From Ophelia neglecta (Eukaryota), in contig OZ260661.1 of the NCBI GenBank assembly GCA_965285935.1, positions 94,116,001-94,180,000 on the forward strand: DNA of 64,000 nt, read 5' to 3'. The notes under the pieces are model-generated. The model was not told the origin of the DNA. It saw nothing but the letters and a program-made list of their open reading frames with translations, and searched no databases. A program made the translations under genes and the position numbers. Positions 1 through 64,000 of the stretch are shown piece by piece. Numbering within the stretch: the first letter of the stretch is position 1; each line of letters opens with the position of its first letter.

Positions 1-3000
1 TCTGTCAAAGAGGAAAATATACACAATTTACGATTTGAATGTTTAGCCGGCAACCTTGGCGGAAAGCGCAGTGGGGATAGTCGTAGACACAGCCCAGGAA
101 TACTAAACTTTCAGGGCCTGTATATCAACCGGCGCAAGAATTTCCCAGTGTTTAATTTGGCACTTTTTGTTTGTTTATATACCATGTGAATTAATTTTAT
201 TATTCATAAACATTATAAAAATCAAGAGTTTCTCAGCAGCTCATTTACATCATATACTTTTCAAATTGAAATATTCATTAGGACAACTTCAAAAGGATAA
301 AACTTAACCATAACTTTTATTGTAGTGGGTAATATATCTCTTGCTCATACACAATTCCAAAACTAAATATGCCTGGATGACTTGAAAACCATTGAACTTT
401 AGATTTATCAGAAATTATTGTTGGAATGTCAGATACTCGTACTTACATGTATATACATGTATATACAAGTATAAATAGTGTGTGGTGGGTGTACCTTGTA
501 TACATCTCTAGACAGTGTATGTGATGTAGATGTACAGGAGGCTATGTGGTGGGGTCAAGAAGCTCGTTTGTGGTGTCTGGTATGTCTTAATGTGTCTCTC
601 CCCCCTAGAACAGGCAATTATTAGCCATTATGGGGTTTTGTGTTGTTGCAATGGACCAACATCACGGGGACTTTGCTGAATAACGGCCACTATCGGCAAT
701 GATTTTATCTCCCACTTTCAATTTAAACCTCCTAACTGTAATAAGAATGCATGGGGCCCTTGCTTTTTCTGCTCTTTTATTAATAAAAATTTCACTCTGC
801 ATGTGTATTGGATAAAAGTGTAGTTATGGCGACTCTGAAAGGCGCTAGCAGCCTATACTGCCAAGTTATCATTTGGGCCATCTCGTAGATGATATCTTGG
901 TGAAATTTAATATTTTCTTTGTGCAGTTTCTTAAGATCGGTTGAGAATGGGTATAAAATCAATTCATTTCGAAGCATTGCCCATGACAGACAGACGATAA
1001 AGTTTCCATTGCCAACTTTATTGTTGTCCATTTTGTTTCTGAAATACCATGTGTCGAAAAATTCCAACTTTTTAATAGCGCGTTCAATAGAAATTAGTGC
1101 AAGTCATTCATCTCTGAAAGGCACCAATTTATTTCTAAATTTCCTTCAGGGCGTTTTATGTTCAAGTAGTTTTGAATTGATGTAGAATGCCCGATTTGGC
1201 CAGTGCTTTTGACTGCGATTTCGACTGTTATGATGGCGGGAGTGCACTGACCATTAGGTAGCAATTAGGCTGGACATTGTGGACACTGTGTTGGCTTGTA
1301 TCACTGACAGCACACTGTAAATCACTCCCCAGTATCAACTCCACTCACTGTCCATCACATCACCCACCCCACTCCATTTGTCAGACAGCCGTCAGTCTAG
1401 TGCAGCCAGTCTCCACAGAGGGAGCCACCTCATAGGAAAGTATCAAACTAGTATCAACTGGGATCACTCTATCCACTGGTGTTTTAGCAGTTGTAAGCGG
1501 GGATTGCTGGCTTGCATGTCATATTTGCCAAGACATTTTTCTATTTGCTGCAGCCTGGTCAGTATTAATAGAATGCCCAATTGCATGCTGTGAAAGATGC
1601 AATATTTGATGGCCACGAATCCAGCTCATTTTGGAGAAACTCTCTGTACATTTGTTTCAATTACAGAGCAAATTACACTGGCTTTGTTGCGGCTTGCCGG
1701 TGGGCTCAATATTCCCTCGTAATGCCGACAAATCTGCTGTGATCGCCATTTGATCATTACCATCGGACAAACACACAGTTATGTATGGCTGTCGCTGGAG
1801 TAATCTGCCATAAATAATCACAAGAGATCTGTTTGGATGCTCTCATAATTATAAGTGCATCAGAGTTTATTGAGGCCCCAATCTCCTGATCTGCTGCAGC
1901 CGTCATTTGCCAAACTTGGGTATATTTTCCTAGATCAGCTCTGATCTCCTGCAGGCTGTGTATATAATCTGGGTAGATTAATGGTCAGTCTGTAGAGATA
2001 CTTCAGTACAGTCTATTGTGTTTTGATACTGATCTGTGTATAATATCAAGTCCTCTCTCTGTGTGTAGACAGTGGCAGAGAACTTCACTAAATCTATACA
2101 TGTATTAATTATAAGTATTGAGTATAGAAACTGAAGATCTTTTCTGGTTCATTTCTAATGCCACTGGGTTTATAAACTATGTTTGTTACTGGTCATATAG
2201 AATGAGGCACAAAAGTTCAGGAACTGCCTCAATTTGGTAAAGATCATAGGAAATTATGCCCAGGTGGTGGAAGGAAGACCAAAGACAATGATCAGGAACT
2301 GTGCTCGTTAGAGCTGGCTAATATCCCTTCATTAATGACACCATTCTTAGAAAATAAGCCTAATAAATTACATAGCCTGGTTATATCCAATGGTTAGCGT
2401 AGAGTGATTGGTCAAAGATTAATAGACAACACATATGTATATTTTGTAATAAACACTACTATGAAAATGAGAAATATTTATACCTTATATGGTTCATACA
2501 TCAAAAATATGGCTATGTAGTTTGTATAGACCATAAAGGCCACTGTGCCCTGACAAATTGACTATGTTATGAATTATTGCTTCATAAAGTATATTTTCAT
2601 CGCATTCAACACATAAGGGTATGCTACGTGCGTGCTGTTCAGTGTTTTGACATTGGATAAAAAAACAGAAATTGTATAAGTGGCAATTATGTCAAGGCCT
2701 CTGTATTTACTAGCATTTATTTGTGGTTCCAAAGTATAGCTTGCTAAGCTGGTGTGTTGGGTGGTATTTTGGACTAGGTATACTGGTATGTATGTGAGTT
2801 TCAGTATCCTGTGTGGTCATTTCCAGCTCCTTGTCCATCAATGTTGGTTATTCCCTCAGCTTTCCCTAGTTGTCTTGGTTTTATTGGTGCATTCTGCCTC
2901 TGTTTCGGGTGAGCACAGCCTGTATCATATCCCGCTCAATGCCCAGACCAGTTACAAGATGGATTGCCCAGCAACATAAGAAATGACAAGATCGGCACAC

Positions 3001-6000
3001 ACATTTATCTCTGTATTTCTCCAAGGTCTGGCTTCCATTTGGCCAGCGTAAAATGGATGTCCCAGCTATGGATATTGGCCAAGATTCTTCAGATTGGCCA
3101 TGAAATTCTAGCGCGCTGGGAGCATCTCTTGCTCCCCGATCCTCTCTTTTTTCACATGTTGCGCTGGGTGTTTATTTTACATTTTCACTACTTGGATGTA
3201 ATGTCTGTCAATAGAGTGGCCTGTAGGATATTTACTTAATTTCTACTCCTCCTCATGCCCCTGTTTAAGCATTAATCATGATTGTTCATTGGAAAAACTA
3301 TGGATGATAAATTGAACAGACCCTTTAGGGTTTCAACTCAATTTGTGAACTGTTAACATTTGACTTGTTTTACAGTGGTGACACAAATGAGCAGAAATAT
3401 ACAATTCAGATTATGACAAATAAGATAAGAGGGCAACATAGGGCTGTTTACAGTTGAGGGCCCCTACAGTATAAATTCTAGACCAATTATATAGTAGTTT
3501 GGGGTGACGTATGCGGATTTTAGCAGGGCCCCTGGTGGCGGCCTGTCAAACAATGAGCGTAAGACCATGTAATACATTGTAGCAGCGAGTGTTACACATA
3601 GTACAAGCTTGTTTACCCTCTCAGATGGCCAGAATCAAGATTGCCGCCTGGATGACACCAATCTGTTTGTTTTCCTGCCGATGCAGCCAGCCTGTGGGAT
3701 ACTAATTAGGACACTATGGGAGTGAAGCCAGTCCAACTCAAGGGCAGTTAATTAGGGACAAGATGATCCCCTAATTATTACCGGCAGCCCCTATCTTTAT
3801 GTAATAGTCTGTCTGATAACTAAATGAGCAGCACAGTCCCAATGTCATTATAAGCTCCGAGCTGGGACTATGCATTTCGTTAATGAACTGGGAGTTAAAG
3901 TTGTGAAGTTCTGCTTTCTGCAGCAGGGAAGAAGATAGGTGTAGCTGGGGAGGAAGGTATTGATATACATGTATGTTGTGGGTTGGGCATGCCTCACCAA
4001 GCACAGTGGGTCCTACAAGATGCATGTGTTACAATTTAGTAATTAAATAATGTCTAAATATTGGTTATTCATGGGCTTGATTGTTGTATTAGATTCTGTG
4101 ACCATTAAAGACTATCAAGGTGCATAAGGTTGTGGGAAATTCTGCATATTCTACCCCAAACTGAAAAAAGGTAATTCTTTAAATATGTAGTCCCATTACA
4201 ATTTTGTTGTGCCTATTGGCATTTAATTTGATTAAAAAGTTTAGTTATATTGAATAAGAACATTCACACGCTAAATCAGTAATAAAGTTCAAACCTATAT
4301 ATGTTTTGCTGTAAGAAATTGAGTAGTCTTCTCACCTCGGTGTGAGGCAGGGAACTGATTTTGGCCTGTATGATCTCTACCCTATTGTTCTTGAATGAAT
4401 TTTGTTTGTGTATTCATAGATGGTAGCAGATTTGATGTAAGGTAGTGGGGAGGATGCTGGCTGGGACAGTGCTGGACCGGGCTGTGGTCAGCGCTGGACC
4501 CAGCCAGAATGGTAAATCAGGGTTAACCCAGGCTGGTATCTAGTGGTGGGTTACCACTGGTCAGTGTTTGACAGGCTCACAGATAAGGCTAGGATTTCAG
4601 TGACAAATTTATGTCTCCTCACGTCCCATTTATCCCACTAAACATCCCCTCATTGGGCGTTTATTCGCCTGCCGACATAAGTAGTATATAGAGCTGCGCT
4701 ATCATAAACTTTGGCGGGGGAAACCTCACAAGTTACCTCTGCCATTTGGCTGCCTAATTACGCTGGAGTGGGGTCCTTCAGGGGTGGTCAAACACTAGTA
4801 AGAGAATCACTCGGAGCGGACCGGAGCTGTCCGCCAGGACATTGGCTACATGCAGGCCAGCCAATCTATGGTTTGGGGAATCGGCTGCGCTGTTCCCAGC
4901 TTAACAATGCTACTGTGGTATAATCTAATCTGCCTAATGTTGCCTAATGCATATGAAGTTTCCATTTAGTTGATGGGAATTTGGTCGTCTTGCATCTTCT
5001 GACCCGGTCTTCGGTAGGGATTGGCAAAAAAATCCCTGACCCTAGGTCGGTGGTAATTTGACTGCCACCATTCAATGGTGTGCAATTCGGTCGTTTTCAT
5101 TTCCCTAATGTTGCGAGCCGACATCGGGATTTTCTTCAATGTTGTTTTATGTAATGAAAGGATTGCAGCTATCTCCATTTCATTTTCTTAATTTTGTCTA
5201 GTAAAATAGCGGGTTGGTATTGCTTCTGTGCATCTAGTCTCGGGGTCCATCGAATATAATCAAAGAATTTCCAATATTGAGTGGTATAATTGTGGGGGGT
5301 ATGATCGGATTCTGTTAAAGCTGTGTAGCTTGGAGGGTCAGGGGTTAGCCAGTTAATGTTGATGAGTCCCTGTTCAGTCTCCCTGCTCCCGATGTAGGGG
5401 AGGGCTAAGTAGGCTCTGGCGCCAGTGTTGTGTGTCAGCACATTAATCATTGCCGAGGCCTTCCCTGACAGTTTGGTCAACTATACACCGCAGTCGACAA
5501 ACACCAATTTCTGCCATACCAACAAGAGCCAGTCCCGACTTACCTTCAATAACTTATCAGTCAAAGACTGGTATTCACATTAACGGGTTTACCTGGTACC
5601 TCCAGAGTTAAAAAATTAAACCAAAATGTTCCGGCAACTCATGCAAACTTGTATTAACATATTAGTTTAGGAAATTGGCAGACTTTTCAAGAGCCCTCTC
5701 TGAGATTTGTTCCTTCAAGGGGATATTTTCAGCTTTTGTTCTGTGGATGCCTGCATTGTAGGTGCCCTTCATACCAGAGTATGAGAGCTCCCTAGTCTAG
5801 ACCCTTCAAGTGCCCTGCACCAGCGATCGCATTAACTAGTTAACAACCCATGTACCACAGTTTGCTTTTTTTCTCTTGTCAGCACAGTTTGGATTTCAAA
5901 ACTCTCTTCGTTTTATTTATAAAACTGTTAGTGACTTGTTGAATTTTCTTACTTCATCCTTGAGGCAATATGTGCCTAGGGACCCTAACTGATTACAAGT

Positions 6001-7636
6001 TGAATGTCTGAAATGAGAGCATTGTAACAATAACAACAAGTGAAGAAATATACATTTTCTAAACAACTGGGCCTATAGAAGATTTTAGTGGCAGGATCGG
6101 AGGATTCGGCCAGATTACTCACAGCAGGGGTCAATAAAAAGTGGTAATTAAAATGGGGGTTAAAGCGATCCTGTCATAGTTGGCATTGTGTATGCAATAG
6201 ACACAATTTTATTTCCACTCTCTATGAAAGTTGAGCCGCAGTCTGTGAAGACATGTATATCCTTGTGCGGGATTCAAACAAGTTTACCTCAACGACAGTT
6301 TTGATAGATTTTCGTCAAGTCAAAAGTGCTCGACCTCAATTATGGTAGCAAGCCGTATGTTAGTCAGAGGGGTCGCAATCATTTTGTCATGACTCCCATT
6401 ATGTCACAGGGTTAGCAGACGACATAGCCAGCTAAAGTCTATGGCAATGCCCCCTAGTGGCAAATTATAAATCAGTCACTCTAAACTAAAAAAAAAAATT
6501 TCTTCTTTTGTCGGATGTTGAGTTTATTTTGTTTTCTGGGAGGCAGGAAACTTGTAAATTCACTGGAAATTTGTTCTGGTTGAGTCATAGCCATGTTGAG
6601 TATGTGATTTTACCTTCTGTTCTGGGCCTATTTGTTGATAAAATGGGTTGTTAGATAGGGTCGGGTCTGGCCAATCTCGTCCCCCTCTCACCACCTTGTC
6701 CCTATGTAATCAGGCTAGCCGGCACTACTTTATCACTGCTCACAGCCTAATTCCGAACATAGCTTCTCTCACCTTGATTTATTTCACACACAGTATCTTT
6801 CTTCCAGAAATCTGGTCTTATCAGCTGACTTGTTTCAGGTTGTTTCTGCGCCAAGTCTGGGTTCTGTTGAAAGCCTCCCCCGACCAAATATTTCTTTTTG
6901 TATTTACTAAAGAGTTGTATGTTGCTTTGAACCATTCCCTCTACCCTTGGTTTATAAAGCCAGCAGAGGTCTGGGGTCATGCTGTTTTCCATGTATCCAA
7001 ACTCCCGCATCATTACAGTTTGAAACATGAGCGGAGTGGATGTAAAGTTTGAAATGATACATCTGTAATCATATGATATCTAAGTGTGTGTGTGTAAACA
7101 GCTGCCTTCAGATCTCTCCAGATATCAATGCTACTGCAGGCACATCTGGCAACTTGTATTTTGTGCATGATAAAATCCGATTTCCAAAATGCAATGAAGC
7201 ATAGGGATTCAAATGTTGGCTACTTGAATCAAAGGAAACCGATATTCATAATGCGTTTAGCAGTCTGAGTTTAAAAGACGATACAGTAATGAAGCCAAAG
7301 TGCCGGCCCTTCAGTAGTTTGGCCTAATTGATAACCTTTTGCAGGGGTCTCCATATTTCATGTTGTACAAAAGCCAGCACTTGTCCTGATGAATTGAAAA
7401 TTTGCCCTCAACCGGCCAGAAAATTCCAATTATTCAAATCCGTTGCTCTCAAACAATAGGATTCACCACTTGAATTGCAAATTGTTATCTCCTAATGTCT
7501 CTGTAGATATACATCTGTCTATTTGCCAGTGATATTCATAATTTTCACATTCTACCTATCTGAGATACTCAGTAGGCCTGTTACAATGGCTGACTAGCTG
7601 GTCATTATATTAATGTGAATATTTTGTTTTTCCTAG
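1..7636 (+). other. 3' part of a long Meis intron that splits the homeodomain (>7.6 kb; upstream exon lies outside the window)
   Basis: No exon encoding the preceding HPYPSE...QVNN homeodomain segment was seen in 1-7636. The stretch ends in a canonical acceptor. Confidence 0.8.
6448..6461 (-). promoter_or_regulatory. CTCF-type core motif (TGCCCCCTAGTGGC)
   Basis: Exact match to the bilaterian CTCF core CCACTAGGGGGCA on the minus strand. Binding is not demonstrated. Confidence 0.45.
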
Positions 7637-7695
7637 GTTCATCAATGCCAGGAGAAGAATAGTGCAGCCAATGATAGATCAGTCAAATCGAGCAG
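7637..7695 (+). CDS. Meis: Meis/homothorax TALE homeobox gene, internal exon encoding the end of homeodomain helix 3: (W)FINARRRIVQPMIDQSNRA(G)
   Basis: Pyrimidine tract plus TAG acceptor (AG 7635-7636) and GTGAGT donor (7696). The 59-nt exon translates to the MEIS-class signature WFINARRRIVQPM followed by IDQSNRA. The Trp codon is split by a phase-2 intron, as I recall for other Meis genes. Too short to appear in the ORF track. Confidence 0.97.
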
Positions 7696-9197
7696 GTGAG
7701 TGGCCATTAAGTAAGTGGTCATTTTAACATTTTTGTAATTTCTACATTATCTAATGATAATAATTAAATTTTTAGAAAAAAACAATTCCAATTTTGGCAG
7801 TTGACAATATCCCAAAGAGAACCAAGAAAATTATATCATGGGTAGTCTTTGTACAAAAAGCAAACTTTCAAAATCTGAAATGCTCAAAAAAAATTATCAG
7901 CTGATAGAATTTGTTTATGAATTTGTTTGGAAGGAATTTGATTTGGATAATATGAGGGGTTATTTGTGGCAAGTAGGAAGAAAAGTGACAGTATATAAAT
8001 TTATGACAAGCATGTATCTGGGGGCCTTAGTGAAGGGTCTGTGGCATGACTACATGTGGGGTGAGTGGCACTTGCCAAGGGTCTGGGACCTCTGCAGGCA
8101 GAGATTTATGGAGGAAAGGATTGACTTGAGGATCATTTCCAAGCTGACTTTTATGGTGTCAAACAAACTTGAGACCCAGGTGATTATGTGTGAGAGATTT
8201 GGGTGATAAGAGGCCCACAGGTCGGCCTACAAGCCCTCCTCTGCGGGTCTACCCGCCTATAGCCTGTGGAGAAATTGTGACCAGGCTTTAGCCACTTTTA
8301 CCGTTGTCAGAACAACGGTGGCCATGGAACAGCAAATAAAAAGTACCATGGTACCAGAGCGATTTTTCTTGCATTGCTCGTTGTTTGTTTTTTTCCCTGC
8401 AATGCAGGATTTATGCGTGTGTGTTTGCGTAATTGCCGTTGTATGAATGGCGCATGTGCTTAATCTCGAGGTCACAGGCTCACTCTCTCCCTGCCCGAGT
8501 GCCAACATATGCCGGGGTATATTACCCCAATAAATTACAAGGAATTGTAAATCCACTCCGAGATTTGCCAGTAGTACCCCTCCCCCTCCATTCTGCCGGT
8601 AATAGAAGGTGACAGGTTAGATGTCTCTACGACACTACAAGCCCTTGTCAGCTGTAAACCAGGGACAACTCTACGCCTTTTATTGTCCGCCTTCCACCAT
8701 TTATATCCCAGACCGGGAGTACTCGTCCCCTGTATGGACTCTTCACCCACATACTTAACATGTGAAACATACTAATTCAAATGTGTCAACAAATGTTATG
8801 TTAGTCGGACAATTTTAATGATTCTGCGATCGATCGATAAACAAGGGGAAGGCACAACAGGAAATAGTAAAAACGGTGACAGAACCCAATTTATCTTCTA
8901 GTTCGAGTTCACACATCTTAATATCAATAAAATGGCTTTTGATTTCTCCTTCGAATGATTAATGAGGAAAGACCAAAGAGTGCTCTGTTCTCAGTGTGGA
9001 ATAATTTATATTGACTGATCAGCTTTAAGAATATTGTACTACTGATTGAAGTGTTCTAAAAAATTGTTAAAAAATAAAATTTAATCAACAGCAGTCTTAT
9101 AATAGGTGATTTCAACTGGTACTTGTGATGAAGTTTTCCCTCAATGAAGGAAGTTTATTAATATATGTGATATTATAAAGGCCCTTTATTTCCCCAG
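7696..9197 (+). other. Meis intron, 1502 nt, GT-AG
   Basis: Bounded by the donor and acceptor of the two flanking exons. Confidence 0.9.
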
Positions 9198-9272
9198 GTC
9201 CTGCCAGCACGTATAGTCCAGATGGAGGAATGGGCTACATGGACAATCAACAAATGCACATGAGGGGGCCAG
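9198..9272 (+). CDS. Meis: Meis post-homeodomain exon: (G)PASTYSPDGGMGYMDNQQMHMRGP(G)
   Basis: TTTATTTCCCCAG acceptor and AG|GTAAGA donor. 75 nt, phase 1-1, in frame with the previous exon. Resembles the vertebrate Meis Y(S/N)PDGQPMGGFVMDGQQHMGIR segment. Confidence 0.93.
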
Positions 9273-12200
9273 GTAAGAAATGGATCATTTTTTTCTAATC
9301 TATCAAGAACAAATTATATATTGTGTATAGTTTACATTTCCAGATTAAAAAAAAATTGATGAACAAAATAAGTATATGTAAAACCAAGGCAGATTTAGCC
9401 AACTAGTGACTTAGTTTTCTCACAATTTTAGGTAGCTTTAGGCAAATAAAAAGGAGATTTTATTTTTAACTAAATGACAGGAATAGATAAGAATTGATTA
9501 CCAGGTAAAAAGCTAGGCAGGTTTTTTGTGTTATCTCATGTTATAGAGGTCAGCCCTGTTTGCTCCACTGTCATTTGTTACAATAGCTGGTGTGTTAGCC
9601 AGAGCCGATGTTACACATAGCTGCCTACAGTAGTAAAGTGTGTAATCCATATCGGTTTGGCGAGGGTGCGAAATATGTGCCGATGGGATGTCATATACGT
9701 GTAATCATAGGACAATTAGACACATCGGGTTGGCCGGGGTGTTGAGCTGGTCGCCCATACCCGCTCGGCTTCATTTTAAAATGGCTTCTATCATGGCACC
9801 CTGTAGCAGACAGCCTCTTTAGCGCCTACAGAGGTATCACCTTCAACTCTCCGACAACATTTCAAACCAATTGCTTTTACTGAGGTCCATTCCGGTTGTG
9901 GCTTGAAGTAGATTCCATTTTAGAATGAGTTCTGTTATAAGACCAACTACATGCTGACTTGTTGCAAATGGCGATCAGGACAAACCATGAAATGTTCTGC
10001 ACACACAGACCAGCTGATATAATAGTGATATGTTTGGGTTCTGTTGATTCAAACTTTGCCATATTTCCAGTCACAGACACCTTGGTGTGCCGAGCACTTG
10101 AAGCTGAGAGCAGGCAACTGCCTTTTTGGGGTGTACTTGTTCGGTGGTGACATCCTGGTGACATCGGTGATGGACGTCACCTGGTCGAGATGTGACAGGC
10201 TATCAGCCTACTAATGTCACCAGGCTAATATCGCCACTGGTGGCAGGTTTGACATTTGTCTAAGAGGTTACACTAATTGTACAAGATAAGGTCTAGGTGC
10301 ATGGAGCAACTCAATGTGGTTACATGAGGCTTGAAATACTGACCTCAGTCTTATAGAGGGTCTTCACAACTTCAAAACAGAAATTACTCTGCCATTTTTT
10401 GTCTTCAGCTCAGTTTTTGTCCTGCTACAGGAAGATTTTTCTGGTCATAATTTCTTCATTCTAATGCTAAATTCAGTACAATTTGCTACAAAGTTGTCTA
10501 TGAGCTAAAGCAATCTCTTGGAAATATTAGCTGCTATTCAGATATGCATGAGCCCCTTTGAAATCTCCTTGAAAGCCAGCGATTTCTGCTCCTCCGAGGA
10601 AATATGACTCCCTCGAGTGGCTTATTTGCCCAATTTGCACAGTTAGGAAGTAGCCGAATCACCTCATCTGTAATTACAATCTTAAACATTTTGATAGAAT
10701 TTAGTGCCAGACACCATATTAACTGTAAATTTGCCAATATTGAAGAAAGCAGGATCATCAGGGATTTGGAGACTAAATTTTTTAGCTAGAGCAAATCAAT
10801 GGTTCCTATTTTCTGATGGTGTTTGCAGCTAAAACTGACTGCAGAGCAAACAGCAAAAATCAATACATTTTATTGTATCTCATTTCAAATGGAAAAGGCA
10901 AATTTACCAGTGATATGAGTTTATCCACTTTCCTGCAAGAAATCAAATCAGGACAATTTGCAGAAACAATTTATAGAGGAAACGAAGCAGATTTTTGGCC
11001 GAGATTGAGTCGCAAGGACCCAGTCAGAGTCTGCATCGGACGTCAACCAATCACAGAGGACCTTGTCAACGTTGTTAGCCCACTCGACAAAATACACTCG
11101 CCGAGATTGGATTGATCTGCTACGATGGCAGATCTCTAACTTACTTTGGTCAAACTAATAGATGGATCAAGCAGTATGACGGCTGCCATCAGACAGCGGC
11201 TGTCCGTCTGGTATTGGCTGCAACGATAACGATGGCCAACACTGGCCTCTAACAGGAGACACCAAAGAAATGTACATGTATGTGTAGTGTTGTGCTCAGT
11301 GATAGATATCAATTAGCCCTCACCATTACACAGTCATACCAGTCCAGGGCTTTTGCCCTGAGGTTAGTGATTTTCAATTTGCATTGTGTCACTGGCTGCG
11401 ACAACTTGAAGGCCAAGAAATTAGCGAAGATAGTTTTTAACAAGACGACCTGGCGTAAATGCTGGTGGTGTACAAGGCGATGTCAAGCAGCCCTGGGCTG
11501 TATCTCCGCAAGTTTGGCCTGTGAATGACACTCATCATGTCGTCATGTCCATGTACAGTGACAGAGTTAAATTCACAACCACTGGCTTCGTACCTTGCCC
11601 TCAGGTGCTTGTAGGAGATATCAAACTGTCTTTATATCACCTCTAGGGCCCCGACTTGAACCCAAACCATCACAAACCACCCTAAACTGCCGGCAAGCCT
11701 GTTTACCAGCAAGCTGTTTACAGCACTGCACAGCGCCAACAGTTTGATGGAAGTACATAAAGTTTGACAGATAAAGTACTATTAGAGTAGGATTTCACAA
11801 GATATTAGAACATTTATTACAAAATGTATGGTGATCATTGAAATATTGTGACATAAGTGAATGACAATCTGTGGTATGTATGTCTAAATTAGTGTGTATT
11901 AATGTCAAGTTGAGACATGCTGATGACTGGGAATTGACTTGACTGCCACTGGTGGGTCCTTGTAATGTCAATGATAGAAATATTTCAAAAACGCAACTCA
12001 TAACATGAAAAACAGGATTGTTGATTACCAGATTTCCTCCGTGTTTCCCCATTAAAAAACTTTTGCTATTTCATATATGTATTGATATCAGTGGAAATGA
12101 TGCAAAAAGTTATCTTGATAAGAATTGCATATCTATGGCAAAAAATAGCACAGTTATCATAAATTAGATCTGTCGCTATTTATACTGTCACAAATAACTC

Positions 12201-15200
12201 ATTCAGAAAGGTCGTGCTTACAAAGAGACTTCAAAAAGTTACTTGTAAAATTATCCCGATTCCCTGTGCAGTGATGGGAAATACCCCACAAATTGCCGCA
12301 GGGCGTTAAATCACATGAAAACCCCATTTCATATGCGCAATAGCTTCTCCCTCCACAAAGAAAAACACATTACCAGCTTTTTGTAAAATGAGCAGCTTTT
12401 CTGCGCGTTGAATGTCGACTTTCAGGGGTCTTTTATTCAGGTTTCAAAGGACCATTATTGGGTGGAGGGGCCTCTCACAAAGGAACGACGGCCATGGCCA
12501 TACCAGCACACTACCTAGAGTGCTGCGATGTGCGTTTTGCCGTCTTCGATTAACTTGTTTTTGTGCTGGCTGGTGATGAATCATGCCTCCGTCACATCAA
12601 AAATGAGGCTGTCCCTTGCAATGGTGGGGAGAGGAGACTTTGATGGGAGACAGTGTCATATCGGCACAATGCCGCGACCATTACTGATCAGGTGGGCCAC
12701 AGGTGGCGGCGGGTAGAGAAACCAGAGACCGGCGCTCTAGCACATTCGCCGAATCGGTTGTCACACCTAATGGCTGAGCCTGACTGCAATAACACCTCTA
12801 TATGGCCAGAAGATCATTTTTCTTAGAAATAAAGTGTGATGTACTACTGTTTGAGTTCCTTTGAAGGCAGAACCCTAGCTCACCTGCCTCCTAGGGTTAC
12901 ACCCTGCCACTTTGCTACGGCCAAAGATATTCATATATGAAAGTAATGAAAGGCGTCAAACGAGATGCTGGGATATTGTAACTACATGTTACTCCAGTTT
13001 TGTCCTTTTGCTGGTGATATTTTCCCTTCCTGCCTGCTTGGCTGGTATGTTTTAGATCTGTCTGATGTTCAGTGTCAGAATGTCATCCCAGTGGCCAAGA
13101 CATCATTCTCTTCCTACTGGCAAAACTTGTCAGCAAGTGTCAGTATGCCAGGAGGTCAAGAGTGGAGGTCTTTGAAGAAGACAGCTTCCTTCTTTGGCTG
13201 TTGGTTCTCTGGTGGCCAGTGGTGGCCGTCACAAGGCTGTATTGACAGGGGTGACAGGCCGAGGACATCAGTCATGACCCAGGATTTAACAGGGCACCGC
13301 TCCATTTACTAGACTCTCACATTTACAGGAACACTCACATTGTTGGGCAAGATGTGGCAAAAACTTTGGGGATTAGAATCTCGAGCAGAAGCAGTGAATG
13401 TAATTTGGTGACTTAGGTGACTGTTGTTCCCATCATATCAGTGTGTGGATGACAGGCTAACTGGGATTTAGCATTCCTTTAGTTCTGTAGAATTTACACT
13501 CATTGTGGAATCAGGTGTGCGAGTCGCAGGCTACAAGAAGGGGCCGACACTTTCTCCAACTATAGTTACCTGGGCTGACATGTAGGCTGGCCACACTACA
13601 AACTCTCCTGTCAACAGTATCATACCTGTTGTTTTTAAAGCAGAACTAGTTGAAATATATCATGTGTATGAGGTTCATGGGCTGTTTTTGTTAGTGTCTA
13701 CTGGTGTGTGGCCAATGTGAGATAGAATGGCAATGTTATCTATTGGTGTATATGCCATTATAATAAAGAATACTTTGATATCACACAGAAATAAAAAAAA
13801 ACCAAGGTTGTTGGAACAAAATAACAGCAAAAACTTTTGAAAATTACATGATCATTCTTCAATGATTTTCACCCTATGGTTTGCTATTCTCTGCTTTTCC
13901 TATACAAAAGCTGTCGATTCGAAAACTTATCAGGCCCAGATCATTTTATACCATAATAGAAACTCATTATATCTATGGAAAGATAAAATCAGATATTAAG
14001 CGCCTGCCTTTATGCTAACGGGATGCAAATGGTCTCTAATTTTTTTTGGTCATATAGTGTGGTAAAATATTTGCCAATATATTTTGGACTGCTGGAAGAC
14101 ATAAACAATGCAATGTGAAGTTCTCTCAATTATTCTTGACTATCCTTGACTTTATCAAAAGACTTTAAGTTGAACATAGCTCCATTAGAGCTTACAAAAC
14201 GGTTAAGTGCTAGGTAAGGTGTGGGAAAATTAAAGCCAAATATAGCTGTAAGATGGATGTTTCCTCAAGTATAGATCTCTAATATCATAAGACATTTAAA
14301 GTTGCTTTATTGATTGCAGCCAATCAAGTTAAATGGATGACTTAACACTTTCACTGCCAAGATTTTCTATTGTGGTTGAAAATATATATGCATGTCAACC
14401 TTTTTCTTCATATTGAGGCAACCTGTGTTTGGGTTATTCCAGAAAATGATTAACTTTGTTGTTTCTAGACTGCACAGCAGCATTAAATATCTCCTGTTCT
14501 TTCTACTGCAGACAATTCTGGCAGTTATGGGGCTTTGTTCACCAATGTCCACATCCGGCAACTTTTAAAAGTAAAAGAGAGTTCATCAGGAGATATTTCG
14601 TAATTACTGGCCTACTTGTAGGTAGTAAGAAAAGATATACAAACAGATAACTAGTATTAATAATTAAAAGATAGAAAGTCTATGCTTTATCATAACTTTG
14701 ACTTAGTACAGAGCTTTAGATTTTCCTCATTCCCAGCACTATGTCTTTGGCCTGAGTGTCTATTGCAATATATATTGATATTCCAATTTCAACCTAAATG
14801 TCAGGTGATAATATCTAGCTCCCTTGAAGATAGGACATTAGGTTATATGGGCGGTCAGAGTAGGTATATAAAGGGTTACATGTTATTATCTGTGTTAATG
14901 CTGCGGTGTAATGGTGTAACGACCCTCCTGCTCTAGTGATGAGCCCATCTGCCCGAGTTATACCTTATATTACCATTATATAGCCCGGATGGCAGAAAAA
15001 TGATCAGTCTTTTACTCGCCATTCATATTTTATATGTCTTCTATCAAGATGAATAGCCTGGTTAGGGCGGTGTCCTGTAGCTATAATGTCTCTTGGCCTC
15101 ATGGCAGGATATTCTTTGTATACCTATAAAACAAAAGAAATCAGCCCTTTAATTTACTGGTATCTGCTTGTATTGTAAAGATAATAGCAAGGCCATTAAA

Positions 15201-18200
15201 AGTCATTGATGGCTTCTGAAATATTCTGATTACTTGAATTTAAAAGGAGCTTAATTTGCTGTTTAGGGCATTGCTGTAATTTAAGGGGACTTATTTCTCT
15301 CAAGGTAGAAGTAAGATATTTAGAATTTTATAATCCAGATTGTTTGATATATTATCCATTACAATGTAATAAGGTTTATAAATAACACTGATTGGTCTTT
15401 GTGATGCTCCTTCTAGCCCCATCCCCCTGCATTGTTTGGTGTTTACATTGCCCTTAATGCCCTTTGGTGAGGGCCCCTCGCTAACCCCCAGCCCCTGGGT
15501 CAGGCTAGGAGACAGGCCAATTACAGTGTGTATAGGTTATGTGCTAAGATCTCAGTGCACACAGCCTCCGGCTGGTGGGGGCTGAGACCAATCAGCCCTC
15601 TCCCAAACACAATGCCCTCTGTAATAGAGTTTATGGATCCTTGGAGACCTGGGCACATTGTGCCAGTCTGGGGAATGATGGGCAGGTCAGAGGGGAGGGG
15701 TGAGGGGTCAGAGCTCCTTGCCAGGCCCCCCTCTCAGATCACCTGCCTCGGACAATAGCCTCCCATCTTTATGTTCTCCTGTAGCCAAGCAGCACTAATT
15801 ACTGTCGCTTTTGATTAAAGCTGACTCCCGGTGCGCCCGACCCCTGACCCTCGGGCTGCCCTCCGTGCCCATAACGACCAGGCTAACGGCCCGGCTCCCC
15901 GCCACAGTCCCCCTCGAGTCCCCAACCCTTTGTCCAAGCGGCCCCGGATATGGCTGGGGCTGACAGCTCTGCTGATTTCTCCCTTCATAAAGCTCGCCAT
16001 GGCCCCCCATAAATCTGACACAGCGCGTAAGTCTGCAGACCTCATGACCCCACACCAAAAAATACAATGGTAGCACATGAATTTTTGAGGAGGTATGTCC
16101 ACTTGGCCGGAGCAGTGGGGCTCGCCCGAGCAGCCACTTCCTGCCATAGCTCTGCCCAACAGACATAAGTGGACAGGCCAGGCCTGGGTGAAGTATCTGC
16201 CCATCACTTGGCCGCACAAAACCTGATTTATCTCTCACACACCTTCTTTATGAACAAAAGGTAGAAATATGGTTATGAGTTTATGAAGTCAGCTATGGAC
16301 ATAAACCAAACACAGTTCCCTTGCCATCAAGCCCGCTGAGAATCGTAACTCCAAAACTCTGACCCCATAAACTTTCTTCGTTGTGGGTGCATCTTAGCTT
16401 TAAACTTGTATTAAAGAGTTGACCAAAAAGTTACAGCACTTTAACTTAGAAGTGGAGCCGTGCGAGTAAGGGATTAGACTTAAGACAAATGGGACACTCC
16501 GCCTTGTGAGGCTTCCAGCCCCATTAGACTGAGGCTATCATAGGAGTGTATGTCCCAACAATCTCATAATGACAATTACCTGGCTGCCCATTACCTTTTA
16601 TCAACAACTGCACACAGGGCGACCTATTCCAGCAGCAAAGGATGCCCTCTTTAATAAACGACTGCAGGTGAATAGAACTTTTATCAATGTCCACCTTCGG
16701 GCAACAACAAAAAGGCCGTGTGAGCCCTAGAGGCCACTACTGGCAGGGCAGAGAACACATATCTTTATAATGTGCTCCCTGGGAGCTGAGATGACCTGCT
16801 CTTTGTAGCCGTAATGGTCATCAATAGGCCTGCTCTGTGCCTGTGAACCCTGTCAGGGCCGGGAGGTAGTTAGCGGCCCAGGAACACCGCCTGCCACCCA
16901 GGATTAGTATGCACAGCGGCCCGGCGATTCCTGCCTCGCCCTGATATTAACGTGTAAGGAGGGACCCAGTCACCATCATTCCCTGCAATCATCTTGTAGA
17001 TTCCTTCATTACAAGTTAGATGCCGGAGTAGCTAGCATGGCCAGCATTTATGATGTGGTCCTGATGCTTGTTTATCAGAATCATGATGTTGTACACAAAG
17101 CAATGCAGGTAAAACAAAGCACTCTACAACCAATCACTCCAATTTACATGCAGGCACCAATTTTAACAAAGAATCTTATATAATCTTGAATTTAATTATT
17201 TTTATACTGCCCTATTGCAAAGTCAATACTTGAAGTGATTTTGACTAACATTTGTTTTGGGGGATGTTAGTGAGCCAGGGTAGCCATGAGACTCAATGGA
17301 ATCAAGGACCGTTACTTCTGCAGGTTGCTCTCACCTCAGTTCAGCCGCTATCTGTGAAGCTGTAATGGCCTTTTTGCCCATATATCCCATAAATCCTGAA
17401 CAAGATTCTTGTACCACTTCTGAGTTTTTGCCTAGCAGATTTCTAGAGAGAGACAGGCGGTGGAGACCCATGGTGTGTCTTTGAACCATTTGAGCAATGT
17501 TAATGCCAGAATTTTGCGTGTATAAATCACGTCGATATTGCTGCATCTGTGCTCGAGGTATTTGCCCATAGGTGATTGCCGAGAATCTATGACCAATTCT
17601 TTTCTCATATTTTCGGGAACAGAATTCCCTCAGTAACGCATCTATGGAATTTTTGTATACGTATTAGAAATGAAGTTTTATGGCAATATGAAAATGAAAT
17701 TGAATATGAGCTAACTTTATTGGAAATGGACGCAGTTTTTGCGCTTTCCAAACTAGTGTATGAATATATTTGGAAAAAGAAATAATTTCTTCTAGATGTG
17801 ACACATTCCAATTGTTTCAGGACTATTGCCTTTATGGAAAAGGGATCCTTCATTACCTGTAATCACAGTAGTCAGCAATATTTTGCCACCAATTAATCTG
17901 GTCAGATCGGCCCGTCGCATGCCATCTATGTTTGAGAGGCAGGTTGGCCATGTCTGAGGAATGTGGACTTGATGCGGTTGTGATTTGGCGGGTCGTGATG
18001 GCGGCTGTCATTTCGACCGGTTCGCAGTGGGCGACCCGGGTCAAAGACACGGATGCCAATACCCAAGATGGATGAGCTTTCTCGCCAATATTACATTCAC
18101 ATCTCAATTCGAGCAATCCCTGGCATTCTCCTAATTCAGGGAGAAGATTGGTTGTGTGGCCAGGCAGGCGCGCTCAGTCAAAAGAGCAGAAAAATGCTGC

Positions 18201-21200
18201 TGGCAGCTCGTTATTGCCTACAAAATATGCCAAGTGAGGCTCAAAGCTATATCAGCTTTGCTGAGCCACACTACAATTTCATTTACTAGTACCTTCAGCT
18301 TTATATATAGACATTACAACAGCTACATAAGTGCCCTAAAAGCTATATACTTTGTGGAACCTTTTTGATGAAAGAAACATCCTATTTGTCATACCAGAAC
18401 TTTGCCTGATTCTGCTGGATGGTTTCAGCAAGTCATAGCAAGAGCGGGTATTTATAGAAAGTTAAATTGCCAAACTTGGGTGGCATGGTCCCATGTCAGG
18501 AGCTGGGCTTGCGACCATTTATATCAATTAAGCCAATGTAGTCGGGAGGACGGGCAGGGCAAGCCGGCTGCTCTTGGGGCGAGTCTCATCGCACTGCACA
18601 CATCCCATGATATTAGACAATTTACACCAACCCACAGGAGTCCATGAAGACAGAGCCCAAGATCAGGCCACCAATTACCTTGTGGAATTATTGAATGCAT
18701 CCAAGGCGGACACTAGAGCGCTGGCTGGCCAGGCAGACTAGTAGGTCCCTCTTGTTGATTTCCCCTACAAACCTCTTGTGTCTCTTAACATTTACCCTGA
18801 CACTCAGGGGTGGCCACTACATACACCAGTCTAGTGTGTGTAGTGTAGGTAAAGTGCTCCGGAGCAGGGCTGTCTGGCTGGAGCTTCAAGAGCCTACTTG
18901 ACTTCTTTGTTTGATACATCAGACTGTCTGCTCACCCTTAGGGGATGACTGTTGACCTTGCTGCTCACTGTCTGCCTCTGTCTCTTTCTCTGTCTCTCTG
19001 TTAGTCCCTCTCCTCCTCCAATCACAGACAAACCTGCCCTGCTCATCTAGTGAGCAATGCCCCATCGGCTCAATGGTGAGGGCCTCTGAGCAATTTGAGC
19101 CTCGCTCTATTCTCAAGAGGTAAAATGGGAGAATCCTAGGTGCTCAACTGGGAGAAATAAAGTTTGATTTTTTTTCACATAGACTGGGCTAATGGCATCA
19201 TTTTCCACAATGTTACATAAATCCAGATCACATCGCTGACATGACTAAAAAATGTTCTATCTGGATACCACTCCAGGGTAAAAACACCATCTTAAACAAA
19301 CTCAACCAAATTGTGCTCAACTCTACCAGGACTTGCCTATGTTTAGAAAGTCATGGGCCTTAACAAGCTCGGTAGATTAACAAAAAGAACTACTTTTTGG
19401 TTTCATTTGATAGAAACATAGGGACCTAGTTGAAGAATAAGGCATGGGATTTGATCATGCAGCTTCTTAATTTTATTGAGATCAGCGCCAAACCAATGAT
19501 CACCTGGTTAGTCAGTTGGCTCTAACAATAAAAAGTCTGCTTTGTGAAATATATTTGATCAAAGATTGTCTTCATTCAGTTGGGCCACTGTGATTTGTAC
19601 AATGTTTAAATCTTGGGAAATGTAGTCATCTAGAAATTGTCCATGAGAGTTCTTGGAGTCGCTGGGCTGTCCTTACAACCTACCTCCCCCCCTTCCCCTC
19701 CCCTCCCCAAGACATAAATCACCATTACCGACCCTCATGCCTGCCATGACAAAGGCTTGCTTAGCAATTGGTAGTGCTGAGTGGACCAGCTTGATTCTCG
19801 TACTGATTTATCCTGACGTTCATGGAGCTTTAATTGTACTGTTTGGCCTGTCATTGACCAAACTCCACAGCTGACAAACAACAAAGCTTAGATTTAATAC
19901 AGGCTAGGCCAAAGTGGACTGAGTTTGTCTTATGGTGTTCCCTTCTTGCCATCATTGCTGTAGCAACCATTGTCATGGTAACTTGACAGGCTATCTGGTT
20001 GTGAAATCTTGAGTATGCTCGGATGAGCAAGTCTTCTTGGTGTGGACAAATCTGTGCCATGGCTGAGCACCCCCCTCCTCTCGGCTGAGCCGTCTCATTA
20101 TCCTCTGCCATTGACTGTAGGTAACACTAATATGTGAAGTGATTGTATGGCTAGTGGATCATGGGCTGCTTTTAACAGCAGCTGGGTCTGTAGTTAACAC
20201 CCTAATATAAGTCATTAAATAGTGAAATGGTAGAAAGTAATAACTGGTTATTTTCATTTTGTAAACATTTCTAGTTTCATTCAGGTAAGTCAGTTCCGTC
20301 TCTGGCCAGTCTATCGGCTGTTGTGTTCAGGACAGCCTTCCCTTCTGGACCAAGCTCAGAACCATTAAAGTTTGGCTGGCCAGCAGGAGAACAGGCCAAG
20401 AGCAGCAGGATTGTGTGGCCCTCATTTGGCAGCCATTGCTCATGTGGGATTCCAGTTCAAATCCCCTCTCTCAACAAGGCCTTGTTTTGGCGATTTTTAT
20501 CGCTGGCCAGTCGGGAAATCCTGGCAATCCCATAAATCTTGGTGGCTGATCCCCGACCGTCCGGCTCTTGGGCTGAGGTCCATCGACGGGCAGGGATAGC
20601 CACTCTCCATCGATCAGACTGATCAATATTTTGTCTTCGCGATCCACTCGCTTGTGTCTAAATCCTGGACCATCCACAAATGAGCAGTTAATGTTGGCTG
20701 CAGGGATTGCCATTGGGAGTGGGGTTCAACTCCAGGCCTGATGTATGCAACTTAAAGGCTATTATTCCACACAAGTACAATAGAACTCCGTTTAAATTCA
20801 TTAGATTGCCCTTTGTGTGGAGCCAATTGAGAACATGGTAACTGATTTACTGATCCTCTTGTGCCATTTGACCTCTGTTTGCTCAGAACACAATAAATGC
20901 CTATTTGCCTGGTTTAGAGCAGGTTTTACTCAACTATGGATGAGCACAAACCTGTGTCACCTGCTACTGAACAAAGAAATGCTCAGGTTCTAAAAAAGTT
21001 TTAAAAGAAGACAATTAGGAAAAAACACTTTAAAATTGACTTCATAATTTTATGAAAGTTACTTTAGATCAAGTACTTTTTTAGAGTTAGGACTTTTTGC
21101 CTACTTAATGGTGACCAATGCCAACAGCACTTAGCTAATAAATCGATTTAATAATTATTTCGTTATTAATTATTTACTTTATTTCACCAAAAATAAAACT

Positions 21201-21367
21201 TGATTCATTAATTCATCAAAAATGATTTTTAAGCATACTACTTTAATATCTATTACTACATGAAGCAGTCAAAGCACCTTATTCAGATGTGTAATGGATA
21301 TGTATAGAATTGTGTTTGTTCTCAATGTTTTGTTATGTTTCTCAAAATCTTTTCTTGTCTATTTTAG
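9273..21367 (+). other. Meis last intron, ~12.1 kb, GT-AG (may hide alternative or micro-exons)
   Basis: Bounded by a GTAAGA donor and a TAG acceptor. The reading frame is consistent across it. Confidence 0.8.
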
Positions 21368-21618
21368 GTATGCAGGGTATGCCGGGTGACATGTACGGGG
21401 CTTCTCCTAACCATAGCTCGTATTCTCAGATGTCTCATCTTCGTCCGCCAGTCCACTCGCAAGCCATGCTCATCCCAGGCCACCCTCATGCCATGATGAT
21501 GGCCCACGGCGGCCACATGGGCCACATGGGCCACCACGGCATCCCCAACACGCAGTCGCCGCCCCTGCACTCCGGCATGGACGGAATGGGACATATACAA
21601 GACATCCACGCGGGATAG
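21368..21618 (+). CDS. Meis: Meis terminal coding exon: (G)MQGMPGDMYGASPNHSSYSQMSHLRPPVHSQAMLIPGHPHAMMMAHGGHMGHMGHHGIPNTQSPPLHSGMDGMGHIQDIHAG*
   Basis: Long pyrimidine tract plus TAG acceptor (AG 21366-21367), in frame at phase 1 with exon 9198-9272. The motifs IPGHPH and DIHA* match the long (Meis1b-type) C-terminus. ORF track entry 21310..21618 includes 58 nt of intron. Confidence 0.93.
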
Positions 21619-24475
21619 GCCCGGCTGTCCTCGGCTAGCCTATAACAAACTTTACACTACCATCACCTGTACAAAGCTGCATTCTGTATACCACGTCTTC
21701 TGTACTACTAACTTATCAGTTATAAACTGAGACTGACTCGCACTTACAATAGAGACACTCTCTCATCTGAACACAGGAGAGTGTGGCAGTAGGAAATTGA
21801 CATGTGACTGAGGCTAGGCTTGCTTGATCTGAAGGGGTACAAGGATCACTCTGTGACCCACAATAAAAAACACTCGCACCCCTCCATCATTGATATTAGT
21901 AGTTCTAAACTACTTGCACCAAGGATTCTCACCAACAGGTGGCACTGTCTGGCCAAGTAGCCGGTGGAGCTAGGAAAGGATGTGATCTTTTCACCTCCAC
22001 CCTTGAAGAGCTACAATCTTCATCTTGGCCTCACTTTATGGCGCCAGTATCACCACGGAGGACATCGTTCAGCAACAGGAGAATGGACAATGAGCAGTGG
22101 TAGGAATGAAACTGATCGCTGGATGCAGACCACTAACCGTGAAGAATCTTAGTTCTTATCACTGAATATTGACTGTTAGATAGGACTGCATCATCTGATC
22201 ATATTGTGTATCGTAAACTGACTTTAGGTATATACAAAGCAGAATACACACAGCCAGAATGCTGATGTCTTCTAGTGCTCTTTCGGAGAGCAACGGCATC
22301 CTAATCATGTGTACCAGGGGCAAACTCTATATCCTTTCTTTTGAACAAACAGTTGAATGAAACTTGTATATGGTATTTAGTTGATGGACGTCTGCAGTTG
22401 ACACATGGACAAGGGAGTTGCAATCACATCGAAATGGAGTTCTCAGGAACCAAATAAACTCTGTTGAAATTCACCAAATCCACATGATATGTAGGTCAAT
22501 TCTTTGCAAAGTTTCACACCAAATTTTTTGGATTGTAGACTACAGAGAACAATACAAACCATGAAATGTTTTACATGTACAATTTGTGTAAATGTGCATT
22601 ATTTTATCCTGGGATGAAAGGCGTCAGAGAGTAAATTGTAGAAACGTCGGTGTGTGTATGTCTAAACTAGTCACATTGTTCTAAGTTTTGGCAGAAATAT
22701 TTTGTTGGTCCACATAAATTTGGTTGTGTCTTGGGGCAATATATAGTTGACTTGAATTGTGTCTGAAGCATAATAAAGTTTTATATTTCCTCATTTAGAC
22801 AGAATATATTGTATCCCTTGAGAGATGGTATCACACGGGCATGTATCAATTATTCTTTGACTCCTGTTATACCTTGTACAGGTCTGCAGGCCTCTTGGAC
22901 TTAACCTTGTTAGGTGAAATGTGGCTATTCGTCTCAATTGTTATATATTGTATAGACAATCCCAGTCCTGCTCTGGTTTAGTAGAGAAAATTATCCTAGG
23001 CTTGCATTGCTCCTGATCTCAAAGCATAGCTGTATATCATATGGCCTCTCTGGCATCAGGATCGCATCTCCTTCAAACAATCAGATAATTTAAATAGTAA
23101 ATGTTAATCAATTTGGTAGTGATGCCCAATTATCGTATGATATAATTTGTTAAAGCTGAGAGATGTAAATGTACAATGTGTGTTCAAATGCCACTGTATT
23201 ATTAAGAAAGATGAACTGAACCTCAGCTTATTGTAGATATGGTACATACATGGTAATATACCTCACTATGTAGGGCAGCCTGAGTGCAACGTTGCACATT
23301 AACTGAGCAATGGTCAGAGTTCATGGTCTAAGGCCAAGGTCATGGTCACAATCAGAGGTCATGACCTGTCGTCCCTTGCTCTGACCCTAAATGGAACAAA
23401 GTATGTATGGAGTGGAATGCTAAAGCGCCTGATCGTGTTCATGCTAGATCAATTTTTTTAAGTCTGGGAATTGTTCTCCCTAGTTTTCCGTGACGCCTTT
23501 GGTGCTTGTAGCATGCGGTTAAAACTAACTTTCTTCATGGTTGTGAGTCTATCTAGGAGGGAATGGAAGGTTTTTATCGCTTGACGAGAGTGATTCACCA
23601 TACAACTACCACATAATCAGTATGATAATAATTAATGAAAAATAATTATGATAATAAACTTTCCAGAAATGATTGGGTAAAATTGATAAAAACTGGGTAA
23701 ACTTTACTTATTGTGTATACAAGTTTTACAGACCATTTAGATTTTGACTGTCCACATGAGTTGAATTGATTTGCCCCCATCTTATAAACATTAATTCTTT
23801 CTCTATCCCTGTATGGTTTCTCACCATGGAAACCTGGGACAAATTGTGTAAATTTACCCTTCGCAAATGGGTAAACAGCGTAAAGTTTGACTTTACTTTG
23901 TGTAGTGTAAACTGTAAACATATATGTACAGTTGTAAATGGAATTGACAGTTATGTTGCCTGTGTCCTGTTACCACAATCAAGTCTCATGTAGTGAAATT
24001 TGTATGTAGAACCCGACATCTCTTGACAATGTTCATGTATCCTCAACTGTATTTTAGTCTTAACCGATCGTAGGTACAGTGTTTTGATACAGACCAGACA
24101 ACATGTATAAAATATTTAATATTATGGAAAACAAGTGAATGGACATTTTGTAATACATACTTGTAAAAAGCTTTAAAAAGAAAGATATTTGGTCGCCATT
24201 AGTTTGCAACGAGCATTTTTCTTTCTGATGTCTTCCTCCCTTTGGGAAGCCGTCTGCTTTCTTAATGACAATCTGAGTCTCCCCTTAACAGGGGGCGACT
24301 GTGTTTCTTTTCGCTATATTTAATTCTTGGCATTTATAATGGTAGCTTATAATCAGTCATCAATGTAGCCAGTTGTATATATGATTTAATCAGGTCATTG
24401 ATAACACACAACTTTTATGATACAAGTTAGGCCGGACGAAGTAATCAGATTTTAAATAAAATGAGTTCTTACAAA
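21619..24475 (+). other. Putative Meis 3' UTR with several candidate poly(A) signals
   Basis: AU- and TGTA-rich sequence after the stop codon. AATAAA at 21862, 22453, 22772 and 24455, the last followed by a T-rich downstream stretch. The end coordinate is a guess. Confidence 0.55.
23311..23367. promoter_or_regulatory. Cluster of nuclear-receptor half-sites including a perfect IR0 palindrome AGGTCATGACCT
   Basis: TGGTCA-g-AGTTCA (DR1-like), CCAAGGTCA, TGGTCA and AGGTCATGACCT (23356-23367) all lie within 57 bp. Confidence 0.35.
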
Positions 24476-25331
24476 AAAAAATGATTTACTTATTTTCTTC
24501 AAATATTTTTACTCATCACACATGTTGAGAATTCACTAAACATGATGAGAAATCTTACACATAACACATACTAGAAAGTCATATTCATTCCACAATATGA
24601 ATGTGACATAAATTTCTCACTTCCATGTGGAAAGGCTCCCATCAATTTGCAATGAATTCTAAACATGTCAGCATGCAGCAAACATCAAGTTTGGATCCAA
24701 CATTGAAGGATTCTAAATCTGTATATTATTATTTAATAAGATCCTTCCAAAGTAATTTTAAATGGTGTAAGTTTGTATTCTCACAACTACATATTTACCT
24801 GTAATAGGAATTAAAGTTTTAAGGAAATACAAATAATGAAAACACTAAACTGAAATGAGATGAATTTTTTCTCTCCTTTATAATATTAATGGTAAAAATG
24901 GTAAACACATGTTGTCTTGTTTTTTAAAGGGCCACGTTTAAAGTTTGCTTCACTATAAATAAATTCCAGGATAAAGGAGACTTTGATGGCATGGTTTTTT
25001 CCCAGCGGGGATGAACCTGTATGGGCTTCATTTTGTCATGGGTTCTTACATTTTCGTTATTTTACATGTGTTAATAGCGCATAATAATAATATTTGTTTA
25101 GATGATATATTTATTTATATAATGTCTAAATCCAGTACACAAGCGCTCATAGGTGCTGCGCATTATTGTCAAAACAATATGATAATAAGAAAATAATAAT
25201 ATCAATGGCAGGATTGTCTCTTAGCTCCCTAACCATGTACACTGTATGTGATGTTGGTCTATCAACATGATGACCACAACCTTCATTTTGCTTTGAATGA
25301 TTTCATCATATTAAACGATGCCTAATGATGG

Positions 25332-25590
25332 TTATTATTATAATTACAACAAAGCATTGTTATAGCGCCATTTCTTAGGTAAACATCTCAAAGGTGCTTC
25401 ACACAATATACAAATACTGTAAACACATTTAAAATTCAAGAATTAAAAAGTTCAATGGCGCCAAATAGAAGTTATAGAACACTGGTTAAAGCATATTCTA
25501 AAAACATATTCTAAGATAAGTTTTCAGATTTTGTTTTAGAAAAGCTCCTTAATTAGCAGGAATGTCTGTTCTGCGAGAGGGGGGGAGGGG
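25332..25590 (-). mobile_element. Decayed 3' end of an L2/CR1-group LINE
   Basis: The minus strand encodes FLKQNLKTYL, resembling the L2 ORF2 C-terminal FKxxLKTxLF motif. It is followed by an L2-type 3' end (+ strand TATAGCGCCATTTC...CTCAAAGGTGCTTCACA) and a (TAA)n-like tail. Confidence 0.6.
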
Positions 25591-28500
25591 CTTTAGACAG
25601 GATAGGATGCAAACAGCAATTAATTATCTTCTGAAAATGTCATCAATCAAGTCATAATCTTTCACTAATATAATAAACATTGAATGCACCAATGCTAGTG
25701 CAGTAAGTTTTCCAATTAAACAGATACAAACTTGCTTTTATGTACAGTATGCGCAAAACGGGTTCATGGCATATCATATCCTATCAAGGTCTCCCTGGAG
25801 GCCAGCTGAACATACAATGTCATATAACCCATGATGTACCAAACGTCGGGTACACATTTACACATTGTCAAGTTGGTAGTGAGTTTTCCACCCTGGGATG
25901 GGTGTCTCCTCTCAAACGGGGTCCAGTATTCCCATTGGCAGGAGGCATCCATCACCACCTATTTAATGATACCCGGAATTAACCCCCTCCCCCCCCCCCC
26001 CCGCCTCCTTTTTTCAAAAACCCTAGTTCGCTCATTTCTGGTATACCCGTCCGACCGACCGATGTTTTTTCTTCATTTGAAACTTTTGGTAAGCTACTGA
26101 AATAAAAATACGGTTACCTAAGCTATTCGTTTGTTTTGGCTGTACACAAGTATGTAAGTCGTAACAATAAGACTAAGAACAATTTGTTGTCCTAAGTCCC
26201 TACAAATTTGTCGCAAAACAAAGATATTCACTACAAGTCCATACTTTTTAATACGGTCGTGGATTCCCCGAGTAACAGTCCTACATTGTCCATACCCTGG
26301 CTATAGCTCCTAAAAGGAAAGGGAAAAATATGTCTTATCTATGGAATAACACATTGGAAAGGCTGCCGCCAGTAAGATGCTATTTGTAGGGTATATTATG
26401 GGTGTTTCGTGCATGAACCGCTTTTATCAACCTGCCTCTGCGACGTACACTGTATTTGCAAAGTTTTAATGAAAAGATAATCAACAAAATCCAAAGGCAT
26501 GATGTTTTTTAACAGTTTTTTTTAGTCCACATTACCCAGATTATATTGATAAGTCTTATCGTAGCCCAAAACCCACTCGGAATGGATAAAAACCGAGGCA
26601 TAGCTAAGGAATTATAAAAGCGAGTGGCACTAAGTCCCGATTTGCCGGTCTGCAATGCATTCCTGCTCCTGGGGCTCTCCAGTGAGCGATTACAGGTGAC
26701 GTAAGGATTACAGATTTAATTGGGCCTATATTGGCATATTAGCTGGATTTATTGGTCTTCACAGTCCACTGCAATGATTGGGAAACGTCATAATTTCTTT
26801 CTTCGTTCTCTTCAAGCAATTTCCATCACCTTGTTATTTTACGATTAGATGTGAGACGCTCTCTCAAGGCGTGTAGGGTTTATTTAGATTTTTATACGGT
26901 TTGTTTCGCTTTTCACACTTTGTAACACTAGGTTGATGGGCTTGTTTGAAGAACTCCTAAAATGAAACGACTTCTGACATTTCGTATCATTGGGATAGGT
27001 ATTAAATCAACACCGGTTTGTATACAGCATGACAACCAGGCTGCGTGAGAGAACAACAAATATGGACGGTAAAAAGTCGAAACCAAGTTTGCAACAAGGG
27101 GACCAAAGAGCTCTTTATTAAAAAACAAAGCCAACTATTGGTGATAGGCGACTTTTACCCCATGCATGCACCCCGCAGGTGTCATTCTCCCGCGCGCTCT
27201 CTCGGTCCCCGCTTCCGGATATCCGTCGCCCCAGGCAACCTGCCGTTTTACGGCGAACTAATTCTCTTATGCGGAGCAATTTCCGCTGGGCCCATTTCCT
27301 CAGGTTGGCGTTGCCTGACGGGCAAGAGCAGGCTCTTGTCAACACCCATAAGGGATGCCCGTTTTACTTTATCAGTTGGTGACAAGCCTGGCTTGCCCGT
27401 GGCTATTTACTAACCCTGCAGACACTAAGGGAAACACCGGAAGTTCCTCAAAAAACGCTCCGTGTACGCCAAATTTGAACACCCCCACCATATTGCTCAG
27501 AACTGTACCGTTAAACTTCTCCCGGGTCCACAATACAGGCCAATCTTGGGTTGCGTGTGTCATTGTCTACCACATGGAAATCACCGACCTGTAGTTTCGG
27601 CAATTTTCTCTGCAAGTGGCTTCTTGGCCATTTCCTTTCCTATTTCCTAGCATAGGTCCACCATTGAGAACAATTTCATATCCATTTCACACGACATGGT
27701 CGCGTCAGACGACGGAAGACACCCGAAGTGGGTAGATTAACTTCGATTAACATGCGATCTGACTATTATCGTGACCGGAAATGACGTCTTGGTTTCTGCA
27801 AGTCCACAGAAGCATTAAAAATATCCGCGACTTTTACCAGGCCTATTCTTTGAATAACAGCTTTTACAAGTCTTTCTAGTAGGCCTCATAGCATCGGACC
27901 AACATGCCTATTGTTTTGCCACACCAGTAGATATTTTTAGTGCTTTTCCCATTTGTAGAATGAAATTCAATGGGTGGGTTGGTAAAATTATTTTTACATC
28001 ATGTGCACGAATTCAATTAGCTCTTTATATGCAATTTAAATTATATAACATTTCTTATTCCACAGTCCCAAAATTGCAATTGAGGTTTCTGAAATATCAA
28101 TTAATTGTTAGGGTTGGCCTATAGCTATTATCATTTTTTTCTTTACGATCAGATTTAGCATTTCTGTCGCTATCTCCACCGAAAGATTTTATGAATAAAA
28201 GAGCACGCTACTAACAAAGAGGTGATCGACCATGCAGAGATCCATGATTCTGGGTAATAGAAGTTTCCTCACGTTTCACTCTGTTGGCACGGAACGGTTC
28301 GTCACAGAACCACAGAAGAAACCGTTTGAGCCGCAGCCTTTTGGCAAGGTTGGTCGAGATTCGGAAACTCGCTATATTTTTTGCCTTATCGAGGTTTTCA
28401 CTCACACTGCATACATTAAATTTGTTCTAAAGGGAAAATCGACAATGTTGGGTAAGTGTAGGCGTAGGCAACAAACTGAACAAGCCATCGAGGCTACAAA

Positions 28501-31500
28501 TAGTCTCTTCCGCAAAACAACGCAAGGAAGGGTATAGCAATATATGAAAAATTCTAAAAGTGAAAAGGGCAAACGACGGGATAAAAAGTTCTGCGAGTAG
28601 ACTGTGTTTAATTTTGACCAATACACCGGTGGGAGCCATGTCCGTGACTTGCGTCGCTTCTCTCAGGGTTCTCAGAATACCGGTGTCCTCGCCACCAGGC
28701 CTGACGACACTGACATTCACGACAGGGGATTACCGTGTTACAGCCCAGTTTTGATCCTACCCTTAGGCTACTGACAACATAAATGTTTGGCTGGGCATGG
28801 CTGACAACAATGGGCTCATCTTGTCATAGTTTGATCTCGCCAAGAGACGGCGAGCCTTACAGCGTGTCAAGTATAGCGTCCTGTTGGAGCACTTCCGGTT
28901 GGCGTTAGCGCCTGCTGTAGGACCTCATTAGGCGGGACTAACGAATGCCGAGTAAAGATAAAAACAAGAGAAGCGGCCAGTGCAGCAACGAGAACTATGT
29001 GTGTATAAATACAAATATATATATACAACATTTTAATATCTTTATATATATCTGTCTTGTCTAAAACTGATTTGGGCTGAGCTTTTTACATGATATTGTA
29101 ACGTTACTATTACGTACATAGTTTCTCCTGGAATACATGTATCCGTTTAATTTCCGCCTTTCCGCCTTTGCCTATCCCTACACTGCCATCTTTGGCAAGT
29201 GTTGGTTTGTAGTAATTAGACTTCTACCAGATATATGGAATCCGATAGGCTTATGATAGAGCTTTTCATCGTTTAGATGTGCTTATCTGTCTTTACTTTT
29301 ATAGTATTAAGCTATACCACTGAACATCCCTCCTACACAGAACCGATGGATCGGCCAAGACTCAACAACATGTTTGTTCATGTATACTTCTCCCAGACCA
29401 ATAAGTATAGATGGTGTATAAATAGGAACCGTGCATCATTACTAACTATTAAAACTGTTTTGATGCATTTCCTTTTTTGAGTGCTCCTGTCGATAGGTAC
29501 GTGCAACGCTGGTTTTATACACTTTAAAGTCTACCGATGGTAGATTTTGGGATACTCCTTGTTTCAGCCTTCTTTTTCAAAAGAAGAATTAAAAGACAAT
29601 CCTGATGGTCAAAAGATATATGCTTCAGAATCCAGATTGGGACTGTTATCTGATATGTGCAAATATTGGTAAAATGTCAAATGTTCATTGCTGTCTTCAA
29701 AAAAATGTGCCAGGTTAATTCTACATGAGGTACAGTTTAATAAATAAATTCATTGTTACAGGGACTGCTTGAAAAAAGGGATCATTCTTTGAGAGGGTTT
29801 CACACAGTAGCCCAAGACTATGTTCAAGAGTGGTAGGCCTATTGTTTGAAAAAACAATGAATCAACGTAGATCTATATGACACTTGTCCAAACGTTGCAC
29901 CAATCTGCAACCAACAATGTTCAAAGTCATCTTTTTTTGCAAAGATGTGTATTTTAAAGCAAGAGCGTGTTCGCATAGGCTGATAATATTGTTGGTCTTA
30001 CCATGACTAACCTTCGAGCTGACTTCGAGCTTTAGATGAGCGTTTTCACTCTCGGCTTTTAGCAGCCCAGTAAGGTGCGCTCTAATTTTGGCGTGCAAAG
30101 TCAAAGGCCATCAGAAGAGGTAAATTCAGGGCGGTTTACAACCATATCTAAACGTCGATACTTACCAATATGAACGGGTTGTTTGTAAAGCTACCAGTGC
30201 ATTTAGTAAACTTGGACTGACTTCCTGTCGTCGCGCAAAGCAGACTTACCAAGTTCGGCACGGCTTCGGTCATTTTAGATTCTGCTAGCTGTGAGACGAT
30301 GTGAAAATAGCCCTCAGCCTTATGGCGCGTTAAGCCAAAGTAGGTTACCTTAATTTAGTTAAGCTTGAATCGTCCCAAAGCTGTTATTGTGCGTGTAAAC
30401 AACTTTCATATTCCAGCCTTTTGAACAGAGCCTATGCTAGGAGGTATAGGACGATCCCCCCCCCCCCCTCCACTGTTCAGAGAGGTTGAAGCGGATGCCA
30501 TTGACCTAATACCTTATACCCATCACATATGCATTAAAAAAACACATTTTGCAGCTGTGAAGTGTGACGATCAGTTAGTATTGATTTATATCAGGCTCGT
30601 CTGCTCCGAGGTAAAGTTTATTTACCATTTACCACCTATAACATACAGACTCAGTCCTCAGTGAAGTGCCTCATTTCCTGTTTTGTTTCGTATTGCGTAA
30701 ATTCCTCCTTACAGACTTCATTCGGACAGCTACTTCCATTTGGGCGGAACACCTCACTTGACTTCCCGCGAAACATGTCGGTTAATTAAAATAACAAGAC
30801 AGGTTTGAAATGGCTTAGATGGATGGATTGAGAGGTTTCCCCATAATTGATACACTCCATTGAAAACAAAATTAACGATAACGAGTCCGACAAAAAAACT
30901 AGCTCGAGTACTAAACTACTTCGATACTCGTTTCCAAATGGCAGACGTTAGTTGTGCATATCAGATTCAAATTGATTCGGGATGTAACTTTTTATATTAA
31001 ACTTCTCCCTTTTAATTTTGTATCATAAATCAAATGATCGTCCAATAGCCTTTTGCTTTATTGGCTTAACTTAACAATGACAGGAATATGACCCGAATTT
31101 CTATTGGGTGAATGCTTAAAAATTCGATGACGTTTGCCCTACAAAGGCCGACCATGTGACCACCTGTGAAATCGAGGGGCGCTTTCTGGTGCTTCACCTG
31201 CCTGGGCCATGGTTAAACATATCCACCCGAACACGACATGGTCGCGACCCGCAGGTTCGACCAAAGGAACCTGGTCCCGAGGTTGGTCGCAACCGACCAA
31301 TCTGTGACGTCATTTGATACAAAATAGGGGATACAAACCGGGGATACAAACAGCAAATAACAAAATAATAAAACTCAGCATATATATGCATCTACTAGGC
31401 CTAATCTAGAAAAGCTACCAGAAATTAACGAAATGCTTTAATTGAACTTGCCATGAATTATCAAGATGATCTTTTTAGCAACACAGCAAATTGAATGAAT

Positions 31501-33818
31501 CATCACAGTCGGTTCGTTTTTGATCAACCAATATAGCAATTTTGCGTGTTCGGGTGGTGGAAGGGTACGCATGCGCGTTGAGGTGACCATAGTCAGGACC
31601 AAAGTTACATTTAGAAGTGCCCTAGCACGTCACACATATGGAACGCTCTCAGGTTGTTTTGGCATCTTTTTGCACTTCTAATATGGGCGCAATCGTGTTC
31701 GGTAATTCGAGTTCGAATAAGGCTTCTGCTTACATTTTATAAATCCTACTTTAATACGATAGTTTTACAACTTGTGCGACTGCCCATGAAGCGGCATGTA
31801 TAGAAAGTGACCAAGTTATCGTCGGGAGTAAGCACCAGTTGACCTATAGCGGAATGGCCATATAGTGCTGAAGTATTTGTATATTGAGCTCGAGAAAAAG
31901 CAAGGTCTCTGAGATAAATGTGGAGGAGTTTCCATGGATATATCATTGAAAAATAATCCTGCATTTGAGGTCCGTGCTGAGTGGCTTGGTAATTATGTTT
32001 GTAGATCTATTCATGGTGATCAGTTTTTTTGTCTCCCGATGCCTGTCTTTAAGGAACTACGTACTCCGTCATCAGTGATGGCGCGTCACTGTAGAATGTA
32101 GTACAAACGTCATCGACCGCTCAGCCAATCACGCGGTAGATAACCCGGGCAACTTAGCTGTTCCCACCAGTCCAATACCAACAGAAACAGTGACATCAGC
32201 ATTTTGATTAAGGAAACTGGCCTAAAAATTTACCTCTATAAAATGTTGGAAGCTGGTATAATATCATAGATATAAATGTACGCCATACACACGTGCAGTA
32301 TAGTGGAATTTCATGTCCATAGGCCCAAAGTGTGGCACTGAAAGTTCAAGGCACATTGACATATATATTTTCAGCTTCACACAATAATATTAGAACGCCT
32401 TATTTAACATAATATATTTGATATATCTATTCATAGTTAAGTGGAAATCACATTAAACAGAAGTCCCATCTGAACAGCTGAAGACTAGATGGGTGTTAAC
32501 TTACAAGTGTACTAGAGATATAAAACTAACATAGACCTAAGCCTTGATTTAGGCGCCTAAATTATAAAATAGTAGAAACTGGTTTAACATTGTCAATATG
32601 ATAACAAATACAGATATTACACGTTTATGGACAGTATTAAACGTATTCAAGAAAAGGTAATGCCAAAAATCGATATACGCTGGAAAAGTAGTTGTGGAAA
32701 TAATAGACATGTAATCATGGTTCTGTGTGTGTAGCCTTTGTAGCATGTCCCACCTTGTAACCAGGCCAAAACGTGCCGGATTTTGGCACCCTGTATCCTG
32801 ATTAATCCCTGCTTAATAATGATAAAAAACTACACCTTTGACATTTCCGTGACTGGCACTATTTCTGTGTTTGATCTAGGTGCGTGGTCCCCCGACGTCG
32901 GCCGTTTGGTTCTGCACACAGAGGAAAGCCATCTCCTGGCGGTATGAGGGGATTGCGTGCAGGACGGTGTGTGGGGGGTCGGGGTAGGATCAGGGTTGGG
33001 GTTGAGGTGGGGAGTCGGGAATTGTAGTTCAGGACGCAAGCAGAGTGAGAGGGTGGTCTTCATACCTATAGAGAAAGACTGAGGTGACATTTTCAGCACC
33101 GCAGGCGAATTAAACCTTCTGTATTTTGCTTAATTTGCATCAGTTAAACATACATTTAAAGGCCTAGCCCTTATGATGATCTAACCGATGATACTATGTA
33201 TCTGTATTTTGTGTGTATATATATTGGCTGAAGTATGTACTGGGACATATTTCAAGAAAATCAAATAATAGAGAATGAATAATGAGGGGGGGGGGGGGGA
33301 GAGAAGCTGGTGCCAGAAAGTAAAAAGAAATGTTTTCCTTTTTAAAGGACAGTTTGATCAAGTATATGTTGAACCTTCTTTTTACTATACGCGCGTAGAA
33401 TGCCAAACGGATTATTTTCGTACGGGTTAATGCACGTGTTCATAATGGAGGAGATTATTTGACAAAGTCGTAAGACCAATTTTTCTATTTAAACTATTAG
33501 AATTCATTTGAAATTATTTAAAATATTGATGCTCAAAGTTGGAAAGGTCGAAATATGGCATTTAAGTCTGTCTCCATACCGGCGTTTAGGATGGAAAGGA
33601 AAAAAAACAGGAAACTACTCACAAATTGTGCTGATATGTGTGACATAAATTGTTTCTCTGGAAAGTGAAATACATTTCAAGTCAGGTTCAAGTGTGTTAA
33701 GTAAAAATGAGTGTACAGTTTTGAGTATAGTTATTTAGTCGCCGAGTTCTTTGAGGAGTTGACGAGAACCTTTTTTAATTAATGCACCGAATACTCAATT
33801 GTTTTTGTGATATGTACG

Positions 33819-33858
33819 TACACACACATATATACATATATACATATATATATATATA
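33819..33858. repeat. (CA)n/(TA)n/(CATATA)n microsatellite
   Basis: Directly visible. Confidence 0.85.
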
Positions 33859-36800
33859 CCTCATGGAACATAGGCCACTGAACTATAGCACTTAGGCTTT
33901 TAGCCTTAACTATGTAGCAGACGGCGAACAAAAGTGACAAAAATAATGCAACTGAAATAAGTGCGAGTATAGCTGTCCTGTTTTATTTCTTCTTAACATT
34001 CTAGACAGATATATACCTCATTTCACTCACTTCAACAGTTACTCTTTGCCAAACCTGTCGAATGCTGCATCTTTAAAACAGTTCCTACATCCGACGATTC
34101 TCCCTTTTAATGCTTATTTTGTCTACTAATGAACTTTCAAATTTATTTTGGTGGTGTTAGGTCACTTGTGCGATAGCTGATTTGGAAGTCATCTTAAACT
34201 CCTTGAGAGTTGAGGCAAGAAATACTTAAAACTATAAATACGAGCCGCCTAAGTCTTATTTACTAAAGTTTGAGGAGGAAACATTCACAGATTATACCAC
34301 GTGGTGTCCATTAGAAGTAAAGAGGAAACATGCAGGGTCGGCCCTGAATTAGCGGGCTTGCATTCATTACTGTATTGGCCAATTTCTGGGAATGAGTCAG
34401 ATAGAGCCATAAAAATCCCGAAGCTTTCAACTGCTCTTTGGGGAAATATTAAGCGTTTAAATTATTGCGCGCTTACCATTAGAAATATACATTTTTATTG
34501 CACAGTAAACGTTGTATTGTATAGAGTACACGCGCACGCCTTGTTAATGCTGGAAAGTGTTATCGAAGGAGAAGCAACATTGAATATGCAGACTTGCGAG
34601 GTGTAATATTTTACACAATCGATCGAAATAAACGGACTGCGGCTAAAATTCAGAGCTCGTCTCTTCATATTACTGCACCATTACAGTAACTAAATACGTC
34701 GTTATTGCTCTTGACTTTGAGACAAACACACCCAGGGAATCTTCTATGATTAAACCAAAACTTTCTGGAAGACAGTTTCCACGTCACAACTAGCCTATTA
34801 CTTTTAGTTGTTTTCTCTCAGACAACGAATGTAGTTGTTTCAAGGCCGCCCACAGTAAATGGTACATGAACGAAGCATTAAGAATCGGGTATAAGGCACC
34901 AATAAACAACACATACTTACCTCTTTCTATTCCCGATTATATCTAAATAAATTAGAATGTTTTAAGCGAGCGGCAGGTCTGTTAAGGAGTCATATCCTTG
35001 TATTATATATACATACATGTATAGCCTATGGAAATACACTTACAACCACGGAATGCCTGCTTCAGAAGTATAAGACATCAAAAGATGTTAAAGAAATGAA
35101 GCATATTCAAGTTTCTAGTTTCAGCATAACGAGCTATTCTAGTTAACAACGATACTATTGTCAATTGTTTGTATGGTTATTTCGGTATCTTTAATTTTGC
35201 TTCGTGTTTCATTAATTAAAAATCACGATAACTGTTCTGTTAAAAGCTGCCAGTTTCGCCCCGTTGAATTCAAACTATTTTGGCACCAGCTTTACACACA
35301 CACAAGTTATAATATCTCCTTATCTTGACTTTCGTGATGACATGCTGACTCAATTTAAGTCATTTGTCTGTGTCTCTCTCCAACATAATACATATATATG
35401 TGTGTAACCTTGAAATGAACGGCGCCAAAACTCGCCGAGGTAAAAAAAAATAACAATTATGTATCTCCTGACAAGGCCGAGAGAGATTGTATTACTATAT
35501 GAAGAGAGATATAAACACATCAATTACTGCTTAACTTTAAAATTAATGTTCTTTCTGCGGGATGCTCCAATTTTGAAATCATTCATATTCTTTGCTTTGA
35601 GTTATAACTATATATTTTTGGGCCTTCTTTATGTATAAATATATAAAGATTAAACCGTGCTTGTCAGACATACCTTGAATGCTCTTTGTTGTAATTTAAA
35701 CGTGCCCATTCCTCGTGAAATCGCTTGATCTTTGGTGAGGAATTATTACAATTTTGATCACTTAAATGAAGACAGTGGATACCATGTAGATAGGAGCAAA
35801 AGCGGGCTGGTACCGTTCAAAGTCGTTGTTTGGAAACTTTAAAAAATGCTATAACAGGCTGATACTGAGCAGGACGGAACTTTAAAAGGAGGACCCTATA
35901 TCAGCAGCCTCGACTGGCGTTCACAAAATAATATTATTTTTTAATCAGATGCAGAATAGCTAATAGAAAAGAGCTGGTCAAGTTTAAATGGAGACTGCTC
36001 ACCAGACGATCACTGTGAGCTACGAGGCCAGTCTCGCAGATGGCTAGTCAGACACCTTACTAACAACTCCCTATTTATATTTGATATACGGTCACCCGCC
36101 ATCTTCAATATAGACAAATTATATTTTCAATTCATCACAAAATGGCTGTGAATTCACGATACAAGATATATGAGTAGCATTAAAATTAATCAGAGCGGTG
36201 GTTTTCCTAGTAATCCACCACCTGTGTGGCACTAGAGAAGCTGTACCCGCCAACCGGTCATGTTTTGGCCCCTGCTATTTATTGGTGATTATAGTTTCAT
36301 GAGCTTTACTCTGGCGTATTATTACAGGGTATTAAGCATATGTTAGACCTCGATGATAACTTTGTGAATTGGCGCACACGCAATTCGGTTTCCGCTAGCG
36401 TGTAGAGCTTCCTTTGTGCTTTATTAGTCTCTGAAAGGTATTAATGGTTGAAGTACTCCCCAATAATTACACACTGTCCCGCACACACCGTTGTTCTCTA
36501 AAACAAGACTATAGACATTAGGAAAGCCGAACATCACCGCATTATCGCTATTTCTCGGTTGATCACGGGGACACACGATCCACGATCAAATATATTACTT
36601 CCGATGCATTATTACGACATCATAATTGCCCTGTTCAGGAAATGTTTTTCATTTTTACAATTCCTGCATATTTCTGTGGTAAGAATCACTAATTTTCTAC
36701 AGACCATTTATTGGATACGCTACAAAAATAGTTAGAGCCTCACGACATGATTGTACAGGACTACAGTGTTCCTGTTGACTAAAAACCGGCAGGATACGTT

Positions 36801-38562
36801 TATTTATTTAAAGTTAAGTTAAATTTGCAAACATTGTATACAGGTATTAAAATATTACTGTGGCGGTTGCACTTTGCCGTGTCGAACTATAGAGGAGTGT
36901 TCCTTGCACACTTTATTTGCTTCTTTTTAACCTCATCAAAAAACCTGCCATGGTAGGCATAACTATAGGTCTAAATATATATGTTCTAAGTAACGCATTT
37001 TTAGGAGATATAATATTATTGAACATGAACATTTTTGTGATGTATTTAATTATCCATGCAAATCAAAGGGTCTTCTTCCTTTTTGCCCACAACAGAAAAA
37101 TGGACTTTGTAGCAGAACTACTTTTCTGGGTGCAAACTAGCTCTATTCATGGTAAAAATTAATAAATTAAAATCAATGTACGAAAAAGGGCTTTGTAAAA
37201 TCATAAAAATAAAAAGACAAAATGACTTTGGGTAAGATATATTAATTCAACTCTTTCAGATATTCAGAGTTGAAAGAGCTGAAAGAGTTAATCATTAGGC
37301 TAATAAAATTATAATGCCTGCTCTGTTATGTTGTGTTATATTAAATTGTTTCATTGAACTATTCCCCTTTGACTTAACGTACTGGATATGTATTAAAATG
37401 TGTTTCATTAAATGCATTGGAGTAAAAATAAAATCTGAAAAAAACTTTTCAAGCAAATGAAACAGGTTTCAGCAAGAGACAGCATCACGGAACCACTTTC
37501 AGCGTATCCACACAGGCCTACTCCATCGTGTTAGTCAGACAAACTGTCTGACTGATTATCAGCTTAAGTTGGAAACGGCCTAAAGCGGTCCATCGATATA
37601 CCTATACTCGCAAAACATAATTATGCTTATTTAGTTAATAACTGACTTTTCGTCTAGGCCTAATATATGACCTTCGGTATATGCCTGTTGTCTTAAATGT
37701 GTACAATCATCAATAATAATTATCGTTAATAATGGGCCTAGTAGACGTGTTAAATAATAAAGGCAAAAACGTGCAAAAGACATTTTTTTACATTCAAACT
37801 CTAAAATATTAGCCAATGCTATATCGTATGAAAGAAAACAGCGGACATGAATTGGAAGCCGAACAGAAAAACACACCCAATGACAGCAATGTTCGAACTT
37901 TTGGCGGGGGCGACCAGGCGCATTAAAGATGAAATACGCTTCAGAATAGGGCGATAGGGACGTGATAAAAGATGAACTGTCCCGAAATCAGGAGGCCCGA
38001 AATTTACGGTCCCCGTATCGACGGGTTATGAGAGCCAGGGCGTAGGGGAGGCCAGTTACGACCAAAAGCTTCTTTTTTTCTTCTCTCGGAATTTAACCCA
38101 CGAGCGGTGGCAAGGCGGCGAGGATGATGAATATTCTCCAGAGTATAACTCGTGCATTGTCACACAAAATATTGTCTGTTTCAAAGCAGTAGGCAGACGT
38201 GAGCCGGTTTCGGCTAGTCGACAGAGGATTTATACCTTGAAAATCACGATAACGTGCCTGAGAGCCGTGTCCTAACTCCCGCAATATCGCAGCGACAAAA
38301 GGCGGGGTTACCAGGTTCAACCCAATCCCTGTCGCAGTGCAATGTGCTCCGAAAAACACAAACATAAAGAAAAGGCAAAAGATACGTCCCTAAACTATCC
38401 TCATTACATTTACCTATAAGTTAATCAGAATGAAATGTCCGCAAAAAAATAGATAGGCCTAAAGAAAACGCAAACATTTCAGTCCTGCAAATATAGAACG
38501 TGTGACTGAAGGCCTATAGGCCTAAATATAGGCCTAAGTCTATAACCTTGGTCCATATATCT

Positions 38563-38745
38563 AAAGGTAAAGGTAATTAAAGGTAGATTTATAGGTCTTT
38601 TTCCAGTCTAGACCTGCTCACACCACATTACCTCGTGCATATGGTTTGTAAGTTGTTCGCCTTGGCAACAGCGCAATGACCCGGCCACGAAGAGACCCCG
38701 GGACCTTTCGACCCGACCGGAGAACGATCTCCATAACCCCTTAAT
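38563..38745 (-). mobile_element. Degenerate, internally deleted tRNA-derived SINE
   Basis: An (AAAGGT)n-like tail at 38563-38584 reads (ACCTTT)n on the minus strand. A reversed tRNA-like head (CAATGACCCGGCC...CCCGGGACCTTTCGA...TAACC) resembles SINE heads. A and B boxes are decayed. Confidence 0.5.
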
Positions 38746-39993
38746 ATCCCAGAGTTTGATAAACCTAGACATTTTAATACTGGTAGGCTAAATTGTGACT
38801 GTCGGTAGGTCTGCTTATCCTACATATATCTATACCGCCAGCGTAAATGTCTTACCAAGAATTCGCTGGGTCGGCGTGTTTTATTTTTAAGACAAATTGT
38901 ATTTTCAAGGGTGCTATTACCAATTGCGACCAATCTAAAAGTTGGACTAATATATCAATAGGCAGGCCTATATTTTTGTTCATTGTTCGCTTTCATTGAT
39001 GAAACCGACCATGTGTCATCCTGTAACCGTCATCCTGTGATATATTCACGCAAAGGTATTCTGATTGTTTTAAACAAAGTGCCCGAACTATTCCATTGTC
39101 AAAGTGTTACATTTTTGTTATTATCTAAGTATTGCAGTAAACAGAGTAACACATTTCGACAAATTGTCCTTAATTTTCAGGTCTCCCCAATTTTTTTGCA
39201 ACAACATGCATATAGCCCTTGCAACTGTTACTTATCACTAATGGTCTCCCATGCCGGGGTGAGACCTCGGCCCATATATATTTGTTCGCCTGGTACCTCC
39301 ACCCTCGCGTTCGCCAGGTATCTCTTTTCTTGCCAATTTTAAACCTCCGCCCCTCCCAGCAGCCAGATATCTCTTCTATACCAGCGCTATTAACCCGTCC
39401 CCTCCAGCCCGCCCGCTGTTTATTCGCCCCCTCCACCCCGAAGTGATCTATCAATGTCTGCTATATTGACCAGCCAAACAACAGATAAACCTTCTCCGGT
39501 TCTCCACAGAAACCCGATCGACTTTATCCCTTTGTTGTGATGCCAGTATAATTGTGCGATGCGGCAGTACAAATTTACCTTACTCCGTGAAGGGGGGTCG
39601 AGTTACCTGAGCCGTGGCGCCGTCGAGACTTGACGCTTCCCGGGCTGGGGGGATACTTGGCTACCGCCGAGAAGAGGAGGCCTCGAGCACCAACAAAAAA
39701 CAAACCCTTTTTAAGGTGTTTGCAGTAAGTGTACAGCGATAAAGGCCTAGGCTTGTGTGACATGTGAAAAAAATCATCATGTAGCCCAATTCCAAAACGT
39801 GCGTCCAGCCATGCACAATTCGATTATTATGAAAAAGTTTTAGCTATAAGGATATACTGGGCTGCTATTAGGCTTATAGTAAAATATTGGAAAGTATTAA
39901 CTCGTGATATTGGTATACATGTATAGATGGCGCTTTGACAAATATATTTCAGCTTAATTTACACTATAGTTGGTCCTATAAATAAATTAATAA

Positions 39994-40045
39994 ATATATA
40001 TATAGAGAGACAGAAAGACAGACAGACAGAGACAGAAAGAGAGAG
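39994..40045. repeat. Compound (TA)n(GA)n(GACA)n microsatellite
   Basis: Directly visible. Confidence 0.85.
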
Positions 40046-43000
40046 TGACTTTGTCAGAGTGACCTTTAGCAGAAGGTATAAGTACAATAATAGCAGTCAG
40101 CACAAAATTTTCGAGTTAAAAAAAATATTCGCGCTTTTATAATAAAAATTCAGAAACTTTTGTGCGTTTTATCACATCATGATTTGGGCAGATAGACCAC
40201 GCATTCCAATATCTGGTCGTCCGCCTCCCCCCTTTCGGGCCGGCCAGACTCGCTGGCTCTTTGTGTGCGGATTAAGCTGCCTAAACGGGAAAACTTATGC
40301 CTCAGAATGTTTTTGTATTAATGAAACACCACGTAAAAGTGTTTGTCTTCCGATGGCGTTTTTGCCTAAAGCGAGTCGATGAATTCTGACGTGCGTCTAA
40401 GTTCCACCGAGATGTGTGCGTGCAGTGGTGTAGATTAATTGGTGGGTCTCTATAGCCTTCAATCAATATAGCGCCACTAAGCTCCTTTTAAATCCAAAAT
40501 AGGGTATTCGTAAACAAATTATTGACACACACTTTACACTCTTTCATTCCAGCCGAGGTTAATTCATATATCTTGACTGTAGTTTGATTCATTGGGATCG
40601 AGTTTCAAGACGTTGGGTGTAGGAGGATAGTGTACTCCAAGCAGTCAAAATCACACATTTAACACACGTGCTGGTTTAAGAGTCAGATTATGTTATTACT
40701 AACTGATGTGGCAGGCGTTTAATATAGTAAACAAATTACATGTTAATATAATTTTTCTTGCTGTGAGAAGCTTGCGTGATAATTGACGGGAACATGCCTT
40801 GAACACAAACTTACACGAGTATAGGGCAATAGAGTAAATATCAAGGTCTATATACCTGAAATCAACTCATAACATTGTCTATATAAGCCTAATTATATAT
40901 GTGACTTTTGCACGTATAATTGTGACGTATTTGATTAACATATTTTGAGAAGGAATAGAAAACTTCAGCTTATTGATCACCTTGGTTAGGCCTATATAGA
41001 GTATGTTAGTCACTTCCATATCCTGGAGTTTACCTGAGCAAAATGGTTCTCCGCCGGCATTACAGAAGACAATGTTATCCTTTACATTTGGAAAACACAG
41101 TAAATCCGTCAAATTGGGGCTTGTCGTTTGGGTTCAAACAATTGACCGTCACCTTATAATATTGTTAACAGTCATTTCTGAGGTCACACAGGGTAAAAAT
41201 ATCAAAAATACACCCTGATTATAATCTACACAGTTTTGTCATTATATATGGAACGACGGAACAGTAACATGTTTGTTTCCTTCAAATCTATAGTCCGTGG
41301 TCTTGTTTGGATAGAGAGATCGACGTGCTCCGGTTATCAGACGACACGCAGAATTATCAGACAGATGACTAAAGCGGCGATAATACGTGATACAACTGGA
41401 CTCGGACGCGAATTATTCACGCACCCTGATCTACGAGACCCTAAATTAACCCAGAATGTCATAGTTGTCATAATATCGTGTACAGTCGCACAATAAGTTT
41501 CCATATTGCGTGCGAATGTCAGGGAAAGCCCATATAATTTCCAGGGATATGGACGAAGCATGGCCGATACTAGTAGCAGTATTTTCATAACTGGGATTAA
41601 ATCAGTCGCCGTCGATGTATGTGAACACTTTATGGAACGAAAACGGTAAAAATATGTTTACTGAAATATTTCAATATGTTCTTAGTCAGAGAGAATTGGT
41701 AAGTTATGAAATACAAAGGAGGTTTTTGATTACCGTGGATCGATTTAACAAGGTTAAAAATAAATTCCCATTTCACATGACAAGCCAGCATTTTACAGTG
41801 ACAACTGCAGCAGACGACACCGGTCGAGTTTGGCAATAAGAATGCGAAAGGAATGCTTTACGTGTTCACTACAGAAAACATGAAGGTTGTACACTTTACG
41901 TCAGGAGAACTTCATATTTGGTATTGATTTATTTTTTTTTGTTTCGTACAAATAAAAATACATAAAATGACTAGTGTAAAAAGTAGAAGCAGCCGACACT
42001 AGGAAAGAATCAACGTCGGTATCTCACTTAGTATCTACATAGCCTATTATAGGCCTATAGGACACATATGCCTAGTTAACAGTGAAAGAGTGAACATGGA
42101 TCATTAAAAAACGAGTTTCATGGGGCAACCATCATCCATCCATGCATATAAGCCAGAAATGATATAACCGTTAATTAATTACCTACATTCTAATCACATA
42201 TAGTAAACGCGCCTTGTTGTTCGGTATTTATAATGAGAGTAAGGCCAATTGCAAGAGCAAAACAGTAATCTGGATATGAGCGTTCAGAGTTCGTATTTCC
42301 TCGAAAAGTTCTAAAAGGATTGTAGCTCCACATCGGGGAAACTTTAAGATAACGGCTGTATGATTCATGTATAAAGTGAACTGGTGAAGTGTCCAGTTTC
42401 CCATATAAATATAAACATATATACACATGCAGGCCCGTCGTATGTGCCGGTCAGAAGCTGGACCGTGCAAACCTTAATCACGTCTTTTATAAGACAGATG
42501 TCAGTAGGACATCGAGTGTGAAACACATTTGAACAGAACTGACGTTCGTTAAGCTTCTTTCAGTCGCTCGGGGATAAATCAATTAAAAATTAGGATCGAT
42601 GACTAAGAAGTTCTACGAACGAAATGACAAATTCAATTAAATAAGGTGGTCATTTTTTTGGGGCTCCACCTTTTACGTATTATAGTAATGGCAGGCACAT
42701 CGAGCGCCCCCCCCCCTCCCCACCCACGGGCCTCCCTTCGCTTTTGACCATCCGAGAACTCTGGAAACGGCAAATGCTACGGCCAGAACTTGCATCATGG
42801 AAGCCAGGATTAGGGTTAACACACATACTAGGCTTACATGTCAATGTGAAAGAATATAACTTGCTGAACGTTATAGGCCTGAATATCTAATGCTCTTCCA
42901 AATGACAGTTAAATGTCTATGAAACTGTTTGTATGCCCCATGGCGCTTAGATATGCGAGCACGTCTCATGGCAATCAAACCATTATTCATATTAAATTTA

Positions 43001-44604
43001 GCATTATGATCCGGATTTACGATTTAAATTATAGGCACAATTTACTGATTTCCAATGTTCAAGCATGTTTTGCCTTGTGGTCCTTTAGGCCTATATATAG
43101 GGCCTATTGCGGCCGAAATGTTCACATAAATAGCATATAAAGAGAGTATTTGGTGGATTATTATGCCTATTATTGGAAACAATGTCAAATCTACTCGCTG
43201 GCAATGGCCACATTTCCTTCAAGATTTGTCATATTATAGGGGACTATATCGCCAGCCGCAGCTCAGCATCACGCCCATGTGACTTAGACCGGAAACGAAC
43301 TGCGCATGTGTCACGTTAGGCTGCCACCTTCAGGAAGTCCTCAGTCGAAAATGCTCAGCAAAATGAATCAAAAGCTTTCTTTCTCGACAGCGGAGACGGA
43401 AGTTTATTGACTATATATATGACCCATGCCGTTGCTTCCTGTATATGCGTGCGCAGATTTACGGCATCCGGGCATAACTGTGACCAATTAGGGACGCTAT
43501 ATGAGCAAAATAATGCCAGCCCATATAGGCAGTGTCTTGTCGGTTGATGTCTTTAAAAAGTTATGTCGGAAGGATGGGAAGGGGGCACATCCCTTGTGAA
43601 ATGGGCGAGTTGGGTTCTTAAATCCTATGTACGGCCAGCTGCGAATGTTACGGATTGCCACCCGGTCAAGGATGTCAACTGTCGAAATGCGTTCTGAGCG
43701 CCGGGCGCAGATCATTAGGACCTAAATTGTAGAGAAACCGAAAATTTATGGCCAGCTAGGCATCCTGCTAGCACAGGAGGAGGAAGATAGGGGCCAAAGG
43801 TGCATTTCGTTTTTCTGCAGTTTGGGTCGAGGGGTCATGGCGAATCGATGAGAAACGAACATAGAAACGAACCAAAATGCAGAAGAGCGGAGACGAGCAG
43901 CTGGCAATGTACAGAGAGCACCACACACAGGTGATATCTACAACTTCCGAGATTATAACGATGGTTGGGCCATCCGGACGGGGGACTGAGTCAGTAGGGC
44001 CTAGTATAGCTGGCCAAAGATGCAGGCGATGGCGGACACCGGACAGCACCGGAAACCGCGGTATATGGCGGGAGAAATTGCCGACAATTGTTTCCCGGCG
44101 GCTTGCTAATTTAGCGCTCCTCGATTCATCACTTGCTATCATTTTCGCACCAATTGTTTATTTTTCATTTCAAGCACTAGGAAACCGAGGTGGTTTGGGC
44201 GGAACCCGGGGTGAGGATTGATGACCTTCATCCGAGATTCGTCTGTCAGTTATCCGTGCGCGGGAAACGGCAGCCGGACGCGCGCAATGACGCCTGTCTG
44301 TCGTCCGGTGACCGACGAGTGGCCTTAGATCCCTTCAGCCCTCCTCGGGACCATTATGACGGCCACTGAGCGATCTCTCACGTCTTTTGTGTCATCATTT
44401 CCTGTCGTTGATGCGTTCCTGTGCGCTTTATTTGGGCGTTTATGTCAAACTCCGGCCAACCGTCTGTTAAGATGGAAAGCTCCCCCGCCAACTTCTGATT
44501 TTCCGTTTCCTGCCGAAATGGCGCAATACGTTTTGTCCTCATCAATGGCAGTATACATCCCGAGTTAAAACAGTGGTCCTTAAACTCTAACGTTACAACA
44601 ATGG

Positions 44605-44684
44605 CTTTCAAACAAAAAATAAAATACCCTTAATTCCCCCCCCCCCCGGGGGGGGGGAAGGGTATTTTATTTTTTGTTTGAAAG
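44605..44684. repeat. 80-bp near-perfect palindrome with a C12-G10 centre
   Basis: CTTTCAAACAAAAAATAAAATACCCTT (44605-44631) is the exact reverse complement of 44658-44684. Confidence 0.95.
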
Positions 44685-45184
44685 GTTAGGGAAATAAATA
44701 TAAAAACCCCTATTGATAGGGTGATGATTAAATACGCTGCCCAGAGAGAGGCCTACTATATCTGTTAACAAAGAAGTTAAACTACTTTGACGCCAATTAG
44801 GTTAATAATGTGTTGATCATCATAAGGCTCATTGACCTAGGCTCAAAAAGATGCACACGCGGGCGTTGTAATGCTCATCTTATTTCATGTAATGATTGGG
44901 GAGCTTCGTGAATAAATGTTCTCTCTCTTTCTTTCTCTCTATCAAAGAATGAAATCGACGGGCCTGTTTTGAGACAAAGTGACTGGGTTCATCTTTAGTG
45001 CTTGGGATTGTTACTTCCGGTTTGCAGTATTGTTTGAAAAGAAGAACGAAACAACTCAAATGACACACGACGTTTCCTAAACCATTGCCGCGACGCTCGG
45101 TGAGCTGAGTTGCGAAATGTTGGCTTGCTTATTATATAAAAGGAGGCCTATAGCCTTATCAACAAATTCATTTACCTATAGCTA

Positions 45185-45696
45185 CCCCGGCCCCCACTCC
45201 GCCATTTTGATGGGTACCCATGCTTGTTCACCACTTTTGAAAACTGACCCCTATCTCAGGAAAGGCATTTAATTTTTCACCCCCTTATCTCAGGCAGTTT
45301 TTCAGGTTTTTTACCCCCCTTACTCCGGCTTGATGAAATATCACCCCCCTATTCTCAGGCTCCAAGAAGCACCTAATCCCTTTTATAGGGGGCATCAACA
45401 TGAGGTTGTTTCTCACCCACGCCCCCCCCCACCCCCACCCCACACCCATTCTCGGGTAACTTTCCAATCCTTTTCTCGACACATGCTTGTAAAAATACCT
45501 CTTTTTTCAATTTCTCGGGAAGCTGATAAAAAGAGACCCCATTTTTCAATTTCTCGGGAGAAAAAAAATGAAAATGTAGGCCTACCCCTTTTTCGGGAAT
45601 TCTCGGGCCCGAGATCAAAGCCCAAAAAGTACCCCTTTTACCGAGAAATCGTGAACGCGCATGCGGCCCCCTCAACCCAGGGAGAGGGGGGGGGGG
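45185..45696. mobile_element. Non-autonomous DNA transposon (MITE), 512 bp, CMC/EnSpm-like architecture
   Basis: Imperfect TIRs CCCCGGCCCCCACTCC / GGAGAGGGGGGGGGGG, flanked on both sides by TAGCTA. About 8 internal copies of an ACCCC(T)nTCTCRGG-like repeat. Superfamily assignment is inference. Confidence 0.75.
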
Positions 45697-47639
45697 TAGC
45701 TACTGGGAGAAGGCCATGTGTCTCTGTCATGTAAGATTTGTCTATAGGCCTATGATAGCTGGTTCAAATTGAAAATACTTTCGAAACTTATTTAGTGATT
45801 AATCGTTAGGCCTATATGCATTTATCAATGCAGGCTTATTTTTTAGTGTAACCCTCATGAGATAATTAAGCTATATTACATACCTACATTTTATAATTAA
45901 AATCGGCCAAATGGCAATGCTGTGAATTCGGAGACTATTCGTTCCGCTTGAATAACATAGAACCTTTTTAAAGGACATCAATTTTACTCTTTTTCCCTAA
46001 ACCGATCTTGCCTTCTAAACCGTTGAGGGTATATAGAACGGGACATGTCGGCAAGGTTAAAAATTCTTTTTCCATTCCAGAGATACTTAGTCCCTTACAC
46101 AGTCGCTGAGCAGAATTGTTTGAGGTAGTTGATCTATTGATCTAATGACGGAATCTATATGTCAATGCTAGCTAGCTGAAAGTATATGCAGTTAACGTGA
46201 CAGGCCCCCATAAGTATAAGCAGGCATAAGCAGGCATTAAGATATGCCTACACCGTGTTTTATTATGATGTTATATAGATGGGTGTTGACTTAACCACCT
46301 ACCCTTATCATTAGAGTTTACAAACCTGAATTGATTAAAATGACAAATCACCCTCTGATTCCCACACAACCATTAAATTTGCATAATACTCCATGAGGCG
46401 ACATGTCTGACAATTAGCAAGTACTTGAGTTTTGCTGGCGGGACCTTGAGCAATACATAGAGAAATCACAGGGTGTTCAAAGATTAATCAATGAGCGTTA
46501 ACAATATTTCAAGCTGTATTTTGCTCAGCTGTAGACTTCATAGTGATATTTAGTCCTACTCGACCTATTGGCACCTCGGTTGTTCGCTCATTTTATAATA
46601 CTATGAAGGTCCCAAAAGCAACGAGTTCGTTATAGGGCGCAGCGAAATAGAAATGCCCTCCCTTACTCGCCCTTAAATCATCTCCAGAGGCGATTATTCA
46701 TAATCTACAAATCTTCAGATGATAGATTTATCAATTTATTTACGATTTCTCCCCGTGAAGTCGGCCTCCTCGGCCGGGAGATGAGGGTGAAGCGGCTTGC
46801 CCTGTGGCACTCTCACCTTCTCGCCGAGTGTTTTCTGATGGCTTTATGATACTCGGATTTATAGACCGCGATAAAAGTCCAATGGACAGCGCCTTGTTAA
46901 CTTTTATTTATGAAATACACGATGTAAAGTCACGTTTGACAACCTCGACCCTTTCCCGTGACATAATATCACGAATAACAAGCTCTTTAACGCGATAAAA
47001 AGAAAAATGTGAACAGCAAATATATCTTAGCCGCTTCAAATGGATGATATAGTCTACTTGGTGCGATCTGCATGACAAATACGTGCATATACGTTTCCTG
47101 CCAAATTGCTGTCCAATGTATAACTTAATAGGAGGCTTCATAATCGACTCGTCAATTAAACTTGCCGTGCGGTGTAATGAGCAAGATTTATATGTAACAA
47201 ATCAGATAGAGTGTTTTTAAAAGTGTCGGTTGACAGACTCAGCTTGGCGAGTCCTTTTGTCAAGTGGGTTGGTTAAAATGTGGCACAATGAACACTCAGT
47301 GACAACCGGTGACATTCTAGAAAGTTTGTTGCAACATAAAGACAGAGATAATCAGCCGATAATAGCTCAATAATGCTCTCTGAAGATGCCACACGTCACG
47401 AGAGACAATCATTTTTATGTATGCCTCGAGAAAACCAGGGACTTAGTCAACCAATAAGACGGTGAATTGTTAAAAGGCCAGTAAATTTTAAAATCAGCCA
47501 TAGACCAGAAATAAAGAATATAGAATAGATGTAAGTAAAAATTATTTACGAATTACTTGTCCCATCCAAATTCACCTTCACCTGATCCCCACGTAATCAT
47601 AATAGCCTAGCCCTAGCCCTGAATTACCAATTGCCTGGG

Positions 47640-48200
47640 AGAGACTAGAAAGTTTGGAAAATTGTCAGAATATGTTACTCTGTTTACTACAATCCCTAAA
47701 TACTAACAAAATGTAAAACTGACAATGGGTTAGTTCTGGCACTTTGTTTCAATCAGTCATAATGCCAAAGCCATCCTTTGTATGACTAGATCTCAAAATA
47801 ATATATGGTTGACATCATTAATGAAAAGGAACAATGAAGGATTACCTACATATGTTGATACACTTTACTCCAAACTTTCAATTTGGTGGCAATTAGCAAG
47901 ACCTGCCTGAAGGCACAGTGTATAGACTATTGCCACTATTGCATATTGCGAGAGACCTGAAAGTTTGGAAAATTTTCAGAATATGTTACTCTGTCGTCTG
48001 CAGTCTTTAGATAATGGCAAAATGAAACACTTTGGCAATGGACTATTTAGGCACTTTGTCACAAACCCAAAGCCATCCTTTGTATGAATGTATCACAAAA
48101 TAACACATGGTCCGCATTTGCAATGACAGAAAAACATTAAAGAATAACATTCAATTTGATACATTAAGCTTACTCCAAACTTTCAGGTTATTTGCAATTG
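47640..48200. repeat. Diverged tandem duplication (two ~240-260 bp units, period ~311 bp), each bounded by inverted repeats
   Basis: Shared collinear blocks GAAAGTTTGGAAAATT.TCAGAATATGTTACTCTGT, GGCACTTTGT, CCAAAGCCATCCTTTGTATGA and TTACTCCAAACTTTCA. Confidence 0.85.
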
Positions 48201-48284
48201 ACAATAAAATCGGTCAGTAAGATGTTTGAAAGCTACAGGTTTTTACTGATACTTTTGCACGGTACAAATATCTTGGGAGAGTAG

Positions 48285-48460
48285 TACAGTGAAAACTGTA
48301 AATTAAGATCAACCATGTGAATGGAAGATACTGGTCGGATTATGGAGGAGGTCTGTGTGTACAGGTGATTTATAATAGAAAGTATAAAATGTGGTCTTTT
48401 TATATGTGGTGTGAATTGACAGTTGGTCTGTATATATAGATGGTCTTTAAGGCGATTTAA
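48285..48460. mobile_element. Decayed Tc1/mariner(pogo)-type MITE
   Basis: Starts TA-CAGTGAAAACTGT and carries repeated GGTC(T)..TAT..AG modules typical of such MITEs. The right TIR is eroded. Confidence 0.4.
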
Positions 48461-51400
48461 AAGCCATTTTTTGTAAAAGTTCTTGTTTTCATTCACAGAT
48501 TAATAAGTACATGAATGTTCGTCCTTTTTTGTGTGTAGGTCTTATCTCGGCACTCTCTACCACTACCGTTGCTTTATTGCTTCGGGAGTATCTCTCCATC
48601 GGGAAAGATGTTTGGAAAACGACAATGTTGCAGGCCTTGGGTGTAGGCCTACGTTCAATTTATAATATGTTCAATGTCTTCTCCATTTGTAGATGTAACA
48701 TGTTATAAATAGAGGCGAAGCCTATAGGCCAATACTGGCTGCTTGTCTAATTTTAAGCATGTGCACGAAAAAAAACACACGAATGCATGCCATGCAAAAA
48801 CTGAAGGTAACTTGGCAAATAAAAGACCCCGATAGGCTACACAACCTTGAATATTCCAATCGCTGTATAGCAAACATCTATAGGTTATAGACTTACATTA
48901 GGGTTTAGAGTTTCTGAGCGTAGGCCACGTTTACAAGATACTATATATGGCTATGAAGCGCCATCCAAACGACATGGCACGTGGTTGTGACGTGTACAGG
49001 CCTATACTTGTAGGCCTACTAGAACTTGTACACACGGAGGCTCTTATCTCGTGCATAACGGGTGTAATTTCTTTCCCAGCGCCCTTGAACATCATTTGAG
49101 ATGTGTTACGGAGGAAAGTGAACAGATTAACGGGACTATATATGTCGATCAAGTTTGTGGACATTATATCCCGCCCCTCATCTACATTATTATAAAAGCA
49201 AGCTTAGAGTGCCAGAGAATACTGTTCTCATTTTAGTGTGAACTTACTTTAATAAGCCAACTATTTGTATCTTAAGTGAAATAAGACAATGGGTTTTGGG
49301 GTCTGGGGATTATTTCGAAGCGAGTTTATTAAATTAGTTAAAAACTAATTAAGGTTTCTTTATTCCTATGCTATGTACTCTACAGAATGCACTAATAAGT
49401 TTGATAAAAGGGCCATCCACATGTCAGGAGCACAGAATGAGAGGAGGCTCAATCAATTAAATTCTCAAGCAGACGTTGATCTGCCCAATAGAATCTTATT
49501 TGAACATCATTATCTCTTGGGAACTTGCGGCAGAGGGTATGAAAGCGGGGCGGTCCAAATGGTAAATAGGCCTATTGGAGTCTGCTATATATTGAATGAA
49601 CTGGCTTTTTTTAATCGTTGACTGGACCAGGTTATATCTGTAGTTAATTTCAGTCACAAAATAAGACATATGAACAATGTTAAAGGTTAACTATAGGATG
49701 TTTATTTCTTTTACTGTCTGCCATATACAAAATACGCCTGTGTGCATATATAGGCAAACGACTGGGCTTAAGGGTATCAGCCTATACCGGCCTAGGGGCA
49801 TAGGCCTAAATGCATGCTGTAGCATGCAAATCATTTTTAAAAATCAAGATTCAATTTGTAAATTTCCGGTATGGATCGCATTTATATCTCCTAAATGTTT
49901 CTCATTGAGGCTTGGGACGTATATATTGTACGCCTATATACCTTAATATGTACGTTTGGGAGGAAATCTTAATTGGAAAATATAACCCGTATATAGCACT
50001 GTAGGGGCAAAAGAGTTGCACTCCTGCCAAATGTGTCTGGCACCCCTTCATCCTTGGTTGTGTTCAGTGAAATGCCCCCTTCCCCGTCCCCACTCTTAGA
50101 TAGGTTTACCTGCAGCATCCATCGACCGACCCGTCACATGTTCAAATAGCTCTTACATACCTCCATCCTGCTCGGATATATACGGGTGTACAATCCGAGG
50201 GATTTGTTGGCGCCTTGTCCCCTCCTCAGTCGAGATTACCCGCCTTACCTGGGCTTACCTACTTCCTGTCTGAGATAGCTTTAACACCCGCTGACAAATA
50301 CCGCAACTGCATGCTCGCTTCAATAACACAAATCCCTTCAAATATATCACAACAAACCCCCTTTTTTAGCATTGTGCCCGTACCGCTTTTTTCCAGCGCT
50401 AATCCACGTTGCAGTGTCGTCTGCCGAGGTGCTATTCCATGTGGCGCCTGCCTGCTCATCTTCTCATTAAGTTACTGACGGTTACCTGGCGCTACCTGTA
50501 ATCTGTAATCATCTGATTGCGTTGTCCGGCTTTAATTACACTGGAGGGCTGTATAGTGCTGGCGAGCGGATTCCGCCGTCTTATGTAGGCATTCTTAAAA
50601 CAGTTAATAGTACCACGTCGGGAGAGCAGGCCTAGCTGAATAATGCGACCAAATAGATCTATACCAGTCATTGGTTTGCACCAATACAGCTGACAGGTGC
50701 AGACGACATTTGAACAGTTTTCGCCATTATCCCGCCATTTCTTTGCCATATTCCGTTTAGAATAAGGAAAGCAGCTCATCTCAGCCGAAAGAAAATTGTA
50801 TCATCTCGCATCATTTGACGTAACTATGCTTTCCCATCCAACGGTTGATTATTCTGGTAAAGGTCAGGGTACGGATTGGAGCAAATGATGAGAAATTTTA
50901 CGCCATAAATATGCCCTACTGTAAAATTGTGGCAAAAGAAAGAGAATGGGGAAAGGACTGTGACTAAAGGGAATTACATGCTCAAAGATGAATATTGAAC
51001 TTTTTTATCATTCAACCATGTTCAAGGAACTCATTCCGATCTGGTTCGTTTCAATGATCTTTCTATCGTTTTACAATGTTACTAGCAAATATATTTGACT
51101 TTGATATTCAAACACAACTAGGCACAGGGGAATATTTCAAATCCCAGTTTGGCCTTACAAGCTAATACCGAATGTCAGGCCCTTGTTGAAATGAACCATT
51201 GAGTCTGAATATCCGATTATCAAAAGGCGCATTTCATACTTATATTGCATTTCTTAAAGTGTAAACTATATCGTTGTAGAACAAGACTGGTTGACGATGA
51301 AGTATGGGACTGACTGCCCCATGCTCGTATAGGGCATGTTGAAAGGGACAGCAATTCAATAGAGATGGCTGATTTGGATATACTAGCCTTTCAAAGAATT

Positions 51401-54222
51401 TACTGCATAAAATCGAAAATTGTGCTTTCAAACATAATTCGCTATCATGACTACTTCGTTATATTGTATATAAATGATTCGCCATTAATGTCAATTTCTT
51501 TCGTATCTATAGTTCGTTTCCATCAAACGAGAGATGATTAATTTCTTAATTGGCCAGTTGCCCGGAACGTAATTAAAGGTCCAACACAGCGATGATAAAA
51601 GAATCTAAATCACTGTGTAGAACTCGACCTTTATTAGTGTGACAAGTTCCAATATTATTTATTTGGTCCGTTCTTTGGTTGTTTTCGCCAGTCATCTTCC
51701 TTTCCCTCATTTATAAATCATAACATGTAATGCGCTGAAGCTGATTATTTGGTCTGCGTGGATTTCTAAGGTTAGTGAACAGCCCGAGATGATTTTACTA
51801 TAATCAATACGCGGCCCCTTCAAGACAGTAATAATGCGTATTGGACAAATACATAGAAATCCTTTTGAGCTGTCACAGGAGCAGAGCCGAGGACCGAGCC
51901 TTCCATTTTGATTAAATTGCCGTCTAGAACGCAGCCTGTTCCATGATCCATCAGTCAAAATGGCTGGCTTTAATTTTTCGGACAGATTTTGTCAGGTGAC
52001 CCGCCCACCGCCGATCTGATTGGCTGGCACGGCCTTACAGGTGAAAAAGGCCACGGACCCAAGATCTTTTCATGAATACATAATCAGAAATCAGCGATTG
52101 AAAAGATCCCGTCACATCGCGGCATGTTTGCGTTCATGCACCGCCCTCTACCAGAGAAGACGACATTAATCTTCTAAAAGCACAGAGACCCTATATGTTC
52201 CCACCCATATTTATCTCCAGACGCTCAATTGGTTACTAAATACATATAGTCACCGACCCTATTGTGATATATAGGCCATATATGGTGTTTCCATATCAAA
52301 TCCAATGTAGGCCTTGATAGGCCTACTATGACTATATAATTATATATATATGGTCATATATCTGAACCGAGTTGCACTAATTTATTCTTCTTAGGGGATT
52401 CATAGATATTACATATATGTGTCGTATATTACTTGTCAAAACTTGTCAAATCCATCATTGGATGCTGCCTTCGCAAGACAAGTTTCGAGGAAATAATTAT
52501 TCTGTATGAAGATTTGGTTCTGACAGCCAACAGGTTATAGATATTTAGCCGTGTAAGATAAATGTGCAGATAGCGTCCCTCTTTTTAAATGGCGTGGTTG
52601 GATTCTCGCTAGCGAGGGGATCCATGTTCCTGTGCAATATTTTTTCAAACGCCAAACGTACACTTTTTGCCATGCTTTGTTTGTCCACGGTTGTGCAATT
52701 TATTTCGTATCGCTATTAGGCTTATGTGTAATGCAAAAAAAAAAAATCTGACAAGTATGGTCTCAAGTATGTACCTACATAGCTAACCCCTTTTGTGAGA
52801 GCCAACTTATTTTTTAATGTTTTTTTCAAAATCTTCCGACAACTGACTGAAAATATCAGTGAAATACCCAGGGTGTGTACGGAGTTGTAAGACAGGTAAA
52901 TACTTGCTTTGCTAATTCCAGTATTCGTCTCGGCATTAAGTGGCCAGCTTTTATAACAGTTTGTCACCAACTGCAAGGTGAGTTACAAAAGTCGGCGGGT
53001 TTGATATGATTTTCTTTTTCTCCCGGCCTATGGTACGAGTACACCCGAGGTCAAGGCTTCATGTCCTGCTTTCTTTACAACTGTCTTGCAGCAGGAAGGT
53101 GGGATGGCTTCCTTCCCTGGTGTTGAATAGGCTTCTATCCTGGTAAAATGCACAGGAAATCGGTGGCCAGTGCCGGCGCTGACAGGCTGGAGATGACAAG
53201 CTTTGTCCTGGCAAGTGTCCGGCGTCCCTTTTCAGACTTCTCATGCAGCAGCCCTATTGTTAGGGCTCACTCGGGCTGGCATACGACCATCAATGACAGG
53301 CCCACTCTAACTGCCATACAAACAGACAAAGCATTGATTTCCATGTATGCATATACAAACATACATCTCAACCCTAAAAATGGTCACAGCGCCTTGTATG
53401 GTCACCACCACTCATTTTACTCTTAGCTGGAGATGTCGGAGAAACTTTCCGGCTTTCTTTGTTGTTAGTGACTAGCATGAGCCTGAAAATATGAACATTT
53501 GAATATTATTACATTATTTCTCTAAGGCATCGTATGTATTAATACTGCCTTTATTTATGGTGAGCACAATCCTAAAAAGTCCCTTGCTCTGAATGTTCGC
53601 TTCAAAAGTATGAGGATCTTTCAATATATGCCTGTATTCATTGCTCAAGACCTTGTATTCAGACAGATCGATCGGTTGACGAATCTCCGGAAATGCGCCA
53701 GGAACATTTATTACTTAGATACAATGATCAATATGTTCCATGTATAACAATATTTTAAATTGACCGCCAACCTCACCCCATACCTCAAAGATATCGACTT
53801 CAGATAGGGAAATTGTGATTTATAGTGATCTATTAATTGGGTGTAGTAATTGCAGCCTATAACAATTAATATAACTAATGGGTTTACGCAAAAAAAATCA
53901 ACCCCATATAGGCCAACCGCGATATAATTTAAATCAAGTAAACAGATAATAATGTATGTGTTTTCGCAGTTAAAATAGTGTGAAAGATGTTCTGTCTCTC
54001 AGGCCACACTTTTATACAGACCCGTGAGAAAGCAAGATTCCTTCATCATGGCAAAGCATTGTAAACCAATACAAGAGCTTCTCGATTAAGATGGGACTTT
54101 TTAATAGAGGATGATGGGAGGCCTAACTGATAAAACTGTGTCGTAGAAAATAAAAGCTTAAACGGGAACACCTTTTTCTGACCAAGTCCTGCAAGTAAAG
54201 GCCTATAGGCCTATATGCGAGT

Positions 54223-54896
54223 TAGACAAGGTACGCGTGTCCGATTCATAATTTACTGACTTATCGGTAATATTTGTTGTGTTTTTGCCCTAGAGACATG
54301 GAAGAAAATATCTGCATTGCGCTTTGGAAACCAAACTTTGCCACCTACCGAAAATTAAGGCGTTATTTCTACGGCGCTATCTTATATATATATTTATATA
54401 TGTGCACAAATAAACAATCGATTCGTCTTAGTCGATTCAGTTTTTAAACATTCAGATCTTTATACAATTAGAGATGTTTGACCGAATTTAAAAGGCTGTC
54501 ACCGTTTAAATATTGCAGGTCTGGCCAGTGGGCTCTCTAAACGGCGGAGGTGATTGCGCAGCCGTTTGTATCTAGTGGCGGTTTTATGAAAGTGCATGCG
54601 GCCGCACAGACAGGTCCGACGTATAGTCCGTACCGGCGATATTCGCTACTTGTAGGTGCAAATTGATAACTGAATAGACCACGATGAATCGTTCGTTTAT
54701 TTGTTTATGCAGTCCTTTACATCTGCCAAGTATGTAGCGACGTCGAAGTAGCTCCTTTTTCGGTAAGTGGCAAAAGTTCGGCTTTTGAAGCGCAATGCAG
54801 ATAATTCGTCCCATATCTCTGTGGTCCAAAACAAAACACACATTACCGATATATTAGTTAACGGTAATAATGGCCCAGAGACATGTACCTTGTCTA
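54223..54896. mobile_element. Fold-back element, 674 bp, with ~220-bp imperfect terminal inverted repeats
   Basis: Termini TAGACAAGGTAC...GTACCTTGTCTA. Arms 54223-~54445 and ~54665-54896 align in reverse complement (e.g. TATCTGCATTGCGCTT / AAGCGCAATGCAGATA; TTTGCCACCTACCGAAAA / TTTTCGGTAAGTGGCAAA). Confidence 0.85.
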
Positions 54897-57800
54897 TATA
54901 CAAGTTTACCTAACAAACACAAAACCCAGCTAAAACAGTGCCGTGGCCATGTCTTGGTCTAGCATTAAGCACGCAGGCATTCGAGGTGACAAGGAAAGCG
55001 TCTTCCATGCTCCATCTGCACGGCTTTCCAGGGGTGTTTAGCGTCTTACCGACTGTACTATTATCCTGGAAGCTTAATAATTCGTCTAGCCTACATTTAC
55101 ACTCCCGTTGGCCCTGCGGCATACCCCACTGTCAAACTATTAAATCAACGTTTAACTGATCAGGAGATGCATGCCCTCTCGACTGTCAACGAAAATGATG
55201 ACAATTCTTGCCCACGCGCCATTCGGGTTGAGTATAAGGTAAATTGATCTGCCTTTTCGTTTATTCTCCAACCCTTTCCGATGCATTCAGGTTTCACTAG
55301 TCTATGTCAAAGAAGAAATTATACAAAAGAGCAACATGGTTGATATGCCATTATTTAGAAGACAACCAGGCGAAGTGTAGCCATGCTCATGGCTCGATTC
55401 TAGAGCCCGCTGTTCGCAACCACGTGTGCGCGAGTGCAGGCTATTTAGCACGGCTCCAAAGCCCGAGACCCAGGTGTACCCTTTGTCCCTAGGGCACACA
55501 GGTCGGCCTGACGGGCACAGCACGCCCAACCATCGCTAATCCCCGCAAAATTGCCGCAATTTGCCTCACGCGACTGCCCAAGTCGGCCTGGTCGGGCGGG
55601 AAAAATGAGCTCGGGTGGAACTTACCGAACAACGTACGTGATGCAAACAAGACAAACAACTGAAATGATTGTGTAACGCTTGATGTAGAAAGTCCAGGCA
55701 GCGGTTTGCCAACATTCTGAAATGAAGTGAAATAAGGTTAAAACAACGCCTTGTACTGTAGGCCTACAGCCAAAGCATCTTTATCAATCAATTGAAATAT
55801 ATTGTATTCTGAAGATTACACATTAGAAAAGAAGCATACAAATATCAGATGTGATATGTTCCCAAAGATAAACAGCAAAAAAAGAGTGAACATTTCTTAA
55901 GTTGTCAAGGACTTTTGCAGCAGCATGTACGAAAAAGCTATGCTCCCAATTAATTAAATGTTGCCAGCAAGTTCTAGGCCTAGGAGCGATTGAGAGAATA
56001 GATAGTCCCTAGTGGCTGAAATCAGTACCCTTATTAACGGTAGCTTCTTGCGACATGTGATAAAAGCCCTACTACGCCAATTACAAGGCATATAACGGCA
56101 GATTAATATGGCCAGCGTATACAAATATCCGGCTATCCCCTGTGATCCCTCACCTCACACCGTGGTCGCCACTGCTGTCAGATGACACGCGATTTTCCCC
56201 CCACAAGAGCGGCGTCCCTCCTGGGTGACCTACCAAGGTCATCCTCCCAGATTACAGCGTAATCATATTAACATAAACCGCTGATGAGACCCAATTAAAA
56301 GCCAATTAATATTCCCGTTCAGGTGTTATTCTCTGATATTCCTATGGCCGGCAGTAAATTAACAACAACGTCCATATGATGCTGCCACCAGACCACCACC
56401 AGCCATTACCGCGTCCCTCCTGCAGCCCGCAGAAGACGCCATCGAGTGTTCAGCCTGCTTCGGGCCAACCGGTCGACTCTCGACCCCCATTCCTCGCTGC
56501 AACACGCCTGATTTAAACCACTCTCGCCCCTTCTTGATGGAATTCACTTTGACAAATGTCGGATAAAATTGTGAAGATGGCGGCAATAGTTTTTCAGCAA
56601 TTATTACGAGTTAGCCAACGGGCTCGGGTAAGAAACTCGGGTTGGTTGTGTTGAAGCCCCAGGCTACACACTTTACTGCCGACTAAGTAATTAATTAGGC
56701 ACTGGCGTTAAGAAATCACGCTATTAAGGAGGCATTGTTTCAGGAAATAATAAACTTAGTTTGATACCTTCCTGTGCCAAACGAACGGGCGGTGGGAAGC
56801 ACGGGCGGAAGGCGGCAATTCTGCGGCCACCTGGCGAGACGCAGGTGTAATAACAATGTATATGGAGGCTGGCCCGAACAGTATAGGCATATACCGACTT
56901 ATCTACAAGCTCCTACACTGTAAAGAATATCCAAGCAGACGGTAAAATAACTGGGTAGGCCGAAATCCGCACAACGACATATTTCGTTGAACTTGTCAGA
57001 CTAAAGCTAAAACAAACTATTACTAAAGGATTGGGGGGGGGGGGGTATATTAAGCCTATATGTCAAATTCCGATAAGCCTTGTTTTTAAATTTTCTGAAC
57101 TTATTAAAAGGAGATTTATGTTAGAGCGAACTGACTGAACAGCCTATAGGCCTATGCGAAAAAAAAGGTTTAAGAAACGTACAAACGTTATAGATCTTAC
57201 GGGTGATGGATTCCTTCGGGATAATATTAACATCTCAGCCTGTTTTCTTCTAGAGTTCCGGGTAGACACATTTCAGATATTTACATTAAGGCCTATACCT
57301 TTCGCGATGAACCATTGAAATGAATACATATAGCAGAACTCGTTATGTGTCCATGTCACATTTATTCATCACGGATTCGATATCCCCAATAAATGTACCT
57401 TAGAGGTGTCATTCAGATCATGCACTTGATGGCATGTGGGCGATATCTAGCCCGAACTGCTCTTTGTTGGTTGAAATATTCTGCAGATGGCAGCACAATA
57501 TGGGTAGTTAACAGTGTTGAGGCAATCCATATTAAGCTTGTCCCGGACAACATGTGAAGGTTAGGCAATGCTATGATATCTCTGCAGATGCAATACCGGT
57601 GCATCGCACATAAAGTGTACTTTAATATAGAAGAAAAAATATTGGTAGGGCTTATTGTACCTTTCTATAATTTTTAATCAGTGTCTGTCATCGAAGTATA
57701 TAAGATGAGGTACTCGGTATGTTTACCACAGTGACTGTATTATACATGATCGCGTTTGTACTTCTATACAGCTTTGCCTTACCCTTAACTAAGCAACCTT

Positions 57801-59699
57801 TACCGCATTTACAGAAATTCGTGAAAAATGATAAGGGCCTACAGCCCAACTAGGCTTAGCGAATTTATGATCTTTAGATCTAACTGTAATTTCATGCCCA
57901 TTTTGTTGTGACTCCAGCGTGTCGTCTTTTCAGGCCTATTATTAATTTCACCACAGATTACGTGAAGGTTTATTGCATAAACATTTTTCAATGGTCTCGC
58001 CGAAGAGTTATCTACATAATTCCGACCTGCTCCGAAACATGCTCAGAATATAAACATAAAATATCTAGCCAAATATTTTCACCAGCTTTAAATAAAAGGT
58101 GAACTGATAATGCAACCTTTTAATTCTAACAAGCCATTCTTTTGAATATGCGTACATTTTAGCAGGCCCATTCACGCGTACATCTACATTTTTCGATACC
58201 AAATTCGGGTAAAAAAAAGTTGGTGACACGCGGGAGCTAGGCGATTCATTAGTAAAGCGATCACTTAATCCATTGGAAATAATTCTAGCTCAGCCAGATT
58301 TGACCGCGCTGTTTTTCAAGCAATTTTTCTCCAGACAGTATGATGCATGTTGCGTTATTTCAGAGGACCATACTCAAAGCATTTTGACAAAATTAAATCT
58401 TTTGTAGACCTACCTGCTACAATTGATATTTTTACACGGTTCCTCAGTACTGCTGCTGAAATTAGGTCACCACAAGCACTTTGGTAATGACTTACAGGAC
58501 TATGTAACTATATTTGCTGTGCGATTTAAACATTGTTAAAGCTATATTAAATATCTGCATTGCAGAAGGCTTATCGAAGTCTTCTGAAATTCACGGGTAA
58601 TTCACTTCTGATAATAATATTAGACTAAAAATGACTAGCAAGAAGCAATATTAGGAAAAGGAAGCTCCATACCTTTTCTTCATTCTCCTCTGTCCTACAG
58701 GCTTGTCATTTTCCAAACTTATTTTAAAAAAATGTATAGGGCCTAAGACAGAATGTGAACAAACACTTGCTTATTGGACCTAGGTCTATAATGTTAAGAA
58801 AATATGCATAATCAACAATGACTGAGGCATGTAGGCCCACACATTCCCCAGGGATACTGCCGATTTGAATTCGTAAAAAATACATAAACTCTGAGCATAA
58901 TAGCAAGTTCACCATTAACGTTCGGGTATTATTTCAGACCAACTCTGAAACTATTTTTACTGTTACAATAATTGATGCGGGGTCTCCACGCATTGAGAGG
59001 CGATACGCATTTCCAACTTTTTTTTATATAAAATGAGTGCCCTATCGAATACTGCTGCTTGCGTTACGTTGATTGTTCGGTAAAGCAGGTGAACTTTCGA
59101 TGATTCCATCAGAGATTTGACAGATAAAGTAGCCAGGTACCATGATAGGTAATCGGGGAGGATGATTGCCCGACGCCGGTCCGTCTTTGATGACCGATGA
59201 TTGACGCGGTCGTGTGCCGCGTCTATAACGCGTCCACTCAAAACCGCGACGTCACGCGACGGACGCTGACATCATGCGATTAAGATGTAACCTGATGGCA
59301 ATCAACGGAAATATCATCTCTTCGGGTCAGTATTAAAATGGCACGGACACAACCTGAATTTAACCATTATCAGAATCTGGCAAACAAATCAAAATTAACA
59401 TGTCGCTCTTTTCCATAATCCTTGTCCATCGGACGCTAATTGGGAATACTTCCTGCTTTGTTAACCTAAGTTATGACATCGAGCAACAAAAAAATGGACA
59501 CAACAAGCGGGTTGTCACGAATGCAATATGCAACAGAGCATTTTGGGTGCATCTGTTTGATCAGTGCCTGAGAGTCAAGGCGTTTCTGCGCTGATCACGA
59601 TCAGTAGTGCATGAGTTTCAGCATATTAACAGTAGTATAACATAGTCCATTTTTATAGAGTTATTATGTCTATAGATATATAGGCTTGGTCTATATATC

Positions 59700-60080
59700 T
59701 GTGGGGGATGGGGGTAACTAGGTCCAGTTTTAATGGTGTGTGCCTCTGGGATTTGAAAACCAGACGCGTTTATGTAATACATAGACCCATACATTTAAAT
59801 AAGAGGCAAAAAAATCGACCCTTTCAATATCGAAAGAAAAGTGATGTAAGCAGCGATACACAATTCAAAAACAAAATATTCATGAATCTAAGTTCTTTTG
59901 TTTTACTTCTCCCTTTCAATGAAAAAAAGCTTTGGTGGGACCATTAGCTGCCTTTACTGTCAAATAATCTTGAAAACTCATGTTCAGTAAGAAGAGTTTA
60001 AAAATGAACCCCATACATGTAAATTTTTACTATGAAAAAAAGCCTACCGATGTAAGCAGCGCATGGTGGTAATGGGGGTT
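59700..60080. mobile_element. Possible decayed MITE of the same general type as 45185-45696
   Basis: G-run start, repeated (A)nNGACCC/ACCCAT motifs and a duplicated GATGTAAGCAGCG. Termini are unclear. Confidence 0.3.
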
Positions 60081-60489
60081 ATATCCTCATCCTTTGTTTG
60101 GTAAGGCACGGTATGTTATACAATAAATCATTTGGGTGCAGTACTTTTTGGCGAGATGAGCGCAAAAATAAAAATTGATCAACTTGGTCGTGCTCAACTT
60201 CCCCTCGATAGCCAAATTTCCAGGTATCAAAACATCCTGCAGCGAATTTCACCAAAATTTCAAGCCAGAAAATTGTTCTGGTTTAAAATAGGTCTATAAA
60301 AATGAACATATACAATGAAGACCCTCCATCAACATCATTTTCATTGGGCTGGAGGCCGCGATCCAGTCAATTAATTCCTGTTATTTTAGCCAGCTAAACG
60401 ACTGTTCAAAATGGAAAGATATTTACTGGTCGTATCCTCTCTGTTAGTTCATTCTAAAAAGGCACATATTTCTAATGTTAGTCTCCAGC

Positions 60490-61335
60490 AGCAGCAAGAC
60501 GGGAGGGATCGTGGCCGATGGAAGATATGGGATCTCGGCCGATCGTGGTCGCTGCAGGAGACGGGAGAGTGGCAGAAAGAGGAGACTGGATCGTGTTCGA
60601 TAGAGGAGAACGAAGCGTGGCTGTTGGAGGAAACTGGAGCGTGGCCAAAAGAAGAGAAGGTATATATATATGGAGGTAACAGAGTCTTGGCCGATGGAGG
60701 AAACGGGACCTTGGCATGTGGAGGATATCAGTTTGCTGCCGATGGAGGAGACAGGGTTGTGTTCGATGGAGGGAGGAGACGGGAGCGTTGCTGTTGCAGG
60801 AGACGGAATTTTGGTCGATGGAGGAGACGAGATCGTGGTCGATAGAGCAGACGGGATCTTGGGCGATTGAGGGGACGGGATCGTGGTCTTTGGAGGCGTC
60901 AGGATTGTGGCCGATGAAGAAATCGGGGGCGTGGTTCATGGAGGAGACGGGATCGTGGCCGATGCCGGAAATGAGACCGTGGACGGTGGAGGAGACGGGA
61001 GTGTGACAGTTGGAGGAGACTGGAATGGAATGGAGGAGAGAGGAGCGTGGCCGCTGGAGGAGACGGGAGCGTGGCCGAAAGAGGAAACGGGATCTTGGCC
61101 GATGGAGGAAACGGCATATTAGCCGATGTAGGAAAGGGGATCGTGGCCTATGGAGGAGACTAGTTTGCGGCCGATTGAGGAGACCCGGTCGTGCTCGATG
61201 GAGGAGTTTGGAGCGCGGTTGTCGGAGGAGACGTGATCGTTTTCACGGGGTCGTGGCGGATTGAGGAGACGCGATCGAGGCGGATGAAGGAGGTGGGGGA
61301 GGGGGGGGGGGTGGCAGGTCAATATAGGAGACGGG
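60490..61335. repeat. Degenerate 24-bp minisatellite, consensus GGAGGAGACGGGATCGTGGCCGAT, ~35 units
   Basis: Periodicity is directly visible. It generates the repetitive EETGSWPM-type ORFs in the track. Confidence 0.92.
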
Positions 61336-62199
61336 ACCATACTATAAAAAAAATTATAGCCAGTTTACAATTTTCAAATACTATAACTTTAGTTAAATAA
61401 AGTTTGTTATCGTATGTGATAGAGAAGGCTGTGCTGAATTATTTCTCGCAACAAAAACTTGTGTACTAGAAATGGAGAGGAGAGGAGAGGGAACAGAACT
61501 TGCACTCCACGTAACTTGAATCAGCACGTTTATTTTTATTGCAAATAATATATTAAATATAATTATTCCCTACTTTTCCATTAAGTTGTCTTCATTATTT
61601 TCATTTTCATGATTACTATTTGTATCTTAAACGTTACAAGTTGTGGCCTTTTATTTATTGATCTTGTGACAATAATTGTTTTTTAATTATAAATGATGAA
61701 TTGAATCTCAGTTGTATAATTGATCATTTCATCTGACCCTCGATAACGTCATCTCATTATGTAACTTTTGAGTTGCAGGTTTGCTTCTTTGAAGATAAAC
61801 TATAAGTTATTTGCTGATGGGTTTTTTCTCATTTCTTCTTTTCACGACCCAATCACAAAGATCGAGACGAATTGAGAATCACGGCAGTCTGAAAATACTT
61901 CTCCCCCGTTACTGGAGAGAATACTATGTTTAGGGGCATCGCATTGTGTGCGTTTTATCCTAAAACTGCTAAAGATTCAATAAAATAGTGTCAAAGCAAA
62001 GCCAAATTAGTCACGTCTTTTTGTCCCCATTTCTAAATAGTCAATTACGTCTTGTCTGGATGACCCGCATGGTTCCAATTTTTGAAAATAAAATTCCATC
62101 TGCTTTTTCGTGATAGCAATCTGACAGTTTTCCTAGCAGGCTTAAAATGCAGTCAGCATGCCTCTGCTCGAGGAAGCAACTTTCAGAAAAGATCGCAGA

Positions 62200-62710
62200 C
62201 TTTTATGTCTCAAACCTATCATTTTATCGCGGATAAAATAAAAATAATGTGTTGTTTCACTATACGACAGGCACAACATATGACAGCACCCGATTCGGAA
62301 GAACTTCTACAATCCGGTCACAAAGACAGAGTGTCGAGACAGGGCTTTGTGCGAACGTAAAAGTTGATATTGTGCACAGCTTGTATAGGAAAAAAACATG
62401 CTCTGGTGTTTTTAATGCTTGTCTGCCACATTCGATAGTTTACCACACTCTTCTTCTAGATCTTCTTCTGGCAAGACAGTAATAGGCAAGCACCAATCCA
62501 GATTATTGGTTCAGGTCGTGTCTGGTGGACCCTCTACGCAAGAAACAACAAGTACGAGTAGCCTCGGAAGTTTCAGATCACTTCCTATTGTTATGTGGTG
62601 TGCCGCAGGGTAGTATCATTTGCACCATTCTATTTTCAATATACGCTTTATATTTCCATTGGGTAGCACTACGGGATCTCATAGTTATATTCGCATTTGA
62701 TGCCTGAAAT
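62200..62710 (+). mobile_element. Frameshifted reverse-transcriptase remnant of an L2/CR1-group LINE
   Basis: Collinear RT motifs across frames: VSNLSF, LQSGH...SVETGL...DI, LSATFDS..HTLLLD, QQVRV....S......GVPQGSIICTILFSIY, and a decayed YADD equivalent (IFAFDA). Confidence 0.85.
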
Positions 62711-64000
62711 TGCCAAAGCGGAGACATAACTTGGAGATGTTAATAGTGGATGGCTATGAATTCCCTACAGCTTAAGGACTGAAAAGTGAGTCAATATGGC
62801 CAAAGCACGCACTGGGTCATGCTGACTCTATTTTGATTTTTTTTTGTTATATTACGGAGAAGTTGTCCGACCTTCCTATGGTCACAGGTACTGGTTCTTC
62901 ATCCGAAACAGATGCGGGAGAGAACAAGTAGACACATCTGACATGTGCTAGTGGAAATTTCAAATTATCTCGGAAATACACAATTCTTGTATAAGTCGAA
63001 TAAAGAGAAATCTCAGGTATGATAGCTATATTGTCTGTCATGCACTCATGGATCATTCCCAAGATGGTTAATCTGCACGTCATACCTAAGGGATTTCAAT
63101 ATTATTTTGAGTCTAGACAACAAAAGGTTCAAAATACTTCAGTCAGACTGCTTATTGTCCTACTGTCTCATTTAGGTCTTACATTTAACCCCTCTATTAG
63201 AGCAGCCTCGAAGTTTACCGACGTCAGGCACAGGATAGTTACATAAGTGTGCATTAATAATCAGACTCCCCCATAGTTAAGTTTTTTCCCATGTATGACA
63301 AGTTACATTAATTTGCCTGAAGGGAAAAAAGTGGGTCTTCAGATGTGGTAGAAAATTCCTCTCATAAGATCTTTTTTGTTTCATTATCATTATACGGCAG
63401 TCTCTTATGCTGCCCCAATTTCGTCCCGATCAGCTCCCTCTGTCCCTGAGGCAAAGAGCATACATTTCTTGAGCGGTTTATAAAATAAAGTGGGGTTGCT
63501 TAACAATTATTCAGCAAGCAAATTTACATAAAGAAATTTTAATGGAGTTCCATATCTAATTTTGTCAAAAAGAACCCATTTGACAATGTTATAGTAAGGT
63601 ACAAGTCTTTTGTTATGCTTACAACCACTTGTTGCATCCGAGAATACACACCTGCAAAAGGCACACAATGATACCTGTACAGTTGGAGCTTGGTTAATCT
63701 ATAAACCAAACTATGGCTAAGTAAAAATTGGACCAAACAAAGGAAGACCTGTGGCTGAAATTTAACTACTTAATACGGGATGACTGGGATCTAAATTTGT
63801 GCTGATATTCCCCCTATTGAACACAGTGCTTCATCGATCATGGTAACGCTTATCAAATTGATACAAAATGGCTGTTTTACAAATCCTGCTTGAAATTGTC
63901 GTCTCTGATTAATATTTTACAGAAATGGTACACAGGTTTTCTTTAAAATTGCGCGCTATAGATGTGATTACTATTACACACATAAGAATATCTGCGATAA

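What the first reader, a model, noticed from the sequence alone, without database searches (positions are those of the whole stretch)
29834..57154. TAGGCCTA is strongly over-represented only outside the CpG-depleted domain and looks like a TA>TA-GGCC-TA insertion footprint
Seen: at least 21 perfect copies (29834, 31396, 37655, 38454, 38517, 38529, 40987, 42050, 43086, 45577, 45745, 45807, 48644, 49011, 49567, 49801, 52318, 54206, 55759, 55975, 57147) plus many AGGCCTA variants and tandem forms (GGCCTATAGGCCTA). About 0.5 are expected, and I found none in 1-25 kb. Flanks are unrelated and mostly AT-rich. The motif has no CpG, so deamination cannot explain the partition. The copy at 45577 sits inside a MITE internal repeat: AAAATG-TAGGCCTA-CCCCTTTT versus the sibling repeat AAAAAG-TA-CCCCTTTT (~45624-45639), implying a 6-bp gain at a TA. 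Inference: excision scars of a very active TA-targeting DNA transposon with GG...CC ends, or an unknown site-specific insertion process, that avoids methylated or transcribed chromatin. That would make the motif a fossil chromatin map.
Basis: partly seen in the sequence, partly recalled or inferred. Interest (0 to 1): 0.75.

Follow-up and report, generated by a model that had tools for sequence, protein, structure and literature searches.

The report
Six-base transposon scars at TA sites
The eight-letter palindrome TAGGCCTA litters this annelid genome because six letters were repeatedly added at TA sites, most likely as scars left by a jumping gene, and the scars are about three times rarer in DNA that looks methylated.

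Summary
There are 21 exact TAGGCCTA (0.8 expected), all at 29,834-57,154. None lies in the CpG-depleted 1-26 kb.

The genome holds 69,501 sites, about 7 times the base-composition expectation.

The 6-bp gain at TA is real. 12 of 12 paralogs of the 45179 MITE read TA where the window reads TAGGCCTA. A second, unrelated repeat (L017/L006) shows the same gain.

Among TA-Gn-Cm-TA and XX-GGCC-XX forms, only TA-GGCC-TA is strongly enriched.

I found a candidate donor. It is a young, roughly 3-kb, roughly 60-copy non-autonomous family with GGG...CCC ends and a 2-bp TA duplication. Its link to the scars is circumstantial.

The "chromatin map" claim holds only as a tendency. In 180 kb of random non-satellite DNA there were 4 sites in 70 kb of CpG-poor pieces against 19 in 110 kb (p=0.024). 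That is about 3-fold, not exclusion. The window's sharp contrast is this bias plus 26-57 kb being a hot region.

The scan found this before on other DNA of this genome: three follow-ups reached the same scar reading without a donor.

The parts
1..26000 (.). CpG-depleted domain (CpG o/e 0.29-0.51) with no TAGGCCTA. By earlier scan notes it is the 3' part of a Meis gene body; I did not verify that.
26001..64000 (.). CpG-normal domain (o/e 0.64-1.03) holding all 21 sites. That is 21 of 2,992 TA dinucleotides (0.70%), against 0 of 1,856 in 1-26 kb.
29834..29841 (.). TAGGCCTA scar
31396..31403 (.). TAGGCCTA scar
37655..37662 (.). TAGGCCTA scar
38454..38461 (.). TAGGCCTA scar
38509..38536 (.). Cluster: AAGGCCTA directly followed by TAGGCCTA (38517), then AATA, then TAGGCCTA (38529).
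40987..40994 (.). TAGGCCTA scar
42050..42057 (.). TAGGCCTA scar, with a 7/8 copy at 42067
43086..43093 (.). TAGGCCTA scar, followed 6 nt later by TAGGGCCTA
45179..45702 (+). High-copy MITE (C-rich inverted ends) that hosts the scar at 45577. Contig depth is 6,000-44,000, against 11-34 beside it.
45577..45584 (.). TAGGCCTA scar private to this MITE copy. 12 of 12 paralogs read TA here. 30-36 contigs per run join ...GAAAATG directly to TACCCC.
45745..45752 (.). TAGGCCTA scar
45807..45814 (.). TAGGCCTA scar in single-copy DNA
48644..48651 (.). TAGGCCTA scar in single-copy DNA
48997..49018 (.). CAGGCCTA (48997) and TAGGCCTA (49011), 14 nt apart
49567..49574 (.). TAGGCCTA scar in single-copy DNA
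49801..49808 (.). TAGGCCTA scar, with degenerate copies just upstream
52308..52325 (.). TAGGCCTT (52308) and TAGGCCTA (52318)
54198..54213 (.). AAGGCCTA directly followed by TAGGCCTA (54206)
55759..55766 (.). TAGGCCTA scar
55975..55982 (.). TAGGCCTA scar
57147..57154 (.). TAGGCCTA scar, preceded by CAGCCTA

Best explanation
Each TAGGCCTA is a pre-existing TA dinucleotide that gained six bases (GGCCTA). The most likely mechanism has four steps.

1. A cut-and-paste DNA transposon that duplicates TA on insertion, and whose ends read 5'-GG...CC-3', inserted at the TA.
2. It was later cut out with staggered breaks that left the outermost bases of each end on the flanks.
3. End joining kept both stubs. 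The site closed as TA-GG+CC-TA.
4. Repeated insertion and excision over a long time wrote about 70,000 such scars.

The scars favour A/G-TA-C/T targets. They cluster locally. They are about 3-fold rarer per TA in CpG-depleted (presumably germline-methylated, gene-body) DNA and absent from the sampled satellites.

What is shown: the 6-bp gain at TA, its uniformity, its genome-wide excess, the partial CpG bias, and the existence of a young family with a TA duplication and GGG...CCC ends.

What is inferred: that excision made the scars, the size of the stagger, that this family or its relatives are the donor, and that methylation or chromatin causes the bias.
For: Excess.
- 21 sites against 0.8 expected in the window.
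- 69,501 sites in the genome, against about 10,000 from base composition.
- 44 against 3.2 (order-1 expectation) in 244 kb of window plus random non-satellite DNA.

Indel origin.
- 12 of 12 MITE paralogs read TA where the window has TAGGCCTA.
- Contigs of other MITE copies join across the site without the 6 bases.
- In L017, 3 paralogous units read GTATA-TG where L017 reads GTATAGGCCTATG. A second, decayed 6-nt gain (ATAGGCCTGG) lies 20 nt further on.

Specificity.
- Of 16 XX-GGCC-XX forms, only TA is clearly enriched (44 vs 3.2).
- Of the TA-Gn-Cm-TA forms, n=m=2 dominates. TAGGGCCTA is 5 vs 0.7. TAGGTA and TACCTA are not enriched.

Second hits.
- TAGGCCTAGGCCTA occurs 642 times and TAGGCCTATAGGCCTA 190 times; reversed controls give 0.
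- That is about 0.5% per TA at or beside an existing scar, against 0.11% for the average TA.

Target context.
- -2 is T in 22/39, -1 is a purine in 29/39, +1 is a pyrimidine in 28/39.
- ATAGGCCTAT accounts for 11 of 44 and TTAGGCCTAA for 0 of 44.

Candidate donor.
- The 25-nt end GGGTAG(A/T)GATGGGTAATTTTGCTCA has 58+61 matches at up to 2 mismatches.
- 11 of 13 copies have an exact 2-bp direct repeat: 10 TA and 1 TG/TG.
- None of the 13 has a direct repeat once TA is counted as part of the end. One copy also fits a 6-bp repeat.
- One copy has TAGGCCTA and TAGGGCC directly beside its end.

CpG bias.
- 0 of 1,856 TAs against 21 of 2,992 in the window (Fisher 1.3e-4).
- In random DNA, 4 sites in 70 kb against 19 in 110 kb (binomial 0.024).

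Published background.
- Canonical Sleeping Beauty scars are TA plus cag/ctg plus TA (PMC5224488, passages seen).
- Excision leaves 3' overhangs derived from the inverted repeats (PMC4423477, passages seen).
Against: - No filled-versus-scar allele pair was seen. No 6-bp polymorphism was listed at the six unique sites laid (one individual, contigs only, some rows not shown).
- No autonomous element or transposase was tied to the candidate family.
- The family has only about 60 copies.
- Only 2 of about 119 ends have a scar within 30 nt, against 0.4-0.7 expected. That is not significant.
- 99 TAGGCC half-sites in 264 kb share no common extension. No abundant element with GGCC ends exists now.
- Natural excision scars are usually heterogeneous. 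In rice only 8 of 94 were 'perfect' (PMC4423477). The uniformity here needs a special repair outcome.
- GG stubs are not complementary to each other, so why both are kept so regularly is unexplained.
- Only 1 scar was found in the 2-3 TAs probed across the roughly 900+ copy MITE family.
- A genome-wide CpG-neighbourhood count was inconclusive for the methylation bias.
Confidence: 0.65

Rival explanations
1. A TA-specific DNA break that has nothing to do with a transposon is repaired with a fixed filler. One version: each 3' end that finishes in TA is extended by GG, as telomerase would do in the TTAGGG register, and the two ends are then joined to give TAGG+CCTA.
For: The gain is at TA, symmetric and constant. 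No abundant donor element exists. TAGG and CCTA are parts of the telomere unit and its complement. That the annelid telomere unit is TTAGGG is recalled, not tested.
Against: Telomerase priming should add GGG or more, yet TAGGGCCCTA is 0 vs 0.2 expected and TAGGGCCTA only 5, against 44 for GG+CC. No nuclease that cuts at R-TA-Y with TA-bearing overhangs on both ends is known to me. A family with a TA duplication and GG...CC ends does exist.
Confidence: 0.12
2. TAGGCCTA is a palindromic binding site for a dimeric protein (insulator-type or promoter-type, in the way the TATCGATA element works in flies), kept or created by selection in unmethylated regulatory DNA.
For: It is a perfect 8-bp palindrome. 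It is enriched in CpG-normal intergenic DNA next to a developmental gene. It forms homotypic clusters: 6 of 21 sites have a 7/8 copy within 25 nt.
Against: Both informative cases arose by a 6-bp insertion, one inside a MITE and one inside another repeat. Overlapping TAGGCCTAGGCCTA occurs 642 times, which is odd for a binding site. One site per 1.3-1.8 kb over 27 kb is very dense. One-mismatch variants look like neutral decay, with transitions most enriched. No paper with this motif as a site turned up.
Confidence: 0.05
3. The excess is carried passively by repeats (MITEs, satellites, young transposons) whose consensus contains the motif.
For: A 40-bp satellite at C1:639-664 kb has the motif in most units. 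A young repeat with at least 7 near-identical copies has it internally. The roughly 3-kb family has an internal copy.
Against: Flanks of the 39 sites first sampled are unrelated, except the L011 pair. Window 48,550-57,250, with 10 sites, has one old repeat, and it spans none of them. Sites 45807-49801 lie at single-copy depth. 0 of the 23 sites in random DNA lay in a satellite. The MITE consensus lacks the motif.
Confidence: 0.05
4. Slippage or microsatellite-like expansion of a GGCCTA unit from a few seed sites, together with substitutions, produces the motif.
For: Period-6 dimers number 642. The TA...TA direct repeat could mediate slippage.
Against: Slippage cannot create the first copy at a plain TA. 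Period-8 dimers (190) occur at a similar per-TA rate, which slippage of a 6-bp unit does not predict. Most sites are single.
Confidence: 0.03

Closest known systems
Tc1/mariner excision footprints (for example the Sleeping Beauty canonical TA-cag/ctg-TA scar)
   Same: TA target and TA duplication. The scar is the duplicated TA plus a few terminal transposon bases. Target preference alternates pyrimidine and purine around TA (PMC5224488 passages).
   Different: The inner bases are GG+CC rather than CA/TG-type ends. The scar is almost uniform and is the top over-represented 8-mer of a whole genome. No Tc1/mariner transposase is linked: Tc1-like DDE_3 reading frames are few, and the two long Tc1-like frames cut out had no inverted repeats within the 3.8 kb fetched.
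PHIS superfamily (PIF/Harbinger, ISL2EU)
   Same: Inverted repeats usually start with GG. ISL2EU makes a 2-bp duplication inside a palindromic A|AT|T target (PMC4482050 passages). The candidate family here sits in A-TA-T. PHIS transposases are very abundant in this genome (678 first-look candidates, 150 scored hits at E<=1e-8).
   Different: The described groups duplicate AT, TWA, ANT, CWG or TNA, or nothing, but not TA. AT-GGCC-AT is not enriched here (9 vs 6.3). No PHIS transposase was tied to the candidate family.
Highly iterated palindrome HIP1 (GCGATCGC) of cyanobacteria
   Same: An 8-bp palindrome, many-fold over-represented and dispersed through unrelated sequence (abstracts of PMC4390886 and PMC5861425 seen in the listing).
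   Different: HIP1 is bacterial and linked to DNA methyltransferases. The abstracts seen tie it to selection or function, not to insertion. Here the motif is created by a 6-bp insertion at TA in an animal genome.
Plant DNA-transposon excision scars (rice Mariner/Stowaway, Harbinger)
   Same: Scars left in the germline and fixed; they can be read by comparing copies or species (PMC4423477 passages).
   Different: In rice the scars are heterogeneous, with deletions and fillers; 8 of 94 were perfect. Here one product dominates.

Membership tests
Cut-and-paste transposon excision footprint (TA-duplicating element) | The site differs from the ancestral or paralogous state by an insertion that includes a second copy of the target (TA) | tested here: met
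   12 of 12 MITE paralogs. 3 paralogous units of the L017/L006 repeat.
Cut-and-paste transposon excision footprint (TA-duplicating element) | The bases between the two target copies match the termini of an element present in the genome | tested here: inconclusive
   A family with GGG...CCC ends and a TA duplication exists. Its link to the scars is circumstantial: 2 of about 119 ends have a scar within 30 nt against 0.4-0.7 expected.
Cut-and-paste transposon excision footprint (TA-duplicating element) | The same locus is seen both filled (element present) and scarred in different haplotypes, individuals or species | not testable with these tools
   Only contigs of one sample were on hand. No 6-bp indel or loose end was listed at the six unique sites. 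Many rows were not shown.
Cut-and-paste transposon excision footprint (TA-duplicating element) | A transposase able to mobilise the element | tested here: not met
   No open frame of 100 aa or more lies wholly inside the two L011 copies except one of 115 aa. The longest frames in the 3.96-kb copy (175 and 108 aa, overlapping) lie at 2702-3250 of L070 and read like translated C-rich MITE sequence; that reading was by eye and was not aligned. No transposase frame was seen, so the partner is unknown.
Tc1/mariner superfamily (for the candidate donor) | TA target-site duplication | tested here: met
   10 of 13 copies have TA on both sides; 1 has TG on both sides. No direct repeat remains once TA is counted as part of the end. 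One copy also fits a 6-bp repeat.
Tc1/mariner superfamily (for the candidate donor) | DD(E/D) transposase of the Tc1/mariner type inside inverted repeats | not tested
   No autonomous copy was found. DDE_3 hits were not near family copies. The two long Tc1-like frames among the four DDE_3 loci fetched lack inverted repeats.
hAT superfamily (for the candidate donor, because its ends read TAGGG) | 5-8 bp target-site duplication outside the ends | tested here: not met
   0 of 13 copies have a direct repeat of 3-9 bp beyond the TA. The TG/TG copy shows that the dinucleotide is a direct duplication.
Transcription-factor or insulator site | Sites arise and persist by substitution under selection | tested here: not met
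   2 of 2 informative sites arose by a 6-bp insertion. The one-mismatch variants fit neutral decay.
Dispersed repeat carrying the motif | Related flanks around most copies | tested here: not met
   Flanks are unrelated. The window region is unique. Depth is single-copy. A minority of sites are carried by repeats.

The most novel reading that the evidence does not exclude
A low-copy but very mobile TA-duplicating transposon lineage with GG...CC ends, possibly a PHIS-like group with an A|TA|T target that has not been described, has hopped so often in the germline that its uniform 6-bp scars became the commonest 8-letter word of an animal genome. Each hop leaves one dated mark, so the scar map would be a quantitative fossil record of where the element could land: unmethylated, non-satellite DNA with regional hot spots from local hopping. 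It would also record how end joining works in this lineage, with no loss of non-complementary 2-nt overhangs.
Probability: 0.3. Interest if true: 0.8.

Novelty: new variant of a known kind. Interest (0 to 1): 0.62.

Why it matters
Excision scars are normally rare, messy and invisible without a sister genome. Here one uniform scar occurs about 70,000 times and can be read from a single assembly.

If the reading holds, it gives three things:
- a genome-wide count of past cut-and-paste events, which copy numbers cannot give;
- a direct measure of integration bias with respect to gene-body methylation in a mosaic-methylated invertebrate;
- a natural read-out of end-joining fidelity.

It also warns motif hunters that a strongly enriched palindrome in regulatory-looking DNA need not be a binding site.

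My literature searches found no description of such a genome-wide scar in an animal. The library lacks most subscription journals, and supplements were closed, so a prior report may exist.

Tried and rejected
Donor hunts that failed.
- 99 TAGGCC half-sites in 264 kb share no extension. A recurrent 12-mer, TAGGCCTGCTCT, does not extend.
- A scan for TA-GG...CC-TA inverted ends found only the L011 family.
- I first dismissed that family as hAT-like. I reinstated it after flanks of 10 more copies were read.
- The two long Tc1-like reading frames cut out (L033, L034) have no inverted repeats and share only 74% identity over 412 nt of coding DNA. The other two DDE_3 loci (L035, L036) gave nothing that defines an element end.
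- The top PHIS family is longer than the 8.6 kb fetched, so its ends were not reached.
- A repeat that ends my anchored pattern with TAGGCCTA proved to carry the motif internally.

Searches for more indel cases.
- Patterns anchored in the MITE and in the L017 repeat found only the known sites.
- The region 48,550-57,250 has no paralogs spanning a site.
- One further candidate (38965 against 47708-47908) rests on a 66%-identical alignment. I set it aside as ambiguous.

Methylation bias at genome scale.
- Counting CpGs within 32 nt of all sites gives 55,641 + 37,136, or 1.07-1.33 per site.
- This falls between the no-bias and 3-fold-bias predictions for either assumed target context. It is also inflated on one strand by CpG-rich satellites.
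- The result is inconclusive.

Other points.
- Scars beside donor ends: 2 of about 119, not significant.
- Age: the excess of one-mismatch variants over the excess of perfect sites is 1.2. This fits either a burst about 0.15 substitutions per site ago or a long steady process, so I claim no date.
- Papers: searches gave background only. PMC6980720 held nothing on the size of the Minos scar. The 2-nt stagger of Tc1/Tc3 and the 6-bp Minos scar are recalled, not seen.
- The Meis gene identity of 1-26 kb and 'annelid' come from earlier scan notes and were not tested.

Full report
OBSERVATION

Shuffles give a mean of 0.80 and a maximum of 4. All sites lie between 29,834 and 57,154.

CpG o/e is 0.29-0.51 in every 2-kb bin of 1-26 kb and 0.64-1.03 beyond that. 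TAGGCCTA is the most over-represented non-homopolymer 8-mer of 26-64 kb. AGGCCTA occurs 0 times in the first domain and 35 times in the second.

Contigs from three runs of one sample reproduce the sequence over the single-copy sites. That sample may be the one assembled.

GENOME SCALE

The window is C1:94,116,001-94,180,000 of a 762-Mb assembly. Earlier scan notes call it an annelid with a Meis gene running into the window's start (not tested by me).

TAGGCCTA occurs 69,501 times. Base composition predicts about 10,000.

In 24 random 10-kb pieces of C1 I counted 23 sites. That matches the genome mean of one per 11 kb. None of the 23 was in a satellite, although six of the 24 pieces are tandem arrays.

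Some sites elsewhere are carried by a 40-bp satellite. Others are carried by a young repeat with at least seven near-identical copies.

Flanks of the sampled sites are unrelated. Window 48,550-57,250, which has ten sites, contains a single old repeat that spans none of them.

HOW A SITE ARISES

The window's MITE (45179-45702) belongs to a family with 922 first-look candidates. Its contig depth is hundreds of times the single-copy level.

Twelve of twelve fetched paralogs read GAAAATG-TA-CCCC where the window reads GAAAATG-TAGGCCTA-CCCC. In each run, 30-36 contigs of other copies join GAAAATG straight to TACCCC.

An independent case turned up in the random sample. L017 reads CCTTGTA-TAGGCCTA-TG, while three paralogous units in L017 and L006 read CCTTGTA-TA-TG. 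Twenty bases further on, the same L017 unit has ATAGGCCTGG where the paralogs are six bases shorter. That looks like a decayed scar.

The only other sites with paralogs are the L011 pair. Both copies carry the motif, so the pair says nothing about origin. So 2 of 2 informative sites are 6-bp gains at TA. The MITE consensus lacks the motif.

SPECIFICITY AND UNIFORMITY

In 244 kb, only TA is clearly enriched among the sixteen XX-GGCC-XX words (44 vs 3.2).

Among the TA-Gn-Cm-TA forms, n=m=2 dominates:
- TAGGGCCTA is 5 vs 0.7.
- TAGGTA is 56 vs 66 and TACCTA 58 vs 66, so neither is enriched.

One product is therefore made again and again.

One-mismatch variants exceed expectation (129 vs 79). The T-to-C transition at the outer position is the most enriched. 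This is what decaying scars would show.

SECOND HITS AND TARGET

TAGGCCTAGGCCTA, where two scars share a TA, occurs 642 times. TAGGCCTATAGGCCTA, two scars on adjacent TAs, occurs 190 times. Reversed controls give 0.

The shared-TA form corresponds to 0.46% per TA of an existing scar. The adjacent form is of the same order or higher, depending on how often a TA follows a scar. The average TA carries a scar 0.11% of the time. A TA-directed process with hot spots explains both forms. Slippage of a 6-bp unit, or a protein-binding site, does not.

The flanks favour T at -2 (22/39), a purine at -1 (29/39) and a pyrimidine at +1 (28/39). ATAGGCCTAT makes up 11 of 44 sites and TTAGGCCTAA 0 of 44.

Six of the 21 window sites have a 7/8 copy within 25 nt, where I estimated about 1.5 by chance (count; estimate by hand from the window's 7/8-match density).

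A CANDIDATE DONOR

Earlier follow-ups in this scan reported no element with GG...CC ends.

In L011 two roughly 3-kb elements have 28-nt inverted ends that start ATAGGGTAGAGATGGG. The 25-nt end occurs 58+61 times in the genome at up to two mismatches, mostly at 0-1. Matches pair up 2.7-3.96 kb apart, which gives about 60 young copies.

I read both flanks of ten further copies, the two L011 copies and one 3.96-kb copy:
- 11 of 13 have an exact 2-bp direct repeat.
- In ten of these the repeat is TA.
- One copy has TG on both sides, which shows the dinucleotide is a duplication and not part of the inverted repeat.
- Counting TA as part of the end, none of the 13 has a direct repeat of 3-9 bp, which argues against hAT. 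One copy (L068/L069) also fits a 6-bp repeat that includes the TA.

Among the ten copies read, the base outside TA is A on the left in 7 and T on the right in 8. This is the context most scars have.

One copy is followed by TATA-TAGGCCTA-TAGGGCC. Several copies sit in pairs 86 bp to 1.2 kb apart, as local hopping would give.

The elements hold no transposase frame.

A 2-nt staggered cut at TA|GGG...CCC|TA, with both stubs kept, gives TAGGCCTA. An occasional third base gives TAGGGCCTA. This step is inference. The 2-nt stagger of Tc1/Tc3 is recalled.

The link is not proven. Only 2 of about 119 ends have a scar within 30 nt, against 0.4-0.7 expected.

PHIS transposases are abundant (678 candidates, frames up to 610 aa). 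Their elements usually start with GG (PMC4482050 passages). However, the described groups do not duplicate TA, and AT-GGCC-AT is not enriched here.

THE CPG PARTITION

In the window: 0 of 1,856 TAs against 21 of 2,992 (Fisher 1.3e-4).

In 180 kb of random non-satellite DNA:
- By piece: seven CpG-poor pieces (70 kb) hold 4 sites and eleven others (110 kb) hold 19 (binomial p=0.024).
- By 2-kb bin: 0.052 per kb at o/e below 0.4, against 0.15-0.19 per kb at 0.55 or more (Fisher on TAs p=0.05).

This is a bias of about 3-fold, not exclusion. At 0.052 per kb the window's first 26 kb should hold 1.35 sites, so zero is unremarkable. The window's 26-64 kb, at 0.55 per kb, is about 3 times above the usual CpG-normal rate.

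The six satellite pieces (60 kb) hold none.

A genome-wide count of CpGs near all sites was inconclusive.

Three other first-reader notes report the same partition in other windows. They are unchecked.

That CpG depletion marks germline methylation of gene bodies is established knowledge for mosaic-methylated invertebrates. It was not measured here.

VERDICT

The motif is a 6-bp scar at TA, most likely from transposon excision. A plausible but unproven donor family is now in hand.

The scar map is biased against CpG-depleted DNA and satellites. It is not a binary chromatin map.

The phenomenon belongs to a known kind, excision footprints. Its form is unusual: it is uniform, numbers about 70,000, and is the top 8-mer. 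My searches did not find it in print.

Noticed in passing
window 45179-45702: High-copy MITE with C-rich inverted ends. Contig depth is 6,000-44,000 against 11-34 beside it. This copy is flanked by TAGCTA on both sides. 922 first-look candidates in the genome.
   Followed up: partly
window 47600-48600: A second repeated element (contig depth 170-2,500) with many rearranged joints in the contigs.
   Followed up: no
window 60000-62000: G-rich degenerate tandem repeat (GC skew 0.28) with units like GGAGGAGACGGGATCGTGG. No TAGGCCTA here although CpG o/e is about 1.
   Followed up: no
window 1-26000 and random loci: TACATGTA is the top palindromic 8-mer of the CpG-depleted domain (6 copies) and 36 vs 8.7 expected in 204 kb. 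It has the shape of a Tc1-type scar (TA-CA-TG-TA) but could equally come from CpG decay.
   Followed up: no
window 49647-49824: Two 178-nt contig versions in runs X2 and X3, one identical to the window and one with 9 differences. Probably the two haplotypes of one animal.
   Followed up: no
L005, L010, L012 (C1:91.0, 84.9, 85.3 Mb): Three of 24 random 10-kb pieces belong to one satellite with a unit of about 975 bp (97% identical between pieces). Six of the 24 pieces are tandem arrays.
   Followed up: partly
G000, many places; L044:2391-6985 and L045: PIF/Harbinger-type (DDE_Tnp_4) transposases are very abundant, with open frames up to 610 aa. Two copies of the top family are 99.6% identical over 4.6 kb, so they were active recently.
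   Followed up: partly
L045 (reverse complement) 6966-8537: A 1.57-kb insertion in one of the two 99.6%-identical copies. It is flanked by AT on both sides and has no inverted ends.
   Followed up: no
L033 and L034: Tc1-like transposase frames of 404 and 322 aa without stops and without inverted repeats in 3.8 kb. They are alike only over 412 nt of coding DNA (74%). They may be old or domesticated genes.
   Followed up: partly
L037-L043: At least seven near-identical copies of a repeat that contains TAGGCCTA internally (...GGTTA-TAGGCCTA-TAGGTCATG...). A scar may have been copied along with its host element.
   Followed up: partly
G000 C1:639,000-664,000 and C1:556,600-558,200: Satellites with 40-bp and about 36-bp units that carry TAGGCCTA in most units. 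Units without it keep the period, so there the motif decays by substitution.
   Followed up: no
L070:2702-3250: The 3.96-kb copy of the GGGTAG... family is about 1 kb longer than the usual copies. Its extra stretch holds two overlapping frames whose translation reads like C-rich MITE sequence. I took it for a nested copy of the C-rich MITE by eye; it was not aligned.
   Followed up: partly
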